NCBI GenBank assembly: GCA_043802785.1
Contig: JAZDKR010000010.1
Coordinates: forward strand, 1-60,035
DNA from: Elusimicrobiota bacterium
Lineage (GTDB): Bacteria; Elusimicrobiota; UBA8919
Length of the DNA stretch: 60,035 nucleotides
Direction: 5' to 3'
The notes under the pieces: model-generated
Seen by the model: only the letters and a program-made list of their open reading frames with translations
The model's database searches: none
Told to the model about the DNA's origin: nothing
Shown: positions 1 through 60,035 of the stretch, one piece after another
Layout: every line of letters starts with the position of its first letter
How positions within the stretch are numbered: the first letter of the stretch is position 1
Made by a program: the position numbers and the translations under genes

Positions 1-629
1 TCATAACCAAGCCAAACTTTATTTTCTTTTATTAAAGGAATAAACTCTTTATAAATAATAGCTCCCTGCTGACCCAGTATCAAAAACTTTTTCTCATATT
101 TTACAAGCTGTGCCACATATTCGCGAAACAATGAAAATGGAGGATTAGTTACAACTATATCGGCTTGCTTTAGTAGTTCTATACACTCATCGCTTCGAAA
201 ATCCCCGTTGCCTTTTAGTGGGGTTGCGATGTTTTTATCGTGTTTCAGCAAATACTCCACATCATCAAGGCCTATCGCGCCATCTTTGTCAGTATCTGGC
301 ACTTCTTTAATTTCAATTTTGAACGGCTCTTTTCCCGATGGTTTTAATCCTTCTACCTCAAATAGTGGCAACTGACCGCCGACAATCGGCGATTTTACAT
401 AACTCGTAGTGACGAGCTTCTTTAATCCAAGCGCGTTAAAATTTGCCGCGAAGTATTTAAAAAAATTGCTCTCAAACGGATCGTCGCAATTACAATAAAC
501 AACCTTACCACGAAATTGATCTTTATAGTGCTTGAGTTCTTTTTCAATATCAACAAGCTGAGTATAAAACTCGTCTTTTTTTGCTTGGCTCGCCTTGTGT
601 AAGTTTTTGTTTAAAGATTTTGTTCTCAT
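1..629 (-). CDS. Adenine-specific DNA methyltransferase, M.EcoRI family (3' end runs off the window)
   Basis: Manual translation from ATG at 629: MRTKSLNKNLHKASQAKKDEFYTQLVDIEKELKHYKDQFRGKVVYCNCDDPFESNFFKYF, the typical N-terminus of the EcoRI-family methylase. Not in the supplied ORF track. Confidence 0.85.
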   Translation of the reverse strand, partial: MRTKSLNKNLHKASQAKKDEFYTQLVDIEKELKHYKDQFRGKVVYCNCDDPFESNFFKYFAANFNALGLKKLVTTSYVKSPIVGGQLPLFEVEGLKPSGKEPFKIEIKEVPDTDKDGAIGLDDVEYLLKHDKNIATPLKGNGDFRSDECIELLKQADIVVTNPPFSLFREYVAQLVKYEKKFLILGQQGAIIYKEFIPLIKENKVWLGY

Positions 630-700
630 ATTTACTTCATTAAAACATCTATCGAAACGCCCAATGCGTCTGCAATTTTAACAATATCAACAGTCAATTT

Positions 701-774
701 TGCGCCCAGCAGGACTCGAACCTGCAACCTTTTGCTTCGAAGGCAATCGCTCTATCCAATTGAGCTATGGTCGC
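701..774 (-). tRNA. tRNA-Arg (anticodon TCG)
   Basis: Cloverleaf GCGACCA / D-arm GCTC-AATTGGATA-GAGC / anticodon loop CT-TCG-AA / T-arm GCAGG-TTCGAGT-CCTGC / TGGGCGC-A. One mismatch in the acceptor stem; CCA not encoded. Confidence 0.92.
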
Positions 775-798
775 ATATATTTGTGCGAGATAAACTCC

Positions 799-831
799 GC
801 AATCGCTCTATCTAATTGAGTTATAGTGGCA
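799..831 (-). pseudogene. Degenerate copy of the 5' half of the adjacent tRNA-Arg
   Basis: 29/33 nt identical to 743-775; similarity ends at the anticodon loop. Confidence 0.75.
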
Positions 832-1248
832 CTATTCGCCGATTATTTTTACAAGCACACGCTTTTTTCTTTGACCGTCAAACTCGCCGTAAAAAATCTG
901 CTCCCACGGGCCAAAATCCAACTTTCCGTTTGTTATTGCGGCAACAACTTCTCTACCCATAATAGTTCTTCTTAAATGCGCATATGCATTATCTTCACCC
1001 GTCAAATTATGTTTGTATTTTTCAGGTGAATAAGGAACAAGTTTTTCAAGCCATTCCTTAAAGTCCGTTTTCAGTCCTTCTTCTTCATCGTTGATAAAAA
1101 CACTTGATGTTATATGCATCGCATTGACAAGGCAAAGACCTTCTTTTATACCGCTTTTTCTGACCAACGCCTCAACCTCATCGGTAATATTCACAAACTC
1201 AACTTTATTTTTTGTATTAAACCACAAATGTTCAGTTAAAGATTTCAT
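832..1248 (-). CDS. yjbQ: YjbQ / UPF0047 family protein (secondary thiamine-phosphate synthase)
   Basis: Motifs [18 protein letters not shown] and [13 protein letters not shown]. Confidence 0.88.
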
Positions 1249-1251
1249 AAT

Positions 1252-2334
1252 TTATTTTACCTGCTCCACTTTTTTCCAAAAACCGCTTTTTGTTCTCAAA
1301 ATATCCTGATATGTTGCATAAAGTGCCAGTGCTATTAAAAGTGAAAATCCGACGGAAGTTGCAAACTGCATAATTTTTTTATTCAATTTTTTTCTTGAAA
1401 CTCCTTCAAACAAATAAAACATAATATGCCCGCCGTCAACAATGGGAATAGGCAGAAGATTGAACATTCCGAGTGCAACCGAAACAATCGCTATAAAATT
1501 AAGAAATACTTTAGGACCAAGTTTCGCCGCAAAGTAAGCCGCTTGCATAATTCCGATTGGTCCAGAAACCTCGGCCGGTGCCTCCCATAGCGTCAATTTC
1601 ATATAAAGATATTTAAGCGGCGTAACCGTCCAGAAAATTATTTGGTTGAATGATTCTTTGATTGCTTTTACAAACCCTACTTTTACAATAATCGGTTCCG
1701 AAGACATATCATACACAATCCCAATACGAGATGTTTTTATTTTTTCGTCATATTTAGGTGTGATTTTTACATCAAAAATTTTATGTGCAGCATTTCTTTT
1801 TATAGAAAAAACCATTTCTTTATCTAACGATTCTTTCACCATTTTTGAAACAAATCGTGCATCCTCAAGTTTATTACCGCTGATAGCAACTATTTCATCG
1901 CCTGATACCAAACCAGCAATAAAAGCAGGTGAGTTTTTTTCTACCAATTTTATAACTGGTCGCTGATATTGTAATCCCCAAACAGAAATGATAAATAAAA
2001 AAATAATAAACGCAGAAATATAATTCATTATCGCACCGGCGGAAACAATGGCAATCCGTTCATACCATTTTTTTGAAAAAAATTCGTCTGGTGCACCACC
2101 AATCTCATTTATTTCGTCACCAGCCATTTTTACAAATCCACCAAAGGGTATGCACCTGACTGAATATCTCGTTTCGCTTTTCGTCCATCCAAAAATCTCG
2201 GGACCAAAACCAAACGAAAAATCCAAAACCTTTACTTTCATTTTTTTGGCAATTATAAAATGGCCAAACTCGTGAATCATTACCACAAAACCAAACATTA
2301 ACGCAACTGCCAATATGCCCAAAAGAATTGTCAT
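1252..2334 (-). CDS. rseP: RIP metalloprotease RseP (site-2 protease with PDZ domain)
   Basis: HEFGH, GGFVKMAG and NLLPIPIVDGGH motifs. Start moved to ATG 2334, which follows a GGGAGG SD. Confidence 0.93.
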   Translation of the reverse strand: MTILLGILAVALMFGFVVMIHEFGHFIIAKKMKVKVLDFSFGFGPEIFGWTKSETRYSVRCIPFGGFVKMAGDEINEIGGAPDEFFSKKWYERIAIVSAGAIMNYISAFIIFLFIISVWGLQYQRPVIKLVEKNSPAFIAGLVSGDEIVAISGNKLEDARFVSKMVKESLDKEMVFSIKRNAAHKIFDVKITPKYDEKIKTSRIGIVYDMSSEPIIVKVGFVKAIKESFNQIIFWTVTPLKYLYMKLTLWEAPAEVSGPIGIMQAAYFAAKLGPKVFLNFIAIVSVALGMFNLLPIPIVDGGHIMFYLFEGVSRKKLNKKIMQFATSVGFSLLIALALYATYQDILRTKSGFWKKVEQVK

Positions 2335-2382
2335 TTTGCCTCCCTTTAACAACGATGAAAACTGATAACAAACTGATGCAAA

Positions 2383-2434
2383 CGAGATTGCTTCGTCCCG
2401 ATCCCGCTAAAGCGGGACGGGACTCGCAATGACA
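2383..2434. repeat. Palindromic REP-like element, GATTGCTTCG...CTCGCAATGAC family, with an internal CCCGCTAAAGCGGG hairpin
   Basis: Same termini occur at about 18544-18577, 36963-37053, 47461-47526, 53278-53337 and 55596-55652. Confidence 0.8.
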
Positions 2435-2463
2435 TCTGCCTGAATCAGGACTTTTAATTGTCT

Positions 2464-3537
2464 TTACATATTCTCAACAAATTTTCTTGTTTCACAATCA
2501 ACATCTAATATATCTTCCAAATTAGGGTTTTTTATCACTCTGTGATTCTTCATTGCTTTTTCTATAAGTTTGGGAATCTGTAAAAATTGTATTTTACATT
2601 CAAGAAATTTTTTGACTGCAACTTCGTTGGCAGCATTAAGAACCGCGGGCATTGTTCCGGCAATTTTTGCAGCAGAAAGTGCAAGTTCAAAACATGGGAA
2701 ATTGCCAGCAGAAAATCTGAAAAATTCTAATTTGCCAATGTCAGCCAGATCAAGTTTTTTAACCGTTGATACCTTTCTTTCCGGATAGGTTAACGCATAC
2801 TGTATCGGAAGCCGCATATCCGTTTTGCCAATCTGTGCTATAATTGAACCGTCCACAAACTCAACAGCACTGTGAACTATTGACTGTGGATGAATTACAA
2901 CTTCTATTTTTTCATATGGAATTCCAAAAAGATAGTGTGCCTCTATTACTTCAAAACCCTTGTTTATCATTGTTGCGGAATCGACGGTGATTTTCCTACC
3001 CATCTTCCATGTAGGGTGTTTTAAGACATCTTCCACTTTGACTTTTGACAAATCTTTTTTTGAGTAATTTCTGAATGGCCCACCTGAGGCAGTCAAAATT
3101 ATTTTGGAAATCTCTTCTTTGTTTTTACCGTCAATACATTGAAAAATTGCGGAATGTTCGCTGTCAACAGGAATTATTTCGGTAGAATATTTTTTGAGAA
3201 GTTCTGTTATCAAAGCACCTGCAATAACAAGTGCTTCTTTATTTGCAAGTGCAATTTTTTTTTTTAATTTTATTGCGTTTATAAGAGGTATAAGCCCTGC
3301 GGCACCTACAACAGCAATCAAAACAATGTCTGCTTTGGAAATTAGCGAAATGTTTTTTAAACCGGAACTCCCGATAGCAATAATTCCCGGTTTGAATTTT
3401 TCTGATTGTTCTTTCAAAAGCAACTTGTTCTTATTTGCGGATAACCCTATAACTTTGAAATTATTCAGGTGAGTTATAACATCAAGTGCAGATGTGCCAA
3501 TGGAACCGGTTGAACCGAGAACTGAAATTTTTTTCAT
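2464..3537 (-). CDS. dxr: 1-deoxy-D-xylulose 5-phosphate reductoisomerase
   Basis: LGSTGSIG, ANKEALV, PVDSEHSAIFQC and HPTWKMGRKITVDSATM motifs. Confidence 0.97.
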   Translation of the reverse strand: MKKISVLGSTGSIGTSALDVITHLNNFKVIGLSANKNKLLLKEQSEKFKPGIIAIGSSGLKNISLISKADIVLIAVVGAAGLIPLINAIKLKKKIALANKEALVIAGALITELLKKYSTEIIPVDSEHSAIFQCIDGKNKEEISKIILTASGGPFRNYSKKDLSKVKVEDVLKHPTWKMGRKITVDSATMINKGFEVIEAHYLFGIPYEKIEVVIHPQSIVHSAVEFVDGSIIAQIGKTDMRLPIQYALTYPERKVSTVKKLDLADIGKLEFFRFSAGNFPCFELALSAAKIAGTMPAVLNAANEVAVKKFLECKIQFLQIPKLIEKAMKNHRVIKNPNLEDILDVDCETRKFVENM

Positions 3538-3580
3538 TTACAAGATAGTCCTCGCTACACTCGGAACTTGATTCAGACAA

Positions 3581-3723
3581 GTAGGACAGGATCTTTAGAC
3601 CCTGTCATCTCTGTTGAACGGTCTGAAGACCGTTCACTTCTTGGCACGTCAGTTTCCGGTACATCAAGATAGGCTATGCTAATGCATCACGATACTGTAG
3701 CCGACGCTTAAGCGTCGGCTACT
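3581..3723. repeat. Cluster of GTAG-type palindromic REP-like units
   Basis: GTAGGACAGGATCTTTAGACCCTGTC (3581-3606), GAACGGTCTGAAGACCGTTC, and the perfect palindrome GTAGCCGACGCTTAAGCGTCGGCTAC (about 3698-3723). Confidence 0.75.
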
Positions 3724-3749
3724 ACTATTAGATTATTGAAATTTCGATA

Positions 3750-4565
3750 CTATAAAATAAAAAATTTTATGTAGTAGTAAAAAACTGGAGCGGCAAAAAT
3801 AAAACTGTCAAGTTTGTCCAAAATACCACCATGGTTTTTAAGCATTGTGGACGAGTCCTTTACTCCTGCCGAGCGTTTTATTAATGATTCAGCAAGATCA
3901 CCAAACTGTGCCGATATGCCTATTAAAATACCAAGCGAAAAAACATCTGCTGGTTTTAAAAAACCAATGAAAAATAATTTCGCAATAAAAACGGTAATTA
4001 CTGACGCAAAAATGGACGCGATTGCCCCTTCTACAGATTTTTTTGGACTGATTACAGAAAGCTGTCGAGAACCATATACCGAGCCAAAAAAGTATGCAGC
4101 AGAATCAGCAATCCAGACGGTTACAAGAAGAAGTACGGTAAATTTAAAACCGTCGGGACGGAAATCCCTTATCAGCAAAAAATGTCCGGGAAGCCAGCCA
4201 AGATAAATAATTCCAAGAAATGTAATAGCCAACGACGGTATTGCAGTGCGAATGTCATATCTAATTATTTCATAAACAAAAAGAAGTAAAACCATAAGTG
4301 TAAAAACAAGTGCCGTTGCATCGTTAGAAACAACGGAAGCAATTTTGGAGCCGTTGAAAAATATTGAACTAAGTATCAAAAGTATGGATATATTTCCGAA
4401 GGTTTTCCGAGGAACAAATCCCATTTTCGCTACTAATAACCAAAATTCATAAGCAGATAAAAAACAAATCCCGCAGATAAAAATAAGAAACGGAATATAC
4501 CCGAGATATACGGCAACGAAAACAACCGGAATTAAAATCAAAGCAATAAAAATTCTGTTAAACAT
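3750..4565 (-). CDS. cdsA: Phosphatidate cytidylyltransferase
   Basis: Multi-TM protein with DSAAYFFG, ISPKKSVEG and GDLAESLIKR-AGVKDS-HGGILDKLDS; located between uppS and dxr. Confidence 0.95.
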   Translation of the reverse strand: MFNRIFIALILIPVVFVAVYLGYIPFLIFICGICFLSAYEFWLLVAKMGFVPRKTFGNISILLILSSIFFNGSKIASVVSNDATALVFTLMVLLLFVYEIIRYDIRTAIPSLAITFLGIIYLGWLPGHFLLIRDFRPDGFKFTVLLLVTVWIADSAAYFFGSVYGSRQLSVISPKKSVEGAIASIFASVITVFIAKLFFIGFLKPADVFSLGILIGISAQFGDLAESLIKRSAGVKDSSTMLKNHGGILDKLDSFIFAAPVFYYYIKFFIL

Positions 4566-4573
4566 ATTAACGA

Positions 4574-4649
4574 CAGAGATTAAGAGATTGAGAAATTTGG
4601 AAATTAGGGAAAACCCCTAATCTCATAATCTCATAATCTCTATTATCTG
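4574..4649. repeat. Convergent heptamer arrays (GAGATTA / TAATCTC)
   Basis: Imperfect 7-mer tandem repeats in inverted arrangement, ending 8 nt before the cdsA ATG. Confidence 0.8.
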
Positions 4650-4691
4650 ACTCCCTCTGCGTCTCCACGGTTCATATTTTTTCAGAATGGT

Positions 4692-5372
4692 TCACCCACC
4701 AAATCGTCTGTTTCTTTTTTGATATTCATCTATTGCTTCTATTAGATTTTTCTTTTTGAAATCGGGCCAGAGAATACTTGTCATATAAAATTCAGAATAT
4801 GCCGACTGCCACAAAAGGAAATTTGAAATACGGCTCTCACCGGAAGTCCTTATTATCAAATCGGGAGATGGCAAGTTCGTCGTATAAAGATATTTCTCAA
4901 AAATTTTTTCATCAACTTTTTTATGGGTACCGTCGGTTATGATTTTGTTAACCGCATCAACTATCTCCTGTCTGCCTCCGTAATTAAGTGCAATATTCAG
5001 TATCATACCTGTATTTTTTGATGTTTTTTCCATTGCTTCTTCAACTAATTTAACAATGTCAATCGGCAATTCAGAAAGACGCCCTATTATGTTAACCTTA
5101 ACATTGTTTTTGTGCAAACGCCCGAGTTCTTTTTTAATAAACAACTTCAAAAGACCGAAAAGACCCTTTATCTCGGATTTTGGTCTGTTCCAGTTTTCCG
5201 TTGAAAACGCATACAATGTCAAAACCCCAACCCCAATATCGTTGGCTGCTATCACAATTTCTCTCACACTTTTCATACCAGCGTGATGCCCATAGAGACG
5301 AGGAAGTCCCCTTTTTTTAGCCCAACGGCCATTGCCGTCCATTATTATCGCTATGTGTTTGGGTATATTCAT
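4692..5372 (-). CDS. uppS: Undecaprenyl diphosphate synthase (isoprenyl transferase)
   Basis: HIAIIMDGNGRWA, FSTENWNRP and RTSGESRISNFLLWQ motifs. Confidence 0.97.
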   Translation of the reverse strand: MNIPKHIAIIMDGNGRWAKKRGLPRLYGHHAGMKSVREIVIAANDIGVGVLTLYAFSTENWNRPKSEIKGLFGLLKLFIKKELGRLHKNNVKVNIIGRLSELPIDIVKLVEEAMEKTSKNTGMILNIALNYGGRQEIVDAVNKIITDGTHKKVDEKIFEKYLYTTNLPSPDLIIRTSGESRISNFLLWQSAYSEFYMTSILWPDFKKKNLIEAIDEYQKRNRRFGG

Positions 5373-5470
5373 TCGCTTCGCTCTTACGCGAATTCCCGCA
5401 AATCTAACGCGAATTATCGCAAATTATTCGCGTGTATTCGCGATGTTCTCTCATTCGCGTTCATTCGCGT
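5373..5470. repeat. ACGCGAAT...ATTCGCGT inverted/tandem repeat element
   Basis: Near-identical elements at about 28267-28356, 50822-50885 and 58814-58903. Confidence 0.8.
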
Positions 5471-5474
5471 TTCT

Positions 5475-6032
5475 TCAGACCGTCATTATCTCTTTTTCTT
5501 TCTGTATCAGTATTTCGTCTATTTTTTTTATATAATTTTCTGTAAGTTTTTGCATTTCATCCTGCGATTTGAATTTTTCATCTTCAGTGATTTTTTTTTC
5601 GTCAAAGATTTTTTTTACAAGTTCCAGCGAAATTCTTCTCTCGTTCCTTAATTCAATTTTGTGGTCTTCCGCCATTTTTTTTGCGGTCTTAATAATATCT
5701 TTCCTGCGTTCCTCAGTAAGTTGCGGAATAGGAAGCCGTATAACCTTACCGTCATTTTGAGGTGTAATTCCGATACCCGCTTTTAATATCGCTTTTTCAA
5801 GTTCTTGTAAGACACCTTTATCCCACGGTGTTAGCACAATCAGCCGCGGCTCCGGGATTGAAATACCCGCTACCTGATTTACCGGCAGGTCTGAATCATA
5901 ATATCTCACTTTTACCGTGTCCAAAATCGCAGGAGTCGCACGGCCGGTTTTAAGCATCAAAAATTCCGATTTAAGATGTTCTAATGTCTTTTTCATTTTT
6001 TCTTCCGTTTCAACTAAAATCTGTTTTGGCAT
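5475..6032 (-). CDS. frr: Ribosome recycling factor
   Basis: TGRATPAILD and PQLTEERRK motifs; downstream of pyrH. Confidence 0.97.
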   Translation of the reverse strand: MPKQILVETEEKMKKTLEHLKSEFLMLKTGRATPAILDTVKVRYYDSDLPVNQVAGISIPEPRLIVLTPWDKGVLQELEKAILKAGIGITPQNDGKVIRLPIPQLTEERRKDIIKTAKKMAEDHKIELRNERRISLELVKKIFDEKKITEDEKFKSQDEMQKLTENYIKKIDEILIQKEKEIMTV

Positions 6033-6046
6033 AGAAAATCTCCATT

Positions 6047-6140
6047 CAGGACTAAGTTGTAAGTTGTAAGGATTAAGCGGGCAGTGTCAAAAAACTTAAT
6101 CCTTATCACTTAATCCTTACCACTTAATCCTTACCACTTA
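6047..6140. repeat. Convergent heptamer arrays (GGATTAA / TTAATCC-CTTACCA)
   Basis: 7-mer tandem repeats around a central AAAAA; the element overlaps the pyrH TAA stop. Confidence 0.75.
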
Positions 6141-6836
6141 TAGATGAATAACTGAACCAACATTTTTTCCAAAGACCGCTTTTAACATATTCCCACTTTT
6201 ATTAAAATTGAAAACTATGATTTCAATTTTATGCTTACGGCATAATGAAAATGCTTCTATGTCCATTACTTTCAGATTTTTTTTTATCGCATCATCATAT
6301 GAAATTTCTTTGATAAGTTTGGCATTTGGATTTTTTTTAGGGTCGTCATCATATAAACCGTCAACATTAGTTGCTTTTAATATCAATTCTGCTTTTGACT
6401 CTACGGCGAAAATTGCGGAAGCGGTATCGGTAGTAAAATGGGGACGTCCGGTGCCTCCAACCATAATAACGATGTTTTTATTTTTCCAAGCATTATCTAT
6501 TTTTTCAAGTGTGAACTGCTGTAAAAAATTACCCACACCAAAAGAAGAAAACACTTTTGCCGGAATATTTTTTGATTTGAACCTCTCGTTTAAAACCATA
6601 CCATTAATAAGTGTTGCCGTCATACCTATGTAATCCGCAGCCGTTTTGTCAATAAGTTTACCGTTCACACTACCACGCCAGATATTGCCACCGCCAACCA
6701 CAATTCCAATAGAAACGGCTTTTTTATAAACGGGAACTATTTCAGATATTATTTTATCAACTGACGAAAAATCAATCCCGTCACCGTTATTACCAAGTGC
6801 TTCACCTGAAAGTTTTATAATGATTTTTTTATACAT
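6138..6836 (-). CDS. pyrH: Uridylate kinase
   Basis: KLSGEAL, GGGNIWRG, ADYIGMTAT, FTTDTA and VDGLYDDDP motifs. Confidence 0.96.
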   Translation of the reverse strand: MYKKIIIKLSGEALGNNGDGIDFSSVDKIISEIVPVYKKAVSIGIVVGGGNIWRGSVNGKLIDKTAADYIGMTATLINGMVLNERFKSKNIPAKVFSSFGVGNFLQQFTLEKIDNAWKNKNIVIMVGGTGRPHFTTDTASAIFAVESKAELILKATNVDGLYDDDPKKNPNAKLIKEISYDDAIKKNLKVMDIEAFSLCRKHKIEIIVFNFNKSGNMLKAVFGKNVGSVIHL

Positions 6837-6854
6837 ACCATCATCGTGGAGTGA

Positions 6855-6951
6855 GGGAAAAGTTTCTGCAGAGCCTCGATTTGCGACTTATTCGTTCCAG
6901 GAGCAAATCGCAGAGCGAGTTCTAACGAGCGTCTCAAAGAAACTTATTCCC
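6855..6951. repeat. MITE-like element of about 97 bp with terminal inverted repeats
   Basis: GGGAAAAGTTTCT ... AGAAACTTATTCCC termini and an internal CGATTTGC/GCAAATCG stem. Confidence 0.55.
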
Positions 6952-6960
6952 GAACGACAT

Positions 6961-7575
6961 TTATTCTTCGCCTATCTTGAATCTTGTAAATCTTTTTACC
7001 GAAATATTTTCACCGAGTTTAGCAACCGCATCAATTATAAGTTCCTTTACTTTCTTATTTCCGGATGTTTCTCTGATATACGGTTGTTCAAGAAGACAAA
7101 TTTTTTCATAAAATTTATCAAGACGGCCGGTTATTATTTTGTCAATGATTTTTTCGGGTTTACCTTCCTTCAACGCTTGTGCTCTCAGCACCTCTTTTTC
7201 TTTTGACAATTCATCGGCGAGGATATTTTCAATTCCCACAACCATAGGCGATGTCGCTGCAATCTGCATGGAAATTTCTTTGCCAAGATTCTGAAAATCT
7301 TCCGTCTTGGCAACAAAATCGGTCTCACAGTTCAATTCCAACAAAACCCCTAACTTGCTCCCCGGATGGATATATGAAAATATCAAACCCTCTTTGGCTG
7401 TCCTTGAAGATTTTTTAAGTGCAATCGCAATTCCTTTTTCCCTTAATTTTGCAACCGCCTTTTCCTCGTCGCCACCTGTTTCTATAAGCGCCTGTTTGCA
7501 GTCCATCATCCCACAACTTGTTTTTTCACGCAGACGAGCAACCATCTCACCCGTTATTTTGACAGTTTGTAACAT
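6961..7575 (-). CDS. tsf: Elongation factor Ts (short form)
   Basis: LREKTSCGMMDCK and ELNCETDFVA motifs. Start moved to ATG 7575, after a GGAGGT SD. Confidence 0.97.
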   Translation of the reverse strand: MLQTVKITGEMVARLREKTSCGMMDCKQALIETGGDEEKAVAKLREKGIAIALKKSSRTAKEGLIFSYIHPGSKLGVLLELNCETDFVAKTEDFQNLGKEISMQIAATSPMVVGIENILADELSKEKEVLRAQALKEGKPEKIIDKIITGRLDKFYEKICLLEQPYIRETSGNKKVKELIIDAVAKLGENISVKRFTRFKIGEE

Positions 7576-7595
7576 TTTTTTTACCTCCATTGGCA

Positions 7596-7697
7596 GTTGT
7601 AAGGATTAAGTCGCTCACCCCGACAAGTCGGGGTTCGCTTTAAGTATTAAGTTTTTTCTTAATCCTTACAACTTATAACTTAATCCTGACCTCTTAA
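7596..7697. repeat. Convergent heptamer array with a nested CCCGACAAGTCGGG hairpin
   Basis: GGATTAAG ... CTTAATCC arms between rpsB and tsf. Confidence 0.7.
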
Positions 7698-7700
7698 TCA

Positions 7701-8567
7701 TTAGTCCTGCTTTATTCCTTCCACTTCTTTCACAATTCCCTTGTCTTCTGTTATCGGTATTTCCTCGTCGGAAGAAAATTTTTCCTCTGCCGATATGTTT
7801 TGTCCACCTGCGGCGGAGTCTGCAACGGAACCTACGGTGGATCCTCCGGCGGAAACCATAGTTGACAAACCGCTTTCACTCTTAATCGCAGATTTACCTT
7901 CTATAACAGCATCTGCAATAACACTTACAAGCAAGGATATGGATTTTATCGCATCATCGTTTCCGGGAATGCAATGGTCAACCACATCCGGATCACTGTT
8001 TGTATCGCAAATAGCAACCACCGGAATTTTAAGACGTCGGGCTTCTGCTACCGCAGTTTTTTCATTAACAGGATCCACAACAAATATAAGTCCGGGAATA
8101 GAATGCATATCCTTAATTCCCGAAAGAGCGATAGATAGTTTTTTCATCTCCTTCGTCAGAACAGATATTTCCTTTTTGGGAAGTTTTTCAAGAATACCAT
8201 CTGTTTTCATTTTTTCCAAATCATTAAGTCGGGCAATGTTCCTCTTGATTGTCTCAAAATTTGTCAAAGTACCGCCCAACCATCTGGATACCACATAATG
8301 GACACCACATCTTACCGCTTCATTTTTTACAATTTCCTGGGACTGCTGCTTTGTTCCGACGAAAAGAATGCGTCCACCGGCCGCAGCAACATCTCTTACA
8401 AATTTGCATGCCTTTTTTAACTCCTTCACCGTTTTGGCGAGGTCAATAATATGAATCTTGTTCCGGTCCCCAAAAATAAATTTTCCCATTTTGGGATTCC
8501 ACTGACTTGTCTGATGCCCAAAATGGACACCCGCTTCTAATAAACCCTTCATTGATACATTGCTCAT
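7701..8567 (-). CDS. rpsB: 30S ribosomal protein S2
   Basis: [22 protein letters not shown] and [10 protein letters not shown] motifs. Confidence 0.98.
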
Positions 8568-8582
8568 TTTTATTACCCCCCC

Positions 8583-8686
8583 GTTAAGGATTAAGGATTA
8601 AGACGCTTCGCTTTAAGGATTAAGTTTTGATGCCCTTCTTAATCCTTATCACTTACTACTTAATCTTTACAACTTACCACTTAATT
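8583..8686. repeat. Convergent heptamer arrays (AAGGATT / AATCCTT-CTTACCA)
   Basis: Directly visible 7-mer repeats in the rpsB leader region. Confidence 0.75.
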
Positions 8687-9670
8687 CTATGTTTTCATTT
8701 TCTCAAATAACTTAAAAAAAATCAAGTAGAATTTGAAAAAAATACGGTTAAAAAATCCGCTTCTCCTTACCCATTTCACAACTTTTATCGGCGTATCTTC
8801 TGAAACGGTCGCTTGACCTACCACACCGGCGGCAAGACGAACCATAAGGGTAACGCCATTTTTTGAATGTGTAATGTTATGAATTTTGCACGGAATCGCA
8901 ATGACTCCAAAAATGTTTCTTCCACCTATAAGACCACTTAAATACTGTGATATCTCCCGATTATCAGTAATAAGAACAGCGATTTCGTCGCCAGGCATTA
9001 GAACACCGGCTTTGAGAATAACGCCACCCGATGAAACCGGCATTACATCAATTGTAAACTGGTTAACCAAACTGAAATCATACTCGTTAAATTCAAACTC
9101 CGTCTGCGGCGGAAAAATCTTGTCAGATATTTTTTTGAACTGCGTGAGATTAAGTTCCTCGGATAAAATCTCAAAATTAACCGCGGATGTTGATAACGGC
9201 TCCCTTAAAATGTCCTCCAAGATATCGGCAACTTCCGTAATGTTATTTTTTTTTACTGCGTCAAAAAAACTTTCGTTATATTCGTCTAAAATTTCATCGA
9301 CAATTTTTTTTTCTATACTCAGCGTCATATCCTGAATGCTACCAGGCATAAGCCGAGTCGTATAAAGTTTTTTGTCGTATTCACACCAGTTCTGCTGTAA
9401 ATCTGTTTCATAAACCTTCGGATTATATGTTACCAAAGCACGCGTCCTTAAATGCCGACGGTGATTTATATCCACGATAATCATAATCATTCCATAAAGA
9501 TGATTACCATATGTATAAAATTTACCTTTTATTACGACTATATCCTTAAGCAAATCAAAAATTTTTGATATGGATTTTGATATGTTGTAATTGCACGATT
9601 CAAGAGCAATCTGTGCCTGCCCCTCGTCACAACCAGTTTCTTCCATAACTATTCTTATTTTTTCCTGCAT
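8687..9670 (-). CDS. Hypothetical protein with an N-terminal UBA/EF-Ts-N-like helical domain
   Basis: Long ORF co-oriented with the operon; the N-terminus IRIVMEETGCDEGQAQIALESCNYNI resembles the UBA-like domains of EF-Ts and NAC. Confidence 0.7.
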   Translation of the reverse strand: MQEKIRIVMEETGCDEGQAQIALESCNYNISKSISKIFDLLKDIVVIKGKFYTYGNHLYGMIMIIVDINHRRHLRTRALVTYNPKVYETDLQQNWCEYDKKLYTTRLMPGSIQDMTLSIEKKIVDEILDEYNESFFDAVKKNNITEVADILEDILREPLSTSAVNFEILSEELNLTQFKKISDKIFPPQTEFEFNEYDFSLVNQFTIDVMPVSSGGVILKAGVLMPGDEIAVLITDNREISQYLSGLIGGRNIFGVIAIPCKIHNITHSKNGVTLMVRLAAGVVGQATVSEDTPIKVVKWVRRSGFFNRIFFKFYLIFFKLFEKMKT

Positions 9671-9796
9671 ATTACGTCCAGAGTCCTAACTGCGTTCAAG
9701 TTCCAACGGCGTTCACGAGTTCACGGGTTCACGAGTTGATGTGTTGACACATAAACACATGAACACCTTTTTGTAGTTTTGAACGCCGTTTGCTTC

Positions 9797-10720
9797 TTAT
9801 GCACGCAAATGAACCTTATCATAAATCTTTTTCATCATTTGTGCAGTAACATGCGTGTAAATCTGAGTCGTGGCAAGATTCATATGCCCCAACATTTCCT
9901 GAACGCTTCTTATGTCGCATCCGTTATCAAGAAGATGCGTGGCAAATGTATGCCTCAATGAATGCGGAGTGATTTTTTTTGTGATGCCTACTTTTTTGAG
10001 ATATTTTTTAAGCATTTTCTGGATGCATCTTGCCGATAACTTTTGTCCCGCTTTAGCAGAATTCCCGGTAAACAAAACTGCGGAAGAATCATTCCGCAGT
10101 TTTAGATATTTTCTTATAATATCAAGTGCAGAATCACCGACAGGAATAAGCCGTTGCTTGGAACCCTTGCCCATAACCTTAACCGTGCCGGAAAAATAAT
10201 CAATATCAGTTTTACTCAGAGTTGTAAGTTCCGAAATTCGCAAGCCCGAAGAATATAATAATTCCAAAATCGCTCTGTCTCTTAGTCCTGATATTTTTGC
10301 GCCAGGGCGAGTATCGGGTGCAGATAAAATTAGATTAATTTCTGCAACAGTTAAAAAATTCGGAAGATGTTTTTCTGCCTTTGGTGTAAGTATGAAATCC
10401 ATCGGCGATATGATAAGCACTTTGCATTTAACAAGAAAATTAAAAAATCCTCTTAATGCTGCAATCTTTCTTATTATACTGGATTTTTTTTCAACCGGCT
10501 GAAGAACATTTGCCAAATAATCCCTAACAGTCAACTTATCGGTATTTTTTATATCAAGTTTCTTTCTCTCCAAAAACATGCTAAATTGTTCTATGTCCCT
10601 ACGATAAGCAAGGGCAGTATTTTCTGATATATTTTTTTGAATCTTCAAAAACTGTATGAACTTTTCTATGTTCTCACCTTGTTTCTGGTTTATTGTCGTT
10701 TCCGTCATCTTTTCCCTCAT
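9797..10720 (-). CDS. xerC: Tyrosine recombinase XerC/XerD
   Basis: RDRAILELLYSSGLRISE, GKGSKQR, HSLRHTFATHLL and LGH...TTQIYTHV; follows topA in the conserved dprA-topA-xerC order. Confidence 0.9.
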   Translation of the reverse strand: MREKMTETTINQKQGENIEKFIQFLKIQKNISENTALAYRRDIEQFSMFLERKKLDIKNTDKLTVRDYLANVLQPVEKKSSIIRKIAALRGFFNFLVKCKVLIISPMDFILTPKAEKHLPNFLTVAEINLILSAPDTRPGAKISGLRDRAILELLYSSGLRISELTTLSKTDIDYFSGTVKVMGKGSKQRLIPVGDSALDIIRKYLKLRNDSSAVLFTGNSAKAGQKLSARCIQKMLKKYLKKVGITKKITPHSLRHTFATHLLDNGCDIRSVQEMLGHMNLATTQIYTHVTAQMMKKIYDKVHLRA

Positions 10721-10764
10721 CTATTACAAAAAACTTGCCACGGAAAACACGGAGAACTACTTGA

Positions 10765-11009
10765 ATCAGGATTAAGGATTAAGAAGGGCAGGATTAAGTT
10801 ATAAGTTATAAGAATTAAGAAGTCAGGATTAAGAATTAAGAAGTCAGTATTAAGAATCAAGAAGTCAGGATTAAGAATTAAGTAGTAAGAATTAAGTAAA
10901 AACTTAATCCTTAATCCTTAATCCTTATCACTTATCACTGCCCTTCTTAATACTTACCACTTAATACTTACCACTTATCACTTACCACTTACCACTTACC
11001 ACTTAATTC
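10765..11009. repeat. Large convergent heptamer array (about 245 bp)
   Basis: Runs of GGATTAA/AGAATTA/AGAAGTC, a central AAAAA, then TTAATCC/CTTACCA runs, forming a long imperfect inverted repeat. Confidence 0.85.
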
Positions 11010-11055
11010 TGTCTTTCTTCCGTGCACTCCGTGGCAAATGTTCTTGACTTTGTGG

Positions 11056-13056
11056 TTACGGAGTTTTCTGGATATTTTTTGTATTTTTACATTTGGGATA
11101 ACCACTACACGCAAGAAATTTTCCGCGACGACCGGATTTTACTAACATAACTTTACCGCATTTTTCGCATACCTCATCCGTTTTTTCTGGAACAATTTTT
11201 TTACCTTCTTTGTCCAAAGACATTGTATTTCTGCATTTCGGAAAATTGGAACAAGCCATGAACTTGCCGAATCTTCCATCACGAATAACCATCGGAGAAC
11301 CACACTTCAAACATTTCTCGTCGGTCTCAATGACTTTTTTAATACTTTCCATATTTGCTTTTGCGTTAGCAAGTGTTTTAGCGAAAGGAGTATAAAAATC
11401 AGATAACATTTTTACCCATTCAATTTTACCATCAGCAATCCCATCAAGTTTCTCTTCCATTTCCGCAGTAAAATTCAAGTCAATAATTTCAGGAAAATAT
11501 TTTTTTAAAATATCTATTACTGTAAAACCGACTTCCTGTGGAATAAATTTCATTTTTTCGATTTGTACATATCCCCTATTTTTAAGGGTTGATATCGTCG
11601 GCGCATATGTTGATGGTCTTCCAATACCTCGTTCTTCAAGCGTCTTTATCAGCGATGCCTCATTATATCTCGGTGGCGGGTCACTAAAATGTTGTTTTGG
11701 GGTGATCTTCTCCGATATAAGTTTGTCTCCTTCATTCATATCAGGAAGCATCGTTTCCTTTTCTCCATCGGATTCAATGTAGATTTTCAAATAGCCATCA
11801 AACTTTATTGATGAGCCGGTGGCACGAAAAATATATTCCTTCACTTTTATGTCCACTGAAACAGAATTCACTATTGCCGAAGACATCTGGCTTGCAACAA
11901 ATCTTAACCAAATAAGTTCATAGAGTTTATTCTCATCTTTTTCAAGTTTTAATGTATGCACGGTTTTGGTCACATCTGTCGGCCTAATTGATTCATGTGC
12001 TTCCTGCGCCGATTTGCTTTTTGTTTTGTAAATGCGTGATTTAGCAGGCAAATATTCTTTGCCAAAATTTTTATTGATATACTCGGATGCCTGTTTTTGA
12101 GCAACTTTTGATACATCCAAAGAATCGGTTCTCATATAAGTAATAAGTCCGTTTTCATATAATTTTTGGGCAATAGACATCGTTCTGTTTGAACTGAAAC
12201 CCAATTTATTAACAGCATCTCTTTGGAGTGTAGATGTCATAAACGGTGGTAGTGGATTTTTTATTCTTTCACTTTTTGTAACCTTTGATACTACAAATTC
12301 ATTGTTCTTTATATCGTCAATTATTTTTTTTGCATCCGCTTCCGTTTTTATTGATGTCGTTTTTACTGTGTACTTTTCCGCAAACAACTGATAGGCAGTT
12401 GAGGAATAATATTTTTTTTCACCATTAGAAATCAAATCTGCATTAAAGGACTGACCGTTTTTATTAAGTTGCGCTGAAATGGTCCAGTACTCCTGCCCAG
12501 CGAATTTTTTAATTTCGATTTCCCGCTCAATAATAAGCCGGAGCGTAACAGATTGCACCCTGCCTGCCGAAAGTCCCTTCCTTACATTTTTTCCCAGAAG
12601 TGGACTTATCTGATAACCGACGAGACGGTCTATAATTCTTCTTGATTGCTGTGCATCAATAAGATTTAAGTCAAGAGGCCTGGGATTTTTTATTGCATCC
12701 TCAATTGCCGATTGAGTAATTTCGTGAAAAACAATTCTTTTTATTTTTTTTATGTCAAGTCCGCCTGCTGTGCTAATATGCCAACCGATTGCTTCGCCCT
12801 CACGATCATAATCGGTCGCTATGAATATATCTGACGATGACTTTATGGTAGAAATTATTTTCTTCATCGTATCTTCTTTACCTGGAAGAATCTGATACGA
12901 CGGCTGAAAATTGTTTTTTACATCTACGCCAAGTGTTCTCTGTGGTAAATCACGGACATGTCCCATTGAGGCAATAACAGTAAATTTCCCTTTCAGAAAA
13001 CCTGTTATCATCTTTGCTTTCGTCGGTGACTCAACAATTACAAGTGGATTTTTCAT
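11056..13056 (-). CDS. topA: DNA topoisomerase I (type IA) with C-terminal C4 zinc ribbons
   Basis: LVIVESPTKAK, ATDYDREGEAI, SAGRVQS, ITYMRTDS and QEAHESIRPT motifs. Start taken at MKNPLV (13056). Confidence 0.97.
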   Translation of the reverse strand: MKNPLVIVESPTKAKMITGFLKGKFTVIASMGHVRDLPQRTLGVDVKNNFQPSYQILPGKEDTMKKIISTIKSSSDIFIATDYDREGEAIGWHISTAGGLDIKKIKRIVFHEITQSAIEDAIKNPRPLDLNLIDAQQSRRIIDRLVGYQISPLLGKNVRKGLSAGRVQSVTLRLIIEREIEIKKFAGQEYWTISAQLNKNGQSFNADLISNGEKKYYSSTAYQLFAEKYTVKTTSIKTEADAKKIIDDIKNNEFVVSKVTKSERIKNPLPPFMTSTLQRDAVNKLGFSSNRTMSIAQKLYENGLITYMRTDSLDVSKVAQKQASEYINKNFGKEYLPAKSRIYKTKSKSAQEAHESIRPTDVTKTVHTLKLEKDENKLYELIWLRFVASQMSSAIVNSVSVDIKVKEYIFRATGSSIKFDGYLKIYIESDGEKETMLPDMNEGDKLISEKITPKQHFSDPPPRYNEASLIKTLEERGIGRPSTYAPTISTLKNRGYVQIEKMKFIPQEVGFTVIDILKKYFPEIIDLNFTAEMEEKLDGIADGKIEWVKMLSDFYTPFAKTLANAKANMESIKKVIETDEKCLKCGSPMVIRDGRFGKFMACSNFPKCRNTMSLDKEGKKIVPEKTDEVCEKCGKVMLVKSGRRGKFLACSGYPKCKNTKNIQKTP

Positions 13057-13161
13057 ATTCGCTTCGCTCATTATCGCTAAACCGACGCTAAACTTATACG
13101 CAAAACTGACGCCAAATGTTTCGCGTCTGTTTTGCGTTATTGTTCCGCGCCTGTTCTGCTT

Positions 13162-14268
13162 CTATTTCTTCCTGATATATTTTTTTCCGGGCAATTCTGA
13201 AATTAGACCATCCATCACGAGTTCTAAAAGAATTACAGAAAGTTTTTCAATCGGGATGTTACCTTTCTCAAACAATACATCTATATGAACCGGCTCATAA
13301 TTTATTGCTTCCAACACAATAATGGATTCATTGTCTAAATTTTTTGTTTCTTTTATAACTTTAAGATTTTCTTTTGTTTTTTTGACAAAATTTTTCAAAA
13401 CATTTATTTCATTGATTATATCATCAACCGACTCAACAAGTTTTGCTCCGTCTTTTATAAGTTTATGCGGGCCCCGTGAGTATTTTGAAAAAATGTTGCC
13501 TGGTATTGCGAAAACATCTCTACCCTGTTCAATTGCACTTTTGGCGGTTATCAAGGCACCGCTTTTTTCATCCGCCTCAATTACAACAACCCCAAGTGAA
13601 ATCCCACTGATTACTCTGTTTCTCCTTGGAAAATTTTGTTTATCCGGTCTTGTGTGCATATTGAACTCGGAAATTACAGCACCGTTTTCGGCAATTTTAT
13701 CTTCCAATTTTCTGTTTTCAGGAGGATAATGATATAAAAGCCCGTTTCCCAGAACCGCAATCGTTCTTCCTTTTTCATTAACCACCGTCTGATGAGCAAT
13801 TGTGTCAACACCCCTGGCAAGTCCGCTTACGATGGTAATACCACTATTAGAAAGTTCGCGGGCAAGATATTCGCACACCATTTTTCCATATGAAGTAATT
13901 TTTCTTGTGCCAACGACACCGACGGCAACCACATCCTTTTTGTCAAGTGAACCTTTTACATAAAGAATCGGCGGATAATCATATATGGTCTTTAATGTCT
14001 GTGGATATTCGTCCATAAATGAGGCAATTATTCTTACCCCGTTTTTTTCCGCTTCTTCTTGTTCTTTTACGACATCAAACTTTTCTCTATCGGAAATTAT
14101 AGTTTCCGCTGTTTTTCTCTCAATGCCCTCAATATGCATTAAATCATTAACTGACACAGTCAGTATTTTTCCGGCATTGCCAAAAAAATCCAGAAATTTT
14201 TTGAACCTTGCTGGGCCAATAACGGAAATTTGATTAAGTATAATCCAGGATTCTAACTCGGTAGGCAT
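13162..14268 (-). CDS. dprA: DNA-processing protein DprA (Smf)
   Basis: VVGTRKIT, VSGLARGVD, NFPRRNRVISG and KSGALITA motifs. Start taken at ATG 14268. Confidence 0.96.
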   Translation of the reverse strand: MPTELESWIILNQISVIGPARFKKFLDFFGNAGKILTVSVNDLMHIEGIERKTAETIISDREKFDVVKEQEEAEKNGVRIIASFMDEYPQTLKTIYDYPPILYVKGSLDKKDVVAVGVVGTRKITSYGKMVCEYLARELSNSGITIVSGLARGVDTIAHQTVVNEKGRTIAVLGNGLLYHYPPENRKLEDKIAENGAVISEFNMHTRPDKQNFPRRNRVISGISLGVVVIEADEKSGALITAKSAIEQGRDVFAIPGNIFSKYSRGPHKLIKDGAKLVESVDDIINEINVLKNFVKKTKENLKVIKETKNLDNESIIVLEAINYEPVHIDVLFEKGNIPIEKLSVILLELVMDGLISELPGKKYIRKK

Positions 14269-14277
14269 GACGGGGTT

Positions 14278-14305
14278 ATTATACAAATTTTTTTGAATAA
14301 GTCAA
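14278..14305 (-). promoter_or_regulatory. Sigma70-type promoter of dprA-topA-xerC, nearly leaderless
   Basis: TTGACT-16 nt-TATAAT, with only 9 nt between the -10 box and the ATG and no SD. Confidence 0.65.
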
Positions 14306-14338
14306 GAAAAAAACCACAAATGTTATTCTGACTCCACT

Positions 14339-15625
14339 TTAGATTTTTCTTTTCATTGCACAAAATTCGCCGCACATTGAACAGACATCTTTACTTTTTG
14401 CAGAGCGACGTCTTTCAAATTCATATGGATTTATAGCGAGTTTTTTTTGCTTTCGCCAATCAAAATTTTTTCTCGCCTTTGAAAGTTCATAATCAATTTC
14501 TAAAGAATTTTTATAACCTCTTGCAATTTCAGCAGAATGAGCCGCAATCCGTGAAGCAATCACTCCGTTTTTTACATCCTCCAAATCCGGTAAGGTCAAA
14601 TGTTCCGCAGGTGTTACATAACATAAAAAATCAGCACCGTAATAACCAGCCAAAGCACCGCCGATTGCAGAGGTAATATGGTCGTAACCTGGTGCAATGT
14701 CCGTCGTTAATGGTCCTAAAACATAAAAGGGCGCATTATGGCAATATCTTTTTTCAAGTTTGATATTTTTTTCTATTTGATTTAGGGGAACGTGACCTGG
14801 CCCTTCAATCATTGTCTGGACATTTCTCACCAAAGCATATTTTTGTAAATGCCCAAGTGTTTTTAATTCCTCTATTTGGGCATCGTCGGTATTATCTTTT
14901 ATACATCCAGGACGCAAACCGTCGCCAAGAGAAATCACAGCATCATATTTTTTTGCGATTTTTACGAGTTCATCAAAATGTTCGTAAAACGGATTTTCTT
15001 TTTTATTGTGAATCATCCACTCGGCGAGAAATGAACCACCGCGGGAAACAATCCCGACAAGCCGTTTTTTCTTTTTAAGAATTTCAAGGGCAGAAAGTGT
15101 CAGCCCACAATGAACCGTAACAAAATCAACACCACTTTTAAGTTGTTCTTCTACCTCACCGAACATTTGTTCGGGTACGGCATCTATGAATTTTTTTCCC
15201 TTGTGGGATAAATTGCAAATCAGTCCGTAAAGCGGAACTGTACCGACAGGCACGGTCGATGTTTCAATAACCATTTTTCTTATTTTTGAAATGTTGCCAC
15301 CGGTGGACAAATCCATAACGGCATCCGCACCATATTTTATCGCTGTTAAAACCTTTTCTTTTTCATAACCGATGTTTATATTCATCGGTGAGGTTCCTAT
15401 ATTCGCATTAACTTTTATTTTAAGATTTTTACCTATGCCGATAGAATGGAAGATGGAAGATGCCCGCCGAGAATTGTTTTTAAGAATAACTATTGTCCCA
15501 TTCTTAATACCGCCTCTTATAAATTCGGGAGAAATATCCTCACTTTTAGCCACTTCCCGCATTTCTTTCGTAATAATATTTTTTTGTGCCGATTCAATTT
15601 GTGTCATAATAATGTTATGCGACAT
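14339..15625 (-). CDS. thiC: Phosphomethylpyrimidine synthase
   Basis: KVNANIGTS, MDLSTGG, SRGGS, GDGLRPG, EGPGHVP, GYDHITSAIG and C-terminal CSMCG-C motifs. Confidence 0.97.
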   Translation of the reverse strand: MSHNIIMTQIESAQKNIITKEMREVAKSEDISPEFIRGGIKNGTIVILKNNSRRASSIFHSIGIGKNLKIKVNANIGTSPMNINIGYEKEKVLTAIKYGADAVMDLSTGGNISKIRKMVIETSTVPVGTVPLYGLICNLSHKGKKFIDAVPEQMFGEVEEQLKSGVDFVTVHCGLTLSALEILKKKKRLVGIVSRGGSFLAEWMIHNKKENPFYEHFDELVKIAKKYDAVISLGDGLRPGCIKDNTDDAQIEELKTLGHLQKYALVRNVQTMIEGPGHVPLNQIEKNIKLEKRYCHNAPFYVLGPLTTDIAPGYDHITSAIGGALAGYYGADFLCYVTPAEHLTLPDLEDVKNGVIASRIAAHSAEIARGYKNSLEIDYELSKARKNFDWRKQKKLAINPYEFERRRSAKSKDVCSMCGEFCAMKRKI

Positions 15626-15750
15626 AAAATAATTGGGTTGCTGTCCCTTTTTCCAAATATCACTGTCAAAATAATTAGTGTCCTCTAATTTTTCTTCCCA
15701 TTTTTCTTCCCTCTCCGGTTAAACCGTAAAGTTTATAAACCATCTGGTCA

Positions 15751-15790
15751 ACCCCGTTAGATAGAAAACATAGAGAATATCTAACGGGGT
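15751..15790. repeat. ACCCCGTTAGA...TCTAACGGGGT palindromic element
   Basis: 11-bp inverted termini; a related copy lies in-frame at 48603-48654. Confidence 0.75.
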
Positions 15791-15821
15791 CAGTTTGGCG
15801 TTTGTATTCTTAGAATATTTT

Positions 15822-16739
15822 CTAAATATCCTTGCTTCTCTTCCACCATTCATCAAATGGCTGCCGTAAGGCAAAATTTGCCGTTCTTTTTACTTCACTA
15901 TATTGCCCTCTTGCAACAGTATCAGTTGATGGCATGTTATAGCATAGATTTTCTGAAATAATCCATCTATCGTGAATATCTGTATTCAATTTTTTATCAA
16001 TTATAATCCGTAATTCACACTTTACCCCATCAATTTTGAGTTCTTTTTCTAAATCTTTATACAAAGATATGAATTTTTCATCCACCTTTTCTGACGACAT
16101 CAAAATTTTAATACTTTTTACTTTATTGGTATTAAGTGACTCTGATAACCAATCTAACCCCGCTCTTGAAAAATATTTATCTACCCAGTAAATATACTTC
16201 TCGCAAGAACCAATAACATCCCTGATCGCTTTTTTATTTGAGTATGGTTTATCTGGGGATAATAATTTTGTTTGTGATGGTCCATGTATAACTTCAAAAA
16301 TCGTCCTTATCTTTTTATCGTGTAATTCAACCGCATATTCCAATTGACTTATCTTGTTAAGAATTACCTTATTTGAAACTACCAATTTTCTGATATTCAC
16401 AAATACCCGCATTATACCAATATTTACATGGATGGCTCTTTTACTGTTAAGAACACTGGAGAGCATTGCAACACCCTGTTCTGTAAAAGCATAAGGTAGG
16501 TATCTAATACCACCCCATCTTGAGGTTTCAAATTGAAACCTCAAGTTTTCAAACTCTTCTTTTGATAATTGAAACATAAAATCCTCTGGAAATCTGTCCA
16601 TATTTCTTTTTACTGCAAGATTAAGTGATTTAGTTTTAACCTCATAAAGTTCAGCAAGATCTTTGTCTAACATTACATTTAGACCTCTAATCAAAAATAT
16701 CTTTTTCTCAATAAAATCCTGTTTAACAATATCTGCCAT
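15822..16739 (-). CDS. ORF6N-domain DNA-binding protein with a C-terminal PLD-like domain
   Basis: IRGLNVMLDKDLAELYEV...AVKRNMDRFPEDFMFQL...PYAFTEQGVAMLSSVL (ORF6N); C-terminal IHDRWII motif. Confidence 0.82.
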   Translation of the reverse strand: MADIVKQDFIEKKIFLIRGLNVMLDKDLAELYEVKTKSLNLAVKRNMDRFPEDFMFQLSKEEFENLRFQFETSRWGGIRYLPYAFTEQGVAMLSSVLNSKRAIHVNIGIMRVFVNIRKLVVSNKVILNKISQLEYAVELHDKKIRTIFEVIHGPSQTKLLSPDKPYSNKKAIRDVIGSCEKYIYWVDKYFSRAGLDWLSESLNTNKVKSIKILMSSEKVDEKFISLYKDLEKELKIDGVKCELRIIIDKKLNTDIHDRWIISENLCYNMPSTDTVARGQYSEVKRTANFALRQPFDEWWKRSKDI

Positions 16740-16760
16740 GTTTTTCCTTTGTTCCTGAAA

Positions 16761-19700
16761 CTATTTATCCTTTGTTCCAAACTGCTTCACGATGGCAATT
16801 TCTTCATCGGTTAAGTCATAGAGTTTATATATCATCTGGTCAATTTGGCGTTCAAGTTCTCTTACTTTTTCTGATGCACCACCTGACAACGGATAGCCAT
16901 ACTGTTCGTGTATAGAAAGAATATGGTCAACAAGGTTGATAAATGGTTTTTGTTGTCGTTCGGAAATTTTAGGAATTGGAAGTTGTTCAACAAAGTATCC
17001 TGAAAGATAAATGCCTTTTTCACCTAATCTATGAACTGATTGCAATGTGTACCAATGTAACAAAAAAGAATTTGTTATTGCCTGTATGAATTTAAGATTG
17101 TTGCCTGTAATCATAAAACAAGTTTTTTGTAAATAAAATCCTTTTGGAACTAAAGCCATTTTAATTTCTTGAGCCGTCTCTGCCCACGCAATTTTCTCCT
17201 TTTCAAAATCCTCAAGGTAAGTTGCGGCACATCGTTGCAAAGCATACCATTCATAACGAATTCCTGTCTCTTCCTTATTCCTTTTTGAAAGATTTTCCTT
17301 GAATTGTAACAAATGGTTATAAACAGATGGATATTGTTTCTGAAATTCCCTTTCTGCCTTTTTTGATGCTCCTTGGATTGAACTATCATCCTGCAAAGGG
17401 AAATGCCATGGGATAAAAATCAGCCATAGTCCTGCCCATTTGTAGCAATACCTATCGATGTCTCTGCCCCTTAATATCGGTTTGATGATTTCCACAGATT
17501 TTGAGGCTTCGGCACAGAGACGCTCTTTGGTTGCAGTGTCAATAATAAATGCCTCGTTAAAGCCAGTTATTATGCCTCTGTTTATTTTTACATCCCAATT
17601 TTTAAGTGGTGTGCCTATTTTTTCTATCTTCTTTTTCAGTGCCAACACTTTATCGTCTGCCAATGTCCAGCCAGAGTCAGAAAGTTCATTCTGTTTGATG
17701 GTCTGCTGTTTCTTACTCACATATTCGTCTAGATTTTCTCCTGTGAAATCGCTATCAACATTGATATAAGGAGATGTATATTCAGGTTGCGGTTTTTCTT
17801 TTTGCAATAAAAGAATATTGGTATCTACCGTAGCGGTCTCAAATACTTTATGTCCGCCAAAGTCAATCAGGTTTATTACTTTTGTTTTTGTTTTGAAAAA
17901 GTTTCTCAATTTCTCACCATATTTTGCCCGCATCCATTTATTGCTGGAGATAAAGCAGGAAAAACGGCTCGGAGCGAGGATATTATAGGAAAGTTCGTAA
18001 AAATAGGTATAAAGGTCAGAAGTAGAGTTATACACTTCATATCCCGCTTTTTGTAGCAGTGGTTTGTATTCTTTGATTTCCTCCTGCCTGACATACGGCG
18101 GATTGGCAATTACAACATCAAAACCTTTTTTCTTATGGAATACTTCTGAGAAATACACTTCAAAATCAAACTCTTTATGACCGTCGGTAATCTGGCTGAT
18201 AATATCATCAATCTGCTTTTTGTATTTCTGTTTTTTATTAGGATTGGTTTCGTTGAACAGTAATGGTTTTAAATTTTCAAGTTCTTCAAATAATTTCCAA
18301 TTAAGCACATCCTTCCTTACGCCAAAAAGTGAATGTCCACAGACAATTTTATAATCAAGGTTAGGCAGAGGTTTAATTTGCTTGATGTCATCTTCATCTA
18401 CCACCAATGAAAGCCACAGACGAAGTTTGGCAATCTCCACAGCACTGGAGTCAATGTCAACACCGTAAAGAGATTTTTCAATACATTCACGCTTAAAATT
18501 GTAGATGGAACGAGATTCTTCGCTACGCTCAGAATGACTTTTTGATTGCTTCGTCGCTTCTGCTCCTCGCAATGACAGATAGGCAGTCAATACGTTTCTT
18601 GTCTTTACAATTTCTGTCATCATACCCACAGGGAAAGCACCACTACCAATGGCAGGGTCGCATACTTTGATATTGGCAAGTTTGTCGTCAATAATTTTTG
18701 CATTTTTGCGGATGTTTTCGGAAAGTTTGTAAGAATATGTTTTTGTTTCTTTACCCTTGGTTTCAACCATTGCTTCGTTTCCGCTGACTTGCTCGCCATA
18801 TTTGATAAGTGTTTCTATTTCCTTTCTTGATATTGATTGGTATGATTTATGCTCGGCGGTCAAAACTAACTGACCTGTTTTTGCTTTATTACCAAATGCA
18901 TCAAGTTGAGAGTCACCAACTTTTTCATATGAAATTGTTCCCTGATTCAATTCTGTGTATAAATAATTGATTAAACTCTGCTGACACATATAATGGACAA
19001 TTTCGCGTGGGGTGTAGTAAGTTCCTTTGGATTTTCTATCTTTAACTTCCAGAAGATTTTCAAAGACCTTACCTAACATTTCCGGGTCAATGGCGACTTC
19101 CTTTTCTAATGGTTCGTCTTCTTTAACGGTGAAATTATAGCGGTCAAAAATGTCTAAAATGCCATTTCCAGTGTCGCCTTCTTTAGTTTTGTAATTGTTG
19201 GAAAATAGTTCATTGGGAAAAAGTATATCCGTATGTACCCAGTTATAATTATTAATTGGATCAAAGAGTCCTCCGTTTAGGAAAGGAATTTTGCAGTCAA
19301 ACCTGCTGTAATAATCATCATCATGACTGCGGTTAATACGGAACGCTTCATAAAAAAGTGGCTCTAAAATATCATTAAAGAAATTTTTGTATTTGCAGTG
19401 TTTCTCTTCAAAAAGTTCTCGTAAGAAGTGTTTGTCTCCGGTTCCCCAGTCAGCATCTCGTTTTACACCGAACCAACCCTTTTTTTGTAGAAAGTAAAGA
19501 AAAACAATCTGTCCTAAAAGTTTTTTGGAAAAATCAATGGTATTGACGCCTTTCGCCTCAAAATCAGATTTAATTTTTTTGTCTTTCTCCATTAAATCGT
19601 CAAGTGTTTCCTTGGTCCTTAAAAAAATATCTCGGTACTTTTCAAAGAATTCCTTTGTAACTTTTTCAATGTTAAACGCCTCTTCAAATTGACTGAGGGT

Positions 19701-20243
19701 CGGATTATATTTATCGTCAGCCAGTATTGAAACAAGTCGGCTCTGGGCAGTATGGCTCTTTTCATTTTTTCCTACTAAAAATGACCATCTACGGGCTGGC
19801 GTAAATTCTTCTTTGACTTTTATTTTTCCATTTTTACCTTCCTCAAATTTATAGTCCATTTTTACCAGCGAAAAACGCCAGTCTTTTTCATTCGGAGAGA
19901 CAAAAGCAACTAAAGAAGCATCTTTTAATTTACCGCCACGGCTACCATTTAGATACCAAGCAACAAAATTTCTTTGCTTAGTTCTGGCACGTTCAAGAGT
20001 TGTTTCTTTCTTTAGTTTTACAATGAGAATATCAATCTCATATTCTCCATCGGTATATTTTCCGATGCGTTCAAGCGTGCTTATGTGTTGTTCATATGCG
20101 TCAGGGATAAGATTTCCTCTGTAGGAAAACGGGGTCTCCTCAATAGAATTGAAAAGGTTTTTAATAAAATAAATAAATTTATCTTTGTCAAAAGGGTTTT
20201 CAAAAGTTTCTTTTATGATTTGTTGTGCCTGTTGTTTGTCCAT
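16761..20243 (-). CDS. Type IIG / Eco57I-TaqI-like N6-adenine methyltransferase (restriction-modification enzyme)
   Basis: Motif I DPAIGSGAF, motif IV NPPYVRQE, IPFLNGGLF and YYTPREIV motifs; TaqI-like C-terminal target-recognition region. Confidence 0.9.
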   Translation of the reverse strand: MDKQQAQQIIKETFENPFDKDKFIYFIKNLFNSIEETPFSYRGNLIPDAYEQHISTLERIGKYTDGEYEIDILIVKLKKETTLERARTKQRNFVAWYLNGSRGGKLKDASLVAFVSPNEKDWRFSLVKMDYKFEEGKNGKIKVKEEFTPARRWSFLVGKNEKSHTAQSRLVSILADDKYNPTLSQFEEAFNIEKVTKEFFEKYRDIFLRTKETLDDLMEKDKKIKSDFEAKGVNTIDFSKKLLGQIVFLYFLQKKGWFGVKRDADWGTGDKHFLRELFEEKHCKYKNFFNDILEPLFYEAFRINRSHDDDYYSRFDCKIPFLNGGLFDPINNYNWVHTDILFPNELFSNNYKTKEGDTGNGILDIFDRYNFTVKEDEPLEKEVAIDPEMLGKVFENLLEVKDRKSKGTYYTPREIVHYMCQQSLINYLYTELNQGTISYEKVGDSQLDAFGNKAKTGQLVLTAEHKSYQSISRKEIETLIKYGEQVSGNEAMVETKGKETKTYSYKLSENIRKNAKIIDDKLANIKVCDPAIGSGAFPVGMMTEIVKTRNVLTAYLSLRGAEATKQSKSHSERSEESRSIYNFKRECIEKSLYGVDIDSSAVEIAKLRLWLSLVVDEDDIKQIKPLPNLDYKIVCGHSLFGVRKDVLNWKLFEELENLKPLLFNETNPNKKQKYKKQIDDIISQITDGHKEFDFEVYFSEVFHKKKGFDVVIANPPYVRQEEIKEYKPLLQKAGYEVYNSTSDLYTYFYELSYNILAPSRFSCFISSNKWMRAKYGEKLRNFFKTKTKVINLIDFGGHKVFETATVDTNILLLQKEKPQPEYTSPYINVDSDFTGENLDEYVSKKQQTIKQNELSDSGWTLADDKVLALKKKIEKIGTPLKNWDVKINRGIITGFNEAFIIDTATKERLCAEASKSVEIIKPILRGRDIDRYCYKWAGLWLIFIPWHFPLQDDSSIQGASKKAEREFQKQYPSVYNHLLQFKENLSKRNKEETGIRYEWYALQRCAATYLEDFEKEKIAWAETAQEIKMALVPKGFYLQKTCFMITGNNLKFIQAITNSFLLHWYTLQSVHRLGEKGIYLSGYFVEQLPIPKISERQQKPFINLVDHILSIHEQYGYPLSGGASEKVRELERQIDQMIYKLYDLTDEEIAIVKQFGTKDK

Positions 20244-20245
20244 AA

Positions 20246-21079
20246 CTATTTCTCTGGTAGTTTTCTAATTTTTAAGGATTGTTCCAAAAAGTTGCTTTTT
20301 GAAACAATGGATTTGCCCAACCTTTTTTCAAGCCGTTTTCTTGCGTTACCAGCGATATCTCCGCCATCTTTTGCATCGGCTTTCAATTTTGGAACACCAT
20401 GCGAATCTTCAGTGCGGTGGATTTCGGTAGTCGCTCTTTCTCCCAACATTGTAAAAATCAGTTCAAAATCATCCATATGATCACGCAGGTTTTCGCGTTT
20501 TAATCCTTTGAAATTTTTATACTCCGATGGTGTAACTCCAAAAGTCGCCTTTGATATTTCTGCGGTGAGAATCTCATAATCTTTTTGCTCTTTTGCTCCG
20601 CGATTTTGCCATTCATCGGTCAGTTCTTCACGGATAGCAATGCCTCGCATTCTTTTTTCAATCCAGTCATCGGGATAACCTTTAAGTTTATAAAGCATTC
20701 TGGTTCTTTTTGTCGCAAGTTCTGGATTTTCTATTTCCTGGACTCGCTCATATCCAACTTTAGCCAGCCATCTTTTGAATGGTTCTGCTTTGGGAGACGG
20801 GATTGATTGAATGATGCGAAAAATACCTTCGGTATTCGCACAGTTTAACTTCTGTGCTCCACCTTCTGTGTCAATTGAAAGGGGGGTGGCAATTTGCCCC
20901 CACCCTTTAGAGAGTTCGAGGTCGCGTCGCCGCATATCTTTAATGTACCCTTCTGGCTGAACAGAATCGGTTAAAACAGCAACAACATCAACAATCACAA
21001 ACCACCATTCATTTTCATGAAGAGTTCTTCTTATCTGTCTTCCCTTAAACAAAGCAATTTGGGTTGATTCCATATTCAT
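20246..21079 (-). CDS. Bro-N domain protein (antirepressor-like)
   Basis: IRRTLHENEWWFVIVDVV, RIIQSIPSPKAEPFKRWLA and NLRDHMDDFELIF motifs. Confidence 0.82.
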   Translation of the reverse strand: MNMESTQIALFKGRQIRRTLHENEWWFVIVDVVAVLTDSVQPEGYIKDMRRRDLELSKGWGQIATPLSIDTEGGAQKLNCANTEGIFRIIQSIPSPKAEPFKRWLAKVGYERVQEIENPELATKRTRMLYKLKGYPDDWIEKRMRGIAIREELTDEWQNRGAKEQKDYEILTAEISKATFGVTPSEYKNFKGLKRENLRDHMDDFELIFTMLGERATTEIHRTEDSHGVPKLKADAKDGGDIAGNARKRLEKRLGKSIVSKSNFLEQSLKIRKLPEK

Positions 21080-24000
21080 TCTCCTGTTAAATACAATGAC
21101 AATATAACTTCTCTTTTCCCAAAGGTTGAGATATGTTCAACATAGTGACTTTCCAAAAGACGTTCTGGTATATGTGTTTGTAATGTTGCTAAAACTTTGA
21201 AGGGGTTCATTAAGTCCTGTTTCAGATTGTTTAATGCCTTTAGTGTTTCTTTTGTTGTTTGTTTCGGTAGTCCGCCTTCTTCAAGTTGAGTAATGACCTT
21301 TTTCAGATATAACTCCTGTTCATCTGTGAATTGTTTGGTGTTTTTAATAGTAATTTTTAAAACTCTTATCATATTTGAGGCACTATCCCGTCCTCCCATA
21401 TGCTCTGGCTTTATTATTTCTTCGGTTGTTGTAAATATAAATGCTTCTTTGTTTTTATCCAAAAGTTCATAATATTTTTCTGGTAGTTTTTCTTTTTTTT
21501 CATTGTGGTCGCTTTCAAGAAGTTTTGCAGAAGTGATAAAATCAAGTTCAACTGGGACGACAGGGTCTAAAGACCCTGTCCTACCTTGTATAATAAAAAA
21601 CTTTTGTAGTTTTCCCCGCCTGAAATATGTTAAAAGCGAATTTTCATGCTCGCTTTTCTTTTTTGCTGTGCGTGATTTTTTAGGAAGATGTTTTATTTTT
21701 TCAAATAATTCGGGATCTTTATCACGGATATTTTTTATGACCTGTAAATATTTTAGTTCGCTTTCCTCTGTTTCGTCCTCTCCTGTAAGTGTCTGTTTTG
21801 AAATCAATTTGTTAAATAATTCATGAGAACCAACAGGTTCTCCTTCCGTTAAAAGAGCAGCATCACCGCCTAATAGTGTTAAAAAAGAATGGATTTTTGA
21901 TTCTGCAATTTCTTTAAGTTTTATCTGGTTATTAGATTGTTTTGTTGGGAAAAAGTTAAAGGTATAAATCCTGTCGAATTTTGTATCAATACGGTTAATA
22001 CGACCAACTCTTTGCATCATTCTCGTTGGGTTCCAGGGAATATCATAATTGATAACAACATTTGAACGATGAAGATTGACGCCTTCGGACAAAACCTCAG
22101 TAGATACAAGCATTTGATAGTCGTCTTTTGGATGCCGTGCTTTCGCATCAAAGTTTTCAATCACTTTGTCGCGGATTGCCTCGCCGGAGCCGCCAGTAAA
22201 ACAAAGGGCAAGAGCGGGAAACTTTTCATTGATGTTTTTTGCCAGATATTCAGCAGTTTCCTTCGATTCGGTAAAGATAATCATCTTATTACTTTTCAGG
22301 AGAGGATTCTTGCCAAGTTCGTTTAAGAATTTAAGCAATTTGGGGTCCCTTGTAACATTTTGCCATTGTTCTCTAATTTGGATTAGAGTGGCAAGGTCAT
22401 TTTGTAGGATTCCCCTGAATTCTTTTTTAAAATCGCTGCTTGGGTATTTTTCAGCCTTTCCTTCATCAATCAGTATCTGGATTGCCTCATCATTATCGCC
22501 TTCCAATAACTCAAAAATTTTGTTAATGTATTTCTTGCTCACATAAACACTGCCCCTGTCAAATTCCTTGATGAACATTTCGTAAGAATGGATAAATCTA
22601 TCAATAGAATTTTTAAATGCGAAGAAACTGCTTTCCAACCTTTTTACCAGGAGGATTTTCATAAACTTCCCCATGTTTTTTTGAGCCAATTCCTCCGGTT
22701 GAGATATCTTTTCTTTAGAATAAAGCATTGGTGTGTATCTAGCATACTTGAATTTTTGTGTGATAAGTTCTATTGTCTTGTTGAAAATTTCATCTTCTTT
22801 ATCGTTGAGTTCATAGAAAAGCGGTTCTGGTTTTTCAACAATTGGGAATTTGATATTCTCTTTCTTCAAATCATCGGCAAAATATTTTTCTATCTCTGTT
22901 CTGGTTCTGCGCACCATAATATATTTTAGGATTTTCTCACGAATTTTCTGGGCGTTTTCCCTGACTATCTTAATATATTCAGCATAATCCGTTTTGCGGT
23001 CAAGTTTCTTTAACCTTTTGTTCAGTCGGTTAAAGAAACCCTCCAAATCAGGAAGGTTAGGAATGGTGCTTTTCCTGGCTTTCTGAAACAGTTTAATCTG
23101 GCTTAAAATATCTTTTGGGGAATTATTATATGGTGTTGCAGTGACAAGAATCACTCTTTTGCCCCGGCAGATTTCAGCCAACTTTTCATATGTAATATTT
23201 GTTTCCGTCCTAAATCGCTGTGCCTCATCTATGATGATATTGGTGTATTTTTCTGTTCCCCTGTCAATAACATCATCAAGTTTTCCAATAGATTCAAAAT
23301 CAGCAGATACCCTAAAATCAGAGAAAACATTAGTCCATGAGCCAGGATTTGCTTTTTCAAGAAGAATGGGTGGAGCAATTATGAGTGTTCTGCCATCAAG
23401 TTGACCAGCAAGCATTGCTGAAATATATGTTTTCCCAAGACCAACTACATCAGAAATAAAAACACCGCCATATTCTAGAAGAATTTTTTTAGCATTCAAG
23501 ACCGCTTGTTCTTGATATTCAAGTTTTTTAAATTCCTGTGGCAGATATTTGAGAAATACCTCGTCTGTCTGGCTTAACTCGTCCTTAAAATACTCGTATA
23601 AGAATTTTATGTAGAGTTGATAGGGTGTGATGTTTTGATTAAGCCATGTTTTATCCTCTACTGTCTGGATATATTTCTCGCTAACATCAACGGAATGTTC
23701 CCACAATTCTTCAAATTTCTGTTTGGCAAATTCGTAGTCAGCACGATTTTTTAACTCAACATTGAATTCAAGATTTTCAATAAGTCCTGCCTGAGTGAAA
23801 TTACTGGAGCCAGTAATAACCCTGCCAACATCTCTATCACTTTCGGTAAAAGTCATTATATAAAGTTTGGCATGGATATTTTGAGAAGGATAAACTCTTA
23901 TTTCTAATTTTTTGTTTTTGAGCCACTCTATAAATCTAATGACACCTTCTTCTACTTTTTGGTTATCATCAGAATCTTCCAATTCTTTTTCCACAAGGCA

Positions 24001-24294
24001 CTGAAATTCTTGTTTTGCCTCGGCATGCGAAAATTGAGAAGGAAGCCAGGTAGGTTCGCCTGTGGTGAACAAAGCAAATGTTTGACGGTTTGTGCTTATG
24101 CCAATAAGAATTCTGATTTTTTCGGTTCCTTCCAGAGATTTATATATTGCGTAAAAACCGCTTGTGTAAAAATAACCAACAAGACAATCAAAGAATTTTG
24201 TATCTTTTATTAAAACCTCAAATCGCTCTTTGAGATTTTGATTTGCTTCGTTTGTAATAAATGTTAAATCTGTTGTTATATTTTTAGTATTCAT
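21076..24294 (-). CDS. PLD (HKD) nuclease fused to an SF2/SNF2-like helicase
   Basis: HAKLY...GSSNFT (PLD); DVVGLGKT, DEAQ, TATP and QRVGRINR helicase motifs. Confidence 0.88.
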   Translation of the reverse strand: MNTKNITTDLTFITNEANQNLKERFEVLIKDTKFFDCLVGYFYTSGFYAIYKSLEGTEKIRILIGISTNRQTFALFTTGEPTWLPSQFSHAEAKQEFQCLVEKELEDSDDNQKVEEGVIRFIEWLKNKKLEIRVYPSQNIHAKLYIMTFTESDRDVGRVITGSSNFTQAGLIENLEFNVELKNRADYEFAKQKFEELWEHSVDVSEKYIQTVEDKTWLNQNITPYQLYIKFLYEYFKDELSQTDEVFLKYLPQEFKKLEYQEQAVLNAKKILLEYGGVFISDVVGLGKTYISAMLAGQLDGRTLIIAPPILLEKANPGSWTNVFSDFRVSADFESIGKLDDVIDRGTEKYTNIIIDEAQRFRTETNITYEKLAEICRGKRVILVTATPYNNSPKDILSQIKLFQKARKSTIPNLPDLEGFFNRLNKRLKKLDRKTDYAEYIKIVRENAQKIREKILKYIMVRRTRTEIEKYFADDLKKENIKFPIVEKPEPLFYELNDKEDEIFNKTIELITQKFKYARYTPMLYSKEKISQPEELAQKNMGKFMKILLVKRLESSFFAFKNSIDRFIHSYEMFIKEFDRGSVYVSKKYINKIFELLEGDNDEAIQILIDEGKAEKYPSSDFKKEFRGILQNDLATLIQIREQWQNVTRDPKLLKFLNELGKNPLLKSNKMIIFTESKETAEYLAKNINEKFPALALCFTGGSGEAIRDKVIENFDAKARHPKDDYQMLVSTEVLSEGVNLHRSNVVINYDIPWNPTRMMQRVGRINRIDTKFDRIYTFNFFPTKQSNNQIKLKEIAESKIHSFLTLLGGDAALLTEGEPVGSHELFNKLISKQTLTGEDETEESELKYLQVIKNIRDKDPELFEKIKHLPKKSRTAKKKSEHENSLLTYFRRGKLQKFFIIQGRTGSLDPVVPVELDFITSAKLLESDHNEKKEKLPEKYYELLDKNKEAFIFTTTEEIIKPEHMGGRDSASNMIRVLKITIKNTKQFTDEQELYLKKVITQLEEGGLPKQTTKETLKALNNLKQDLMNPFKVLATLQTHIPERLLESHYVEHISTFGKREVILSLYLTGE

Positions 24295-24689
24295 AACCTC
24301 ATTTTTTCTACAATTTCTTTTTCTATATCGTAAATCGTAAATCTGATTTTTTTGAATTTTGAACCAGCTGATGCAGAAATAATTTTTGAGAATTCTTCAA
24401 GCACTCTTAATGACTCTTCAGCCCTTTTTATATTTGAGACAACAACTGAAAAACTGTCTTTTTTACCGAGTTCTTTTGTTTCGCGAAAAATATCACTTTT
24501 GCTGTCCCGAGATAAGACCAACTGCGGATAGACGGTTCTTGTGATTCTGTCTATTTGGTGTCGCTGATTTTTTATTTTAGATGATAAATTTTCGTCGGAT
24601 AATATGAATCTCGAAAAATCTTCAATAACACGGAGTCCTTCTCTGGCTCTATTTATGTTGGCATCAATAATTCTTAATGTTTTTTTCAT
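24291..24689 (-). CDS. ThiD2-family protein (N-terminal domain of thiamine-phosphate synthase)
   Basis: LRIIDANINRAREGLRVIED and NIKRAEESLRVLEE motifs. Start moved to ATG 24689; the stop overlaps the helicase ATG. Confidence 0.85.
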   Translation of the reverse strand: MKKTLRIIDANINRAREGLRVIEDFSRFILSDENLSSKIKNQRHQIDRITRTVYPQLVLSRDSKSDIFRETKELGKKDSFSVVVSNIKRAEESLRVLEEFSKIISASAGSKFKKIRFTIYDIEKEIVEKMRL

Positions 24690-24726
24690 TATGAGATTAT
24701 GAAATATCTCTATTTTTGTTTGTGAT

Positions 24727-24777
24727 GTAGTGCCCCGATTCATCGGAGCTAAAAGCGACCATAAATGGTCGCACTAC
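24727..24777. repeat. GTAG...CTAC REP doublet
   Basis: GTAGTGCCCCGATTCATCGGAGC...GCGACCATAAATGGTCGCACTAC; a similar doublet lies at about 30108-30156. Confidence 0.7.
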
Positions 24778-24783
24778 AAATAT

Positions 24784-25254
24784 CTACAAAATATTTTTAG
24801 TATAAGCGTTGATTATTTTTGAGGAAGAATGACCTTTAACGAGAGGGATTCTTACAACTTTTCCAGCGAATTCACTACCGACAATTTTTCCATTTTTCCA
24901 GTCGGCACCTTTCACAAGAACATCAGGTTGGATTTTTTTTATAAGTTCAAAGGGTGCGGGTTGCGAAAATTTCACGACAAAATCAACTGAAGATATGGCG
25001 GCAAGAACTTCTGCTCTTTCATTCTCAGAAATTATCGGACGGTGTTTGCCTTTTATTTTTTTTACGGACGAATCGGAGTTTAAGCCGACTATTAAAATAT
25101 CTCCGAACGATTTCGCTTTTTCAAGAAGACGAATATGCCCTATATGTAGTATATCAAAACATCCGTTTGTAAAAACAATTTTTCTGTCGGATTTTTTTAA
25201 TTTTTGAACGGTTTTTGCGATTTGATTTTGTGATTTTACTTTAGAAAATTTCAT
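24784..25254 (-). CDS. rfaE2: D-glycero-beta-D-manno-heptose 1-phosphate adenylyltransferase
   Basis: VFTNGCFDILHIGH, GLNSDSSV and PDVLVKGAD motifs. Confidence 0.93.
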   Translation of the reverse strand: MKFSKVKSQNQIAKTVQKLKKSDRKIVFTNGCFDILHIGHIRLLEKAKSFGDILIVGLNSDSSVKKIKGKHRPIISENERAEVLAAISSVDFVVKFSQPAPFELIKKIQPDVLVKGADWKNGKIVGSEFAGKVVRIPLVKGHSSSKIINAYTKNIL

Positions 25255-25804
25255 CTTCAACAAGTTTGCAGATAATATGCCCGACGGTAATGTGCACTTC
25301 TTGGATTCTTGCAGTTACATTTGACGGGACTTCTAAAATTATATCACAAACGCTTTTTAATTTTCCACCATTGGAACCTGTAAAACCAACAACAATTGCA
25401 CCCTGTTTTTTTGACTGTTTTGCACCTTCAATAACATTTTTGGAATTTCCACTGGTAGAAATCGCTATGACAATATCACCTTTGATAACTGTTGATTCAA
25501 CTTGCCGCGAAAAAATTTTATCAAAACTATAATCATTAGCAATTGCAGTTAAAGTAGATGTGTTAGTCGTAAGTGAAATCGCACTAAGCGATTTTCTTTC
25601 TTTTTCAAAACGACTCACAAGTTCCGTGACTATATGCTGAGCATCCGATGCGGAACCACCATTACCAAAAATAACAACTTTTCTATCATTACGATAACAT
25701 TTTATTATTTCTCTGGTAATTTTTTCAATTACATCAACAAGCAATTTTGATTTTTTCTTTACTTCAAGACATTCGTCTATAATTTGTAAAATTTTCTGTT
25801 TCAT
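25241..25804 (-). CDS. gmhA: D-sedoheptulose 7-phosphate isomerase
   Basis: FGNGGSASDAQH, TAIANDY, ISTSGNS and ARIQEVHI motifs. The N-terminal 65 aa of the supplied ORF are repeat-derived, so the start was moved to 25804. Confidence 0.95.
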   Translation of the reverse strand: MKQKILQIIDECLEVKKKSKLLVDVIEKITREIIKCYRNDRKVVIFGNGGSASDAQHIVTELVSRFEKERKSLSAISLTTNTSTLTAIANDYSFDKIFSRQVESTVIKGDIVIAISTSGNSKNVIEGAKQSKKQGAIVVGFTGSNGGKLKSVCDIILEVPSNVTARIQEVHITVGHIICKLVEDEIF

Positions 25805-25870
25805 TTTTTTTGCTTCGCAGGAACGACCTAAATCTTCAATCTTCTTTCCACTTTTTCTTACAGAGAACAA

Positions 25871-26181
25871 GAACGACAACGATAATAAACGCACCCTGAA
25901 GGGTGCGGCTACCAAAGGAACTCGCACTACGGAACAAAAATTGTAGCGTCCCGATGTAACATCGGGACGATTGAATACGATTTCTTCGTCCAGGAACATC
26001 CGAACAGCCGTCCAACTGAAGTTGGACGCTACAGTTGGACGCTACAGTTGGACGCTACAAGCCACCAGCCACCAGCCACAATGATATGGTCGCTTATTGA
26101 GTTTTCGATATAACGAGAACGACAACGATAATAAACGCACCCTGAAGGGTGCGGCTACCAAAGGAACTCGCACTACGGAAC
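25871..26181. repeat. Composite repeat: two identical 65-bp units flanking smaller palindromes and tandem repeats
   Basis: 25871-25935 = 26117-26181 (contains GCACCCTGAAGGGTGC); between them CCCGATGTAACATCGGG, GTTGGACGCTACA x3 and GCCACCA repeats. Confidence 0.85.
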
Positions 26182-26303
26182 GACTAAAACAATATATCAC
26201 TCTTCCACAATTGAATGTGTTGGATCTGGAAGAATGGTTATGCCAGCCGCAATGGCAGCATGGACACAGAATGCCGTGTCCATATAAAATCTTTATTCGG
26301 TTA

Positions 26304-27653
26304 TCATTTTTCTCCGTATAGATGCTTCTGTATAAAATTGGTGTAAATTTCGCCTTTTTTGAAATGGTCGTTTGCCAGAACCATTCTGTGAAATGGAATA
26401 GTCGTTTTAATTCCAGCGATTTCAAACTCCGAAAGTGCACGCTGCATTTTTGCGATTGCCTTTTCTCGAGTTTCCTCAATTACAAGCATCTTCGCAAGCA
26501 AACTATCATAAGCAGACGGCACAGTATACCCGTCATAAATATGGGTATCTAATCTTACACCAGGACCACCAGGAAAAATTATAGATTCAATCCTGCCAGG
26601 ACTCGGAATGAAATCTTTTTCAGGATCTTCCGCATTAATTCTGCATTCTATAACATGCCCTTTAATTATAATATCATTATAATCATAGTCCAACAATTCG
26701 CCGGAAGCAAGACGAATCTGTTCTTTAACCAGGTCAATTCCGGAGACAAGTTCCGTCACAGGATGCTCAACCTGAATTCTCGTATTCATTTCCATAAAAT
26801 AAAAATTTTCTTTTTTATCAACCAAAAACTCAATTGTTCCGGCGGTAACATAATCAACCGATTTGGCAGCCAGCCGAGCATAATGCCCCATTTTTTTTCT
26901 CAATTTTGGTGAAATGTTAGACGGTGATTCCTCAATTAGTTTCTGATGTCTCCTCTGAATAGAGCAGTCCCTTTCTGGAAAAGAAACCACATTCCCTTTT
27001 ACATCGCCGAGAATCTGAAACTCAATGTGCCTCGGTTCTTCAAGATATTTTTCAAGATAAACATCCCCATTACCAAATGCCGCTTTTGCTTCCGTCTGTG
27101 CGGTAATTATCGCATTTTTAAGCGAATCTTCCGACGGAACAATACGCATTCCCTTACCGCCACCGCCGGCAGATGCTTTTACAATCAAAGGATACCCGAT
27201 TTTTTTCGCAATCTTAAAAAGTTTCGGATTTTCAGCAGTGATACATTCCTCAGTCCCGGGAATCGTGGGAACTCCGGCTTTTTTCATTATTTGTTTTGCC
27301 GTTGATTTATCACCCATCTGCTGAATTGCCGTTTTTGATGGCCCTATAAATTTTATATTGCACGACTCACAGACATCAGCAAAATATGTGTTCTCTGCAA
27401 GAAATCCGTAGCCGGGATGAATAGCATCCGCACCAGTTATCTCAGCGGCAGAAATTATATTTGCAATGTTCAGATAACTTTCCTGTGAATGTGCGGGACC
27501 GATACAAACGGATTCGTCGGCAAATTTTACATGAAGACACTCGGCATCAATATCGGAATGAACAGCAACAGTTCTTATCCCCATCTCACGACAGGCACGG
27601 ATAATCCTTACTGCTATTTCACCTCTGTTTGCTATCAGAATTTTATTAAACAT
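26304..27653 (-). CDS. accC: Acetyl-CoA carboxylase biotin carboxylase subunit
   Basis: [30 protein letters not shown] and [14 protein letters not shown] motifs. Confidence 0.98.
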
Positions 27654-27665
27654 ATATTTACTAAA

Positions 27666-27804
27666 TCAGAGATTAAGAGATTAAGAGATTAAGAGATTGA
27701 GATATTGAGATATTGAGAGATTGAGTTTTTCTTATTCTCTAATCTCTATTCTCTATTCTCTATTTCCCTAATCTCTACCTTTTCAATTTCCTAATCTCCA
27801 TTTG
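27666..27804. repeat. Convergent heptamer arrays (GAGATTA/GAGATAT vs TAATCTC/TATTCTC)
   Basis: Visible 7-mer arrays between accB and accC. Confidence 0.8.
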
Positions 27805-28266
27805 CTATTCTCTATTCTCCGCCTTCGTCTCTGTAATCTGTGGCTCTACTTCAAAAAGCGGCTGTCCGTATTCAACAGGATGATTATCGGCAACCAACAC
27901 CTTTATTATTTTTCCAGCAATTTGTGAAGTTACTTCTTTCATCACCTTCATCGCCTCAACAATGCACACTTTTTGACCTACCGATACAAAATCACCTTCT
28001 TCAACAAGCGACTTTCCACCCGGTATTGCCGAACGCAAAAATGTCCCGACCATTGTTGATTTAATCTGATTTTCACTTGAATAAACCGGCCGAACCAATT
28101 CTTTGTTATTAGATTTCGGAGGTTCTATAGCAATTTTTTCCGACGATGTAAAAGAAACATCTTTCCTTTTGAAACCGGATTTTTCTCCGTTCTTTTCTAA
28201 CCAGATTTCTTCAATATCCGTATCTTTTATCGCGTCAAGAATTAATTTTATTTTTTCTATTTCCAT
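27805..28266 (-). CDS. accB: Biotin carboxyl carrier protein
   Basis: IVEAMKVMKEV biotinylation motif and VEYGQPLF; upstream of accC. Confidence 0.95.
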   Translation of the reverse strand: MEIEKIKLILDAIKDTDIEEIWLEKNGEKSGFKRKDVSFTSSEKIAIEPPKSNNKELVRPVYSSENQIKSTMVGTFLRSAIPGGKSLVEEGDFVSVGQKVCIVEAMKVMKEVTSQIAGKIIKVLVADNHPVEYGQPLFEVEPQITETKAENRE

Positions 28267-28353
28267 TGTTCGCTCCGCTCACACGCGAATTATCGCAAAT
28301 CTAACGCTAATATTCGCGAATATTCGCGTTCTTTCATTCGCGTGTATTCGCGT

Positions 28354-28917
28354 TTACTTAGAGACCCGTTCCACATACTCACCGGTGCGAGTATCAATTT
28401 TTACAATATCTCCCTCTTTAATAAAAAGCGGTAACTGAACCTCTATCCCTGTTTCAAGTGTTGCCGGTTTAACCAAATTTGACACAGAATCGCCCCTGAA
28501 TCCCGGAACGGTTGAAACAACTTTCAATTCCACATTCAAAGGTACATCCATTGTTAAAAATTTATCGTCAATATAAATCGCTTCAACCTCTGCGTCTGGC
28601 TTCAAGAATTTCACGATGTCACCAATCTTTTCTTTCTGCATCGTTATCTGCTCGTAATTTTCCATATCCATAAAAATGTAATCATTACCAGAAGAATACA
28701 AAAATTGTTTTTTCTTTCTCGTTAGTGAAACCTCTTCAAACTTTGTGCCCGATTTGAAAGTTCTTTCGGTAATTGCACCCGTCTCAAGATTTTTTAGTTT
28801 CACACGCATTATAGCCCCACCTTTTCCGGGTTTATGATGCTGAAACCATGCAACGACACACGGTGCCCCGTCCACCTTAATGGTTAATCCATTTTTAAAA
28901 TCAGAAGTATTTATCAT
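28354..28917 (-). CDS. efp: Elongation factor P
   Basis: HHKPGKGGA, KPATLETG and KIDTRTGEYVER motifs. Confidence 0.98.
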   Translation of the reverse strand: MINTSDFKNGLTIKVDGAPCVVAWFQHHKPGKGGAIMRVKLKNLETGAITERTFKSGTKFEEVSLTRKKKQFLYSSGNDYIFMDMENYEQITMQKEKIGDIVKFLKPDAEVEAIYIDDKFLTMDVPLNVELKVVSTVPGFRGDSVSNLVKPATLETGIEVQLPLFIKEGDIVKIDTRTGEYVERVSK

Positions 28918-28977
28918 TTATTTTTTAACCACTAATGAACACGAAGCAACAGGAAATCATCAGTGTTCATTTGCGGT

Positions 28978-30030
28978 TCATCTCGTTAAAACCTCGTAAC
29001 CGGTTTTTGTTACCAAAACCGTGTCCTCTATACGAATGCCGAATCTATTTGGGATATAAATTCCCGGCTCAACCGTTACAATCATTCCTGCTTTTAATAC
29101 CATTTCGGATTTTGCAAAAATTGACGGCTCTTCGTGAATATCAATTCCTACTCCGTGCCCAGTTCCGTGGATAAAGTATTTCCCAAAACTATTTTTATCT
29201 ATAAAATTTCTTGCAGCAAAATCAACTTTTTTACAAGATGCACCGTCTTTAATAACGCTTATTGCTTTTTTCTGTGACTCTTTTACAATCTCAAACACAT
29301 TTTCAGCGTACCTGCTTATTTTACCTAAAAAAAATGTTCTTGTCAAGTCGGAATTATAATTCTCATAAATACAACCCAAGTCAACAAGAACTACATCGTC
29401 TTTTTGGATTTTCCTGTTTGTTGGTTTATGGTGAGGGTTCGCGGTATTTTCCCCCGATGCAACAATTATATCAAATGCAGATTTTTCGGCACCGGATTTT
29501 CTTAAAAAATATTCCAACTCGTCAGCAAGTTCTTTTTCAGTTATACCCGCTTTGAGTTTTTTCGAGGTGTATGTAATTGCTTTTTGGGAAATTTTACACG
29601 CAGTTTTTATTTTTTTAATTTCGCTTTGGTCTTTTATCTGACGAATACCTTCAATAAAATTTGAGCAACTTTTCCAAGTAGGTTCGCCTGTGGCGAAAAA
29701 CTTAACACCCTTAATCTTTTCTAATTTCTCTAAACGGGCAACTGAAATACTGTTATCAAACCCTATTTTTTTGTTTTTGTACCTTCGGAAAAATTTATCA
29801 GACGCTATCTGTATCCGCCATGGCGGACAATTTGCATACTTTTCTGCCGACGGATAATTTAATTTGGATACAACCAAAATTATATCTTTTCTGGAAACAA
29901 AAACAAAAGAATTTTCTAATCTTATGCCAGTTAGATACAAAATGTTTGACGGATTAAATGAAACAAATCCATCCAATAATTCTTTCGCAATTTTTTCCTG
30001 CAGATTTTTTATTCGCAAGTTCATTTTCAA
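28978..30030 (-). CDS. Xaa-Pro aminopeptidase (M24B)
   Basis: DLG...SDLTRT, HGTGHGVGIDIHEEP, TVEPGIY and GIRIED motifs; precedes efp. Confidence 0.93.
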   Translation of the reverse strand: MKMNLRIKNLQEKIAKELLDGFVSFNPSNILYLTGIRLENSFVFVSRKDIILVVSKLNYPSAEKYANCPPWRIQIASDKFFRRYKNKKIGFDNSISVARLEKLEKIKGVKFFATGEPTWKSCSNFIEGIRQIKDQSEIKKIKTACKISQKAITYTSKKLKAGITEKELADELEYFLRKSGAEKSAFDIIVASGENTANPHHKPTNRKIQKDDVVLVDLGCIYENYNSDLTRTFFLGKISRYAENVFEIVKESQKKAISVIKDGASCKKVDFAARNFIDKNSFGKYFIHGTGHGVGIDIHEEPSIFAKSEMVLKAGMIVTVEPGIYIPNRFGIRIEDTVLVTKTGYEVLTR

Positions 30031-30184
30031 GAAAGTCCGCCACGGCGGATAACCAAGTCAAAGACATTAGCCACGGAGGACACGGAGGACACAGAGAAAA
30101 TCAGAGTAGTAGCGCGGGATTTTAACCTCGTCAAGCGACGATAAATCGTCGCACTACTTCAGTATTTTTCAGTGTTTATCTGCG

Positions 30185-31267
30185 TTACTCCTTTTGTTCT
30201 TCCAGAACTTTTTTTATAACATCTTCCGGCACATCGTTTTTTATAACTGTTCTACCTGGACAGATGTCAGGTAACACAAAACGAACTTTGCCGTCTAAAA
30301 CCTTTTTGTCAAAAAATAATTTCTCTATAATTTTATCAACAGGCAAATTGTGTTTTATCGGAAGTCCAGACCGCACCAAAATCTCTTCAATGCGCCGAAC
30401 CCACATTTTATCAAGTAACTCCAACTCAAAAGCGATTTTAGATGCACAAACCATTCCAATTGATACCGCTTCACCGTGTAAATATGTTTTATAATTTGTT
30501 GCCGACTCTATTGCATGCCCTATTGTATGTCCAAAATTCAGAATGGCCCGCAATCCCTGTTCTTTTTCATCTAATTCTACCACCAATTTTTTTAACTGGC
30601 AGGCACGCCATATGGTATATTCAACCTGTTCAAGATTCAGCGATTTTATTTTCATCAGATTTCTTTCTAACCTAATGAAATACTTTTTATCCTTGATAAT
30701 TCCGTATTTTATCGTCTCGGCAAGCCCAGCATTGAACTCTCTTTCCGGAAGTGTCTTAAGTGTTGAAATATCTGTATAGACCATTGACGGTTGATAAAAT
30801 GCACCGAGCATATTTTTTGATTTCGGATGATTTACACCAACCTTTCCACCGACGGAAGAATCCACCTGCGAAAGAAGAGTCGTCGGCACCTGAACAAACG
30901 GAATCCCGCGCATAAAAGTTGCGGCGACAAAACCTGCAATATCACCCACAACACCACCACCCAAAGCAATTATCAGCGAATTTCTTTCAAGGTGATTATC
31001 CACACAAACCTGATAAAGATTGCTAACTGTTTTAAGCGTTTTGTATTTTTCACCGTCGGGAATTTTTGTGATTGAGGCAACAAATCCGGCATTACCCAAA
31101 CTATCCATTACCATATCGCCATAAAGTTTGCCAACGGTAGTGTTTGTGATAACAAGCACTTTACCAGAAAAATTTTTATCCTTTAAGGTGTCACCAAGAT
31201 GAGTAAGCGAAACGCCAATGTATATTGGATATGTTCTATCACCAAGTTTTATTTTTATTGTTTTCAT
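30185..31267 (-). CDS. aroB: 3-dehydroquinate synthase
   Basis: GGGVVGDIAGF, PTTLLSQVDSSVGGK, LNFGHTIGHAIE and HGEAV motifs. Confidence 0.97.
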   Translation of the reverse strand: MKTIKIKLGDRTYPIYIGVSLTHLGDTLKDKNFSGKVLVITNTTVGKLYGDMVMDSLGNAGFVASITKIPDGEKYKTLKTVSNLYQVCVDNHLERNSLIIALGGGVVGDIAGFVAATFMRGIPFVQVPTTLLSQVDSSVGGKVGVNHPKSKNMLGAFYQPSMVYTDISTLKTLPEREFNAGLAETIKYGIIKDKKYFIRLERNLMKIKSLNLEQVEYTIWRACQLKKLVVELDEKEQGLRAILNFGHTIGHAIESATNYKTYLHGEAVSIGMVCASKIAFELELLDKMWVRRIEEILVRSGLPIKHNLPVDKIIEKLFFDKKVLDGKVRFVLPDICPGRTVIKNDVPEDVIKKVLEEQKE

Positions 31268-31275
31268 ATTAACAC

Positions 31276-31368
31276 CAGAGATTAAGATACTGTGAGATTA
31301 GGAGATTAGGAAAATGGAAATTAGGATATTAGTGTTTTGATGTTCCCTAATTTTCTAATATCCAAATC
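31276..31368. repeat. Convergent heptamer arrays (GAGATTA/GGAAATT vs TAATTTT/TAATATC)
   Basis: The element ends 8 nt before the aroB ATG. Confidence 0.7.
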
Positions 31369-31878
31369 TCATATTCTCGAGTTTTTTATTTTTTCTACAA
31401 TTCTTTCTGCGGCTTCTTTCGGCGTTGTGTTTGTAGTATCAACAGAAAAGTCGCATTTTTCATAATACGACTTTCTTTCTGCCAGAAGTTCTTTTATTTC
31501 TTTACTTTTATCTTTAACATTGAGAAGCGGTCTGTCGGAATTTTTGGAAACCCGTTCTAAAATTTTTTTAACGGATGCCGTCAGATTCACAATTTTCCCA
31601 TTTTTTTTCAGTGCATCCAAATTTTCCTGCCTTATCACGATTCCCCCACCGGTGGCAACGACGCAATTTTCATATCTGCTAACCGTTTCCGCAATTTCCG
31701 ATTCAACATCACGAAAAAAATTTTCTCCTTTTTCGGCAAAAATTTCGGAAATTTTCATACCGGTTTTTTTTTCAATCAAATCGTCAGTATCAACAAATTT
31801 CATTTTCAGCAACCGAGCAATTTCTTTACCCACATTACTTTTGCCCGTCGCCATAAAACCAGTTAAAATAATGTTCAT
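31369..31878 (-). CDS. aroK: Shikimate kinase
   Basis: GFMATGKS, FVDTD, FRDVE and ATGGG motifs. Confidence 0.96.
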   Translation of the reverse strand: MNIILTGFMATGKSNVGKEIARLLKMKFVDTDDLIEKKTGMKISEIFAEKGENFFRDVESEIAETVSRYENCVVATGGGIVIRQENLDALKKNGKIVNLTASVKKILERVSKNSDRPLLNVKDKSKEIKELLAERKSYYEKCDFSVDTTNTTPKEAAERIVEKIKNSRI

Positions 31879-31893
31879 CTGTATAATCTGCTT

Positions 31894-32883
31894 TTAATCT
31901 TCCACTACTTCCTTGGTAAGTTCATCGTAAAATTTTAGAAAATCTCTTTTTGCTTTTTCATCGCTGTTTTTTTCCAATAACTTCATAGCAACTTCCGGAT
32001 GGCGATTTAGAACACCGGTAATCATATACGGTATTGTATAACCCCATGTAATTTCGGAACTCAACGGTATTATATCGTGACTTATAACTTCCAATAACGG
32101 ACGGATATCGAACTTCGGATTTTTCAAAAAACTTATCAGAAGTTCAAGCGGACAATTGCCGGCGGCACGGCCAAGACCGTAAAGCGTACCATCAAGATAA
32201 TTGGCGCCTCTAATAATACCGGCAATCGTATTGGCAAAGCCAAGTTGCTGATGATTGTGGCAGTGAACCCCTACTTCCTTATTTTTAAGATACTTTTTGA
32301 ATTTGTCAACGAAAAAATCAATATCCTCACTGTAAAGTGCGCCGAAACTGTCAACGATATAGCACGCAACAATTTTTGTTTCCGCCTCTATTTGCTGTAA
32401 TGCCTCGTCAAGTTCACGCTCAAGTGCCACTGAAATAGACATTATGTTTATTGTAGCATCATACCCTTTGTCCGTCGCATTATTTGCAAGTTTGATTGCT
32501 TTATCAACATCCTTGACATATGTTGCAACCCGAATTATATCCACAACACTTTCTGATTTTGGCAAAATGTCCTCGGCAACGGACTTGTGGGCATCCTGCA
32601 TAACTGCAATTTTTGTCCCAGAATGCGACTTCACGGAGATGTCTGATTTTGTTCCACCTACTATTTTTTTTAAGTTTTCCTCGTCGCAAAAACGCCACGG
32701 ACCATACTCATCTGCAGAAAACATCTGTTTGCTGTTTCTATAGCCGAGTTCAATTATGTCTATACCTGCTGCACAAACGGATTTATAGACATTTCTGACC
32801 GTCTCATAAGAAAATTTTGATTTATTCATCAACCCACCGTCGCGAATAGTACAATCAACTACCTTGATTTGTGGTCTATACAT
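31894..32883 (-). CDS. HMGL-like (DRE-TIM) aldolase catalytic domain protein
   Basis: DCTIRDGG, HCHNHQQL and GLGRAAGNCPLE motifs. Start moved to 32883, after a GGAGG SD. Confidence 0.85.
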   Translation of the reverse strand: MYRPQIKVVDCTIRDGGLMNKSKFSYETVRNVYKSVCAAGIDIIELGYRNSKQMFSADEYGPWRFCDEENLKKIVGGTKSDISVKSHSGTKIAVMQDAHKSVAEDILPKSESVVDIIRVATYVKDVDKAIKLANNATDKGYDATINIMSISVALERELDEALQQIEAETKIVACYIVDSFGALYSEDIDFFVDKFKKYLKNKEVGVHCHNHQQLGFANTIAGIIRGANYLDGTLYGLGRAAGNCPLELLISFLKNPKFDIRPLLEVISHDIIPLSSEITWGYTIPYMITGVLNRHPEVAMKLLEKNSDEKAKRDFLKFYDELTKEVVED

Positions 32884-32938
32884 TTTTGCCTCCTTTCTAT
32901 TCTGCCGTTCTGTATTAATGGTAGTATATATCTTTGCA

Positions 32939-33080
32939 GTCATTGCCTGCCAGACACCTGTCTATCGTCAGGCAGGTCGGCAAGCGACGCCAGGCGGACT
33001 TCGTCGGTAAACGAGATGCTGAAACAGATGAGACCCTGAAACGAGTTCAGGGTGACACTTCGTGTCAGTTCAGGGTGACA
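32939..33080. repeat. Composite REP-like repeats (CCTGCC...GGCAGG; CCCTGAAACGAGTTCAGGG)
   Basis: Several short inverted repeats; related composites at about 47528-47569 and 50703-50798. Confidence 0.6.
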
Positions 33081-33147
33081 AAAATGGGGTTTTTCTCCTC
33101 CTCTGATGAAGTCCCTTTGGACAACGGCATCATTATATCAAAAAAAC

Positions 33148-33176
33148 TTGACAAATCAACAAAAAATTTCTAAAAT
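33148..33176 (+). promoter_or_regulatory. Sigma70-type promoter of the ECF sigma operon
   Basis: TTGACA-17 nt-TAAAAT. Confidence 0.65.
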
Positions 33177-33231
33177 AAGAGTTCCGATACAATAAAATAA
33201 CATCTTTCTAATCATTTCTGCATCTAAATAA

Positions 33232-33822
33232 ATGAAAATAAACGACGCTACGCTAAAAATTCTTGTTGAAAAATCCAAAAATGGAGACACCCGTGCATTT
33301 GAACAACTAATCAAAATACACGAGCAGAAGATATACAATCTACTTCTTAATATGACGGGTAATAAAACCTCGTCGGAAGATTTCTTACAGGAAACATTTT
33401 TGAATGCTTGGCAAAAAATAAAAAGTTTCAAAGGCAACTCTGAATTTTCTACATGGCTTTACAGAATTGCCGTCAATGCTGTTTTAATGAAACAGCGGAA
33501 AAAAAAAGTAATTCGTACTATTTCTATGAATGACCCGATTACAACAGCAAAAGGAGAAATAAAAAGGGACTTTGCAGATGACTGGTCAAAAAGTCCCTCG
33601 GCAACTTTGGAAAATACCGAATTGAAAAATAAACTGAATCAAGCGATAAGGGCACTTCCCGAAAAATATAAAACCGTTCTTATTCTTCGGGATGTAGAAA
33701 ATATTCCCAACGATGAAGTGCAGAAAATCTTAAAAATCTCTTTGCCATCGGTAAAATCACGGCTCCATAGAGCGCGGCTTTTTTTGCGAGACAGACTTTC
33801 TCATTATTTCGGAGGATACTGA
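33232..33822 (+). CDS. ECF RNA polymerase sigma factor
   Basis: EDFLQETFLNAW, FSTWLYRIAVN and VKSRLHRAR motifs. Confidence 0.95.
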   Translation: MKINDATLKILVEKSKNGDTRAFEQLIKIHEQKIYNLLLNMTGNKTSSEDFLQETFLNAWQKIKSFKGNSEFSTWLYRIAVNAVLMKQRKKKVIRTISMNDPITTAKGEIKRDFADDWSKSPSATLENTELKNKLNQAIRALPEKYKTVLILRDVENIPNDEVQKILKISLPSVKSRLHRARLFLRDRLSHYFGGY

Positions 33823-33825
33823 TAT

Positions 33826-34104
33826 ATGGATTTAGAACGATTTCTACAACTCATAGATGATTTTATAGATAACGAACTGGACGATTTTGGGTTAATAGAA
33901 GAATTTGAAGAAGAACTTGAAAACGAGTTTTGCTGCTGTTTTTTCAACACTTTTAGAAAAACAACTGATTTATGTCACCAAATACATCAATTGGAAATAA
34001 AACAGGTTCCTCAAAAACTTCACTACCGAATAATACAGACCATTGAAAATTGCGACAAAAAACCAGCAAAAAGAAAAAAAACTACACGAAAAAAAAGAAA
34101 TTAA
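33826..34104 (+). CDS. Putative small anti-sigma factor (degenerate zf-HC2-like)
   Basis: Directly follows the sigma gene; LIDDFIDNEL...EEELENEFCCCF aligns by eye to the ASD/ZAS pattern but lacks the His; no TM segment. Confidence 0.6.
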   Translation: MDLERFLQLIDDFIDNELDDFGLIEEFEEELENEFCCCFFNTFRKTTDLCHQIHQLEIKQVPQKLHYRIIQTIENCDKKPAKRKKTTRKKRN

Positions 34105-34189
34105 GAACAGGCACGCCTGTTCCCTACTTTGAAATTCCTAGAAATTAAAATAAATCGTGGGATAGCAATCCCACCGCTACAAACAATTT

Positions 34190-34954
34190 TTATTTTTTCC
34201 TTTTCTCTTCTAAAATTTTTACTGCTTCAATTGCAATTTTTATTGCTTCCTCTACTCCAACTTTTTGGACAATTGGCTTGTCGGAATAGGTTAATCCTAT
34301 TATTGCAAGCACTTCGCCAGCATAAACTTTCCTGATAGAAGAAATAACAAACAAAGCAGCGGACTCCATTGATGTGGCAAGTACATTTGAACGCTCCCAT
34401 GCCGTCCACATCTTTTCGTTGTGGTCGGAAAGCGGAAGGTCTTTGGCACTCTCGATATAAAATGCATCTTTGCAGTGAGAAATTCCGTAATGCACCGTTA
34501 TTTTAAGTTTTTCTGCCGCGGAAATCAGGGCACTCGTCACATCAAAATTAGCGACAGCAGGATACGAAAGCGGAACATACTGACGAGTCGTTCCTTCCTC
34601 GCGAACTGCCGCTGTTGAAATCACAACATCACCGAGACCAACCTTTTTTTGAAGCGATCCGGCAGTACCAATTCTTATAAAAGTATCCGCACCGATTTTT
34701 ATCAGTTCCTCAACTGCGATTGCAGTGGACGGACATCCAATACCCGTTGAAGTTGTGGATATTTTTATCTTTTTACCATCGTAGCCAATAATATTCCCTG
34801 TGAATGTCCGATACTCACGGTTACATCCCATTTCTTTTGCATTATCAAAAAATTTCGCAATCAAAGGTGTCCTTCCCGGATCACCAGGCAACAAAACATA
34901 TCTTCCAACATCACCCTTACCCAACGCTATGTGATACTGTTTTCCTTTTTCCAT
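34190..34954 (-). CDS. udp: Uridine/nucleoside phosphorylase (PNP_UDP family)
   Basis: LLPGDPGR, NREYRT, STGIGCPS, RIGTAGS and SMESAALF motifs. Confidence 0.88.
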   Translation of the reverse strand: MEKGKQYHIALGKGDVGRYVLLPGDPGRTPLIAKFFDNAKEMGCNREYRTFTGNIIGYDGKKIKISTTSTGIGCPSTAIAVEELIKIGADTFIRIGTAGSLQKKVGLGDVVISTAAVREEGTTRQYVPLSYPAVANFDVTSALISAAEKLKITVHYGISHCKDAFYIESAKDLPLSDHNEKMWTAWERSNVLATSMESAALFVISSIRKVYAGEVLAIIGLTYSDKPIVQKVGVEEAIKIAIEAVKILEEKRKK

Positions 34955-34973
34955 ATATTCTCCTGATAAACAC

Positions 34974-35085
34974 CAGAGATTAAGAGATTAGAGAATTAGG
35001 AGATTAGGGAAAAGACAAAACCCAATCTCATAATCTCATAATTTCCTAATCTCCATTGTTTCAATCTCCTAATATCCTAATCTCT
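34974..35085. repeat. Convergent heptamer arrays (GAGATTA / TAATCTC)
   Basis: Same family as 4574-4649. Confidence 0.75.
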
Positions 35086-35138
35086 GTTCTTTAAGCAGGG
35101 CTGAAGCCATTTCTACGAACTATGAACTACGAACTTTT

Positions 35139-35732
35139 TTATATTATGTTTTCCATATCTATTAAATCGTTGCCTAAATCAAGCATACTGTTAATCAATA
35201 CCACCTTCTTGAAATACTTCAAATCACTTATCTTAATTTCATCCAAAACAATTTTTTTCTCCGACAATAATTTTTCTCTTTTTGTCCCTTTTAATAAAGG
35301 TGTTGACGGCGTCCTCCATTTTTTACCGTCGGGAAAAACCACATTACTGAAAGATGTATCCGTTATTTTTTTGTTTTTTACGAGCAAAATATCATCGCAA
35401 TTTTTTTTTAATTCCAAAAGTTTATTTAAACACTCACGATTTTCATATTTGTAATTATATTCTATGCTGTCGCAGACAACAACTTTCAAACTTTTTACTT
35501 TTCTTTTGTGATAAGGCAAAAACTCTATCTTTTTTATTGTGTCTGAATAAATCAACCGACATTTGTACAAACCCAATCTCATCTCCGGTGGAACTTTTAT
35601 AATATTTTCCAGTTTGATAAAGTCATTACAGCCGAACAGTTCTTTTCTTGAATTGTTCAGTCGTAAATTGTGAAAAAACAAATCGCACGGCTTCCCGTTT
35701 TCAATCTTAATTGTTTCCAACAATAGGCACAT
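35139..35732 (-). CDS. Aminotransferase class IV / aminodeoxychorismate lyase (PabC-like)
   Basis: LLETIKIENG, ITDTSFSNV and PLLKGTKR motifs; downstream of pabB. Confidence 0.82.
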   Translation of the reverse strand: MCLLLETIKIENGKPCDLFFHNLRLNNSRKELFGCNDFIKLENIIKVPPEMRLGLYKCRLIYSDTIKKIEFLPYHKRKVKSLKVVVCDSIEYNYKYENRECLNKLLELKKNCDDILLVKNKKITDTSFSNVVFPDGKKWRTPSTPLLKGTKREKLLSEKKIVLDEIKISDLKYFKKVVLINSMLDLGNDLIDMENII

Positions 35733-35876
35733 AAGATATGGTACTATGGTTTTATGCGATTAACACCCCGATGACTCGGGGTACTCATCTTCCAAATTCA
35801 TGGACGATAGATTAACGACAGAATTAAGAATCAAGAATTGAGAACTGTGAGTGGTCTAAAAACCACTCACTATCAC

Positions 35877-36029
35877 TGAAAAATCTGGTTTTGAACAATA
35901 TAGAGACATTTAGGCGAATAAACCGTTAAAAAATTTCAATGTTTGAGTGAACGAAGTGAGCGAGTTTTGAAATTTTAGGTTTATGAGCCGTTAAAAATGT
36001 CTCGTTTAGTGAAAAACCAGATTTTTCAG
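35877..36029. repeat. Nested inverted-repeat element
   Basis: Outer arms CTGAAAAATCTGGTTTT...GAGACATTT / AAATGTCTC...AAAACCAGATTTTTCAG around an inner AAAATTTCAA-TGTTTGAGTGAACGAAGTGAGCGAG-TTTTGAAATTTT unit. Confidence 0.7.
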
Positions 36030-36049
36030 ATACCTTAATTGCCTTTTTC

Positions 36050-37222
36050 TCATTCAACAATAGGCACATAAACCTTGTCAATAAGTTCCTTGTATTCCGA
36101 TTGGACATCACTGTATGTTGTGATACCACCGCCGCTTTTGTAGAAAATTTTATTGCCGATTTTTTCGAGGTATCTTATCATAACCGCACTATCCAAATTC
36201 TGCCCATCAAAAATACCAAATATACCTGTATAATATCCCCTCTCATAATTTTCAACTTCTTTAATTATTTCAACCGTTTTTTTCTTCGGGGCACCGCTTA
36301 TAGAACCCGCTGGCAAAAGTGAAAAGACCACATCACCGATTCTTTCATAGTAATTTTTTTGAAGATCACCAACAATTTCGGAACTAACCTGCAAAAGTTC
36401 GTTGTTGTGCGTAATAATTTTTTCTACATATCTGAACCTTTTCACTTTGACATTTTTTGCAACAATACCTAAATCGTTTCTTATCAAATCCACGATTGTT
36501 AAGTGTTCCGCAAACTCTTTTTTGTCGGAAATAATTTTTCTAGCAGCACCGTCTATTGCGGCATCAATGGTCCCCTTCATCGGATAAGAATATATTTTCC
36601 CGTTTTTTATTTTTACGAATGTTTCAGGTGAAAAAACCACAAGGTCATTTGTAGACCCCGAAATCCCGCTAATGCGGGCTTCGGGGTAGTTTTTGCCCCG
36701 CTGGTGCGGGACAAAAACTAATTTATATTTTGCCGTGCTGTTAAAAAAAATTTCCTTAAATGTAAGATTGGTTTCAACCCTCGTCGGAAAGGTCAGATTA
36801 ACAAGATATGAGTGCCCTTCGTAAAAATATTTTTGTATTTTATCAAACGCTTTTTTGTACTTACGGAAAGTTACGGGATATTTTCTGAAAACTATTTTTT
36901 TATCTTCGGTTTTCAAATTGCCGTCGTAGTTTTTTGTGACAGAAGTTCCAGATACTACTTTTGTCATTGCGAGGTCGCCAAAGGCGACCGTGGCAATCTC
37001 GACTTTAACACCGAGATTGCTTCGTCGTCCCTTCGGGACTCCTCGCAATGACACAGGGTCGTAGTTTTTTAATCCGTTAATATCGTATAAAATTTCATCG
37101 GACTTTATTTCAGCCAACGGCAGGATAATCGGTTTTCTTATTTCAAAATCAATAATAAACAAAAACGGGATTTTCTTCCTCCCGTAAAAATTCATTTTCC
37201 GGATTGCCGTAAAACTGTTCAT
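36050..37222 (-). CDS. pabB: Aminodeoxychorismate synthase component I
   Basis: YPMKGTID, KEFAEHLTIVDLIRNDL, LPAGSISGAPK and RGYYTG motifs; carries in-frame repeat insertions. Confidence 0.92.
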   Translation of the reverse strand: MNSFTAIRKMNFYGRKKIPFLFIIDFEIRKPIILPLAEIKSDEILYDINGLKNYDPVSLRGVPKGRRSNLGVKVEIATVAFGDLAMTKVVSGTSVTKNYDGNLKTEDKKIVFRKYPVTFRKYKKAFDKIQKYFYEGHSYLVNLTFPTRVETNLTFKEIFFNSTAKYKLVFVPHQRGKNYPEARISGISGSTNDLVVFSPETFVKIKNGKIYSYPMKGTIDAAIDGAARKIISDKKEFAEHLTIVDLIRNDLGIVAKNVKVKRFRYVEKIITHNNELLQVSSEIVGDLQKNYYERIGDVVFSLLPAGSISGAPKKKTVEIIKEVENYERGYYTGIFGIFDGQNLDSAVMIRYLEKIGNKIFYKSGGGITTYSDVQSEYKELIDKVYVPIVE

Positions 37223-37307
37223 ATGTTTTACCTGCTTAACTGCTGGAACCCCCCAGCGATTTTTTCGGACGGCGGGACATTAAATTGAGTGATGGCTGGG
37301 GTTAGTT

Positions 37308-37640
37308 TTAAAAAGAGCGTGTTCCCTTGCAGTGTGGAAACATTGAGCAACCGTAGAATCTGCCTCGTCTTCCGTTCCGCAAAACCATTCTCATCCCGCA
37401 ATGAGGACACCGAGGATATGCTTTATCGCTGAAAAACTTTGATGTTATTGTATCACTTCTCGTTGTTTTTGCCCCTCTTCGCGATAATCCTTGCCCTTTG
37501 CAGTATTTACAAAACCTGCCATAACCGGTCATCAAAGAGGAATCCTTAAAATCTTCAGCGGTGTGTATCTTTTTACACTTCGGGCATTCCTTCATCTCAC
37601 CATTTTGCAGTCCTTCGATTGTTTCGTGAATATGACTAAT
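37308..37640 (-). pseudogene. C-terminal fragment of a larger protein (Zn ribbon plus topoisomerase-type C4 zinc finger), truncated by IS481
   Basis: CPKC...CKYC and CPHCGMRMVLRNGRRGRFYGCSMFPHCKGT motifs. The frame stays open upstream of the Met (ISHIHETIEGLQNGE) up to the IS end. Confidence 0.7.
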
Positions 37641-38614
37641 TGTTGACTAACGATACGTTCTATGATATAGTATAGGATGTATGGAAATCAAACTTCATAA
37701 AAATGCAAGGACTACATTGAATCTACGAGAAGAGATTCGTGTCTCTCCGGGAAGCATTTATGGACTCGCCAAGAAATTCAATCTTAATTGGGGGACAGTA
37801 AAACGATGGAAACAATCTACCTCTCCTGAGGATAAAAGCAGTCGTCCCCACACGCTAAATACCACTCTAACTACCGAACAGGAAGACCTAATATGCTTTG
37901 AAAGAAAACAATTTAAGAAGACAATAGAGGAAATCTTTTTCACATTAGAAGATAGAATTCCTAATCTTTATCCGATGAAGGTATACCGTTGTCTTTGCCG
38001 GCATGGGTTATCCATTCTTCCTTCTGAATTTATTGATGCAGAAAGAAAGATTAAGAAATTTCGCCATTATGGAATTGGGTATTTGCACATAGATTTACTC
38101 TATGCACCCAAAATAAATAAAGAGCGTTCATATATCTATACTGCTATTGATAGAGTGTCCAAAGTTGCTTTTGTAATGATAGGGAAAAGAAAAAACAAAG
38201 AAACAGGAGCAAGATTTCTAAAAAATTCTCTCTCCTTCTATCCACACAAGATAAATTATATCCTAACTGACAATGGTTTTGAGTTTTGTTACAAAGCATT
38301 GCCGAAACACAAGAGAACTAAAAAGATTCATCCCTTTGATAAAATCTGTAAGGAGAATAAAATTCAACATCGGACAATTAAATTCAAACATCCATGGACA
38401 AACGGTATGATAGAAAGATTTAACCGAACCTTGAGAGAAAGAGTCTTGACAAAATATCGCTTTAGTAGTATCATTGAAATGAACGGAAGACTCATTGAGT
38501 TCATAAACGAATACAATATGACTAAAAAAATTAGAAAATTAGATTACAAAACACACCAGTACAATACTTAAAAGAAACAAAGGGTATTATCATACAACCT
38601 ATCGTTATCTAACA
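37641..38614 (+). mobile_element. IS481-family insertion sequence (974 bp)
   Basis: TGT...ACA ends; IRL TGTTGACTAACGATACGTT vs IRR (reverse complement) TGTTAGATAACGATAGGTT, 15/19 identical. Confidence 0.88.
37681..38571 (+). CDS. IS481-family DDE transposase with a +2 frameshift near the C-terminus
   Basis: LHKNART HTH region; HIDL, TDNG and NGMIERFNRTL catalytic motifs. Removing one AC at about 38551-38556 restores KTPVQYLKETKGIIIQPIVI* ending in the IRR. Confidence 0.9.
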   Translation: MEIKLHKNARTTLNLREEIRVSPGSIYGLAKKFNLNWGTVKRWKQSTSPEDKSSRPHTLNTTLTTEQEDLICFERKQFKKTIEEIFFTLEDRIPNLYPMKVYRCLCRHGLSILPSEFIDAERKIKKFRHYGIGYLHIDLLYAPKINKERSYIYTAIDRVSKVAFVMIGKRKNKETGARFLKNSLSFYPHKINYILTDNGFEFCYKALPKHKRTKKIHPFDKICKENKIQHRTIKFKHPWTNGMIERFNRTLRERVLTKYRFSSIIEMNGRLIEFINEYNMTKKIRKLDYKTHQYNT

Positions 38615-38755
38615 AATAGCAATTAAAAAGAATTTTGTCAAGCACTTTCTTTATTTTTTATTTTGAGGTGTGCCTGTGTTCATAAAACGACCCCTTTATT
38701 AACACTAAACCTGACTTTGATTTTTCCAATTAAGAGAAGAGATTAATTGTTAAAA

Positions 38756-39802
38756 TTAATATTCTTGCTTTTCCAAAATATTATTTTCAGTATTAAAATA
38801 TCTGTAATATACTGGTATTTTGAATTTTTTTCTTAATAGTATAAGATATTTTTGCACATCAGGATTTATTTTATGATATGAAACAATAATAATTTTTTTT
38901 GCTAAATCTGTATTTGGGTAATAAGAATATTCTAATAATTGACCCATGGCTGTTCGTATACATAGTTTAAGCGTATGTGCCGTTTTAATTTCATAAAAAA
39001 TGTAATTATTATTTTGTTTTTCAACTATATCTATTTCCGAACCATGACCGCAGTCGATATTACTCCCAACATTATTTCTGCCACTTCTTTTAGATAGTTG
39101 TTCACAAACAAAATGTTCAATTTTATTATGCAATAAATCAACATCAGCTCCTTTTTTTTCGTACTTTGCTTTCGTTTTTTCTTTCTTAAAACCGAATCCT
39201 GGTTTAAAAATAAACCCGTCGCCTGTATATACGGATAATTTTGGTTCTCTTGTTTTATATAAAAGCTGATAGCGTGGTGTTAAAATTACCCTGTCCTTTG
39301 ATGAAATCTGCAATGGCTCATGCAACAATTCTTCCATATCTTCTGATTTGAACTTAATATTTGCAAAATTAGATGGATGTTTTTTTGTTATTTTATAAAA
39401 TTTCTTTGAGTCCCCATTAACAGCAGATATTTCTTCTGCCATTTCGCTGATCCAATTATTTTTCCTATAGATATCAAGTATTTGCAATGACTCTTCTGGC
39501 GAAACAACGGTTATATTATTTATTTTACCAAGCCAAAATCTTTGCCCATCACCATTAATTGTATAAAAAGAGATATTAAACTTTTCCCCTATATATTTAT
39601 CACGATATCTATTAATTGGTTGTATAAAAGCATAATGATATCCATTTATTAACCTAGAACTGTTAAACAACCATTCTTCGTGTCCATATCCAGTTTTATT
39701 TTCAAAAACATGGATATTTAAGCTCTTTCCTTCACGACCAGATGGTTTGGTCCAGTTGTTAGTATTCCAACATACTCTTATGATTCTTTCTTCGTTTTTC
39801 AT
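38756..39802 (-). CDS. Hypothetical protein with a C-terminal PD-(D/E)XK-like nuclease domain
   Basis: C-terminal EIDIVEKQNNNYIFYEIKT followed by AMGQLLEYSYY; N-terminal RVCWNTNNWTKPSG...GYGHEEWLF domain of unknown function; GGAGG SD. Confidence 0.65.
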   Translation of the reverse strand: MKNEERIIRVCWNTNNWTKPSGREGKSLNIHVFENKTGYGHEEWLFNSSRLINGYHYAFIQPINRYRDKYIGEKFNISFYTINGDGQRFWLGKINNITVVSPEESLQILDIYRKNNWISEMAEEISAVNGDSKKFYKITKKHPSNFANIKFKSEDMEELLHEPLQISSKDRVILTPRYQLLYKTREPKLSVYTGDGFIFKPGFGFKKEKTKAKYEKKGADVDLLHNKIEHFVCEQLSKRSGRNNVGSNIDCGHGSEIDIVEKQNNNYIFYEIKTAHTLKLCIRTAMGQLLEYSYYPNTDLAKKIIIVSYHKINPDVQKYLILLRKKFKIPVYYRYFNTENNILEKQEY

Positions 39803-39805
39803 AAA

Positions 39806-39952
39806 TTACCTCCTGTTTTTTCTCGGCTGGTCCCAGTACGGCGATTTGCAGTGCGGACAAATCCGGATTTCGGTTAATTTTTTATACGGTTTCCATACAA
39901 ACCCGCACCGTTCACATGTAATTTGCCAAACCTTTATTTGCACCTTTTTCAT
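39806..39952 (-). CDS. 48-aa zinc-ribbon protein
   Basis: Manual translation MKKVQIKVWQITCERCGFVWKPYKKLTEIRICPHCKSPYWDQPRKNRR; two CxxC motifs, upstream SD and promoter. Not in the ORF track. Confidence 0.75.
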   Translation of the reverse strand: MKKVQIKVWQITCERCGFVWKPYKKLTEIRICPHCKSPYWDQPRKNRR

Positions 39953-39969
39953 TTTTACCTTCCTTTCAT

Positions 39970-39997
39970 AGTATAATTAAAAAAGTAAGTATGTCAA
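39970..39997 (-). promoter_or_regulatory. Sigma70-type promoter of the Zn-ribbon/nuclease operon
   Basis: TTGACA-16 nt-TATACT. Confidence 0.6.
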
Positions 39998-40151
39998 GTA
40001 ATTTCTTTATTTTCTAAATTTTTTTATTTTGAGGTATATTATATAAATGTGATTCTATAAAATTATTTATAGTATTTTTAATTATTTTGTCAAGTGGGTT
40101 TTTCTATATCTTCCCTTTGATCGATTCGTGGAATATCACCATTTTCTTGTT

Positions 40152-40277
40152 CTAATAATCTCTTAATTCCATTAGTTTCTCCCTGCTTATCTCTGGTTTC
40201 GGGCATCTCCCTCTGTTCCAGTCCCACAGTTTTTGTTCCAGATCTTCTAATCCCTGATTCTTTTCTAACATACTCAT
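40152..40277 (-). CDS. Possible 41-aa hypothetical protein
   Basis: MSMLEKNQGLEDLEQKLWDWNRGRCPKPEISREKLMELRDY, preceded by a GAGGTG SD; no family recognised. Confidence 0.35.
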   Translation of the reverse strand: MSMLEKNQGLEDLEQKLWDWNRGRCPKPEISREKLMELRDY

Positions 40278-40482
40278 AAATCTCACCTCTCTTGTATTTA
40301 GTTTATAGCAAATTTAATAAATGGTTTTTATTTTAGTTTTTTTGACTTCGTAGGATTTGATTTTAGCCACGATAAAAATTCTTTGATATGCCAGCAACTC
40401 AAAAATCAAAAAATAAATGAGCTATATTTGTTTTCTCATCGGTAATTTCATTTTTTTATTTTGAGATATGTTCTAATATAAA

Positions 40483-41792
40483 TTATCTTTCTAATCCAAA
40501 AGTTCTTTCTAATCCAAAAGTGGATTCTTTTTCGTTTTGTATATTTTTTATTGTTCTTCTCTTTAATTCATCAGGTACACTTTTTAGAATTTCTTCATAG
40601 TCATTGACCAATGCCTCGTCCGACTTGTCGAACAATGCCACATAACAAGTACTAGATGCTCGCGTCCAAAAACTTTTTGCGACTTGGTGTTCCGTGTCTG
40701 TTATGTCGATTTTTCTGTCAAGATTAAAGAAATTGACAATATCTTCCAATATCGTGCTGACTAATTCCTTAAAATTTTCTTTGTGCTCGGCAAGATAAAT
40801 AATTCTCTCAGTTATAGTTTTCAAAGTCCCGTGATGATTGGTTTCTCGATTATATTCTTGAGTGATGTATCCAAGTGCTTTTTTATTGATGTAAACCTGT
40901 GAATCAAACTCAATACCAAATGAGTCACCCTGCTTGCTAACAGAAAATGGGATGTAAAAGATTGGGTATTTGGCATTATTGAAAGTAATATCGCAAAAAT
41001 AAAGATAGAATTCTTGCTTGTCTAAAATAGTTCTGTTGCGTTCCATTTCGTAAATTTCTACGAATAAATCACCTACCTGAAAATTTTCAAAAAACGAAAC
41101 GATATTTGATTTAGCATCTTTAACCTCAAAAATATCTTTAAGCTGCTTTGCAACATCAACCTTTGCTTCTGCTAAAATCAGTTTTATAACTTCGGAAATT
41201 TTATTTTCAAGCAAGGTCCCGAGAACGGCAGTCAATTCTTCCTCCATGAGGTAAATTTCATTCTCGTCGCCCAAATTCAAATTTTCTAATGGCTTTTCAA
41301 GGTTACTGATAAATGGCAATACCAGTTCGGTTTTGATTACTTTTGCCGCAGATTCAAGAGAGGTTGTAAGAGCTTGATCATATTCTTTCAGATGAAGTGC
41401 AGAATATTTTTCAATCTCATTGGCTATCTGGTCGATTATCTTTGAAATCTGCTCGGTGTTAATTTTATCTAATTGCAGTTTAATAAGATCGAGGAGATTC
41501 TTGGGTATGTTTGTCCGGTAAATCCCTTTTTGAATTGTGTCGAGAGCATTTTTATCAAAACCGTGAGTGATTGCTTCCCATACGAGTGCGTTAAACGAGG
41601 GATATTTATTGAGATTAATGCCGATGAGAAGATTTGAACTATTGCGAAATTGAATGCTTCTTTTTGGATTACGCCGCTTATGGAAATCTGTTTCCAAGAG
41701 AAGTCCATAAAATACTTGGCGACTTCTTTAATGAATGCCAAACCGTCTTTGCGATCTATTTTCTTACTTTTTTTATTTGTAGAGGATGACAT
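40483..41792 (-). pseudogene. Frameshifted and truncated N-terminal part of a large AAA/helicase-like protein
   Basis: The ORF from 41792 (MSSSTNKK...KYFMDF) continues after a +2 TC slip at about 41698-41703 into LETDFHKRR (ORF 40483-41697). The tail ends in an 18-bp tandem duplication (TFGLER x2). The helicase assignment is inference. Confidence 0.65.
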
Positions 41793-41796
41793 AATG

Positions 41797-41970
41797 TTAT
41801 TTCATCAAATTATCAAGCGAAACGCTGAGGGCTTTGGCGATTTTGCTTGTCGTGTCCATTGTCGGGCTCTGTATTGCGCCCGACTCCAATTTCACGACCG
41901 TGTTGTAGGAAATATCAGCCAATTTAAAAAGCCTGTCTGGAGACAAGCCCTTTAATTTGTTTCCTCGCAA
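41797..41970 (-). CDS. XRE-family helix-turn-helix regulator, probably N-terminally truncated
   Basis: Manual translation ...KGLSPDRLFKLADISYNTVVKLESGAIQSPTMDTTSKIAKALSVSLDNLMK*, a Cro/C1-type HTH; the stop is 4 nt before the next ATG. Confidence 0.75.
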   Translation of the reverse strand: MRGNKLKGLSPDRLFKLADISYNTVVKLESGAIQSPTMDTTSKIAKALSVSLDNLMK

Positions 41971-42040
41971 ATCTGCCCGCCGAAGCGAGGGGCTAAGCCC
42001 CGAGCGAGGCGACTAATTCAATATGGTGGAGGTGGCGGGA

Positions 42041-42694
42041 CACATAACCCACTTATTACTAAGTGGCGTGGACTATTTCTTCACCCCGATTATTTATCGG
42101 GGGATCGGCGTATTATAGAAGGCATAAATTTACCGCTGATTAAGTTTTCTGATTTCCCTAACAAGTTTCATCTTCTTTTCCAACATTTCTTTTGAATATC
42201 TTCCATTTCTCGGTGTTACTTTTTTATACTTGTTGAGAATTAGCAGCGCTTGCGGCTTTTTAATAATCAGAAAATCCTTAATATTACCGAGAACTTCCAT
42301 AACTCTGCCGGCTCTGTTGATTTGCCATCCATATGACAAACTATGGGTTGGCTTGCGAGGATATTTTTTCACAATGCTTCCGCATTTTAACTTTCTTTTC
42401 ACCCATTTCAAAACTTTCAAATTATTGTTTGAAATACTCAGTTGAGGTTGCGGAAACTGACCTTTGTTTGACACGGTCAATGTTATTGATCCTTCGCCAT
42501 CAATGAGACCAGCCAGATATGCTTTCTCCGTAATGACCAGCGGTATCACCTCCTATCTTTCCGTTAACCGGAAAAGTCTCTGCAGGGCTTTCACCCCTCA
42601 AGATTACCCGTCCCGATATGCCATCGGGATTAGGGCTTCCTTGATGTAAGCCGATTTTTGTCATTCGAATCGCTTCGGAAGTCGACTCTTTTGA
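42041..42694 (-). mobile_element. Group I intron (IA-like, 654 nt) in the tmRNA T-loop
   Basis: P1 TCGAT/GTCGA with a U-G pair at the 5' splice site; P3 ATCGGC/GCCGAT; P7 GAGACT/ATAGTCC; P8 CCCCGAT/ATCGGGG; P9 CCACTTA-GTAA-TAAGTGG; terminal G at 42041. Confidence 0.92.
42130..42549 (-). CDS. Single-motif LAGLIDADG homing endonuclease (intron-encoded)
   Basis: AYLAGLIDGEGSI motif; about 139 aa; located inside the intron between P7 and P3'. Confidence 0.93.
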   Translation of the reverse strand: MIPLVITEKAYLAGLIDGEGSITLTVSNKGQFPQPQLSISNNNLKVLKWVKRKLKCGSIVKKYPRKPTHSLSYGWQINRAGRVMEVLGNIKDFLIIKKPQALLILNKYKKVTPRNGRYSKEMLEKKMKLVREIRKLNQR

Positions 42695-43043
42695 ATCGAA
42701 CCCGCGTCCGAAAATAACGCCTGATGGTTACTACAGACATAGTCGGTGTTTTGTTTCACATTAAACCGCTTCCGCCGACAGAATCTGTTTAACGCTATCT
42801 GCTGAATTTCGCCATCGGTAACGCAGCATCACCGACAACTATTCTGCTTTATAACACCTTGCCCCAATCTCGCAGAAAAAAGATTGGGAAGGCGGCTTAA
42901 CGCGGTTTAAGCGTAAGCAACTACCGGTGAATAATTGGCAGTTATTTTGTGTAACCGATTTTTAACGCAGCCGTTCGGTTAACTGCGGTCTGCAACACAT
43001 CAAACAAATATTCCCGTCGAAACCTGTTCACCCCCATAAAGGC

Positions 43044-43151
43044 AGGGTGTAGGGGTTAGGGTGTAGGGTGTAGCGGTTGATGTAAATCAACGATTTTAGC
43101 GAATTTACATTCGCCGCTACTAATCCCCCTATCCCCTATCCCCTATCCCCT
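43044..43151. repeat. GGGTGTA / CCCCTAT heptamer element with a 70-bp core
   Basis: 43082-43151 is identical to 49311-49380. Confidence 0.85.
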
Positions 43152-43589
43152 CCTCATTTCTCTTTCTACTTCCCTTTCTCTAATTGTTTCTCTTTTATCC
43201 CAAAGTTTTTTGCCTTTGGCAACGGCTATTTCAACTTTCACTAAACCGTTTCTGAAATATATTTCCGTCGGAACAATTGCAAAACCTTTTTCATTAACTT
43301 TATTTTGAAGTTTTATTATTTCTTTTTTATGAAGAAGAAGTTTTCTGGGTCTTTGAGGATTATATTCTTTTTCTAATCCACCGGAAGTAAATTTGTATGG
43401 ACTTATGTTTATGTTATACAAAAAAATCTCGTTTTTCTCAATATTGACATAGCCATCTTTCAGGTCAACCTTTCCGTCCCTTGCAGATTTAACCTCTCCG
43501 CCGTCAAGCACAATGCCTGCTTCGTAGGTTTCAAATATCTCATAATTGAATCTTGCTTTCCTGTTGGTTGATATAATTTTTTTGTTCAT
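43143..43589 (-). CDS. smpB: SsrA-binding protein
   Basis: NRKARFNY, EAGIVLDGGEVKS, RKLLLHKKEI and KGKKLWDKRE motifs. Confidence 0.97.
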   Translation of the reverse strand: MNKKIISTNRKARFNYEIFETYEAGIVLDGGEVKSARDGKVDLKDGYVNIEKNEIFLYNINISPYKFTSGGLEKEYNPQRPRKLLLHKKEIIKLQNKVNEKGFAIVPTEIYFRNGLVKVEIAVAKGKKLWDKRETIREREVEREMRRG

Positions 43590-43608
43590 AATGCTGATTT
43601 TAATACCG

Positions 43609-43811
43609 TTGAAAAAGTCATCAACAGTATTGATTACACAGATTTCAAAAACCGATTACATTCACCCCGCACCTTTCTGTAAAAATTCGTAAGCAATCTT
43701 CCCAATCTGCAGGGGAAAAGGTGCGGGGCAGGGATAACACCGTCGGGTCTTAATCCGTGTAATCCTGTCTTTTACCCCGATGTAACATCGGGGGATTGTT
43801 GAGTTTTTCAA
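43609..43811. repeat. Nested inverted-repeat composite in the smpB leader
   Basis: Three concentric IR pairs plus a CCCCGATGTAACATCGGGG hairpin (detailed in findings). Confidence 0.75.
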
Positions 43812-43818
43812 TAATTTT

Positions 43819-43847
43819 ATTATACCAAATTTTTACAAATTTTACAA
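43819..43847 (-). promoter_or_regulatory. Sigma70-type promoter of smpB-ssrA
   Basis: TTGTAA-17 nt-TATAAT with an extended -10 (TGG). Confidence 0.6.
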
Positions 43848-43876
43848 TTGACTAATTTCTATTTTTATTGTAGAAT
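43848..43876 (+). promoter_or_regulatory. Divergent sigma70-type promoter of tRNA-Leu/pfkB
   Basis: TTGACT-17 nt-TAGAAT. Confidence 0.6.
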
Positions 43877-43931
43877 CTGCGCAGAGGATTTATTCTCGCT
43901 AATAAGCGAACCTAAAGGTTCGCACTACATT

Positions 43932-44015
43932 GGGCGCGTGGCGAAACTGGCAGACGCGCTAGCTTCAGGAGCTAGTGCCCGTAGGGGCTTGGAGGTTCAA
44001 ATCCTCTCGCGCCCA
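43932..44015 (+). tRNA. tRNA-Leu (anticodon CAG)
   Basis: GGGCGCG/CGCGCCC acceptor stem, CTAGC-TTCAGGA-GCTAG anticodon arm, long variable arm, GGAGG-TTCAAAT-CCTCT T-arm. Confidence 0.95.
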
Positions 44016-44139
44016 AGAGAGGCAAAGAATGGAGATTAGAAAATTATGAGATTTAGAGATTTGGGAACTACTTTTTAGCATAATAATTCCCTAATCTCCT
44101 AATCTCATGTTTTTTAATCTCTTAATCTCCGATGTTAAT

Positions 44140-45102
44140 ATGTCCATTCTTGTTGTTGGTTCTGTAGCATTAGATTCAATTAAAACACCTTCCGGAGAAA
44201 AAAAAGATATTCTGGGTGGGTCGGCTACATATTTTTCTTACTCTGCAAGTTTTTTTGCCCCGCCTGGCGGGATTAATCTCGTCGCAGTCGTCGGCAGTGA
44301 TTTTCCAAAAGAGCATATTGAACTTTTAAAATCAAGAAATATAAATCTTGAAGGGCTCAAAATGGTTGAGGGACAGACATTCCGGTGGAGCGGTTCTTAC
44401 GAGCATGATATGAATGAAGCAAAAACGCTTTCAACCTGTCTCAATGTGTTTGAAACATTTAAGCCGGAAATTCCCGAGTCATACAAAAACAGCGAATTCA
44501 TTTTTCTCGCCAATATAGACCCCGATTTACAGATGGATGTTTTGTCACAAATTAAAAAGCCAAAATTGATTGCTGCCGATTCAATGAATCTCTGGGTAAA
44601 AATAAAAAAACCTTCCTTGCTAAAACTTCTCTCTAAAATTGATATTTTGGTAATCAATGACGGGGAGGCACGACTCTTGACAGAGCAGTCGAGTTTAATA
44701 AAAGCAGGAAGAATAATTTTGGATTACGGTCTGAAATATGTTGTAATAAAAAAAGGGGGACACGGCTCACTATTGTTTTCCCAGAAGGGGTCTATTCAGA
44801 CAAAAGACGGATTTTTTTCGGCACCGGCATATCCGATTGAAGAGGTTTTTGACCCAACAGGCGCGGGTGATACATTCGCAGGCGGATTTTTCGGATACCT
44901 TGCCAACAGTAGGCACTCTGGAAGTGCAAAACTAAACCTACAAGATCCCACCGAGAATGATTTAAGAAAAGCGGTTATTTACGGAAGTGTTATGGCATCA
45001 TTTAATGTTGAGGATTTTTCGTTAGAAAGAATGAAACGGCTGCAACCCGCCGAAATTGAAACCCGCTACAAAAAATTCAAAGAAATAACACATTTTAGAT
45101 AA
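44140..45102 (+). CDS. PfkB-family carbohydrate/nucleoside kinase
   Basis: VVGSVALD, LGGSATY and DPTGAGDTFAGGF motifs. Start moved to ATG 44140. Confidence 0.92.
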   Translation: MSILVVGSVALDSIKTPSGEKKDILGGSATYFSYSASFFAPPGGINLVAVVGSDFPKEHIELLKSRNINLEGLKMVEGQTFRWSGSYEHDMNEAKTLSTCLNVFETFKPEIPESYKNSEFIFLANIDPDLQMDVLSQIKKPKLIAADSMNLWVKIKKPSLLKLLSKIDILVINDGEARLLTEQSSLIKAGRIILDYGLKYVVIKKGGHGSLLFSQKGSIQTKDGFFSAPAYPIEEVFDPTGAGDTFAGGFFGYLANSRHSGSAKLNLQDPTENDLRKAVIYGSVMASFNVEDFSLERMKRLQPAEIETRYKKFKEITHFR

Positions 45103-45233
45103 GAAACAAATTGTATCCGCACCCATTGTATTTCATTGTTTTGCATAACAAGTTCAATGTGTTAGTGCAATAACTGATTGCAAAATGCTACAAGGTTCAA
45201 TTTTATAAAAAATATTCTTAAGCGGAAATTATA

Positions 45234-46304
45234 ATGAAAAATAAGAAAATGCTGAAAATGAAAATTACTATATTTTGTCTCTTTTGTCTCTTTTGTTTAT
45301 ATAATACATCTTTTTGCGAGGATAGGGAAAAAATTGCAGTAATGGATATCCGTGCATATGGAGTTGAAAAAGAAGTAGCAACGACTGTGAATGAGTTCAT
45401 TCGAAATGATTTATTTGAAATGGGAAAATATGATGTAATTGAACGGTCACAGATTGAGTTGGTTTTAAAAGAACAACGATTACAACTAACCGGAGCTTTA
45501 AATAGTAAAGAAGTCATAAAAGTGGGTGAAATATTGGGTGTAAAAAAAATAATATTGGGTAGTTTCTCCCGTTTGAAACAAAAGTATTTTCTTATTTTAA
45601 GAATTGTTGATGTTGAAAATGCACGTGTTTTATCTTCTAAAACTGAAGAATGTACATCTGAAAATGAGTTAAGAGAAATGAGTAAAAAAATTGTATCGCG
45701 TTTGGTTTCTGCAGCCATTATTTTTAAAACGAAAACAGAAGAAGAGGAATTACGTTTGAGGTATGGGGAATTAGATGATAAAATAAATAATAATATGGGT
45801 GACTCATCACGAGATACATATACACCTTTAGGAATAGCTAATGGAATAGGTTGTGGTGCTCTAATGTCATCACTATTAAATAAATCAAAATTAAATCCAT
45901 ACATTATTACTGGTGGAGGAGTAATTGGAGGATTACTAGGATATAGAAATGGAAAATCCATAGACCGAGCAAAAGCGATTTTAACAGTTTATCCTGAAAT
46001 TAAAGAAATATCTGAATCTGAAAAAGGAGCTGGATGGAGCATTGCGTCTACAATTATAGGTTTACCTTACGGATTGGTTGCAGGTGTTATTGCCACTGCA
46101 ATAACTAATAGTTGGGAATCGCAAGGTTGGATAGTTGTTGGTATAATAGGCGGCGGAGTTGGTGGATATATAATTGGCAATAATATCGACCGTAGTGATG
46201 CTATTAACAGAATATATAGTCGTGAATACAAAGGCAAAAAATTATCTTTTTATTTTTATCAAAACGACGGAACAAAATATGCCGGCATCAATATTGATTA
46301 CTAA
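45234..46304 (+). CDS. Secreted/membrane protein with a CsgG/FlgO-like N-terminal domain and glycine-zipper-like repeats
   Basis: Signal-like N-terminus; IAVMD...YDVIERSQIELVLKEQRLQLTG...RIVDVE segment; C-terminal GGVIGG-type hydrophobic repeats. Confidence 0.65.
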   Translation: MKNKKMLKMKITIFCLFCLFCLYNTSFCEDREKIAVMDIRAYGVEKEVATTVNEFIRNDLFEMGKYDVIERSQIELVLKEQRLQLTGALNSKEVIKVGEILGVKKIILGSFSRLKQKYFLILRIVDVENARVLSSKTEECTSENELREMSKKIVSRLVSAAIIFKTKTEEEELRLRYGELDDKINNNMGDSSRDTYTPLGIANGIGCGALMSSLLNKSKLNPYIITGGGVIGGLLGYRNGKSIDRAKAILTVYPEIKEISESEKGAGWSIASTIIGLPYGLVAGVIATAITNSWESQGWIVVGIIGGGVGGYIIGNNIDRSDAINRIYSREYKGKKLSFYFYQNDGTKYAGINIDY

Positions 46305-46335
46305 TGAAGAACAAGTTGTGAAATTAAAAAATTAC

Positions 46336-47136
46336 TTACCTAAAACTATATCTTAATCTTACGCCTAAGTAATCTTGCTCTAACTTCAAAGAAAAATCAT
46401 TTTTATCTTTTTTATCATAGAAATTGTATGTGATTAACGCATCCGTAATTCCTATTAAAGAGCCAACTATTATGTCGTTTTCGTGATGCCAATGGTCATT
46501 TACTCTCGTCCAAGCAATCCAAGAAGCCGTAGATTCTGACAATATCGGAACAGCATATTTTAAAAAAATATTTTGAGTGTGTTTATATGTATACAAACCC
46601 AAATAAGTGAACATTGCAAAAGATTGTGCAGAATGTCCAGAAAAAAAACTCTTCTTATCAGTTTTTTCTCCGCGGATTTTTGCATTATCGTAATTGGGTC
46701 TTTTTCTTTCAACTATAGATTTCGTCAGTTCCGTCATAAAGTATGTGCTGTTTAGACACATCCAATATCCCTTAAAATGATTATATTTGTCATCTTTGTT
46801 CGCCCACATAATTGAAAAAGGAATAGATACCATCGGTACAAGTAAATATTCACTATGAACGGTCTCACTTTTGTAGCTCTTTTCTTCCGAAGACATTTTA
46901 ATAATTCCAAAATTAACAAAATGCAAACTCGTGGCAGCCAAATTTAAACCTATAATTGTTTTCCATTCTTTATCAAATTTATATTTTTGAAAAAATGCTC
47001 CACCTGAATTAGCGTAAATAAAATTGCTTGAAAGAATAAAACTAACTATAATAATAATTTTTTTTCTTGTCAATGGCTTTTTTGGGAAAGTCCTCTTCGG
47101 CATTCTTACTGTATTTACATCTGATCCAGTGACCAT
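46336..47136 (-). CDS. PAP2-family phosphatase (start uncertain, possibly 47103 or later)
   Basis: KSIVERKRP, SFFSGHS and RVNDHWHHENDI phosphatase motifs. Confidence 0.85.
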   Translation of the reverse strand: MVTGSDVNTVRMPKRTFPKKPLTRKKIIIIVSFILSSNFIYANSGGAFFQKYKFDKEWKTIIGLNLAATSLHFVNFGIIKMSSEEKSYKSETVHSEYLLVPMVSIPFSIMWANKDDKYNHFKGYWMCLNSTYFMTELTKSIVERKRPNYDNAKIRGEKTDKKSFFSGHSAQSFAMFTYLGLYTYKHTQNIFLKYAVPILSESTASWIAWTRVNDHWHHENDIIVGSLIGITDALITYNFYDKKDKNDFSLKLEQDYLGVRLRYSFR

Positions 47137-47354
47137 ATGGGAACACTGATATATTTATTTGGTTGTTTGTCTTCTGCCAATTTTTCCTCCATTTGATTGG
47201 ATACTTTAGCAGAAAGCCAGATTTCTCCGCATTGGGAACAAATTTCTGCCGGAACATCTCCAAAAACAACCAATTCTTTGTCTCAACGTTCTTCTAATGT
47301 AATCAATTTTCGTTCTTTCTTACCCCCACAAATAGCGAACACTGTTTCAGCCAT
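47115..47354 (-). pseudogene. YgiT-type zinc-finger (MqsA-like antitoxin) pseudogene
   Basis: MAETVFAICGGKKERKLITLEER*DKELVVFGDVPAEICSQCGEIWLS...; internal TGA at 47283-47285 and the first Cys of the first CxxC is lost. Confidence 0.7.
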
Positions 47355-47425
47355 TTTTTTGGGTCTAACCAGTGAACGGTAATAAAGTGGATTAATTCTG
47401 GGCTAACTGCACATTGAACTTGTTT
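47345..47425 (-). pseudogene. C-terminal remnant of a DUF4258-like toxin gene
   Basis: Frame reads VQCAVSPELIHFITVHWLDPKKW, resembling the DUF4258 C-terminus, overlapping the YgiT-type start. Confidence 0.5.
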
Positions 47426-47587
47426 TAAGACAATTCAAGATGATAACGGACTAACTAAAACGAGATTGCTTCGGGACTCTCGCCTCGCTGAAGCGAGAGC
47501 GAAGCGGGTCGTCCCTCGCAATGACACCTGCCTGCTCGCCTCTCTGCGAAACAGTCCGTCAGGCAGGTCTGTCTAAATCATATTCCA

Positions 47588-49273
47588 TTACAATTCAATG
47601 AAACCCCAAGGGAGAACGGATGCCGATGAATCGGCAACTACAATCTCTTTTAAGTAGTTATCCGGATTTATGTTGCATTTTGAGAAAGCATCAAGCCATT
47701 TTTCGTAGGAAAATGACTCGTTCCAGTTGTCAAATTTACAACCGTTTTTATGTGCTGCTTCCAAAACAGAACATAGTTTTTCATCACCTCTGGCAAAAAC
47801 TGCTTCAATTGTGGACATTTCAGGTTTGTGTGATTTCACTTCGGCAGGAAGTTTCTTTTTCAGATAGAGTTTTTTTTCGTTAAAATATTCAAACCCAAAA
47901 AACTTTTCTCTCTCAAAAACGGTGTGCGGTTTCGGTACAAACGGGGAAATGGTAATGTTCAGATTTAGTTGCGGTGTCTGTTTTTTTATACTTCGGACAA
48001 GTGATACAATTCCCTCAATATCCTCATTGGTTTCCGTCGGTAACCCAAGCATAAAATAAAGTTTTATGAGTCGCCAACCAGATTTATGTGCATAATTTGT
48101 CGTCTCCAAAATTTCCGCATCCGTGATAAATTTCCCAATATGTTTTCTTAACCGCTCTGTCCCCGCCTCCGGTGCAAATGTTAAAGATGTTTTTTTGAAA
48201 ACACGGGTCTTTGCCGCTAAATCCACCGATGCCGGATTGCATCTCAAAGACGGAAGTGCCACCGCCACATTTTTTGGAATACAAATTTTTAGAACATCAT
48301 CCATCAACTCGTTTATTTCCGGATAGTCAGAAGTGGATAGCGAAAGAAGAGAAATTTCGTCATAGCCGGTTGAAGCAAGTCCTTTCTCAATAATCTCCAA
48401 AATTTTTTCTTTGCTTCTTATCCGACGAGGAGAATACAATTTTGATGCCTGACAAAAAAAACAGCCCCTTGAACAGCCGCGCATTATTTCCACATTCAGA
48501 CGATTCTGCACGGTGTTCAAAAACGGAACAATCGGCTTCATTGGATATTCTGCTGTCTCCAAATCAACAACATTTTTTTTGATGAATTTTTTACCGTCGT
48601 GCACCCCATTAGAAGTATCGTGGTCCGCCTGATGCGGACCACTTCTAACGGGGTAAAACGAAGGCACATACACCGACGGAATTTCCGAAAGTTTTGATAA
48701 CAGTTCCGTCTTGTCTGTAATCTGTAATCTGTAATTTGTAATTTTTGTAATTATATCTTCCCCATCACCGATAACAAATGCATCTATAAACTCTGACAAT
48801 GGCAGAGGATTGACGCAGGCAGGACCTCCAGCAATAATCAATGGGGACTGTCCCTTGCGGACTGTCCCCATTCTATCTTTTGTTTTTAAGGGTATTTTCG
48901 CCAAATCCAAAATGTTAAGAATGTTTGTATAGCACAACTCGTGCTGAATGTTAAAACCAATAATATCAAATTCGTTAAGCGGCGTTTTTGTCTCAATAGA
49001 AAAAAGCGGAAGATTATTTTTCCTTATCAGTTCCTCCATATCCTGCTCTGGCGAGAATGCTCTTTCACAGACGATATGCCCATTTTTATTTAGGATATTG
49101 TAAAGAATTTGCATTCCAAGATTGGACATTCCGATTTCATAAAGGTCTGGAAAAACAAGACAAAACCGTAAGTGATAAGTGGTAAGTGGTAAGTGGTAAG
49201 TGGTATTCCACTCCTCACCAATATACTGTGATTGTTTTTTTACAAATGGTAAGAATTTTTTTATTGTATCCAT
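47588..49273 (-). CDS. TIGR03960-family B12-binding radical SAM protein
   Basis: FPDLYEIGMSNLG, IAGGPACVNP, EIMRGCSRGCFFC (CxxxCxxC), FAPEAGTERLR and YFMLGLPTE motifs. Confidence 0.9.
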   Translation of the reverse strand: MDTIKKFLPFVKKQSQYIGEEWNTTYHLPLTTYHLRFCLVFPDLYEIGMSNLGMQILYNILNKNGHIVCERAFSPEQDMEELIRKNNLPLFSIETKTPLNEFDIIGFNIQHELCYTNILNILDLAKIPLKTKDRMGTVRKGQSPLIIAGGPACVNPLPLSEFIDAFVIGDGEDIITKITNYRLQITDKTELLSKLSEIPSVYVPSFYPVRSGPHQADHDTSNGVHDGKKFIKKNVVDLETAEYPMKPIVPFLNTVQNRLNVEIMRGCSRGCFFCQASKLYSPRRIRSKEKILEIIEKGLASTGYDEISLLSLSTSDYPEINELMDDVLKICIPKNVAVALPSLRCNPASVDLAAKTRVFKKTSLTFAPEAGTERLRKHIGKFITDAEILETTNYAHKSGWRLIKLYFMLGLPTETNEDIEGIVSLVRSIKKQTPQLNLNITISPFVPKPHTVFEREKFFGFEYFNEKKLYLKKKLPAEVKSHKPEMSTIEAVFARGDEKLCSVLEAAHKNGCKFDNWNESFSYEKWLDAFSKCNINPDNYLKEIVVADSSASVLPWGFIEL

Positions 49274-49384
49274 ATAAAATCAGGGAGTAGGGGATAGGGA
49301 GTAGAAAGTAGTAAATCAACGATTTTAGCGAATTTACATTCGCCGCTACTAATCCCCCTATCCCCTATCCCCTATCCCCTGCCT

Positions 49385-50698
49385 TTAATACGCATACCTT
49401 CTTATGTGAATGTTCATCAAAAGTCCGACGGCAATCATATTGGCAATTAAGGAACTGCCACCGTAAGAAAGAAACGGCAACGGCACCCCTGCAACAGGCA
49501 TTATCCCGGTAAGCATTCCGAGATTTAATATAATGTAATATGAAAACATAACAACAATTCCAACCGCTGTCAAACTTCCGAATCTATCGGCGGCATTTCT
49601 GGCTATTGATATGCCTCTGGCAATTAAAACAGCATACAACAAAATAACGATAAATGAAAAAACAAGACCGCCCTCCTCAGAAATAACCGCAAAAATATAG
49701 TCGGTATGCTGGTCGGGGATGAATCCCAACTGTGTCTGTGTCCCCTGAAAAATTCCTCTGCCTGAGAGTTGCCCGCTTCCTATCGCAATTCTTGATTGTA
49801 AAATGTTGTAACCGCTGCCTAATGGGTCCAAAGACGGGTCCAGAAAAACAATAAGTCGTTTTCTCTGGTAGTCCTTAAGATTTCCTGATATTGAAATCGC
49901 TGATATAAGTCCAAGAAGAACCACTAAAATCACAATTTTATATTTTTCAAACGTTATATTAAACCTTAAAAATTTTATGAAAAACCATGCAAAAAAGGTT
50001 ACCAGAAAAACCGTACAAACATAAATTATCTTGAAATTTTTTATTAGAAAACCATATGCATCATTTATCGTCAAATATATTTCTAAAAACGGAAGACACA
50101 CCGTTACTAAAAAAAATAAAACCACAAGATTTATTATTTTTTTCGGAATGCCGCCAACATACATCATACCAAAAAAAATAGGAACAAAAACTGATGCTGA
50201 TGAAAAATCCGGTTCAAGCAAAATTAAGACAATGCAACCTGATGTGACCATAAATGCAGCAAAAAGTTTTGATATTTTTTTCATCTGGTAGCGATTTTTT
50301 TCAATAAATTTGGCGAGGTATAATATGAACGCTATTTTTGCGATTTCAGACGGTTGAAATGCAAATTTGCCTAAATCAAACCATGATTTTGAACCACGGA
50401 TACGGCTTCCCGCAAGAAGAACTGCAACCAACAAGAGCAACGCAAAAAAATAAAAATATTTCGTGTATTCGGAATATAATTCATATCGGACACTTATAAC
50501 CAAAAGCATCGCGGCAATACCGATGCCAAAAGCGGTTGATTGTTTTGCAACATAAAACATAGAATTACCAGTTCGCATCTGTGCCGAAAATATAAAAAGC
50601 AATCCTATGAATGCGATGAAAAGCACATCTATAAAAAGAATCCAATCAAATTTTTTTAATAATAATTTCATTTTTTTTATTTTGCCACAGATTTTCAC
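49385..50698 (-). CDS. rodA: Rod shape-determining protein RodA (SEDS family)
   Basis: GSKSW...FQPSEIAK, EPDFSSA, YQRKRL, IPDQHTDYIF and PLPFLSYGGSS motifs; follows mrdA. Confidence 0.93.
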   Translation of the reverse strand: MKICGKIKKMKLLLKKFDWILFIDVLFIAFIGLLFIFSAQMRTGNSMFYVAKQSTAFGIGIAAMLLVISVRYELYSEYTKYFYFFALLLLVAVLLAGSRIRGSKSWFDLGKFAFQPSEIAKIAFILYLAKFIEKNRYQMKKISKLFAAFMVTSGCIVLILLEPDFSSASVFVPIFFGMMYVGGIPKKIINLVVLFFLVTVCLPFLEIYLTINDAYGFLIKNFKIIYVCTVFLVTFFAWFFIKFLRFNITFEKYKIVILVVLLGLISAISISGNLKDYQRKRLIVFLDPSLDPLGSGYNILQSRIAIGSGQLSGRGIFQGTQTQLGFIPDQHTDYIFAVISEEGGLVFSFIVILLYAVLIARGISIARNAADRFGSLTAVGIVVMFSYYIILNLGMLTGIMPVAGVPLPFLSYGGSSLIANMIAVGLLMNIHIRRYAY

Positions 50699-50838
50699 AA
50701 GATGTCATTCCTGCAAAAGCCCGCCTGAATGACGAAGTCGGGCAGGCAGGAATCTATGACAATTTATTCTTGGATTCCCGATAAAAACATTCTGGAATGA
50801 CAAATTAGTTAATGCGTTTGTATTTGTTTCGCGTCCCC

Positions 50839-52656
50839 TTATTCGCGTATATTCGCGTTGTTTGTATTCGCGTTAATTAGCGTTTCTTTACCAAAGATTT
50901 CCGCAAGTATTTTTCCGGCAATAGGGGCTGCTACATCACCGCCGCCGCCGCCATGTTCAACCATAACCACAAGTGTTATTTTTGGTTTTTCCGAGGGAGC
51001 AAAACAAACAAACCATGCGTGATCGGCGCCTTGCGGATTCTGTGCAGTACCAGTTTTCCCTGAAATAGATAAACCATCCACTTTTGCTTTTGTGCCTGTG
51101 CCATAGCGAACGACATCCATCATTCCTTTTTTTACAGCGCGGAAATTTTCAGATGAGATATCTAATTTTCTTTTTATTTTCGGTATATTTTCAAACTTAA
51201 CATCACCATGCGAATCAATTACTTTTTTAAGAATATAGGGCTTGAATACAATTCCATCGTTTGCAATAGCCGAAACAAACTGTGCTATTTGAATCGGTGT
51301 CGTCCAGCTATATCCCTGACCGACGGACATATTAACCGTGTCACCATCATACCAGTCCTGATGAAGTTTTGCTTTTTTCCATGCTCTATCTGGAATAAGT
51401 CCTTTTTCCTCCGACGGTAAATCAATGCCGGTTTTTTCTCCAAATCCGAATTTTTCAGCCCAGTCGTTTAATCTTGTAGGACCCAATTTCAAACCTATCT
51501 CGTAAAAATAAACATCGCAGGAATGTGCCAAGGCATCGACAAGCCGCATATCACCGTGACCTTCCCTCGCCCAACAGCGAAATCTCTGTTTATATTTTCC
51601 AAGTTCAATAAAACCTTTACAGTTTATAACGGTCTGCGCAGTAATAATGCCGCTTTCAAGCCCTGCAACAGCAGTAACCATTTTATAGACGGAACCCGGA
51701 GGATATTGCCCCTGCAAGGCACGATTCCATAACGGTTTTTTGTCTGACCTTAAAAGATACTGCGTTTGCCATTTTTGTAGTCCTGAAATAAATAAATTCG
51801 GGTCATAACTCGGATATGATGCAATCCCTAAAACTCCGCCCGTGTTTGGATCTAAAGCAACCGCCACACCTGTATGCCCCAGCATCTGATTTGAAAGAGC
51901 CATCTGAATTTTTTTGTCAATTGTAAGCACTATTGAATCGCCATCAATCGGTTCAACCGTTTCTAAAACTCTTTTCTGGACACCTCGGGCATTAACCTCT
52001 ACCTGGCTTCCGCCGTCACTACCTCTTAAAATCTCGTCGTAAACTCTTTCAATTCCGTTTTTGCCAATAACATCGCCTACTTTTAATTGAGGACATTCTG
52101 ACAATTCGTCAATGGATGCCTCACGAACATAACCGGTTACATTGGATGCTGATGAACCATACTTATAAACCCTCACTGGTTCAATTCTGACCACAACCCC
52201 CGGAAGTTGTGGAATTTTTTCGGCAAGCCGCATTGCCTGATATTTTGAAATGTTTTCTACAATTTTTATTAATGAGAAATTTTTACCTGTTATCGTTTTT
52301 GTTTTGGAAACCATTGCATCGTCAGGAATTGAGAGCAACCGTGCAACTTTTGTTATTACATTTTTTACCTCTTTATCATCCATTGTCTGACGGGAAAACA
52401 GAACCACATAAGAGGGTTTATTATCAACAACAACATCCATGTTTTTGTCAAAAATTTTACCGCGGGTAGCCGGCTGGGAATAAAGGACTATTCTGTTTTC
52501 ATCCGATATTTTTCTATACTGACAACCCTTTATCACTTGAAGTGAAATTAGTCGGAAAGAAATAATCCCCAACAAAAAAAATATGGATAATTGCAGAACA
52601 TTGAGTCGATCCGAAAACGACTCAGATGAATATCCTAATCTTTCACCTTGCCACAT
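50839..52656 (-). CDS. mrdA: Penicillin-binding protein 2
   Basis: PGSVYK (SxxK), HSCDVYFY and GKTGTAQ motifs. Start moved to ATG 52656, since the upstream in-frame codons are heptamer repeat. Confidence 0.94.
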   Translation of the reverse strand: MWQGERLGYSSESFSDRLNVLQLSIFFLLGIISFRLISLQVIKGCQYRKISDENRIVLYSQPATRGKIFDKNMDVVVDNKPSYVVLFSRQTMDDKEVKNVITKVARLLSIPDDAMVSKTKTITGKNFSLIKIVENISKYQAMRLAEKIPQLPGVVVRIEPVRVYKYGSSASNVTGYVREASIDELSECPQLKVGDVIGKNGIERVYDEILRGSDGGSQVEVNARGVQKRVLETVEPIDGDSIVLTIDKKIQMALSNQMLGHTGVAVALDPNTGGVLGIASYPSYDPNLFISGLQKWQTQYLLRSDKKPLWNRALQGQYPPGSVYKMVTAVAGLESGIITAQTVINCKGFIELGKYKQRFRCWAREGHGDMRLVDALAHSCDVYFYEIGLKLGPTRLNDWAEKFGFGEKTGIDLPSEEKGLIPDRAWKKAKLHQDWYDGDTVNMSVGQGYSWTTPIQIAQFVSAIANDGIVFKPYILKKVIDSHGDVKFENIPKIKRKLDISSENFRAVKKGMMDVVRYGTGTKAKVDGLSISGKTGTAQNPQGADHAWFVCFAPSEKPKITLVVMVEHGGGGGDVAAPIAGKILAEIFGKETLINANTNNANIRE

Positions 52657-52661
52657 AAAAT

Positions 52662-52749
52662 CAGGGGGTAGGGGATAGGGTTTAGTTAAAGTCAATGACT
52701 TTTCTACGCCCTATCCCCTATCCCCTATCCCCTATCCCCTATCCCCTAT
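52662..52749. repeat. GGGATAG / CCCCTAT convergent heptamer arrays
   Basis: CCCCTAT occurs about 5 times; the element ends 5 nt before the mrdA ATG. Confidence 0.8.
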
Positions 52750-52761
52750 TCACTGCCTCTC

Positions 52762-53238
52762 TCACCTGTCCACATTCAGACGGTTAAACCAAAAAAGCCA
52801 CCATTTCTTAAAAAACAAAAAAAAGACGGGTGTAAAAAATACGGGGATAATCAGCCATCCAAAAGAAAAAATTCCGGGAATGCCTGTAAAAAGAACCTCA
52901 ATTATTAAGTTAATAATTTTATAAACAACAACTCCAATAAAAACAATAGAAATTTGTGCAAACAAATTTTCTTCGTCAATCCGTTTCGGAATGCGACCTG
53001 CCAAATACCCTATAATTGAGTATGAAAAACTTAAGGTCCCGAAAGTCGTAACGGAAAAAACACCCTCAATAAGCCCAATAAAAAATCCCAGAGTGCAACC
53101 GGTATAAGAGCCCTTGTACAATCCAATAAAAATAATAAAAAACAGTCCAAATAGCGTTCCGCTATGCTGGATTGAAAACAGAGTTTCAAAAAAAATTATT
53201 ATAATAACAGAGGTAAAATAAAACAACAACTTTTTCAT
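52762..53238 (-). CDS. mreD: Rod shape-determining protein MreD
   Basis: Hydrophobic multi-TM ORF between mreC and mrdA with GFFIGLIEGVFS...FGTLSFSYSIIGYLAG. The upstream extension in the ORF track is a REP element. Confidence 0.85.
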   Translation of the reverse strand: MKKLLFYFTSVIIIIFFETLFSIQHSGTLFGLFFIIFIGLYKGSYTGCTLGFFIGLIEGVFSVTTFGTLSFSYSIIGYLAGRIPKRIDEENLFAQISIVFIGVVVYKIINLIIEVLFTGIPGIFSFGWLIIPVFFTPVFFLFFKKWWLFWFNRLNVDR

Positions 53239-53392
53239 AAAATTCACGAATAACACATCACGAATGTCATCACGAATGAGATTGCTTCCCCCCACTGCTT
53301 CGCTTTGCGAAGCAAGGCGGTGGGGGACACCTTGCAATTATTCGTGTCTTGTTCTGTGACTGTTCCGTGTCTTGCTCCACATCCATTCCATG

Positions 53393-54196
53393 TTATTCAA
53401 TAAATACATCCGTTAACTGAAATGCCGGTATATGCGGTTTTATGGACGCCTTTTTGAAAGGAAGATGACCCGTCTGGGTTATGGACACAATAATTCCGAT
53501 AGGAATGCCAGCCGGAAAAATATCTGATGCTGAAGATGTTACAACTTCATCGCCTATTTTTATTTCCGCATCAGCGGGGATCCAAATCATATCCAACTCG
53601 TTTGACTCTCGACCCATAACAATTCCGTCAACAGCAGCGGGTACAATACGGGCGGGCACTTTTGAAATACGGTTTGTAATGGTCAAAACTATAGAAACAT
53701 TTTTTTCAACATTTGTCAACTGTCCAACGACGCCGAATTTTCCTTTATAAAATCCGAAAACAGCCCTGTTATCCGATAAACCATCATCACTTCCCTTATC
53801 AATAATCAACGATTTATAATACTGCTGCGGCGGTTTGGCTATTATTCTGGCAATTACCGTATTACGTTTGATGTTTCTTTTGTAGCCCAAAAGTTCTGTT
53901 AGACGCTTGTTTTCAATTTCAAGTGTTTTCAATTTAACCAAATCATGCAGCAAATTCTGATTCTGGTTTTTAAGTTCCAAAACCTCCTGATGCGAGTTAA
54001 CTATTTCTTTTATATTACCACCGAGATTTCCAACGGACGAAACCACATAATTTACTTTTGAATAGGGTGTAACAACTATGTAAAATAAAAAATTCCTCAT
54101 CATTTTGACTGTGGGATTTAAGTTGAAACTCAAAATTATTATGGATACTATTAGATAAAGCGAAAGCAAAACAATGGGATTTTTCTTTATTTTCAT
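53393..54196 (-). CDS. mreC: Rod shape-determining protein MreC
   Basis: ENKRLTELL coiled coil, IIDKGSDDG and GDEVVTS...IFPAGIPIG motifs. Confidence 0.93.
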   Translation of the reverse strand: MKIKKNPIVLLSLYLIVSIIILSFNLNPTVKMMRNFLFYIVVTPYSKVNYVVSSVGNLGGNIKEIVNSHQEVLELKNQNQNLLHDLVKLKTLEIENKRLTELLGYKRNIKRNTVIARIIAKPPQQYYKSLIIDKGSDDGLSDNRAVFGFYKGKFGVVGQLTNVEKNVSIVLTITNRISKVPARIVPAAVDGIVMGRESNELDMIWIPADAEIKIGDEVVTSSASDIFPAGIPIGIIVSITQTGHLPFKKASIKPHIPAFQLTDVFIE

Positions 54197-55575
54197 TTTA
54201 ATATAACCGTTGTGATTTCTTTTGGATTAAAATACTTTTCGCAAGCGACTTTGATGTCGGAGATGGAAACTTTGTCTATATCTTCAAGATATTTTTGATC
54301 ATATTCGTAACCCTTTCCCATCGTTTCCCACCAACCGAGATACCAGCACTGTCTTTGGATTGTTCTGTGGTCTAAAAGATAAGTTCCTTTCAAGTACTCT
54401 TTTGCGTTTTTTAATTGGTCGTCGGTAATTTCAGATAACTTGATAATTTCATCAATAAATATTTTTTCCACCGTCACTACATTTTCTTTTGATGTCCCGG
54501 CATACAACACAAAATCACTTGTTTCTTTTCTTGAAGGGTAAAATGAATCGCCTTCATAGACCAATCCGCTTTTTTCGCGAAGCGCATCAAAAAGCCGTGA
54601 ACCCATTCCACCACCGAGCACACAATTGACCACTTTAACTGTAGCATATTCTTTTTGATTGATGTCTGGTGCCAAAAATCCAGAAAAAATATACGACTGC
54701 TGAAATTTGCCGGTATAAGTTTTTTTTGATGGTTTTGAAATTAGTTGGGCGACTGAAGTCGCCCCTACTTCAGTTGTTCCTATAATTTTTATATTGCCAA
54801 AATATTTTTCTACAAGTTTTTTTGCAGTTTCAAAACTAATATCACCCGCAACGCATAAAACCATATTATCCATCTTAAAATGTTTTCTGTAATTATCAGA
54901 AATCTGTGAAGCGGTAAAAGAGGAAACAGTTGCTTCATAACCTTCAATCGGCATGTGATAAGAATGATTTTTGAAAATCAGTTCGTTGAAATAATCATAA
55001 GCAACACTAAAAATATGGTCTGATTTCGACTTCATTGCAGCAATCGTTTTTGTTTTTTCTTTCTCAAATTCCTTTTCAGGAAATGTCGGGTTGTTCACAA
55101 CATCGGCAAAAATATCAAAAGCAGAAATGAAATTGTTAGCAGGTACTATCATTGAGACCTCTGAAAAATCGTTTGAACAGCCCGCCGAAATTGTTGCTCC
55201 GAGCATTTCTGTATCATTAGCAATTTTTTCGGAAGTTCTGCTGATCGTTCCCTTTGTCAATACTTGAAGCATATCATTTGTTATGCCTGCCTCTTTGTCG
55301 GTTTCAATAGCCGCCCCGCCTTTCACAAATAAAATACAACTTATAAGTCCGACTTTTTTTTCTTGATGAATAAGTGTAAAACCGTTGTCAAGCACGACCT
55401 TGCTTGTTTGAGCGTAAAGACAGGTAGCAGGGTAATAAGATAGCAGAAAGCAAGAAATACGGAAAATGAAACACCGTAGAAATGCAATAGAAATACATCG
55501 AAATACAATTGAATTTCTATGAATTTCCATTGTATTTCTATTGTATTTCCGTTTCATTTTTTTCCGTATCAGCAT
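54193..55575 (-). CDS. M16-family peptidase, non-catalytic-type subunit (start uncertain)
   Basis: Pitrilysin-fold motifs (LGGGMGSRLFDALREKSGLVY); no HxxEH motif. Confidence 0.85.
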   Translation of the reverse strand: MLIRKKMKRKYNRNTMEIHRNSIVFRCISIAFLRCFIFRISCFLLSYYPATCLYAQTSKVVLDNGFTLIHQEKKVGLISCILFVKGGAAIETDKEAGITNDMLQVLTKGTISRTSEKIANDTEMLGATISAGCSNDFSEVSMIVPANNFISAFDIFADVVNNPTFPEKEFEKEKTKTIAAMKSKSDHIFSVAYDYFNELIFKNHSYHMPIEGYEATVSSFTASQISDNYRKHFKMDNMVLCVAGDISFETAKKLVEKYFGNIKIIGTTEVGATSVAQLISKPSKKTYTGKFQQSYIFSGFLAPDINQKEYATVKVVNCVLGGGMGSRLFDALREKSGLVYEGDSFYPSRKETSDFVLYAGTSKENVVTVEKIFIDEIIKLSEITDDQLKNAKEYLKGTYLLDHRTIQRQCWYLGWWETMGKGYEYDQKYLEDIDKVSISDIKVACEKYFNPKEITTVILK

Positions 55576-55681
55576 ACAAGCATATCAACAATTTTGAGAT
55601 TGCTTCCCGAGTAGGTTCGCCTCTGGCGAAGGACTTCGTCCTCGCAATGACATTCAGTTTATTTGTAATTTGTAATTGTCT

Positions 55682-57028
55682 TCACGGTGTAATAACTACC
55701 GTTGGAATATTCGGAAAAATCAGGTATTTTGAAATCACATTTTTTATATCCTGTGGTTTTACTTTTTTTATATTTTTTATGTAACTTTCGGCGATTTTTC
55801 TGTTGCCCAGCACAGCATAAAATCCAAGTTCTTCCGCTTTGCCATCCGGTGTTTGTTCCTGCAAAAGTTTATCCCGTATAAGAAGCACCCTTGCTCTGTC
55901 AAGTTCTTCGTCGGTTACATTTTCACAAGTAAGTTGGCTAAGTTCAATTAAAACTTTATTTGATGCAGCGGATATATTTTCCGATGAACATTCCGCATAC
56001 ACATAAAATAACCCGGGTCCCTTGTGTGTGACAAATGAAGCAGAAATACCGTAGGCAATCTTGGTCTCTTCAACAAGTTTTTTATAAAGCCGTGATGCCC
56101 TGCCCGTTCCCATAACATATGAAGCAATATCAAGCGAATACTGGTCGCTACTTTTTATATTCGCCGCAGGAAAACCCATTATTATGTATGCTTGTGAAAT
56201 GTCTTTTTTGATTATTTTTTTTTGGGAAAGTTTATTTTCAGGTATTGAATTGTAAATAATTGTTCTATCTTTTTTTCTTTTTGTTTTTTTTAATCCCGCC
56301 AAGGCGGGGCTATTTTTCAGAAAACTGAACATTTCTTTTTTGTCAAAATTGCCGGAAACAACAATGAACATATTTTCGGGTATGTAAAATTTCCTGTGAA
56401 ATGATAAAAAATCATCCCGTTTTAATTTTGAAACTGTCTCCTCTGTTCCAATGACTCTTTGAGCATAGCGAAAAAAGTTACGATAGACATAACTATAAAA
56501 TTCATCAAAAAGTTGTGATTGCGGCTCGTCGTCCTTTCTTTTGATTTCTTCCAATATAATCTTTCGCTCTTTTTCAATTTCTTCTTCAGGAAATAGGGGG
56601 TTTAAAACGACATCGGTGAGAATTTCTGCGGCTTTAAGTGAATAACTGCTCGGTGCAATGGAATAAAAATATGTAAAGTCCTTTGAGGTTGCAGCGTTTA
56701 TAATTCCGCCAAATTTTTCTATTTCGGGGGCAATCTGTTTTTGGGTTTTTGTCGGTGTTCCCTTAAAAATAAGATGTTCTACGAAGTGAGAAATTCCAGA
56801 AATGTTTTTATCTTCATTCACTGCACCTGCAGAAATCCATATCTGGATTGCAGTGGTAGTTGCTGACGGGTCGGTGTCAAAAATAACTGATATGCCGTTT
56901 TCTAATTTTTTATTCTCGGTGGGATTCAAATTGGATATTAACAGGAGCGTCACGAAACAACCGCTGAGAAAAAACCTGAAAATGTTGATGAAGTTGATGA
57001 AGAAAATTGAAAAATCAATCTTATTCAC
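55682..57028 (-). CDS. M16-family zinc peptidase, catalytic subunit
   Basis: SHFVEHLIFKGT (HxxEH), INAATSKDFT and IEKERKIILEE motifs. Confidence 0.92.
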   Translation of the reverse strand: MNKIDFSIFFINFINIFRFFLSGCFVTLLLISNLNPTENKKLENGISVIFDTDPSATTTAIQIWISAGAVNEDKNISGISHFVEHLIFKGTPTKTQKQIAPEIEKFGGIINAATSKDFTYFYSIAPSSYSLKAAEILTDVVLNPLFPEEEIEKERKIILEEIKRKDDEPQSQLFDEFYSYVYRNFFRYAQRVIGTEETVSKLKRDDFLSFHRKFYIPENMFIVVSGNFDKKEMFSFLKNSPALAGLKKTKRKKDRTIIYNSIPENKLSQKKIIKKDISQAYIIMGFPAANIKSSDQYSLDIASYVMGTGRASRLYKKLVEETKIAYGISASFVTHKGPGLFYVYAECSSENISAASNKVLIELSQLTCENVTDEELDRARVLLIRDKLLQEQTPDGKAEELGFYAVLGNRKIAESYIKNIKKVKPQDIKNVISKYLIFPNIPTVVITP

Positions 57029-57101
57029 AATCTAAAGACCGCACTATTGCTTTGTGACAGAAGCTCCGATAGTACTTGTCATTGCGAGGTCGCTTGTGCA
57101 A

Positions 57102-57304
57102 CCGATTTAATCGGGCAACTACAAAACGGCTACAAAACGGCAAAGGCGCCCGATAAATCGGGCAACTACAAAACTACAAAACGGCAAAGGCGCCCGATAA
57201 ATCGGGCAACTACAAAACTACAAAACGGCAAAGGCGCCCGATAAATCGGGCAACTACAAAACGGCTACAAAACGGCAAAGGCGCCCGATAAATCGGGCAA
57301 CTAC
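57102..57304. repeat. Tandem array of 45-48-bp REP-like units
   Basis: Four copies of GGCAAAGGCGCCCGATAAATCGGGCAACTAC with CTACAAAAC(GG) linkers, plus a partial first unit. Confidence 0.88.
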
Positions 57305-57334
57305 TTAATCTCCCAATCTCTTAATCTCTGCTTT

Positions 57335-58363
57335 TTATTCTAACCGTTTCCGTGCTTTTTTTATGTTTTCAAGTTCTTCTAAGTACTTGCCTGTTCCTAA
57401 AACGACGCAGGTGGTGGGGTCTTGTGCGAGATAAACAGGAAGATGGGTTTCTTTTGACAGCAAATCACACATACCGCGCATTAATGAACTGCCGCCAGCC
57501 ATAACTATTCCTCTGTCAACCAATTCTGCTGCAAGTTCAGCAGGGGTTCTTTCAAGAACACCTTTAACCATTTCAACAATTGCCTTAACCGGCACCATCA
57601 ACGCCTCTCTTATATCCTTGCTTGAAATATTTATCGTTCTCGGAAGGCCCTGAATTAAATCAAGTCCTTTCACATCCATCGTCTCCTCTTTTTGAAGAGG
57701 AAAAACGGATCCGATCGCGATTTTTATGTTTTCCGCCGTTCTATAACCGATTGCCAAATTGTGGTGCTTCTTAAAAAATGAAACAATCGCTTCGTCAAAC
57801 TCGTCACCAGCAATTTGGATTGAATCGGAAACAACCATTCCGCCCAAAGAAATCACCGCCGCCTCGGTGGTGCCGCCGCCGATGTCAATAACCATATTAC
57901 CTGTTGCCTCCTGGATAGGAAGACCAGCACCTATTGCTGCAGCCATCGGCTCTTCAATAAGATGAACCTCTCTCGCACCCGCCTGTTCCGCCGCCTCGCG
58001 AACAGCACGACGTTCAACTTCCGTAATCCCCGACGGAATACCAATTACAATTCTCGGATGAAGAAACGTTTTCCTGTTATGAACTTTTTTGATAAAATAC
58101 CGAATCATCTTTTCGGTAATGTCAAAATCGGCAATGACGCCGTTCCTTAATGGCCTGATGGCCTCAATTGATGCGGGTGTCTTGCCAACCATTTTTTTTG
58201 CATCTTCACCTATTGCCTCTATCTCTTTTGTGTCTTTGTTATATGCGACAACGGAGGGCTCTCTCAAAACAATGCCCTGTCCTTTTACATAGACGAGTGT
58301 CGTGGCTGTGCCAAGATCAATCCCCATATCATTTGAAAAAAACGAGAAAATAAAATCAAACAT
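57335..58363 (-). CDS. mreB: Rod shape-determining protein MreB
   Basis: [31 protein letters not shown] and AGGSSL motifs. Confidence 0.97.
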
Positions 58364-58371
58364 GATAACAT

Positions 58372-58452
58372 CAGAGATTAGAAAATTAGGAAATTGGGAA
58401 ATTGGGAAATAGCAAAACCCTAATCTCCTAATCTCTTAATCTCTTAATCTCC
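58372..58452. repeat. Convergent heptamer arrays (GGAAATT / TAATCTC)
   Basis: The element ends 8 nt before the mreB ATG. Confidence 0.75.
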
Positions 58453-58456
58453 GCCT

Positions 58457-58813
58457 TTATTCAACCAACTTCACAATCGCCATTTCGCTACCGTCGGAAA
58501 CACGGCGACCTAATTTATAAATACGGGTATATCCACCGGGACGATCTTTGTATCTTTCAGCCAAAGGACCGAATAATTTTGAAACAGCAGAATGAGATTT
58601 TATATCCCGTGTAACAAGTCGTCTGGCGGACAGCGCCAAACCACCTTTTTTCGCAGATGTTATAATTTTGGAAACAAACTTCACAAGTTCCTTTGCCTTG
58701 GCAAGAGTGGTCTTAACCGACTCGTTTTCTATAAGTGATGTCGACATATTTCTCAGCATCGCAAAACGGTGCTCAGATGTTTTGTTTAATTTCCTGTTTT
58801 TTTTGTTTTTCAT
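58457..58813 (-). CDS. rplQ: 50S ribosomal protein L17
   Basis: RKLNKTSEHRFAMLRNM, TTLAKAKEL and RYKDRPGGYTRI motifs; follows rpoA. Confidence 0.96.
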   Translation of the reverse strand: MKNKKNRKLNKTSEHRFAMLRNMSTSLIENESVKTTLAKAKELVKFVSKIITSAKKGGLALSARRLVTRDIKSHSAVSKLFGPLAERYKDRPGGYTRIYKLGRRVSDGSEMAIVKLVE

Positions 58814-58901
58814 TGTTTGCTCCGCAAACACGCGAATTTACGCGAATCAAACGCTAATATTCGCGAATATTCGCGTTGCCTTTTATTCGCGTGTATTCGC
58901 G

Positions 58902-59870
58902 TTACTCTTTCAATGACACTCCCAATTCCCTCAGTTTCATTTCTATTTCTTCAAGCGACTTTTTACCAAAATTTTTATATGCGAGAAGTTCATCCCTTGT
59001 TTTCATAGTCAACTCCCCTATTTTTTTTAACTTCGCTTGTTTCAAACAATTGGCTGCACGGATTGAAAGTTCTATAATTTCAACCGGCTGACTTAAAATA
59101 CCATCGGAAGGGCTACCGGATACATCGTCACTTGCTGTCACCGATTCTTCCGTAACCTTTGGTATTGTCTTTTCCTCCTCATCATAATTTATAAAAATTT
59201 TAACTGAATCGCTTAAAAGTTTCGCTGAAAAAACAACCGCATCTTCTGGATTTATCGAGCCATCAGTCCATACCTCAATAATAAGACGATCATAGTCGGT
59301 CGCCTGGCCAACGCGGGTTGCTTCAACCTCATAAAAAACCTTTTTAATTGGTGCAAAACCAGCATCAATAGGAATAGTGCCTGCGGGTTGACTCTGTTTT
59401 TTATTTTTCTCGGCAGGCGAATACCCTTTGCCCTTTGCAACATCAATTTCCAAATCTAGCGAACCGCCGGATTCAAGTGTAGCAATGACCAAATCAGAGT
59501 TAACAATTTCTATATTTGAGTTCGTTTCAAAAGATGACGCTTTAATCTCGCCGCTTTTTGAAACAGACAGTTTAAGCGTCTGTATTTCGTCGGCATACAT
59601 CTTGAATCTTACTTTTTTAAGATTAAGTATTATACCCATCACATCTTCAACAACACCCGGCAGTGTTGCAAACTCATGTGAAGCATTTTTTATACGGGTA
59701 GCAATGACGGCAGCACCTTCCAACGAGGACAAAAGTATGCGACGAAGCGAGTGCCCTATCGTGTGCCCGTAACCCTTCTCAAATGGCTCAACAACAAACT
59801 TTCCATATGTCAAGTCAGAAGAAATATTTTTTAAAATCTTCTGAGGTCCAACTATATCAGGAAGCCGCAT
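58902..59870 (-). CDS. rpoA: RNA polymerase alpha subunit
   Basis: EPFEKGYGHTIGHSLRRILLSS, RVGQATDYDRL and IELSIRAANCL...NFGKKSLEEI motifs. Start taken at MRLPD. Confidence 0.98.
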   Translation of the reverse strand: MRLPDIVGPQKILKNISSDLTYGKFVVEPFEKGYGHTIGHSLRRILLSSLEGAAVIATRIKNASHEFATLPGVVEDVMGIILNLKKVRFKMYADEIQTLKLSVSKSGEIKASSFETNSNIEIVNSDLVIATLESGGSLDLEIDVAKGKGYSPAEKNKKQSQPAGTIPIDAGFAPIKKVFYEVEATRVGQATDYDRLIIEVWTDGSINPEDAVVFSAKLLSDSVKIFINYDEEEKTIPKVTEESVTASDDVSGSPSDGILSQPVEIIELSIRAANCLKQAKLKKIGELTMKTRDELLAYKNFGKKSLEEIEMKLRELGVSLKE

Positions 59871-59889
59871 TTTATAAACCCCCACAAAG

Positions 59890-60035
59890 TCAGGATTAAG
59901 TTATAAGTTGTAAGGATTAAGAAGTCAGGATTAAGGATTAAGAAGTCAGGATTAAGTTATAAGTTGTAAGGATTAAGAAGTCAGGATTAAGGATTAAGAA
60001 GTCAGGATTAAGTTATAAGTTGTAAGGATTAAGTT
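59890..60035. repeat. Tandem array of 7-mer subunits (AGAAGTC-AGGATTA-AGTTATA-AGTTGTA), runs off the window
   Basis: Repeating 35/56-bp higher-order units, same family as 10765-11009. Confidence 0.88.

Follow-up and report, generated by a model that had tools for sequence, protein, structure and literature searches.

Gene-less, IVS-like palindromic elements with heptamer arms occupy gene junctions in an Elusimicrobiota genome, with a proposed hairpin-bridged route to translation

The window, by which we mean the whole 60,035-nt stretch of DNA analyzed, comes from a metagenome-assembled genome of Elusimicrobiota, an uncultured groundwater bacterium and not a cyanobacterium, and the cyanobacterial short tandem repeat (STRR) framework that the first-pass annotation cited for its repeats is therefore inapplicable. 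That annotation counted about 14 inverted arrays between genes, and the count holds; it described the units as heptamers, and 7-nt units are indeed found, together with units of 8 nt. The elements are:

4566-4691, minus strand: uppS-to-cdsA spacer with a GAGATTA-type hairpin (4575-4641) and an SD-like GAGGGAG just 5′ of the hairpin foot; it ends CTCTG TCGTTAAT ATG, the tail (4566-4573) adjoining the cdsA ATG (4565).
6033-6137, minus strand: GGATTAAG/GTGGTAAG hairpin beginning on the base after a stop codon; end CCTG, then an ordinary SD (GGAG) and ATG.
8568-8686, minus strand: GGATTAAG-type hairpin directly after the stop codon TAG, followed by a G-rich SD and ATG.
10721-11055, minus strand: large compound nested GGATTAAG/GTGGTAAG hairpin (hairpin at 10781-11019), within a CACGGAG/CTCCGTG hairpin; inner insert boundaries AAGGGCAG and CTGCCCTT.
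27654-27804, minus strand: GAGATTA/GAGAATA hairpin before accC, its left arm entering the 3′ end of the upstream gene and its right arm ending in CTCTG, 13 nt 5′ of the accC ATG.
31268-31368, minus strand: aroK-to-aroB spacer, an asymmetric GAGATTA-type array; CTCTG GTGTTAAT ATG, the tail (31268-31275) adjoining the aroB ATG (31267).
34955-35138, minus strand: GAGATTA hairpin; end CTCTG GTGTTTATC, then SD AGGAG and ATG.
43028-43142, minus strand: GGGGATA/CACCCTA hairpin before the tmRNA gene, its loop holding a nested GC hairpin; end CACCCTG CCTTTAT(G), 7-8 nt 5′ of the tmRNA 5′ end (GGGGGTGA...).
44016-44139, plus strand: tRNA-to-pfkB element (arrays 44030-44131), its upstream end AGAGAGGCA adjoining the tRNA 3′ end (44015); CTCCG ATGTTAAT ATG, the tail (44132-44139) adjoining the pfkB ATG at 44140.
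49274-49384, minus strand: rodA-to-radical-SAM spacer, TAA AGGCAG (GGGGATA)n ... CTCCCTG plus tail; CCCTG ATTTTAT ATG (tail 49274-49280, ATG 49273).
52657-52761, minus strand: element before mrdA, TGA GAGAGGCAG (GGGGATA)5 - loop - CCCTATCCCCTACCCCCTG plus ATTTT; CCCCCTG ATTTT ATG, start at 52656.
57029-57334, minus strand: mreB-to-mreC spacer, upstream end TAA AAAGCAG with a GAGATTA arm (57304-57329); a 44-nt hairpin repeat in 4.3 copies (57109-57304) interrupts it.
58364-58456, minus strand: rplQ-to-mreB spacer, TAA AGGCG (GAGATTA)4 - loop - (CCTAATTT)n CTCTG; CTCTG ATGTTATC ATG, the tail (58364-58371) adjoining the mreB ATG (58363).
59886-60035, minus strand: CTTAATCC/ACTTATA array reaching the contig end and adjoining a GTG-called start at 59885.

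The unit families of the genome include GAGATTA, GGATTAAG/GTGGTAAG, GGGGATA, GTGATTAA, and others, and all share one pair of ends. Upstream, a purine run of 2-6 nt, usually GG-final, is followed by CAG and comes immediately after the stop codon, or the tRNA 3′ end, of the gene before it. Downstream, the C-rich arm finishes in CTG and is followed, genome-wide, by a conserved 7-8-nt tail, RYGTTAAY. The seven genes cited in the first-pass annotation as having an array end close to an SD-less start all re-read as described: the spacer from array end to ATG is 8 nt for cdsA, aroB, mreB, and pfkB, 7 nt for the radical SAM gene, 5 nt for mrdA, and 13 nt for accC, and a GGAG, GAGG, or AGGA core is absent from all seven spacers. 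The start codons used have support for cdsA, uppS, aroB, mreB, and the radical SAM gene, whose N-termini are conserved in 9-13 relatives; for mrdA the true start is 52656, and a TTG at 52695 was discarded. In the genome-wide check that had been proposed, the distances are not random. When the array-end motif C[TC]G-NN-[GT]TTA was scored, an ATG stood exactly 8 nt from the motif G at 16 of 82 array ends (7 nt at four, 9 nt at two), compared with 17 of 1097 non-array occurrences of the motif (1.5%; binomial p = 2e-13 for the excess). Similarly, the foot lies 7-9 nt from a called start in 15/82 hairpins with periodic arms vs. 6/176 non-periodic ones (Fisher p = 1e-4).

This 8-nt distance is the conserved tail of the element itself and not a spacing specific to translation, since the tail also adjoins SD boxes and the 5′ ends of tRNA and tmRNA genes. 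The elements occupy the entire gap from the end of one gene to the start of the next, and the distance looks fixed because these gaps in compact operons are of near-zero length, with the tail adjoining whatever comes next. The idea that polar elements home to start codons, the tail itself being an SD-independent initiation region given to the downstream gene, is thus unlikely, despite a tail that is constant across unit families, adjoins the ATG of about 30 genes, is A/U-rich, and is unpaired in folds. It could also draw on a divergent pair, lepA and its neighbor, where the 8-nt tail alone stands before both genes, with neither an upstream ORF nor a 5′ AGG, and on heptamer repeats elsewhere that stop 1 nt short of SD-less starts (MacGregor, 2015, PMC4679880). 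However, at least 7-12 genes carry the tail immediately 5′ of an ordinary SD, and the same tail lies 7-8 nt upstream of the 5′ end of the tmRNA and of tRNA-Ala, Gly, Cys, Lys, Gln, and Leu, so its presence is not tied to translation starts and the elements are not aimed at start codons as such. The general start context of the genome is A-rich and differs from the tail sequence. The type of end tracks the neighboring gene and not the orientation of the element, and a hairpin between divergent genes carries a start-type end on both sides; neither the targeting nor the polarity suggested in the first-pass annotation was borne out. Its further suggestion that the translation-initiation region had been replaced stands in so far as the elements occupy the would-be ribosome-binding region in about 30 genes, although the tail found there is the element's own and not start-specific.

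In comparison with relatives the arrays behave like inserted, non-autonomous elements, as previously supposed: some relatives have nothing at the orthologous junction and others have unrelated units there, the fillings being independent of each other. Empty junctions read TAAATG or TAAAAATG, or are ATGA overlaps, that is, plain TAA-N(0-2)-ATG or overlapping genes. The uppS-cdsA junction is empty (GGCGGTTTGTAAAAatg) in relatives G010, G005, and G002 and in five metagenome loci; aroK and aroB meet in an ATGA overlap in G008 and G011, and the rodA and radical SAM genes overlap in G008 with no element. In 7 of 9 family genomes the rplQ-mreB junction is filled, but by different units, five of these genomes having the 8-nt distance, and in outgroups mreB is preceded by an ordinary SD. 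Empty cassette sites, also suggested earlier, were not found with the end motifs in this genome, and a search for a target-site duplication or transposition footprint of the elements found none. It has some appeal that copy numbers and units vary freely among relatives, and that the same 7-8-nt limit before coding sequences and tRNAs fits a steric "wall": immobile arrays might lengthen where they stand, through replication slippage and the formation of palindromes, until only the shortest single-stranded leader that ribosomes and RNase P can tolerate (about 7-8 nt) is left, as a by-product of DNA copying. We consider this quite improbable, as the 7-8 nt are a sequence conserved across unrelated loci and unit families rather than an ancestral spacer, the empty junctions of 0-2 nt hold no seed, insert boundaries (AAGGGCAG...CTGCCCTT) are nested inside arms, and gene-carrying versions exist.

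These versions, which the first-pass annotation proposed to look for as filled forms enclosing a small gene, are present in this genome with the same arms and gap. PF05635 has five matches; its three intact loci all sit inside inverted arrays flanked by a host stop and a host start, and a PF13366 nuclease gene is placed likewise at one locus. The host start follows the three PF05635 cassettes after 8 nt (glmS), 7 nt, and 6 nt, and the PF13366 cassette after 8 nt. PF05635 is the four-helix-bundle protein of 23S rRNA intervening sequences (IVSs), and PF13366 is a PD-(D/E)XK nuclease. In a wider sample, drawn from many phyla, of 58 PF05635 cassettes that have periodic arms, a co-directional start lies within 10 nt of the 3′ foot in 22, and a co-directional stop ≤7 nt before the 5′ foot in 30 (overlaps of up to 6 nt included). 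Because such genes occupy the same kind of arms elsewhere in the genome, the gene-less window elements are IVS-like, and it is well supported that each pair of arrays forms the arms of a small palindromic insertion element, a gene-less relative of the IVS-type cassettes. The IVSs of 23S rRNA with an S23p/PF05635 ORF (Coxiella, Leptospira, Salmonella) likewise have long terminal inverted repeats forming a stem and, on the 5′ side, an SD-like purine box followed by tandem heptamers, and arms of the same kind enclose PF05635 here. In Coxiella, the SD-like box and heptamers belong to an IVS that is cut by RNase III (Warrier et al., 2016, PMC4990558). In contrast to the rRNA IVSs, which sit in 23S rRNA helices, the present elements separate protein, tRNA, and tmRNA genes from one another, are gene-less in the window, and have a conserved 7-8-nt 3′ tail adjoining start codons; in them, excision by RNase III is hypothetical.

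The hairpin elements have displaced the ancestral ribosome-binding site. A start now looks SD-less because the old SD, inside the upstream gene at a TAA-N(0-2)-ATG or overlap junction, has been moved 70-150 nt away, and essential genes are left without a normal ribosome-binding site. Three of four window hairpins folded far better than shuffled sequences (z = -4.6 for mreB, -5.4 for pfkB, and -5.9 for radical SAM); the exception was the aroB array (z = -1.7). Tail and AUG were unpaired in each of the four. Stems are 20-40 bp long. Mismatches in the arms are compatible with G-U pairing more often on the sense than on the antisense strand (110 vs. 60, p = 1.5e-4), a bias that is not significant in non-periodic hairpins (131 vs. 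110), although the excess could partly reflect strand-biased C-to-T mutation. A GGAG/GAGG core at the 5′ foot was seen at 9/33 junctions without a downstream SD vs. 1/22 with their own SD (p = 0.04, in a small sample with imprecise foot calls). The AGG/GGCAG end is also found before tRNA genes and before genes with an SD of their own, which indicates that it belongs to the element itself rather than being selected as an SD at individual loci.

We infer that the downstream genes are translated by hairpin-bridged reinitiation or a split SD, or after RNase III processing. The sense transcript would fold into a long hairpin with the tail and AUG left single-stranded, so that the SD-like AGG/GAGG at its 5′ end and the stop codon of the upstream gene come to lie beside the AUG. 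Terminating ribosomes might then reinitiate there, and/or a split SD might act across the hairpin, as for genes 38 and 25 of phage T4 (Nivinskas, 1999; Malys and Nivinskas, 2009; reviewed in PMC3014915). In the T4 genes, too, a hairpin separates an SD-like box on its 5′ side from an AUG a few nucleotides beyond its 3′ side, so that folding would restore a functional spacing. However, the T4 hairpins are about 15-20 nt, unique, and experimentally proven, whereas those here are 70-240-nt repeat elements of inferred function, and their SD-like box is weak, often AGG alone. Coupling or a split SD cannot account for every case, because the lepA pair lacks both an upstream ORF and a 5′ AGG. RNase III cutting of the stem, as in rRNA IVSs, may act additionally or instead. 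That the elements are primarily IVS-like processing sites, their stems cut, the cistrons separated, and the downstream gene read from a short SD-less leader of residual arm and tail, is conceivable but doubtful. The shared architecture with IVSs cut mid-stem by RNase III (PMC4990558), the PF05635 cassettes with the same arms, the rnc gene (RNase III) in the genome, and the stem length all agree with it, but bulges every 7-8 nt break many arms, and essential genes would end on leaders without an SD and still need an initiation mechanism. Such processing is compatible with the reading we prefer and does not exclude it. As a whole, IVS-like gene-less insertion elements together with hairpin-bridged translation are the best explanation, to which we give a probability of about 0.6.

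Heptamer repeats and IVSs are known phenomena, of which the present elements are a variant. TAACTGA repeats of Beggiatoaceae, cyanobacteria, and Bacteroidetes also end at a fixed distance, 1 nt in the largest class, and canonical SDs are rare in their spacers (MacGregor, 2015, PMC4679880). Those are direct repeats of one unit, with a single inverted case, whereas inverted arms of many unit families, a separate conserved tail, empty and filled orthologous sites, and gene-carrying relatives distinguish the elements described here. In Xanthomonas and Nostoc, GGGAATC/GGGGAYT heptamers have the G-rich strand in sense <50 bp after stops and in antisense <50 bp before ORFs (Rehm et al., 2015, PMC4692102). 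These and the cyanobacterial STRRs share with our elements the G-rich strand rule, convergent pairs, and wide variation between relatives; they differ in phylum and units, and base-precise end motifs and abutment to ATG, SD, or tRNA are not described for them. The 7-8-nt phasing could suggest phased binding sites for a regulator of downstream translation (S1, Csp, CsrA-type, or the PF05635 pentamer), or else G-quadruplex or terminator elements, in line with proposals for the TAACTGA (PMC4679880) and GGGNATC (PMC4692102) repeats; GGGGATA arrays could form G4 structures and their tails (AUUUUAU) look like terminator U-tracts. We regard this as very unlikely: G4 is possible for the GGGGATA family only, most units (GAGATTA, GGATTAAG) lacking G-tracts; units differ between close relatives at the same junction, which leaves no conserved operator; housekeeping genes of every class stand downstream; and termination within essential operons, with no room for promoters, would be lethal. 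REP/REPIN-RAYT and MITE-type (Correia, RPE) elements are likewise multicopy short intergenic palindromes with nested insertions and occasional in-frame insertion into genes. Here, by contrast, no target-site duplication is visible, the arms are tandem 7-8-mers, and the RAYT-like Y1 genes found here have another, GC-rich REP at their flanks and not heptamer arrays.

The heptamer arrays are best explained as hairpin elements, similar to the intervening sequences (IVSs) of 23S rRNA, that fill the junction between the stop codon of one gene and the next gene's start codon. We hold this identity to be quite likely, while any single account of how the downstream genes are translated is doubtful; the explanation as a whole, to which we give a probability of about 0.6, falls between the two because it joins a well-supported identity with an inferred mechanism. 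To our knowledge, heptamer repeat arrays (STRR, Xanthomonas GGGAATC, and TAACTGA) have been without explanation for more than 30 years; those described here resolve, at the level of single bases, into elements with defined ends. They lie between essential genes (rplQ-mreB, uppS-cdsA, aroK-aroB, rodA-radical SAM, glmS, and lepA) from which the normal ribosome-binding site has been removed, raising the question of how an AUG located 8 nt past a 30-bp stem is translated without a Shine-Dalgarno (SD) sequence.

The assembly comprises 1.56 Mb in 93 contigs with 37% G+C, of which the window is contig C10. One end of this contig (59886-60035) falls within a compound array of 56-nt period; such arrays are probably behind many of the 93 assembly breaks, and the true number of arrays is therefore underestimated. 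Nearly all genes of the window are on the minus strand, so the spacers were read on that strand. TRF identified tandem arrays of period 7 and 8 in about 14 spacers, and in each the mRNA strand carries a purine/G-rich arm, a short loop, and a complementary C/T-rich arm. The start codons are kept in 9-13 relatives, and the DNA upstream of them is not conserved. All seven array-to-ATG distances cited in the first-pass annotation were correct:

Array ends, gaps, and start codons in the window
cdsA: CTCTG-TCGTTAAT-ATG
aroB: CTCTG-GTGTTAAT-ATG
mreB: CTCTG-ATGTTATC-ATG
pfkB, plus strand, ATG at 44140: CTCCG-ATGTTAAT-ATG
radical SAM gene: gap of 7 nt
mrdA, true ATG at 52656: gap of 5 nt
accC: gap of 13 nt

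Array units are taken as coding by naive ORF calling (27790-27830, 44107-44139, and 52657-52695). The longest-ORF starts of pfkB (44107) and mrdA (52695) fall within arrays, upstream of the real ones, and the gene upstream of accC has a C-terminus ending within GAGAATA units (27790-27830). For annotation, the elements also account for apparently SD-less starts and for mis-called ones, such as those of mrdA and pfkB, placed too far upstream.

Intergenic hairpins were counted across the genome using our own gene calls and a gapped dynamic-programming finder; together with motif-anchored counts, this replaced a seed-and-extend search and foot calling by RNAfold (30-nt flanks), which were too noisy. 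Arms with a period of 7 or 8 were present in 82 of 297 hairpins. The foot, or base of the stem, was 7-9 nt from a start in 15/82 periodic vs. 6/176 non-periodic hairpins (p = 1e-4). Where arrays end in C[TC]G-NN-[GT]TTA, the ATG begins exactly 8 nt past the G in 16 of 82 such ends (7 nt in four, 9 nt in two), against a background of about 1.5% per offset at 1097 non-array copies of the motif (p = 2e-13). A second census, made without the motif, gave the same peak (8 nt, n = 11; 7 nt, n = 2; 9 nt, n = 3). The observation of a short fixed spacing, first made in the window, is confirmed.

What sets the distance is the element itself. Inspection of all periodic hairpins showed the 8 nt before the ATG to be a conserved sequence, RYGTTAAY (e.g., GTGTTAAT, ATGTTATC, TCGTTAAT, and ATTTTAAC), which is common to all unit families of this genome and has no SD core. 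This tail is not the general start-codon context of the genome, which is A-rich with T at -1 and contains GTTAA at -6 to -2 in only about 17 genes. It is also kept, as CTG-NNGTTAA, where the ATG is farther off, and an ordinary SD then begins within 0-2 nt (CTG-TCGTTAA-T-AGGAGG-GAACG-ATG; CTG-GTGTTAA-C-GGAGGG-TTTCA-ATG). Similarly, 7-8 nt separate array ends from the mature 5′ ends of tRNA-Ala, Gly, Cys, Lys, Gln, and Leu and, in the window, from tmRNA; for tRNA-His the interval is 10 nt. Because the tail also precedes SD boxes, tRNAs, and tmRNA, the spacing is not peculiar to translation starts; the fixed distance equals the element's own tail in length, and the tail adjoins the next functional element of any kind.

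Other readings of the tail fared poorly. An extended -10 promoter or leaderless signal was rejected from sequence, as the geometry would set the transcription start within the ORF. A partial SD (GGUG/UGAU) fits only one third of the tails, in inconsistent registers; the 3′ end of 16S rRNA was not found in this MAG. Mirroring of the upstream stop codon by the tail's TTA, with pairing between them, is seen in some folds (radical SAM, contigs C3 and C33) with no covariation, since the tail is constant and the post-stop purine run ranges from 2 to 6 nt.

The case for insertion comes from orthologous junctions, compared by synteny with 10 family-level relatives (window 832-14286) and by targeted searches, the relatives and outgroups being numbered G001-G014. 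The uppS-cdsA junction is empty in G010, G005, G002, G007, G004, G003, G011, and five metagenome contigs (…GGCGGTTTGTAAAA-ATG), with an SD-like GGCGG or GGAGG within the last uppS codons; four unrelated arrays occupy it in the window, G008, G006, and G001, and the gap in G006 is again 8 nt (…ATCTG-TTGTTATT-ATG). At frr-uppS, G010 and G005 read GTGTAA-ATG, and G008 carries a 95-nt hairpin of AAAGATT units exactly between TAA and ATG. In G008 and G011, aroK and aroB overlap at ATGA. The rodA and radical SAM genes overlap in G008; six genomes have an array between the two, with a gap of 5-12 nt. The rplQ-mreB junction is filled in 7/9 family genomes by differing units, five of them with the 8-nt gap, and in outgroups G011-G014 an ordinary SD (AAAGG, GAGG, or AAGGA) lies 5-8 nt before the ATG. 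The existence of both empty and filled sites, which the first-pass annotation had proposed to look for, indicates that the arrays are insertions into stop-start gaps of zero to a few nucleotides. They have displaced an ancestral SD or stop/start overlap and turn over rapidly. Near-identical strains polymorphic for an insertion were sought in metagenomes, and only more distant, empty junctions were returned. At rodA-radical SAM (locus L144), G005 (UBA4817) reads TAA-AGGCAATTAAAA-ATG, with a single unit after the upstream-end motif and no hairpin; this may be a post-deletion remnant, in which AAGG, 9 nt from the ATG, would act as a normal SD.

At the upstream end, on the stop side, a purine run of 2-6 nt, mostly finishing in GG (e.g., AGG, AAAGG, GAGAGG, and AGGAGG), is followed by CAG; it immediately follows the in-frame stop of a real gene in 27 clean cases and, in the window, also a tRNA 3′ end. 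In the outward direction, both ends read as variants of a single palindromic consensus, CTG-CC-TTTA on the stop side and CTG-RY-GTTA on the start side, and compound arrays contain nested copies with the boundaries AAGGGCAG … CTGCCCTT. The fixed polarity initially proposed did not survive: in the divergent pair of lepA and its neighbor (contig C12), the hairpin has the start-type tail, with a gap of 8 nt, on either side, so that end type follows the neighboring gene. Elements have conserved CAG…CTG ends, and the whole genome gave no junction-type matches to end motifs joined without arms (GGCAGCTG, CAGCTG plus tail, and AGGCAG..CTGNNGTTA). In the cleanest empty/filled pairs (frr-uppS in G010 vs. 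G008, and uppS-cdsA), the insertion falls precisely at the boundary of TAA and ATG; no clear target-site duplication, which in transposon-derived MITEs accompanies the terminal inverted repeats, was seen.

Some elements of the same layout carry genes. The genome has five matches to PF05635 (23S_rRNA_IVP, here IVP) and one to PF13366 (PDDEXK_3). Each intact gene is within inverted tandem-unit arms, in the orientation of the flanking host genes, with a host stop before it and a host start after it; the elements of the window contain no PF05635 ORF.

Gene-carrying cassettes
IVP cassette before glmS, gap of 8 nt: TGA-AAGGGGCG-(ATTGAAAG)n-[IVP]-(TCAATTTT)n-TCAATAG-GTTTTATC-ATG(glmS)
Second IVP cassette, gap of 7 nt: …CTCAATTAAC-TTTTATT-ATG
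PF13366 nuclease cassette, gap of 8 nt: …GTTTAGCG-TATATAAT-ATG
IVP cassette with GGGGATA arms: TAAAAAGGCAG … CCCCTG-CCCTTT-ATG

Filled versions enclosing a gene, as the first-pass annotation had envisaged, therefore exist in similar arms, and its interpretation of the arrays is upheld in part: insertion sites and gene-enclosing versions were found, and fixed polarity and the likening to cyanobacterial STRR were abandoned. Among 80 PF05635 loci from many phyla, inverted arms were present in 64/76 that could be analyzed, 52 of the 64 being periodic. Of 58 cassettes with periodic arms, 40 have a co-directional ORF start no farther than 60 nt from the 3′ foot (22 of them ≤10 nt), and 45 have a co-directional stop at most 60 nt from the 5′ foot; in 30 of the 45, the stop precedes the foot by ≤7 nt or overlaps it by ≤6 nt. 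Cassettes of this type thus generally wedge themselves between a stop and a start; the gap of exactly 8 nt is specific to this bacterial family.

The Y1-transposase (PF01797) loci are a separate system. None of the four has heptamer arrays beside it; GC-rich REPs (AGCCCCATCGGGGCG...GTAG) surround the two strongest (C9 and C76), and GC-rich palindromes of other kinds surround the remaining two. RAYT-like Y1 genes with REPs (AGCCCCATCGGGGCG-CCTGTT..TAG), and solo REPs, were noted at C9:8914-9258 and C76:2847-3191, and also at C44:121, 1347, and 3388 and on C24 (minus strand). The solo REPs are found directly after the tail of heptamer elements (…CTCCG-GTGTTA|GCCCCATCGGGGCGTCCTGTTAATAG), as if TGTTA were the REP target.

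How ribosomes reach the downstream AUG can be approached from the fold. Three of four window hairpins tested fold far better than shuffled sequences (z = -4.6 to -5.9; the aroB array, z = -1.7), and in all four the tail and AUG are unpaired. Among arm mismatches in 78 co-directional periodic hairpins, 110 are G-U-compatible in the sense transcript vs. 60 in the antisense (p = 1.5e-4), compared with 131 vs. 110 in non-periodic hairpins. Strand-biased mutation could add to this excess, which points to selection on the structure of the sense transcript. A strong SD core (GGAG or GAGG) occurs ≤14 nt 5′ of the foot in 9/33 junctions without a post-hairpin SD vs. 1/22 with one (p = 0.04). With AGG/GAGG at the 5′ foot and the AUG 8 nt past the 3′ foot, the layout has the geometry of a split SD, in which the AUG follows a stable hairpin by 5-11 nt with no SD in between. 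Folding would bring the upstream stop codon and the 5′ purine box next to the AUG and would favor reinitiation by terminating ribosomes, presumably the way in which TAAATG and ATGA junctions were read in the ancestor. The same geometry across a hairpin is proven to work in T4 genes 38 and 25 (PMC3014915). If such bridging occurs here, it would offer selfish DNA a general route to occupy compact operons harmlessly.

A more specific version, which we regard as improbable, is that the elements are selfish hairpins bearing a portable split ribosome-binding site, whose two halves are the 5′-foot purine box, which resembles an SD, and the unpaired 8-nt 3′ tail. In a bacterial equivalent of ribosome shunting, a ribosome terminating on the upstream gene, or a 30S subunit retained by AGG/GAGG, would then skip a 70-240-nt hairpin at its base and arrive at the following AUG. 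With its ancestral SD displaced, the host gene would rely on a retained hairpin, which would account for junctions such as rplQ-mreB being filled across genera while arms were swapped. The AGG end also occurs before tRNA genes and is absent at the divergent lepA pair, which has no upstream ORF or purine box; both facts argue against a purely translational reading. As an alternative or addition to bridging, RNase III may cleave the stems, by analogy with rRNA IVSs. The genome has an rnc gene, and the Coxiella IVS carries an SD-like box followed by tandem heptamers (PMC4990558).

Cyanobacterial STRR, to which the arrays had been likened, share tandem heptanucleotide units in intergenic DNA, but their hosts are (heterocystous) cyanobacteria; the present host belongs to the Elusimicrobiota, and its MreB is 88-94% identical to that of three Elusimicrobia MAGs (UBA4817, NC_groundwater_1671, and CG06_land), the closest genomes. 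The units GAGATTA, GGATTAAG, and GGGGATA presumably also differ from the STRR1-3 words. The elements, with 82 periodic-arm hairpins in the genome, share with 23S rRNA IVSs the terminal inverted repeats that make a long stem. The IVSs enclose an S23p/PF05635 ORF and sit in helices 9, 25, or 45 of 23S rRNA; the copies in the window are all placed between protein, tRNA, or tmRNA genes. In REP/REPIN-RAYT systems, the repeats flank and are mobilized by the Y1 gene, unlike the heptamer arrays. The core phenomenon has published precedents: G-rich heptamers follow the same strand rule and occur in convergent pairs, with function not known (Rehm et al., 2015; PMC4692102), and TAACTGA arrays, in whose spacers SDs are rare, show a preferred fixed distance to the start, the largest class ending 1 nt before SD-less start codons (MacGregor, 2015; PMC4679880). 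The base-precise end motifs, a fixed distance set by a tail that equally adjoins RNA genes and SD boxes, orthologous junctions both with and without an element, and the co-occurrence with identically laid-out PF05635/PF13366 cassettes in one Elusimicrobiota genome appear new.

Several arrays have further internal structure. At 57109-57304, the GAGATTA element between mreB and mreC contains a nested tandem repeat, 4.3 copies of a 44-nt unit (AATCGGGCAACTACAAAAGCTACAAAACGGCAAAGGCGCCCGATA) that combines a GC hairpin with CTACAAAA words; the junction in relatives has ordinary heptamer hairpins or nothing. GGGGATA-family hairpins share a palindromic loop core, AAAGTCA(A/T)TGACTTT (window 52690-52715; C24:5922, C24:14957, and C26:31744), replaced in the window copies at 43028-43142 and 49274-49384 by an identical nested GC hairpin (TAGCGGCGAATGTAAATTCGC…). 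About 70 nt past its start (49168-49205), in the N-terminal region, the radical SAM gene contains an in-frame (CACTTAC)5 array; the proteins of relatives are without it and alignable only from residue 4. The arms of the single PF13366 nuclease gene are of the CGCGAAT/CGCGAAA type (CGCGAAACAGA), and 10-11-nt arrays of this type give similar hairpins at window 5382-5471, 28305-28328, and 58830-58902 and at C89:19850-20380.

What the first reader, a model, noticed from the sequence alone, without database searches (positions are those of the whole stretch)
18512..56308. Intergenic palindromic repeats inserted in-frame into many unrelated proteins (RPE-like protein domain seeding)
Seen: copies of this genome's intergenic repeats occur inside open frames. 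Examples: methyltransferase 18512-18577 (SLRGAEATKQSKSHSERSEESR); helicase 21559-21584 (25/26 identical to intergenic 3581-3606); helicase 24050-24069 and pepP 29678-29697 (both match 55611-55630, giving TGEPTW); pepP 29814-29827 (cf. 30036-30049); pabB 36963-37053 and 36665-36710; pfkB 44259-44271; M16 genes 54747-54768 and 56295-56308; thiC 15444-15462; rpsB tail 7803-7854. Established: Rickettsia palindromic elements insert in-frame, and GTAG- and CGTC-type REP families are linked to HuH/RAYT transposases. Inference: here at least five repeat families do this at high density, in housekeeping and island genes alike, which would be a genome-wide source of new peptide loops.
Basis: partly seen in the sequence, partly recalled or inferred. 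Interest (0 to 1): 0.82.

Follow-up and report, generated by a model that had tools for sequence, protein, structure and literature searches.

The report
Hairpin repeats inserted in-frame in genes
In this uncultured groundwater Elusimicrobiota genome, small mobile hairpin repeats have inserted into roughly one gene in ten without breaking the reading frame. This is a dense new example of the "selfish DNA inside genes" already known from Rickettsia and from some REP-rich bacteria.

Summary
The core observation holds. Alignment with orthologues or close homologues shows in-frame extra segments, built of the genome's dispersed repeats, in these genes:
- pepP: +24 nt and +9 nt
- pabB: +45 aa and +20 aa
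- PLD-SNF2 helicase: +24 nt, and 36 nt replacing 18 nt
- type IIG methylase: about +22 aa
- pfkB: +9 nt
- one M16 peptidase: +6 nt

Three examples fail in part:
- thiC has no length change.
- The other M16 gene has no net gain.
- The rpsB tail insert has no second copy in the genome.

Most elements are GTAG-tagged hairpins of the REP type: 515 in 1.56 Mb, against 38-90 for control tetramers. Two RAYT genes and one IS200-like gene are present, each flanked by such hairpins.

The main coding invader is a 24-nt element, CCGAGTAGGTTCGCCTGTGGCGAA.
- It has about 112 copies, and about 47 lie inside 38 genes.
- It inserts without target duplication.
- It is read in all five stop-free frames and never in the stop frame.
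- It is essentially confined to this species.

About 138 of 1371 ORFs carry some repeat.

Intragenic GTAG/CGTC REPs and Rickettsia RPEs are already described. I therefore rate this a new, unusually dense member of a known kind. Which enzyme mobilises the elements is an inference.

The parts
29674..29697 (+). 24-nt GTAG element CCAAGTAGGTTCGCCTGTGGCGAA inside pepP (gene on the - strand). It is read as FATGEPTW.
   Evidence: A clean 24-nt insertion absent from 15 orthologues, with no target duplication.
24046..24069 (+). 24-nt GTAG element CCAGGTAGGTTCGCCTGTGGTGAA inside the PLD-SNF2 helicase. It is read as FTTGEPTW.
   Evidence: Absent from homologue P0002/L113, which is 90% identical at both the nucleotide and amino-acid level. 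The boundaries are exact, with at most 1 nt of ambiguity.
55607..55630 (+). Intergenic copy of the same 24-nt element, nested inside a GTCATTGCGAGG...GAAGCAATC module between the two M16 genes.
21546..21584 (-). A hairpin element of about 39 nt, GTAGGACAGGGTCTTTAGACCCTGTC(GTCCCAGTTGAAC), inside the helicase. It is read as GRTGSLDPVVPV.
   Evidence: 36 nt replace 18 nt relative to P0002. The family gives 21 other blastn hits in the genome, including one 100% identical over 40 nt at C65. An intergenic copy lies at 3581-3619.
18512..18577 (-). GTCATTGCGAGG...CGACGAAGCAATC module followed by a GTCATTCTGAGCGTAGCGAAGAATC hairpin, inside the Eco57I/MmeI-type methylase (SLRGAEATKQSKSHSERSEESR).
   Evidence: Absent from many homologues. 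It lies at a site where other homologues carry other repeat-derived peptides. The second half is 96% identical to a hairpin next to the GIY-YIG gene on C65.
36963..37053 (-). Complete inverted doublet of two GTCATTGCGAGG modules, forming a hairpin of about 92 nt, within a 45-aa insert in pabB.
   Evidence: Absent from 4 orthologues. DNA fold energy is -32.8 kcal/mol. Residues 62-105 fall below pLDDT 50 in an otherwise confident model.
36665..36710 (-). Two adjacent GC hairpins with an internal GTAG, within a 20-aa insert in pabB.
   Evidence: Absent from 4 orthologues. Fold energy is -29.4 kcal/mol. Residues 184-189 have low pLDDT.
29814..29827 (.). Palindrome TCCGCCATGGCGGA in pepP, giving a net +9 nt (PPW).
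   Evidence: The family has 75 copies. The same +9 nt at the same site occurs only in genome G003.
44259..44271 (.). Palindrome CCCGCCTGGCGGG in pfkB, giving a net +9 nt (PPG).
   Evidence: It is shared in decayed form with the same-genus genome G001 and also with G003, so it is the older of these events.
56295..56308 (.). Palindrome CCCGCCAAGGCGGG in the M16 peptidase gene 55682-57028, giving a net +6 nt (PALAG).
   Evidence: It is shared with G001.
54747..54768 (-). GTAG hairpin GTAGGGGCGACTTCAGTCGCCC in the variable linker of the M16 peptidase gene 54193-55575.
   Evidence: There is one exact second copy at C31:7887-7908. There is no net length gain relative to orthologues, so an insertion cannot be resolved.
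15444..15462 (-). Heptamer run (CATCTTC, about 2.7 units) inside thiC.
   Evidence: No length change. Orthologues of two sister genera carry (CTTCCGA)x4 at the same site, and G003 carries TCCGCCGCGGCGGA there.
7803..7854 (-). 16-aa insert in the variable C-terminal tail of rpsB. It is weakly palindromic.
   Evidence: The insert is absent from orthologues. There is no other copy in the genome and only weak similarity to a variant of the 24-nt element.
48714..48744 (.). Heptamer array (CTGTAAT-type) inside the 561-aa gene at 47588-49273.
   Evidence: Both flanks are coding in the same frame.

Best explanation
The window belongs to a groundwater Elusimicrobiota genome that is saturated with small hairpin-forming mobile repeats, mostly of the GTAG-tagged REP type. 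I propose that these elements move as single-stranded hairpins through HUH tyrosine transposases (RAYT or IS200-like enzymes). They land almost anywhere, including in coding DNA, and selection then removes any copy that shifts the frame, introduces a stop codon or hits an intolerant site. What remains in genes are copies whose length is a multiple of three and which are read in a stop-free frame. They sit mostly in linkers and loops, where they add 2 to 45 residues.

Shown directly:
- The segments are insertions relative to homologues.
- They belong to high-copy families.
- The 24-nt element inserts with exact ends and no target duplication.
- That element is confined to this species.
- RAYT genes flanked by GTAG hairpins are present.

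Inferred:
- RAYTs are the enzymes that move these particular families.
- The GTCATT-headed families may instead be handled by the small GIY-YIG (Ssn-like) nuclease.
- The inserted peptides are neutral passengers rather than functional additions.
For: Insertions relative to homologues.

Family sizes are far above chance, and reversed-pattern controls give about 0.

GTAG followed by a hairpin occurs 515 times, against 38-90 for six control tetramers.

Four Y1_Tnp genes are present, one of them a pseudogene.
- Two score as REP-associated tyrosine transposase: 136.7 and 81 bits, against a cut-off of 80.
- One scores as IS200-like.
- All are flanked by GTAG hairpins. The flanks of the C25 and C63 genes resemble the GTAGGACAGGGTCTTTAGACCCTGTC family found in the helicase.

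Evidence for a selection filter:
- The 47 intragenic copies of the 24-nt element use the five open frames 10, 9, 13, 8 and 7 times, and the stop-containing frame 0 times.
- At C41 the element's TAG supplies a gene's stop codon.
- Families of 22-23 nt, or families containing TAA, are almost never intragenic: 0-3 copies each by the hairpin census, and 3/106 and 1/51 by pattern.

Evidence for a recent burst of the 24-nt element: 99 copies here, 0 in the same-genus genome, at most 4 in any other of the 121 phylum genomes searched, and only 17 scattered single matches in the metagenome collection, which I estimate to be about chance level.

Evidence for mobility: elements are found nested inside one another.

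The hosts are genuine housekeeping enzymes, with Pfam domains spanning or flanking the inserts.

In the pabB model, the two inserts contain the only segments below pLDDT 50.
Against: - No RAYT in this 78%-complete assembly is flanked by the 24-nt element itself.
- That element occurs as singletons or direct tandem copies, not as the inverted REPIN doublets expected of RAYT substrates.
- The short GC palindromes add only 6-9 nt, less than their own 12-14 nt (or the roughly 21-nt extended unit). A simple cut-and-paste insertion does not explain them.
- thiC and one helicase site show replacement rather than pure insertion.
- The same protein sites are hit in different lineages, for example the methylase loop, and thiC, pepP and pfkB in G003. 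This could reflect targeting rather than random insertion followed by a filter.
- My intragenic counts rest on my own ORF model and a coding-potential test, not on curated annotation.
- Expression of the inserted peptides is not shown.
Confidence: 0.8

Rival explanations
1. The matches are chance or compositional similarities between coding DNA and intergenic repeats.
For: The shortest examples are weak when taken alone.
- The 13-nt pfkB palindrome has 1 exact copy.
- Taken alone, a 14-nt two-unit heptamer core in thiC would be near chance by my estimate.
- The rpsB insert has no second copy.
Against: - Family counts exceed expectation by a factor of 100 or more, and reversed-pattern controls give about 0.
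- The segments coincide exactly with gaps in homologue alignments.
- The thiC run is 19/19 identical to arrays elsewhere in the genome.
Confidence: 0.03
2. The 'intragenic' copies are artefacts. Either open reading frames run on through stop-poor intergenic repeats, or a metagenome bin was misassembled at its repeats.
For: - Many copies lie within the first 10% of the longest ORF: 17 of 112 copies of the 24-nt element are classed 'near end'. These are probably upstream of the true start.
- Di Nocera et al. 2013 raise the same caveat.
- The genome is a 93-contig bin.
Against: - For the window genes, both sides of each insert align to orthologues in one frame.
- Pfam domains span or flank the inserts in CarB, ValRS, PheT, AlaRS and aconitase.
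- The both-flanks coding test passes in 927 of 1000 control positions. It also almost never passes for the TAA-containing families.
Confidence: 0.05
3. Insertion is targeted rather than random. Elements home in on pre-existing hairpins, heptamer arrays or specific structured sites, which would explain why the same protein loops are hit again and again.
For: - The 24-nt element usually sits in register inside heptamer arrays and inside other elements.
- The same methylase loop carries at least three unrelated repeat-derived peptides in different metagenome homologues.
- The thiC site holds two different heptamer arrays and a GC palindrome in different genera.
- pepP and pfkB carry the same +9 nt at the same site in G003.
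Against: - The two cleanest insertions, in pepP and the helicase, are in ordinary coding sequence with no shared flank motif.
- The five open frames are used evenly.
- Reuse of permissive loops is also what selection alone would produce.
Confidence: 0.3
4. The GTCATT-headed families (the GTCATTGCGAGG modules and the GTCATTCTGA hairpins) are mobilised or processed by a small GIY-YIG single-strand nuclease of the Ssn type, not by RAYTs.
For: - A GIY-YIG gene of about 97 aa lies at C65:22265-22564, with two GTCAYYCTGA...GAAGRATC hairpins beside it. One of them is 96% identical to the second half of the methylase insert.
- The Ssn paper reports such genes flanked by hairpin motifs in many phyla (PMC11893778).
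- Earlier scan notes proposed this link.
Against: - The published degenerate SRM pattern gives only 20 hits, against about 4 in shuffled sequence, and does not match the 146-copy GTCATTGCGAGG family.
- Ssn is described as a nuclease, not a transposase.
- Hairpins were seen on only one side of the gene.
Confidence: 0.3
5. The short GC palindromes (+6 to +9 nt in pepP, pfkB and M16) arise locally by template-switch or quasi-palindrome mutation, or by small conversion tracts, rather than by transposition.
For: - The net gain of 6-9 nt is smaller than the 12-14-nt palindrome, so flanking bases were rewritten.
- thiC shows same-length replacement.
Against: - The palindromes share one consensus, TCCGCCnnGGCGGA, with 75 copies. 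They often have a common TTGAAAA or ATTAA leader and occur nested inside the 24-nt element.
- This points to a dispersed family rather than independent local events.
Confidence: 0.15

Closest known systems
Rickettsia palindromic elements (RPE-1 to RPE-8; Ogata et al. 2000/2002, recalled from my own knowledge; summarised in PMC3733652)
   Same: - Palindromic repeats inserted in-frame in many unrelated genes, essential ones included.
- Reading frames stay intact.
- Inserts are thought to sit in surface loops.
- Several families act in one small, AT-rich genome.
   Different: - No sequence similarity, and a different phylum and lifestyle (free-living or groundwater Elusimicrobiota).
- The units here can be much smaller (24 nt, or +6 to +9 nt).
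- Most are GTAG-tagged, and RAYT genes are present, whereas RPEs have no known transposase.
- The density appears high: about 10% of ORFs by my crude count.
Intragenic GTAG- and CGTC-tagged REPs (Di Nocera, De Gregorio & Rocco 2013, PMC3733652)
   Same: - A GTAG tetranucleotide next to a 6-9-bp stem.
- Many families per genome.
- The element's TAG sometimes supplies a stop codon.
- REPs lying wholly inside ORFs for known proteins such as tRNA synthetases and helicases.
- RAYT genes flanked by REPs.
   Different: - In that survey most REPs are intergenic and intragenic ones are a minority.
- Here one family is about 42% intragenic.
- Elusimicrobiota were not among the phyla named in the passages I read.
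REPIN-RAYT systems (Bertels & Rainey 2011, PMC3116915; Nunvar et al. 2010, PMC2817692)
   Same: - High-copy REP hairpins, plus single-copy Y1 HUH transposase genes flanked by their own REPs.
- The C63 RAYT is flanked by inverted GTAGGCACG... doublets.
   Different: - The main coding invader is a single 24-nt hairpin, found as singletons or direct tandem copies rather than inverted doublets.
- No RAYT flanked by it was found.
- It is not extragenic.
Cyanobacterial small dispersed repeats SDR4-6 (Elhai et al. 2008, Genome Res 18:1484; paper not held, so recalled from memory)
   Same: - Near-identical hairpin units of 21-27 nt.
- Typically found inside heptamer tandem repeats and nested in other small elements.
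- Strain-specific in distribution.
   Different: - A different phylum and a different sequence.
- I could not check what that paper says about coding insertions.
Ssn GIY-YIG single-strand nucleases with NTS/SRM hairpin repeats (PMC11893778)
   Same: - GTCAT-headed hairpin repeats at high copy.
- A GIY-YIG gene of about 95 aa with such hairpins next to it.
   Different: - The large GTCATTGCGAGG family does not fit the published SRM pattern.
- A find for 'intragenic' in that paper's text gave 0 occurrences.

Membership tests
GTAG-tagged REP superfamily | A short (20-40 nt) imperfect palindrome present at high copy number. | tested here: met
   There are 112 copies of the 24-nt element and 515 GTAG hairpins in 1.56 Mb.
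GTAG-tagged REP superfamily | A conserved GTAG tetranucleotide at one end, next to the stem. | tested here: met
   GTAG followed by a stem of at least 6 bp occurs 515 times, against 38-90 for GATG, GGTA, TGAG, CGTC, CCTG and GTGG. In the logo of the 24-nt element the GTAG is 99-100% conserved.
GTAG-tagged REP superfamily | Predominantly extragenic location. | tested here: not met
   For the 24-nt element, 47 of 112 copies (34 of 78 by the hairpin census) are internal to genes. Most other GTAG families do meet this feature.
REPIN-RAYT system | A RAYT (Y1 HUH transposase) gene in the genome, flanked by its own REPs. | tested here: met
   The C63 and C25 genes score 136.7 and 81 bits on NF047646 (cut-off 80) and are flanked by GTAG hairpins. 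This is met for those families only. It is not shown for the 24-nt element.
REPIN-RAYT system | The replicative unit is an inverted REP doublet (a REPIN). | tested here: not met
   The 24-nt element occurs as singletons or direct tandem copies at 31-40-nt spacing. The GTCATTGCGAGG modules and the C63 flanks do form inverted doublets.
REPIN-RAYT system | The RAYT binds and cleaves its REP as single-stranded DNA. | not testable with these tools
   This needs biochemistry.
Rickettsia palindromic elements | In-frame insertion in functional genes, absent from orthologues. | tested here: met
Rickettsia palindromic elements | Sequence membership in the RPE-1 to RPE-8 consensus families of Rickettsia. 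| not tested
   No RPE consensus sequence was available for comparison. The phylum and the GTAG tag make membership unlikely, so the resemblance is functional only.
Ssn-related motif (SRM) repeats | A match to HGTCWYN(0-2)YYVSBRHN(0-5)WNVSBRGN(0-2)RNCYNB. | tested here: inconclusive
   There are 20 hits against about 4 in block-shuffled sequence. They belong to a small GTCATTCCCGC family. The 146-copy GTCATTGCGAGG family does not match.
Ssn-related motif (SRM) repeats | A small single-domain GIY-YIG gene flanked by the motif. | tested here: inconclusive
   The gene lies at C65:22265-22564, with two GTCAYYCTGA hairpins seen on one side only.

The most novel reading that the evidence does not exclude
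The 24-nt GTAG element may be a minimal, currently active mobile unit carried by an HUH transposase. It leaves no target duplication. Its length of eight codons and its near-absence of stop codons would make it almost neutral in coding DNA. On this reading, a burst confined to one species has performed a natural insertion scan of permissive protein loops, with at least 47 insertions in 38 genes and none in the sister species. In addition, the repeated use of the same sites by unrelated elements in different lineages (the methylase loop, thiC, pepP and pfkB) would reflect real targeting of single-stranded hairpin or array structures, and not only selection.
Probability: 0.3. Interest if true: 0.6.

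Novelty: new member of a known kind. Interest (0 to 1): 0.45.

Why it matters
This genome shows how far a small genome can tolerate selfish hairpin DNA inside essential enzymes. It also offers a clean natural data set for three questions.
- Which protein sites accept extra loops? There are exact 8-residue insertions in dozens of housekeeping proteins, with a sister species that lacks them.
- What makes a mobile element compatible with coding DNA? Length divisible by three and freedom from stop codons appear to be the requirements.
- Do RAYT-type enzymes move single REP hairpins?

For annotators of metagenome bins it is also a warning. Odd low-complexity peptides such as FATGEPTW, SLRGAEATKQS and NPPWR in otherwise conserved proteins are repeat insertions, not sequencing errors or new domains.

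Tried and rejected
- **Initial guess of organism.** I first read the heptamer arrays and the SDR-like element as signs of a Nostocales cyanobacterium. The nearest pepP loci are Elusimicrobiota MAGs, so this was rejected.
- **Elhai et al. 2008.** The paper could not be read because it is not held. That comparison therefore rests on memory.
- **Sequencing runs.** No read-level test of polymorphism, assembly or expression was possible.
- **pepP structure.** The model, built from a 5-sequence alignment, was unusable (mean pLDDT 45.2). Loop placement is shown only for pabB.
- **Published SRM pattern.** It does not capture the main GTCATT family.
- **Metagenome scans for the 24-nt element.** The exact 23-mer gave nothing. 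The looser pattern gave only 17 single matches, which I estimate to be about chance level. No donor lineage or autonomous copy was found.
- **7-nt target duplication.** I considered that the heptamers flanking the element might be 7-nt target-site duplications. The two clean coding insertions show no duplication, so this was rejected.
- **Sister-species inserts.** The sister genome G001's own pepP and M16 inserts are not GC hairpins.

Full report
**Context.** The window is contig C10 of a 1.56-Mb, 93-contig assembly with about 37% G+C. The assembly is rated 78% complete. The nearest pepP loci in public genomes are groundwater Elusimicrobiota/Elusimicrobia MAGs.
- an Eco57I/MmeI-type methylase
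- a PLD-SNF2 helicase
- an M24 peptidase (pepP)
- a chorismate-binding enzyme (pabB-like)
- PfkB
- two M16 peptidases
- ThiC
- ribosomal protein S2

**The quoted sequences and their families.** Every quoted sequence is at its stated coordinates. The repeat finder recovers the quoted pairs, for example 3581-3619 against 21546-21584 (39 nt, 90%), and the trio 24029-24075, 29657-29703 and 55590-55636. The genome-wide families are large:

| Pattern | Copies |
|---|---|
| 20-mer core GTAGGTTCGCCTGTGGCGAA | 36 exact |
| GTAGGTTCGCCnnnGGCGAA, <=2 mismatches | 112 |
| GTCATTGCGAGG | 84 exact, 146 at <=1 mismatch |
| TCCGCCnnGGCGGA, <=1 mismatch | 75 |

My own calculation puts the chance expectation below one for each pattern. 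Reversed-pattern controls across 61-121 genomes gave about zero.

**Are the coding copies insertions?** I fetched orthologues from 14-30 related genomes and aligned them. For the two defence-island genes I used close metagenome homologues instead.

| Gene | Result |
|---|---|
| pepP | Clean 24-nt block (FATGEPTW) absent from all 15 orthologues; separate +9 nt (PPW) |
| pabB | +45 aa and +20 aa, absent from four orthologues 75-78% identical, one from the same genus; 120 wider homologues are about 317-335 aa against 390 aa here |
| Helicase | Homologue P0002 (90% identical in DNA and protein) lacks exactly the 24 nt TTCACCACAGGCGAACCTACCTGG; at the second site 36 nt of hairpin replace 18 nt |
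| Methylase | About 22-residue insert missing from many homologues |
| pfkB | +9 nt; shared, already decaying, with the same-genus genome, so it is older |
| M16 gene 55682-57028 | +6 nt; also shared, in decayed form, with the same-genus genome |
| rpsB tail | +16 aa |

Three examples are weaker than claimed.
- thiC has no length change.
- M16 gene 54193-55575 shows no net gain in a variable linker. Its GTAG hairpin does have one exact second copy.
- The rpsB insert has no second copy in the genome.

**What the elements are.** Context listings show the main element as CCGAGTAGGTTCGCCTGTGGCGAA. It is a GTAG tag followed by a 6-bp stem and a short loop of 3-4 nt (folds as 6 bp with a 3-nt loop). 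It usually sits in register inside locus-specific heptamer arrays, and sometimes inside other elements.

A general scan for GTAG followed within 4 nt by a stem of at least 6 bp finds 515 sites, against 38-90 for six control tetramers. The hits fall into more than ten families. Among them are the CCNGATAAATCNGGCAACTAC and GCTCAATAAATTGAGCAACT repeats seen between genes.

The GTCATTGCGAGG family is modular. A head, a variable inner hairpin and a ...GAAGCAATC tail make one unit. Two units in inverted order make a hairpin of about 92 nt, such as the one in pabB.

A short element, TTGAAAATCCGCCGTGGCGGG, is found inserted into the loop of the 24-nt element at several loci.

**Enzymes.** The genome has four Y1_Tnp genes, one of them a pseudogene. 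NCBIfam scores two as REP-associated tyrosine transposase (136.7 and 81 bits, cut-off 80) and one as IS200-like. All are flanked by GTAG hairpins. Those beside the C25 and C63 genes have the GTAG-stem-TCTTTAGA-stem design of the helicase insert.

A GIY-YIG gene of about 97 aa on C65 has two GTCAYYCTGA...GAAGRATC hairpins beside it. One is 96% identical to the second half of the methylase insert. This echoes the Ssn nuclease and hairpin pairs described in PMC11893778. However, the published motif pattern is only weakly enriched here and misses the main GTCATT family.

**Genome-wide picture.** No gene caller was available. I built an ORF model with a codon-usage score, which gave 1371 ORFs covering 87% of the assembly. 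I counted a copy as intragenic only if 240 nt on both sides scored best in the same uninterrupted frame. Random positions in long genes pass this test 927 times in 1000.

| Class | Intragenic copies / total |
|---|---|
| 24-nt element | 47 / 112 (in 38 genes) |
| TCCGCC palindromes | 23 / 75 |
| GTCATTGCGAGG heads | 25 / 146 |
| About-40-nt GTAGGACAGGG hairpin | 7 / 13 |
| CCNGATAAATCNGG (contains TAA) | 3 / 106 |
| GCTCAATAAATTGAGC (contains TAA) | 1 / 51 |
| Heptamer arrays | 54 / 216 |

- The 47 coding copies of the 24-nt element use its five stop-free frames 10, 9, 13, 8 and 7 times. They never use the frame containing TAG.
- GTAG families of 22-23 nt are almost never intragenic, even when most of their frames are open.
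- Tandem repeats of period 7 are far in excess of other periods: 106 perfect runs, against 2-44.
- In all, about 138 of 1371 ORFs carry at least one internal repeat.
- Hosts of the 24-nt element include CarB (two copies), ValRS (three tandem copies read in three frames), PheT, glutamine synthetase III, AlaRS and an aconitase-family protein. In each case Pfam domains span or flank the insert.

**Age and spread.**
- The 24-nt element has 99 copies here at <=1 mismatch. It has none in the same-genus genome and at most four in any other of the 121 phylum genomes searched.
- The JGI metagenome collection holds only 17 scattered single matches. I estimate this to be about chance level.
- I therefore read it as a recent burst confined to this species.
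- GTCATTGCGAGG, in contrast, occurs in 25 of 61 phylum genomes, so it is old or widely exchanged.

**Structure.** An AlphaFold2 model of pabB from a 78-sequence alignment is confident overall (mean pLDDT 82.7, pTM 0.83). The only segments below pLDDT 50 are residues 62-105 and 184-189, which lie within the two inserts. The pepP model from five sequences was too poor to use.

**Mechanism.**
- Shown: in-frame insertions from dispersed families; exact ends and no target duplication for the 24-nt element at two sites; nesting of elements within one another; species specificity; and RAYT genes flanked by GTAG hairpins.
- Inferred: the elements move as single-stranded hairpins through HUH enzymes, which are known to insert without duplication. 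Selection then keeps only copies that preserve the frame, lack stop codons and land in tolerant loops.
- Unexplained:
  - The small GC palindromes add less than their own length.
  - Two sites show replacement rather than insertion.
  - The same loops are reused in different lineages.
  - No RAYT flanked by the 24-nt element was found in this incomplete assembly.

**Comparison with what is known.** Di Nocera et al. 2013 already report GTAG and CGTC REPs lying wholly inside ORFs. The counts are highest in Opitutus terrae and Rickettsia conorii, where they correspond to RPEs. The REPs often sit in repair genes and tRNA synthetases, and the element's TAG sometimes supplies a stop codon. The kind is therefore known.

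What is new here is the phylum, the number of families acting together, the 24-nt unit with about 42% of its copies in genes, and the overall load of about 10% of ORFs. Earlier notes of this scan on other pieces of the same genome reached the same general reading for other genes. I treated those notes as leads. I tested only the GIY-YIG link and the pabB case myself.

Noticed in passing
window 15420-15470, with loci L080-L087: The same thiC site holds (CATCTTC)x2.7 in this genome and (CTTCCGA)x4 in orthologues of two sister genera. G003 has a TCCGCCGCGGCGGA palindrome (+9 nt) there. Other genera have non-repetitive sequence of the same length. Heptamer arrays therefore seem able to overwrite coding sequence without changing its length.
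   Followed up: partly
window 18512-18577, with proteins P0122-P0144: The same methylase loop carries unrelated repeat-derived peptides in homologues from other metagenomes, for example SLRGAQATKQSHTGGRFADARDDN, NPPSIPPLSRGDTGGL and HPPQSPLDKWGSEGGS. This looks like an insertion hot-spot that spans lineages.
   Followed up: partly
proteins P0171 and P0208: Two methylase homologues from other organisms are listed with a Y1_Tnp (PF01797, RAYT) domain within the same protein.
   Followed up: no
whole genome; window spacers such as 10749-11006 and 59865-60033: Tandem repeats of period 7 are greatly over-represented: 106 perfect runs, against 2-44 for periods 5-11. In spacers they typically form inverted arrays, that is, hairpins built of heptamers. 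The unit sequence differs from locus to locus. They resemble cyanobacterial STRRs.
   Followed up: partly
G000 C41:2610-2629: A copy of the 24-nt element supplies the TAG stop codon of a 434-aa gene.
   Followed up: no
G000 C27:2537-2620 (ValRS gene 474-3470): Three tandem copies of the 24-nt element at 32-nt spacing (96 nt in total) are read in three different frames inside valyl-tRNA synthetase. The same gene also holds several heptamer-derived SSRVHEFTSSRV segments.
   Followed up: partly
G000 C12:33984, C19:22065, C76:13387 and C55:6039: A composite element recurs at several loci. In it, TTGAAAATCCGCCGTGGCGGG is inserted in the loop of the 24-nt element. The nested form seems to have spread as a unit.
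   Followed up: no
window 43082-43151 and 49311-49380; 25866-25935 and 26112-26181: Two pairs of 70-nt direct repeats, 100% and 99% identical, contain GTAG hairpins. One copy of the second pair overlaps the start of ORF 25241-25999.
   Followed up: no
window 16761-24294: The methylase (1160 aa) and the PLD-SNF2 helicase (1072 aa) have homologues 75-90% identical in many phyla. They look like a horizontally spread defence module that accumulated local repeats after arrival.
   Followed up: no

Follow-up and report, generated by a model that had tools for sequence, protein, structure and literature searches.

In the 60,035-nt stretch of DNA analysed here (the window), the tmRNA gene ssrA occupies positions 43035..42024 of the minus strand, directly after smpB, and is split within its T-loop. 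Exon 1 ends at 42695, after T-loop nucleotide 6, with the letters ...GCGGGTTCGAT (in a longer form ...GGACGCGGGTTCGAT) and is followed by an insert of 654 nt (42694..42041) which starts with TCAAAAG and finishes with ...TTATGTG. The original prediction of a tmRNA broken in its T-loop by an insert at 42041-42694, and resumed in a 17-nt exon, agrees with these coordinates exactly. The features of the locus, including those of the insert, are collected in Table 1.

Table 1. Genes, exons, intron helices and endonuclease reading frame at the ssrA locus, in window coordinates
Feature	Position	Strand	Basis or remark
smpB, 148 aa, tmRNA partner protein	43143..43589	-	Pfam SmpB PF01668, E 6.5e-57; immediately upstream of ssrA
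ssrA exon 1	42695..43035	-	Rfam RF00023 139.7 bits; ARAGORN on spliced form
Exon 1 acceptor 5' strand GGGGGTG	43035..43029	-	read from sequence
Tag ORF GCC..TAA, tag ANYSPVVAYA	42939..42907	-	exon 1, which also has pseudoknots
T-stem 5' strand GCGGG	42705..42701	-	exon 1
T-loop nt 1-6 UUCGAU	42700..42695	-	exon 1
Group I intron, 654 nt, T-loop internucleotide position 7, omega-G 42041	42041..42694	-	Rfam partial match and covariation
P1 hairpin: exon UCGAU + intron UC (42699..42693) / GAGUCGA (42688..42682), loop AAAA	42682..42699	-	covariation
P2 hairpin, GNRA loop GCGA	42663..42680	-	compensatory changes in 7/7 pairs
P3 5' strand AUCGGC	42650..42655	-	partner 42109..42104; 4/6 pairs compensatory
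P4-P6 domain	42584..42644	-	helices 89-100% paired, each with compensatory changes
P4 UCAAGG/UCUUGA	42644..42639 / 42603..42598	-	
P5	42636..42633 / 42609..42606	-	
P5a hairpin	42629..42611	-	
P6 hairpin	42597..42584	-	
P7 5' strand G(A)GACU, bulged A; guanosine-binding helix	42575..42580	-	partner AGUCC 42074..42070; pseudoknot with P3; 100% paired
P7.1 hairpin UUUCCG-GUUAA-CGGAAA	42558..42574	-	5/5 pairs compensatory
P7.2 5' strand AUAGGAGG, contains Shine-Dalgarno AGGAGG of the endonuclease gene	42549..42556	-	pairs with CCUUCUAU 42122..42115; 92% paired, 3 compensatory pairs
LAGLIDADG endonuclease (HEG) ORF, in P7.2 terminal loop	42130..42549	-	stop TAA 42132..42130
P3 3' strand GCCGAU	42104..42109	-	covariation (same helix)
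P8 hairpin CCCCGAU-AAAUA-AUCGGGG	42084..42102	-	covariation; Rfam alignment
J8/7 UGAAGAAAU + P7 3' strand AGUCC	42070..42083	-	agrees with Rfam consensus UgAAGAUAUAGUCu; invariant in nine-intron alignment
P9.0: AC 42069..42068 / GU 42043..42042	42041..42069	-	covaries AC/GU, AU/AU, GU/AC
P9 hairpin, GUAA loop	42066..42049	-	5 compensatory pairs
Omega-G	42041	-	last nucleotide of the intron
ssrA exon 2, 17 nt, TCCCGCCACCTCCACCA	42040..42024	-	3' ends of intron-less relatives identical
Exon 2 parts: T-loop nt 7 (U42040), T-stem 3' CCCGC, acceptor 3' CACCUCC, discriminator A, CCA	42040..42024	-	

It had been expected that standard tmRNA finders would miss or truncate such a gene, and both outcomes were obtained. 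ARAGORN calls no tmRNA in the 60,035-nt window and none in the unspliced precursor, while the tmRNA covariance model of Rfam (RF00023) recognises exon 1 with 139.7 bits, in an alignment (43027..42692, minus strand) which breaks off within the T-loop, the 3' strands of T-stem and acceptor being left out. When 42694..42041 is removed in silico, ARAGORN 1.2.41 calls a 358-nt tmRNA with the tag ANYSPVVAYA. The gene presents the tRNA-like domain of a tmRNA with the G3•U70 acceptor pair (G43033•U42030, read from the sequence), T arm and CCA, a tag reading frame and an adjacent smpB; the marks of the intron form are likewise present, namely T-loop position 7, the pair U42695•G42686, omega-G at G42041 and the rebuilt loop UUCGAUU. 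A splice register in which exon 1 would itself end with UUCGAUU was rejected, as the intron end would then not be G. Another complete ssrA, which according to the original prediction would speak for a dead remnant at this locus, was sought in the genome of the window (1.56 Mb, 93 contigs, 78% complete) and no second tmRNA was found; the interrupted copy is the single detectable ssrA of this genome and is of the intron form.

The insert contains a group I core, although the Rfam model for such introns detects it only in part. Intron_gpI (RF00028) gives 35.9 bits at 42204..42049, covering only the 3' core (P8, J8/7, P7' and P9), and the gathering score of 50 is not reached; even so, no other match in the genome scores higher than this one (E 9.4e-8 per genome), and a second weak one (C27:6396-6615, 25.8 bits) has no tRNA around it. 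The Rfam group I seed holds no bacterial sequences (bioRxiv 10.1101/2020.01.27.920355). A homologous intron without HEG from another family of the same phylum (G355/L055) obtains 50.6 bits with the same model, above the gathering score, which suggests that the 420-nt ORF splitting the core is the main cause of the sub-threshold score of the window copy. Because the Rfam model covered only the 3' core and stayed below its gathering score, homologous introns were gathered through the relatives of the HEG ORF.

Nine homologous tmRNA introns were aligned with the loop ORF trimmed out; P7 was added as a pseudoknot and one 3' helix was cut down to the 2-bp P9.0. The T stem, P1, P2, P3, P4, P5, P5a, P6, P7.1, P7.2, P8 and P9 are predicted independently by RNAalifold. 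Over 14 helices in the nine introns 94.3% of 663 pair cells are paired, compared with 38-51% when the partners are slid by 1-3 columns, compensatory changes on both sides occur in 44 of 74 pairs, and not one of 500 shuffles reached any of the observed pairing measures. Folded as a single sequence, the ORF-trimmed window intron has an MFE of -97.6 kcal/mol (z = -6.2) and the same helices. The splice-site wobble U42695•G42686 is invariant (9/9 sequences), and the outermost P1 pair is U-A or, where the T-loop has the variant UGCGAU, G-C. P3 is found as AUCGGC/GCCGAU, CCUGGC/GCCAGG, CCUAGC/GCUAGG, AUCAGC/GCUGAU and CCCGGC/GCCGGG; an alternative P3 (GGAAG/CUUUUCC) was rejected, since it is the former helix that covaries, and a long P2 was rejected in favour of the covarying GNRA-capped one, which has two mismatches in the window copy. 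P7 is closed by a G-C pair in eight of the introns and by U-A in the ninth, the stretch of J8/7 and the P7 3' strand is the most conserved segment of the core, and homologues without HEG keep the same P7.2 helix with a short closing loop. A P1 with its U-G pair, P3, P7, P8, a GNRA-capped P9 and a terminal G, all of them named in the original prediction, are therefore present and supported by covariation, and the core is complete in its P3-P8 and P4-P6 parts, its P7 pseudoknot with bulged nucleotide and its J8/7 consensus. The position of P7.1 and P7.2, between the P7 5' and P3 3' strands, assigns the intron on structural grounds to a subgroup IA-like type; the tmRNA intron of Clostridium botulinum is reportedly of subgroup IA3.

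The reading frame in the loop of P7.2 measures 139 aa from GTG 42549 and 136 aa from CTG 42540. The CTG, placed 8 nt downstream of the Shine-Dalgarno sequence (42554..42549), is the probable start codon, and GTG 42549 is considered unlikely as it overlaps the Shine-Dalgarno sequence. This GTG is the only in-frame start of the common code, no ATG, GTG or TTG being found where the homologues start, and because of the overlap expression of the HEG may be weak. The frame matches Pfam LAGLIDADG_1 (PF00961) with 27.6 bits against a cut-off of 23.1. The motif YLAGLIDGEG is intact, as first read, and in an alignment of 45 homologues G14, D17, G18, E19, G20 and K97 are invariant; in all, 238 homologues of the HEG were found. 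Among PDB sequences, phmmer finds I-Vdi141I (3e54, E 1e-5), I-MsoI and I-CreI. An AlphaFold2 model based on the 45 homologues has a mean pLDDT of 95.6 and an alpha-beta-beta-alpha-beta-beta-alpha order of elements (DSSP), and Foldseek places it with I-MsoI, I-CvuI, I-CreI and I-Vdi141I at TM 0.70-0.78. Judged by this model, the ORF encodes an I-CreI-like single-motif LAGLIDADG enzyme, presumably homodimeric. Between the HEG and its 93% identical copy in locus L019, 26.8 differences are synonymous and 9.2 non-synonymous (dS 0.45, dN 0.031, dN/dS 0.07), while the ribozyme core with its flanks differs in only 7 of 251 nt; taken together, these values indicate that protein and RNA are both under purifying selection.

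It could be argued that the intron splices but that its ORF is no longer a homing enzyme, being silent or acting as a maturase in the folding of the ribozyme, so that the element would be a fixed and vertically inherited passenger. Such a loss is rather improbable, yet several observations agree with it. At the start position the window, L019 and L027 have CTG and L021, L024 and L026 have TTG, and L023 has an ATG near this position; the Shine-Dalgarno sequence is sequestered by pairing in P7.2; LAGLIDADG maturases exist, and the bI3 maturase (2ab5) is among the sequence and structure matches; and the intron is common to the window and L019, hence inherited vertically for some time (dS 0.45). 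Against a lost endonuclease stand the dN/dS of 0.07, with which the protein is still under selection, the invariance of E19 and K97 in the 45 homologues, the best structural matches, which are active homodimeric endonucleases, and the patchy occurrence of the family over several phyla at one site, as homing would give. A maturase role would also yield a low dN/dS, so this value does not separate a maturase from an endonuclease.

The same arrangement is found in other assemblies. An exact look-up of HEG relatives gave seven loci in which the relative directly follows a tmRNA truncated in its T-loop, with exon 1 ending in GGGT(T/G)CGAT, the intron in G and exon 2 starting with TCCC: a JGI metagenome contig (L019), an ENA metagenome assembly (L021), a Logan run assembly (L027), two Elusimicrobiota MAGs (L022, L023), a Margulisiibacteriota locus (L024) and a MAG labelled Pseudomonadota (L026). 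No second copy of the intron was found by BLAST against 60 relatives. A degenerate T-loop/P1 pattern matched 175 of 401 genomes of the phylum, with many control matches, and brought one real extra intron (G355). Intron-less alleles, a survey of which had been suggested, occur in eight relatives, where exons 1 and 2 are exactly joined as the uninterrupted GGACGCGGGTTCGATTCCCGCCACCTCCA; six of these relatives belong to the same family (G003, G005, G006, G008, G009, G010) and the other two to the same phylum. In G001, the only genome of the same genus, neither a tmRNA nor the P7' motif could be detected, which makes a comparison within the genus impossible. The intact ORF, the dN/dS of 0.07 and the empty sites in relatives suggest an intron that may be active or may have been so recently.

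That the interrupted ssrA is a pseudogene, its functional counterpart lying in the unassembled 22% of the genome, is very improbable. The MAG is 78% complete and in 93 contigs, and the lack of any tmRNA in G001 means that ssrA regions may assemble or bin poorly; however, the core has accumulated 7 differences in 251 nt with respect to L019 while the ORF has reached a dS of 0.45, all helices are intact, functional relatives have identical exons, an intact smpB adjoins the gene and the genome yielded no second tmRNA. An assembly or binning artefact, i.e. a chimeric contig of a tmRNA fragment and foreign intron DNA, may be practically dismissed, for although the source is metagenome-assembled and misbinning of tmRNA contigs has been reported (PMC11915505), the independent JGI contig L019 repeats the order smpB - exon 1 - intron - HEG - exon 2 with a 93% identical HEG, on the 60-kb contig genes of Elusimicrobiota type are found to either side (the nearest named homologues of a neighbouring PfkB kinase, at 78-83% identity, place the organism in this phylum) and exon 2 completes exon 1 exactly.

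The reading preferred here, in which ssrA is split by a P7.1/P7.2 group I intron with a HEG, may be held with high confidence, and from it we infer the following course of splicing, cleavage, homing and regulation. After transcription of smpB-ssrA the intron would fold, and an exogenous guanosine bound at P7 would attack after U42695, held in P1 by the U•G pair with the internal guide GUCGA. Omega-G 42041, placed by P9.0, would then enter the G site, and ligation of the exons would rebuild the T-loop of 7 nt (UUCGAUU) and the T stem, along with the acceptor stem, which has the G3•U70 pair, and the CCA end. The expected spliced junction consists of ...GGGUUCGAU followed directly by UCCCGCC..., i.e. 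of ...GGACGCGGGUUCGAU joined to UCCCGCCACCUCCACCA, and the product would be the 358-nt tmRNA with the tag ANYSPVVAYA, working with SmpB. The predicted target of the HEG is the T-arm DNA of the intron-less allele, which is pseudo-palindromic (GCGGGTTCGAT^TCCCGC), and by cutting it the enzyme would drive homing; the T arm DNA is an inverted repeat with half-sites GCGGGTTC and GAATCCCGC, which would suit a homodimeric enzyme. Since the Shine-Dalgarno sequence of the HEG lies within the 5' strand of P7.2, folding of the ribozyme and translation of the HEG should compete; the probable CTG start of the HEG is a weak one. It was originally proposed that ribosome rescue in this organism depends on self-splicing; this would hold for trans-translation only and was overstated for rescue as a whole, because the genome also encodes an ArfB-like 138-aa RF-1-domain protein (82.9 bits) with GGQ and a basic C-terminal tail, so that rescue does not depend on splicing alone.

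The intron-form tmRNA gene of C. botulinum was reportedly described by Williams in 2002. This species had been cited as the precedent for a T-loop intron, which is real, but the distribution is far wider and extends over 21 phyla including Elusimicrobiota: 883 unique intron-form tmRNA sequences, all interrupted in the T-loop and most at internucleotide position 7, were catalogued in 2025 with a tmRNA_intron covariance model at a threshold of at least 150 bits (PMC11915505). The position-7 instances of Supplementary Table 2 include five in Elusimicrobiota and two in Margulisbacteria, LAGLIDADG HEGs occur in 36 of the 883 (4.1%), and of the 23 HEGs in the founding set 19 lie in the P7.1 region and four after P9 (PMC11915505). 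The window copy shares with these genes the host gene, position 7, a -1 U paired with a G of P1, omega-G, a HEG in the P7.1/P7.2 region and the phylum; it does not differ from them in kind and, in bearing a HEG, is of the minority type (36/883). Each of its features, namely host gene, insertion site, type of intron, family and position of the HEG, and phylum, has a precedent, and the element is of a well-catalogued kind.

The protein resembles I-CreI, I-MsoI, I-CvuI and I-Vdi141I in its length (about 135-165 aa), single LAGLIDADG helix, alpha-beta-beta-alpha-beta-beta-alpha core and conserved motif acid; a lysine aligns near K98 of I-CreI, and pseudo-palindromic targets are common to the group, that of the window HEG being predicted. 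Identity is only 18-26%, and the hosts of these enzymes are rRNA group I introns, whereas that of the window HEG is ssrA. Bacterial tRNA introns (cyanobacterial tRNA-Leu, tRNA-fMet, Azoarcus tRNA-Ile) likewise interrupt the tRNA-like domain of a stable RNA (bioRxiv 10.1101/2020.01.27.920355). They and the window intron have a short P1 and a weak P10, but the former are inserted in the anticodon loop and have no P7.1/P7.2, whereas the latter is inserted in the T-loop and has both. In phage T4 td, expression of I-TevI is said to be coupled to an RNA structure that hides the Shine-Dalgarno sequence, and the cyanophage psbA intron with the free-standing F-CphI is the reported case of “collaborative homing”. 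The likeness lies in the hidden Shine-Dalgarno sequence and in HEGs that are intron-borne or free-standing beside the target gene, in contrast to which the phage systems have GIY-YIG HEG families, protein-coding hosts and phage genomes.

Relatives of this HEG also stand free beside ssrA. At locus L020 the tmRNA is intron-less and its T-loop divergent; a HEG 76% identical to that of the window starts about 28 nt beyond its CCA, and no intron remnant follows. In Bacillus dakarensis, Virgibacillus and a Clostridiaceae MAG the HEG lies convergently just beyond an ssrA with a HEG-less intron of 266-300 nt at the same site. When species-representative genomes were searched with the alignment of HEGs, 413 relatives were obtained, and the best 80 of the 413 loci were classified. 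Within these 80, 10 HEGs are intron-borne (8 of the 10 in the layout of the window), 43 are convergent downstream of an intron-containing ssrA (41 without two doubtful exon-2 calls), three lie on the same strand downstream of an intron-containing ssrA and two (L061, L062) on the same strand downstream of an intron-less one, and in about 15 cases no tmRNA T-arm can be recognised within 1.6 kb; L083 and L087, cut by contig ends, have the same convergent layout. All four strict motif checks are passed by 30 of the 46 intron cases, and in only two does the exon-2 call seem false; in the 30 the HEG and the CCA end are 35-147 nt apart, the median being 57 nt. Free-standing HEGs just beyond an ssrA with a HEG-less intron occur in about 40 Bacillota species, from Clostridium, Bacillaceae, Tissierella and relatives. 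Locus L066 of the census is from Clostridium lundense. In a tree of the 80 HEGs there are two clades, each with an SH-aLRT of 100. One has 15 members from Elusimicrobiota, Omnitrophota, WOR-1 and similar MAGs, 12 of them intron-borne, the window included, and three beside intron-less ssrA; the other, mostly from Bacillota, has 65, with 40 rows free-standing and convergent and 22 unclassified.

The published survey counted only HEGs inside introns (PMC11915505), and no paper connecting free-standing HEGs with ssrA came up in a literature search. The pattern of a free-standing HEG beside a HEG-less intron resembles collaborative homing and is to be regarded as a lead, not as a result on the window. 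It is possible, though rather less likely than not, that the intron-borne HEG of the window represents the “fused” state of a wider two-part ssrA mobile system in which HEG-less introns would be mobilised by a flanking HEG.

To a class known in the same phylum the element adds one more case with a HEG, and its secondary structure has been mapped in full. As far as annotation is concerned, an only detectable ssrA that standard finders miss or truncate would cause genomes like this one to be scored as devoid of trans-translation. If the two-part system is real, the HEG-less tmRNA introns, which make up about 96% (PMC11915505), may move by means of a flanking free-standing endonuclease; free-standing HEGs could then explain the spread of HEG-less introns. 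The loci form a natural series in which one HEG lineage occurs both inside the intron and free-standing.

Homologues of the LAGLIDADG homing endonuclease (HEG) carried by the ssrA intron are, in public genomes outside the window, mostly free-standing genes adjoining ssrA (fetched loci L020; L025/L106, L051, L052/L071; L056-L135). Among the best 80 of 413 HEG relatives, a T-loop intron devoid of HEG occurs together with a convergent HEG in at least 40 species, among them members of Clostridium, Bacillaceae and Tissierella; the convergent HEG lies 35-147 nt beyond the CCA end of the tmRNA. Three loci (L020, L061 and L062) have an ssrA without an intron and the HEG shortly downstream of it. Two clades, each with an SH-aLRT support of 100, make up the HEG tree, the first comprising mostly intron-borne HEGs and the second mostly free-standing HEGs from Bacillota.

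MAGs that go under the names Anaerovorax odorimutans and Clostridium thermobutyricum (L074/L075) encode identical HEG proteins, and their isolate and bin names follow one pattern; 'Lutibacter sp. B2' (Bacteroidota, L099) holds an HEG/ssrA locus of Clostridia type. These oddities are likely to be binning or labelling errors and not transfers. Within Elusimicrobiota, an HEG-less intron of about 240 nt occupies the same tmRNA T-loop site in a member of another family (L055), and its score of 50.6 bits is above the Rfam group I gathering score.

Features of the ssrA flanks and of related loci (G000, genome of the window; G355, another Elusimicrobiota genome; C, contig; L, fetched locus)
Feature	Location	Strand	Basis
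XRE-type HTH gene, 57 aa	window 41797-41970, directly after tmRNA 3' end	-	PF01381, E 1.2e-8
107-aa and 404-aa frames, overlapping	window 40483-41792, after tmRNA 3' end	-	reading frames
Repeat cluster	window 43040-43150, between smpB stop and ssrA 5' end		
HEG-less T-loop intron	G355:C154:~4220-4470 (L055)		
Second Intron_gpI match, weak	G000:C27:6396-6615 (L053 497..716)		25.8 bits, E 1e-4 per genome
RF-1-domain protein, 138 aa	G000:C2:11527-11943 (L054 228..644)		

The sequence read 3' of the tmRNA showed neither an integrase nor a repeat of exon 2. The two overlapping frames, both without a Pfam match, look like a single broken gene. On the 5' side, a G-rich heptamer run (GGGGATA three times), an inverted repeat (GTAGCGG...CCGCTAC) and a C-rich CACCCTA-like run follow one another, and the cluster looks like one of the REP-like palindromic elements of the genome; it may act as a terminator, as a processing site or as neither. 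The second group I match of the same genome may be due to chance or may mark another split gene; ARAGORN called no tRNA in the roughly 500 nt that flank it on each side.

The original prediction made ribosome rescue in this organism dependent on self-splicing of the intron. The RF-1-domain protein, encoded on another contig of the same genome, carries a GGQ motif and a C-terminal tail rich in lysine/arginine, which is the architecture of the alternative ribosome rescue factor ArfB. Because a protein of this architecture is encoded there, ribosome rescue in the organism is probably not solely tmRNA-dependent.

Follow-up and report, generated by a model that had tools for sequence, protein, structure and literature searches.

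The genome of an uncultured groundwater Elusimicrobiota bacterium encodes a B12-binding radical SAM protein of the TIGR03960 family, whose reading frame carries five repeat-derived segments, labelled (a) to (e). Probably this is a functional single-copy gene, the permissive surface segments of which have been colonised by the small repeats of the genome and are transcribed and translated together with the remaining codons. The gene lies in the window, i.e. the whole stretch of 60,035 nucleotides of contig JAZDKR010000010.1 which was analysed, and the positions of all features are given in Table 1. A sequence-only reading of this DNA had described (a) to (d) as four inserts, and all four are found in frame in the open reading frame; the fifth segment, (e), was overlooked. 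The term insert applies to (b) and (d), whereas (a) and (c) bring no gain in length. As judged from the orthologous sequences, only (b), (d) and (e) are net insertions.

Table 1. Radical SAM gene, cluster motif and repeat-derived segments in the window.
Feature	Position	Strand	Sequence or family	Peptide	Basis or remark
TIGR03960-family B12-binding radical SAM gene	47588..49273	(-)		561 aa	ORF, single copy
CxxxCxxC radical SAM cluster motif	48452..48475	(-)		CSRGCFFC	C267/C271/C274, intact
Segment (a)	49168..49205	(-)	heptamer array, ACCACTT x4 + ATCACTT	TTYHLPLTTYHL	TRF
Segment (b)	48841..48871	(-)	GGGGACAGTCC-GCAAG-GGACAGTCCCC	MGTVRKGQSP	double-palindrome hairpin
Segment (c)	48711..48752	(-)	heptamer array, ATTACAA/ATTACAG	ITKITNYRLQIT	TRF
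Segment (d)	48602..48655	(-)	ACCCYRTTAGA...TCTAAYRGGGT hairpin family	YPVRSGPHQADHDTSNGV	54-nt insertion
Inner hairpin in the loop of (d)	48622..48640	(-)	GGTCCGC-ATCAG-GCGGACC		separate TCCGCMTCAGGCGGA hairpin family
Segment (e)	47622..47641	(-)	GTAG-tagged REP GTAGTTGCCGATTCATCGGC	VVADSSA	near C-terminus

Identity and integrity of the radical SAM gene

The gene product reaches 584.9 bits with the TIGR03960 model, for which the curated NCBIfam cut-off is 462.3, and the match covers residues 7-560. Pfam matches were obtained for Radical_SAM_N2 (PF19864) and Radical_SAM (PF04055). The columns of the three cluster cysteines are invariant in an alignment of 23 sequences, and no paralogue of the gene was found by tblastn. 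Outside the segments the dN/dS values range from 0.07 to 0.09 in comparison to five orthologues (L001-L005), with dS values of 0.9-1.3. These values indicate that the gene is under strong purifying selection in these parts. The earlier statements that motif and frame are intact and that the protein is still selected are thus both borne out.

The AF2 model of the protein (pLDDT 83.6, pTM 0.86) exhibits a predicted two-domain fold, which in a structure comparison resembles those of MgmA, MiaB, TsrM and TokK. The pLDDT falls below 50 at residues 19-27, 138-140 and 210-227, which are the regions of (a), (b) and (d), respectively. Structure prediction, one of the checks proposed in the sequence-only reading, hence places these three segments in low-confidence loops, but (c) is part of a helix that is predicted with confidence (residues 172-184, pLDDT above 90). 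In the alignment, another check proposed there, the segments correspond to gapped or variable columns away from the conserved residues. The segment lengths were compared with the medians of 105 distant homologues: (a) comprises 13 aa compared to 12 and (c) 29 aa compared to 33, both without net length, while (b) has 9 aa compared to 4, i.e. about 5 aa more. The segment of (d) has 31 aa, which equals the median of the distant homologues and exceeds the 13 aa of the close clade. Only at the sites of (b), (d) and (e) is the segment longer than is usual in the clade or the family. Since the sites fall on segments in which the family tolerates indels and on loops of low pLDDT, the description of the gene as an insertion-tolerance map is well founded.

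Heptanucleotide arrays

Segment (a) was assigned by TRF to a period of 7 with 5.4 copies and 93% matches (unit GTAAGTG, which corresponds to ACCACTT on the gene strand), and it is read as residues 24-35. Segment (c) has the same period, with 4.1 copies and 95% matches at 48714-48742. For neither of them was a secondary structure seen in the folding test. Heptamer arrays, often with other units, are present at these two sites in most of the 11 orthologues as well. At site A arrays of CCCACTT, AACCGCT, AAGTCAG or AAGTCCG are found, or none, so that five different units are known from this site among the 11 orthologues, and the unit is usually the commonest variant of the respective genome. The length of site A stays at 39-45 nt although the units change, and three genomes of the L001 species that were assembled independently have the same array length. 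At site C the orthologues contain ATTACAA, five copies of ATTGCAG, ATCTCAA together with a palindrome, or a sequence of the AAAGATT type. The peptide encoded by (c), YRLQIT and variants of it, is kept across the clade. As it also belongs to a well-predicted helix, (c) may be structurally required and not merely tolerated. Taken together, (a) and (c) are long-standing arrays which turn over, and not new insertions.

Arrays of this kind are frequent throughout the genome. In total 198 strict heptamer arrays were counted, compared to none in a composition-shuffled genome, and therefore the repeat content is not due to chance. Ninety of them (45%) are situated inside ORFs of at least 200 aa, housekeeping genes included; the proposal that heptamer arrays become coding hence applies to this gene and to many others. 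In view of the 75% ORF coverage of the genome, arrays are depleted in ORFs, yet far from excluded. Units with stops on both strands (AAGGATT, AATTATG) never occur in ORFs. The size of the arrays differs too, with at most 7.3 units in ORFs and up to 14.7 units in intergenic regions. The commonest unit is ACCACTT with 32 arrays. Three consecutive units of ACCACTT are found 61 times in this genome and those of CCCACTT only twice, whereas the ratio is reversed in the relatives. At 6 of 11 sites which are orthologous to CCCACTT sites of the relatives ACCACTT is present here, and CCCACTT at none.

Intergenic spacers are filled by hairpins of inverted arrays, for example at 49275-49387. None of the segments matched an Rfam family, neither in a scan of the window at the gathering threshold nor in a permissive scan of the gene region. 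The permissive scan returned hairpin-shaped chance matches to miRNA models, which are confined to the upstream spacer.

Hairpin-forming segments

The core of segment (d) at 48603-48654 comprises 52 nt, which form a palindrome with a second hairpin nested inside. Its folding energy is -20.9 kcal/mol (z = -7.5), a stability that none of 200 shuffled sequences attains. Hairpins like the inner one are also nested in other elements elsewhere in the genome, and in other copies of family (d) the same loop is filled by different inner hairpins. The segment is missing from all 14 close orthologues and accounts for a net gain of 54 nt. The left flank is TTTAC and the right one TGCAC, which makes a target-site duplication ambiguous at this single site, although the direct-repeat statistic for the flanks is significant for the family as a whole.

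Family (d) has 17 copies in the genome, one of which is the element at 15751-15790 that had been assigned to it before, and 11 of the copies are located in ORFs of at least 360 aa. The length is 1 mod 3 in 14 of the 17 copies. Those within ORFs use only the two stop-free phases (13/13 here and 29/29 in other genomes), although the rule that such repeats have no stops and a length of 3n is partly circular, as the count took in intact ORFs only. The family is spread over many phyla; most of its members have a length of 3n+1 and are flanked by direct repeats. In addition to the radical SAM gene it is found in the genes for UvrA, MurE, CysS and other proteins. In the case of UvrA the aligned span comprises 148 residues of the query and 132 of the chain in the solved structures (3pih/6n9l), and the excess of 16 residues equals the length of the family-(d) element.

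Neither a transposase nor a nuclease family tied to family (d) emerged from an all-against-all clustering of the ORFs at 119 loci. The top ORF cluster represents a generic regulator, pilin genes are present at a few of these loci, and the regions between paired copies are occupied by ordinary genes. A literature search with the core sequence yielded chance primer matches only. An assignment to the integron attC sites, considered on account of GTTAGAA/TTCTAAC in the family, was rejected, as the core sites stand in the opposite order to 5'-RYYYAAC...GTTRRRY-3' of the recombined strand; being a palindrome, the family reads 5'-GTTAGAA...TTCTAAC-3' on both strands.

Segment (b) folds as single-stranded DNA at -11.5 kcal/mol (z = -5.3 in comparison to shuffled sequences). 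It is common to the window and the closest relative L001. L002 contains one arm only, and unrelated sequences are found at this position in the other orthologues. The one-armed form would fit a plain 15-nt tandem duplication, yet the two-arm form occurs at three other loci, and (b) was therefore treated as a member of a repeat family. All four copies of this family in the genome are situated inside ORFs of at least 229 aa.

Segment (e) has the structure GTAG-TT-GCCGATTCATCGGC and a hairpin fold with z = -4.6 compared to shuffled sequences. It is found in the window only, where the site has 33 nt in contrast to 21 nt in 10 of 10 orthologues (net +12 nt). Of the 59 genomic copies of the corresponding REP family, GTAG-N(1-4)-CCGAT..ATCGG, 15 are situated within ORFs of at least 200 aa. 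REPs of this type sometimes form tandem arrays, as in the window at 57109-57304. As suggested by their distribution, the hairpin families are probably mobile.

Origin of the segments and alternative explanations

The preferred explanation, colonisation of permissive segments by small repeats, comprises two processes. In the first one, small dispersed hairpin-forming repeats would have been inserted in frame, giving rise to (b), (d) and (e). Segment (b), a GGGACWGTCCC double palindrome, would be the older one and is common to L001, while (d) presumably entered the gene once the lineage had separated from its closest sequenced relative, and (e) is likewise lineage-specific. Inserted copies would persist only where they have a length divisible by three and are devoid of in-frame stop codons. 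In the second process heptanucleotide arrays would be kept at two fixed variable segments, those of (a) and (c), throughout this clade of Elusimicrobiota. As the unit length of 7 is not divisible by 3, successive copies of the unit pass through all three frames and yield a peptide repeat of seven residues. Such arrays would be continually re-homogenised and their unit replaced, with the segment length remaining about constant. The segments are presumably translated, and the turnover of the arrays may be due to slippage with or without inter-array exchange.

A bolder reading goes beyond this in two respects, which in combination we regard as possible but somewhat doubtful. Firstly, the heptamer arrays of the clade may be more than passive microsatellites: array sites, in permissive protein loops as well as in intergenic positions, may be overwritten again and again at constant length with the dominant 7-nt unit of the genome, by inter-array exchange or by templated rewriting. 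Consistent with this are the five units at site A, the opposite bias for ACCACTT and CCCACTT in this genome and its relatives, and the replacement at 6 of 11 sites. Secondly, the ACCCCGTTAGA..TCTAACGGGGT hairpin would be an undescribed ultra-small mobile element of bacteria and archaea. It would be compatible with coding regions, since its length of 3n+1 is complemented by a TNNA(C) duplication and two of its frames are stop-free, and it may be moved by HUH/Y1 enzymes.

It is unlikely that the segments were co-opted for a function, (c) as a heptad-like helix or (d) as a substitute for an excursion of about 18 aa which was lost in the clade. The helix of (c) with its conserved peptide argues in favour of such a role, as does the family-typical length that (d) restores. 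However, the peptide of (d) is a generic product of a repeat that is also found in UvrA, MurE, CysS and other genes, disorder is predicted for this peptide, the close orthologues, 14 in number, all work in its absence, and the turnover of units at sites A and C freely alters the peptide sequence.

Array (a) could also be considered as a contingency locus, in which the frame would be shifted whenever a 7-nt unit is added or lost, so that the enzyme is turned off or on. The unit is not a multiple of three and the array is located early in the ORF (codons 24-36), and heptanucleotide long simple-sequence repeats (LSSRs) were proposed to be prone to slippage (Mrazek 2007, as summarised in PMC4679880). 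We nevertheless consider such a switch as quite improbable. The array has only about five units, and 90 arrays of this kind are present in long ORFs, including those of housekeeping genes. Arrays in ORFs are also smaller than intergenic ones, and both the identical length in the three L001-species assemblies and the narrow length range across the orthologues despite the changes of the unit speak against a switch.

Very improbable is a removal of the segments ahead of translation, which would result in a protein that lacks them; it could take place by excision from the DNA or by processing of the hairpins in the RNA, in the manner of rRNA intervening sequences. Segments (b), (d) and (e) form stable hairpins, and similar hairpins of inverted arrays are found in intergenic spacers. 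However, frame and stops would then be irrelevant, yet the phases of family (d) are stop-free and the net lengths in the radical SAM gene are all multiples of three; moreover, (a) and (c) are unstructured, and (c) replaces helix residues instead of adding any. We know of no bacterial mechanism for a precise re-ligation of mRNA at such hairpins.

Segments (d) and (e) are known from a single assembly of a repeat-rich metagenome bin, in which many near-identical repeats could mislead the assembler, and searches revealed neither metagenome contigs with the exact flanks nor, in a protein-guided scan, any closer than 83% identity; an assembly artefact is nevertheless hardly credible, as both segments are exactly in frame with flanks that match the orthologues base for base, the analogous features (a), (b) and (c) are met again in assemblies made independently, and chimeric joins would rarely keep a frame of 561 codons.

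Comparison with known repeat systems

Rickettsia palindromic elements (RPEs) are described as palindromic repeats that are inserted in frame into genes still encoding functional proteins (Ogata et al. 2000, as summarised in PMC3733652 and PMC10969869). Like RPEs, the hairpins described here form dispersed palindromic families and are found in frame in surface or variable segments, and (d) and (e) are absent from close orthologues. In contrast to RPEs, which have roughly 100-150 nt, the elements of this study comprise 20-54 nt, are unrelated in sequence, have no match in Rfam or in any other family, and are found in a different phylum, the Elusimicrobiota. Also unlike RPEs, several unrelated families and heptamer arrays are combined in one gene, with hairpins within hairpins, and family (d) is spread over many phyla instead of one genus. 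The segments thus work like RPEs but are not members of RPE-1 to RPE-8, and they constitute a more crowded and more diverse example of what was first seen in Rickettsia, selfish DNA within genes.

GTAG-tagged REPs and their association with RAYT genes in REPtrons were surveyed by Di Nocera et al. 2013 (PMC3733652), who also found REPs inside genes; the phylum Elusimicrobiota is outside that survey. Segment (e) resembles these REPs as a short palindrome with GTAG at one end and 59 copies. The genome contains four Y1_Tnp (RAYT-like) genes, and as in REPtrons these Y1 HUH transposase genes are flanked by GTAG/CTAC hairpins, the sequence of which is other than that of (e). Unlike in REPtrons, no RAYT gene flanked by an (e)-type REP was found in the genome. 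The hairpins therefore work like RPEs and REPs, and the novelty lies in the coding heptamer arrays.

Heptanucleotide LSSRs are represented by the cyanobacterial STRRs, by the GGGAATC-type repeats of Xanthomonas and Nostoc (PMC4692102) and by TAACTGA in Beggiatoaceae (PMC4679880). The genome studied here likewise contains hundreds of short heptamer arrays of several unit families, which often form inverted intergenic pairs, and small hairpins insert into the arrays. The latter is said to have been noticed by Elhai and colleagues in 2008 for cyanobacterial heptamer arrays. While LSSRs and STRRs are predominantly intergenic, almost half of the strict arrays are located in long ORFs here, and in contrast to those systems an array is kept at the same protein site while its unit changes between species. 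The fixed position and the changing unit make it testable whether bacterial heptamer arrays persist through slippage at each site or through a process that acts on the genome as a whole.

Five loops or segments are occupied by repeats, three of them by hairpin families and two by heptamer arrays. The gene thereby shows in a natural setting which sites of TIGR03960 proteins are permissive, and illustrates how much foreign sequence a conserved two-domain metalloenzyme can absorb and where. Small repeats evidently shape proteomes well beyond Rickettsia, in Elusimicrobiota and, as for family (d), in many uncultured phyla. For metagenome-assembled genomes this has consequences in gene calling, in domain annotation and in homology modelling.

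The gene neuO of phage CUS-3 is phase-variable due to heptanucleotide repeats. Like neuO, the radical SAM gene carries a tandem 7-nt unit in the 5' part of the ORF, which is translated in three frames. No on/off variants of the array were seen in the three L001-species assemblies. Unlike the repeats of neuO, the arrays described here are short, stable in length among the assemblies and situated in housekeeping genes. Examples of peptides that span segments are SGPHQADHDTSNGVHDGK and TTYHLPLTTYHLR.

The radical SAM gene is intact and under selection

The product of the radical SAM ORF scores 584.9 bits against TIGR03960 (cut-off 462.3) and contains the Pfam domains Radical_SAM_N2 and Radical_SAM. 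Its nearest proteins, with 67-83% identity, all come from metagenome-assembled genomes of Elusimicrobia/Elusimicrobiota. No paralogue was found by tblastn of the genome (1.56 Mb, 93 contigs, 37% G+C), in which the next matches are other radical SAM proteins of 21-29% identity. The fold predicted by AlphaFold2 (pLDDT 83.6, pTM 0.86) resembles those of two-domain B12-type radical SAM enzymes and methylthiotransferases (MgmA, MiaB, TsrM, TokK). The CxxxCxxC motif is intact, as the sequence-only reading had stated, and C267, C271 and C274 are invariant alignment columns. Across 490 codons outside the segments that are shared with orthologues L001-L005, the Nei-Gojobori dN/dS is 0.069-0.089 at a dS of 0.87-1.31, and the radical SAM core resembles the N-terminal domain in this value. 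The gene is therefore not decaying, and the earlier claim of a protein still under selection, free of pseudogene-like decay, holds.

Coordinates of the features, and residues between conserved anchors at sites A-E (medians for homologues unless stated)
Feature	Position	Strand	Description	Window (aa)	Close clade (aa)	Distant, n=105 (aa)
Radical SAM ORF	47588-49273	-	561 aa
Segment (a), site A	49168-49205		heptamer array	13	14	12
Segment (b), site B	48841-48871		hairpin	9	7	4
Segment (c), site C	48711-48752		heptamer array	29	29	33
Segment (d), site D	48602-48655		hairpin	31	13 in 14/14	31
Segment (e), site E	47622-47641		hairpin	14	10	11
Family (d) copy	15751-15790		another copy in the window
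Upstream spacer	49275-49387		~110-nt hairpin
Downstream element	47477-47568		nested GC-rich hairpins
tmRNA gene	42692-43027		139.7 bits
Arrays next to tmRNA	43045-43077, 43126-43151		heptamer arrays
REP tandem array	57109-57304		44-nt period, 4.3 copies
Y1_Tnp genes	C9:8914-9258, C76:2847-3191, C63:3306-3524, C25:3858-4130		IS200/RAYT-like
Interrupted ACCACTT arrays	C2:6313-6393, C26:9962-10046, C35:9272-9343		with GC-rich hairpins
Orthologues with private inserts	L003:3001-4638, L005:3001-4635, L206:301-1926		radical SAM genes
Pilin-like loci	L159:6004-6501, L159:6588-7028		family (d) in leader

Five repeat-derived segments

The positions and peptides proposed for segments (a)-(d) were all reproduced, and DNA alignment with the orthologues revealed a fifth segment, (e) GTAGTTGCCGATTCATCGGC, which lies near the C-terminus and reads VVADSSA. 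As single strands (b) and (d) fold into strong hairpins (z = -5.3 and z = -7.5, respectively); arrays (a) and (c) are without structure. That all four are inserts stands only in part: judged by anchor spacing, counted in residues across 120 homologues (the close clade and 105 distant proteins), (b) and (d) are net insertions, whereas (a) and (c) add no length. Net insertions are restricted to sites B, D and E, the last measuring 33 nt in the window versus 21 nt in 10 of 10 orthologues, and sites A and C are native variable segments of roughly constant length that the heptamer arrays fill. The 18-aa insert (d) falls where the clade lost an excursion of about 18 aa that distant homologues kept; (d) and (e) are each known from one assembly.

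In the AlphaFold2 model pLDDT is below 50 at residues 19-27 (a), 138-140 (b) and 210-227 (d), and array (c) lies within helix 172-184 (pLDDT >90). The segments are presumably translated. When arrays and perfect hairpins are tallied crudely, the gene is among 13 of 1047 long ORFs with at least four such features; it is repeat-rich, yet not unique in the genome.

Heptamer arrays turn over at fixed sites

The genome contains 198 strict period-7 arrays (TRF), its shuffled version none. Heptamer arrays do become coding, as had been proposed, since ORFs of 200 aa or more, which here stand in for gene calls, contain 90 of the 198. With 75% of the genome in these ORFs, arrays are rarer in coding sequence than coverage predicts, though still common there. 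ACCACTT, the unit of (a), is the commonest (32 arrays, 13 in ORFs), and the units AAGGATT and AATTATG, which have stops on both strands, never occur in ORFs. The longest array within an ORF has 7.3 units, compared to 14.7 for the longest intergenic one.

Site A was compared in 11 orthologues, window included. The unit is ACCACTT in the window, CCCACTT in L001, L002 and L004, AACCGCT in L005, AAGTCAG in L204 and AAGTCCG in L205 and L207; L206 has a degenerate array plus a hairpin-like CCACCGCGGCGGATCC stretch, and the array is absent from L003 and L006. Four of the units, as well as sites that lack an array, are found within a single seven-member subclade (support 100/96). At site C the units are ATTACAA/ATTACAG, with a perfect ATTGCAG x5 in L205 and, in L005, ATCTCAA with a 21-nt palindromic insert CCTTGCCTACCGGCAGGCAGG inside the array. 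L004, from the tight subclade, and L207, from outside it, have one distinct AAAGATT-type allele (RFKDSKIERLKILEDLAK) that spans the entire helix region of site C, which points to recombination between lineages or to convergent rewriting. Private small inserts also occur elsewhere in the orthologues, for example 24 nt with CGAATCCATTCG after EREKFF in L003. With a dS of about 1 between orthologues, the near-perfect arrays of each lineage are probably either young or continually homogenised. The L001 species is represented by three independent assemblies, which are identical over the whole gene and so show no variation in array length.

The unit at a site tends to match its genome. Three-unit windows with at most one mismatch gave 61 ACCACTT and 2 CCCACTT in the window's genome (G000), and 11 and 17, 25 and 36, and 18 and 24 in the relatives G001, G002 and G004, respectively; G003 and G006, without an array at site A, have neither. 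AAGTCAG is abundant in the genome of L204 only. The exception is L005, in whose genome AACCGCT is restricted to site A. At 11 sites with a CCCACTT array in G001 or G002 and both flanks mapping to G000, the latter has six ACCACTT-type arrays (three with nested hairpins), five arrays of unrelated units and no CCCACTT. Parallel slippage could give the same pattern, because the relatives' arrays often start with one ACCACTT unit; the swap at these sites also fits exchange between arrays or rewriting. Three G000 ACCACTT arrays are broken by small GC-rich hairpins such as GCCCGACGACCGCCAGGCGGGC and TTCGCCACAGGCGAA, while the relatives' orthologous CCCACTT arrays are unbroken, and the arrays therefore act as landing sites for hairpins.

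The hairpin families

The ends of family (d), ACCCYRTTAGA...TCTAAYRGGGT, occur 17 times in the genome, and 11 of these copies sit in ORFs of 360 aa or more. Judged by sequence, the hosts include UvrA, MurE, CinA, a ComM-like protein, an LptF/G-like permease and a cysteinyl-tRNA synthetase with visible HIGH and KMSKS motifs. Residues 21-168 of the UvrA query (148 aa) align with 132 residues of the solved 3pih/6n9l, the difference of 16 being the element length; the alignment with 9gxk restarts, and those of MurE begin, immediately past the element. Copies within ORFs read either xPVR..SNGV (phase 1) or TPLE..LTGL (phase 0); phase 2 has a TAG stop. Palindrome length is 1 mod 3 in 14 of the 17 copies. 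The loop is a landing site for small hairpins of other kinds; the inner GGTCCGC-ATCAG-GCGGACC of (d) belongs to a separate TCCGCMTCAGGCGGA family.

Beyond this genome the ends were found in more than 119 loci of many phyla, including Omnitrophota, Patescibacteria, Planctomycetota, Nitrospirota, Desulfobacterota, Bacteroidota and Bacillota, and in at least two archaeal bins; a rough estimate, made without computation, puts the expected chance matches on the order of 10-20. A 31-nt form with the loop ATAGTAAACAT is common to at least about a dozen loci. Among the matches listed, length is 1 mod 3 in 79 of 127 copies, and ORFs of 150 aa or more contain 29 of 129, always in phase 0 or 1. The copies are flanked by a direct repeat T-N-N-A(-C), whose middle dinucleotide agrees between the two flanks in 84 of 132 copies (again among the matches listed), against 24.5 expected from shuffled pairing (maximum 37 in 200 shuffles). 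Target-site duplication would give such a repeat, and the hairpin families are probably mobile. No gene was consistently linked to family (d) among the loci listed, and no Rfam family matches (d).

In L159, L110, L131 and L140, from other phyla, family (d) sits in the leader of type IV pilin-like genes. These copies read KGF-TPLEMKSLTGF-TLIEL, with the GFT codons duplicated and the G|F cleavage site kept; the element seems to favour the GGTTTTAC codons as its target.

Family (b), two GGGACWGTCCC copies, occurs four times in the genome, always within an ORF of 229 aa or more. Its copy in the radical SAM gene is common to the window and L001; L002 has a single arm. Segment (e) is by its sequence a classical GTAG-tagged REP, of which the genome has 59 copies, 15 in ORFs of 200 aa or more (read VVADxSA or PDxSGNY). 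A BIME-like tandem array in the window derives from the (e)-type GTAG/CTAC-tagged CCCGAT..ATCGGG REP. The four Y1_Tnp genes (the C76 copy with one in-frame TAG) are flanked by GTAG/CTAC hairpins other than the (e) type, and the C63 and C9 copies have tandem tagged hairpins on their flanks. This resembles the REPtrons which, along with REPs inside genes, were reported by Di Nocera et al. 2013 (PMC3733652).

Functionally, the radical SAM gene shows the same phenomenon as Rickettsia palindromic elements (RPEs) and intragenic REPs (PMC3733652). The elements were not assigned to the RPE families, from which they differ in size, sequence and phylum. The arrays agree with the definition of heptanucleotide long simple-sequence repeats, but here are found within housekeeping enzymes, where they turn over at sites that stay fixed.

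Neighbourhood of the gene

The spacer between the rodA/ftsW-like and the radical SAM genes is a hairpin whose 30-nt arms are inverted GGGGATA/TATCCCC heptamer arrays (80% complementary); Rfam gave only chance miRNA-precursor matches. Immediately 3' of the radical SAM stop codon lie nested hairpins, ACCTGCCTG..CAGGCAGGT, and a GTCATTGCGAGG...GAAGCAATCTC-type element around CTCTCGCCTC/GAAGCGAGAG; their GTCATTGC..GCAATCTC frame surrounds TCCGCCTCAGGCGGA hairpins at other loci of the genome. The tmRNA gene adjoins two heptamer arrays.
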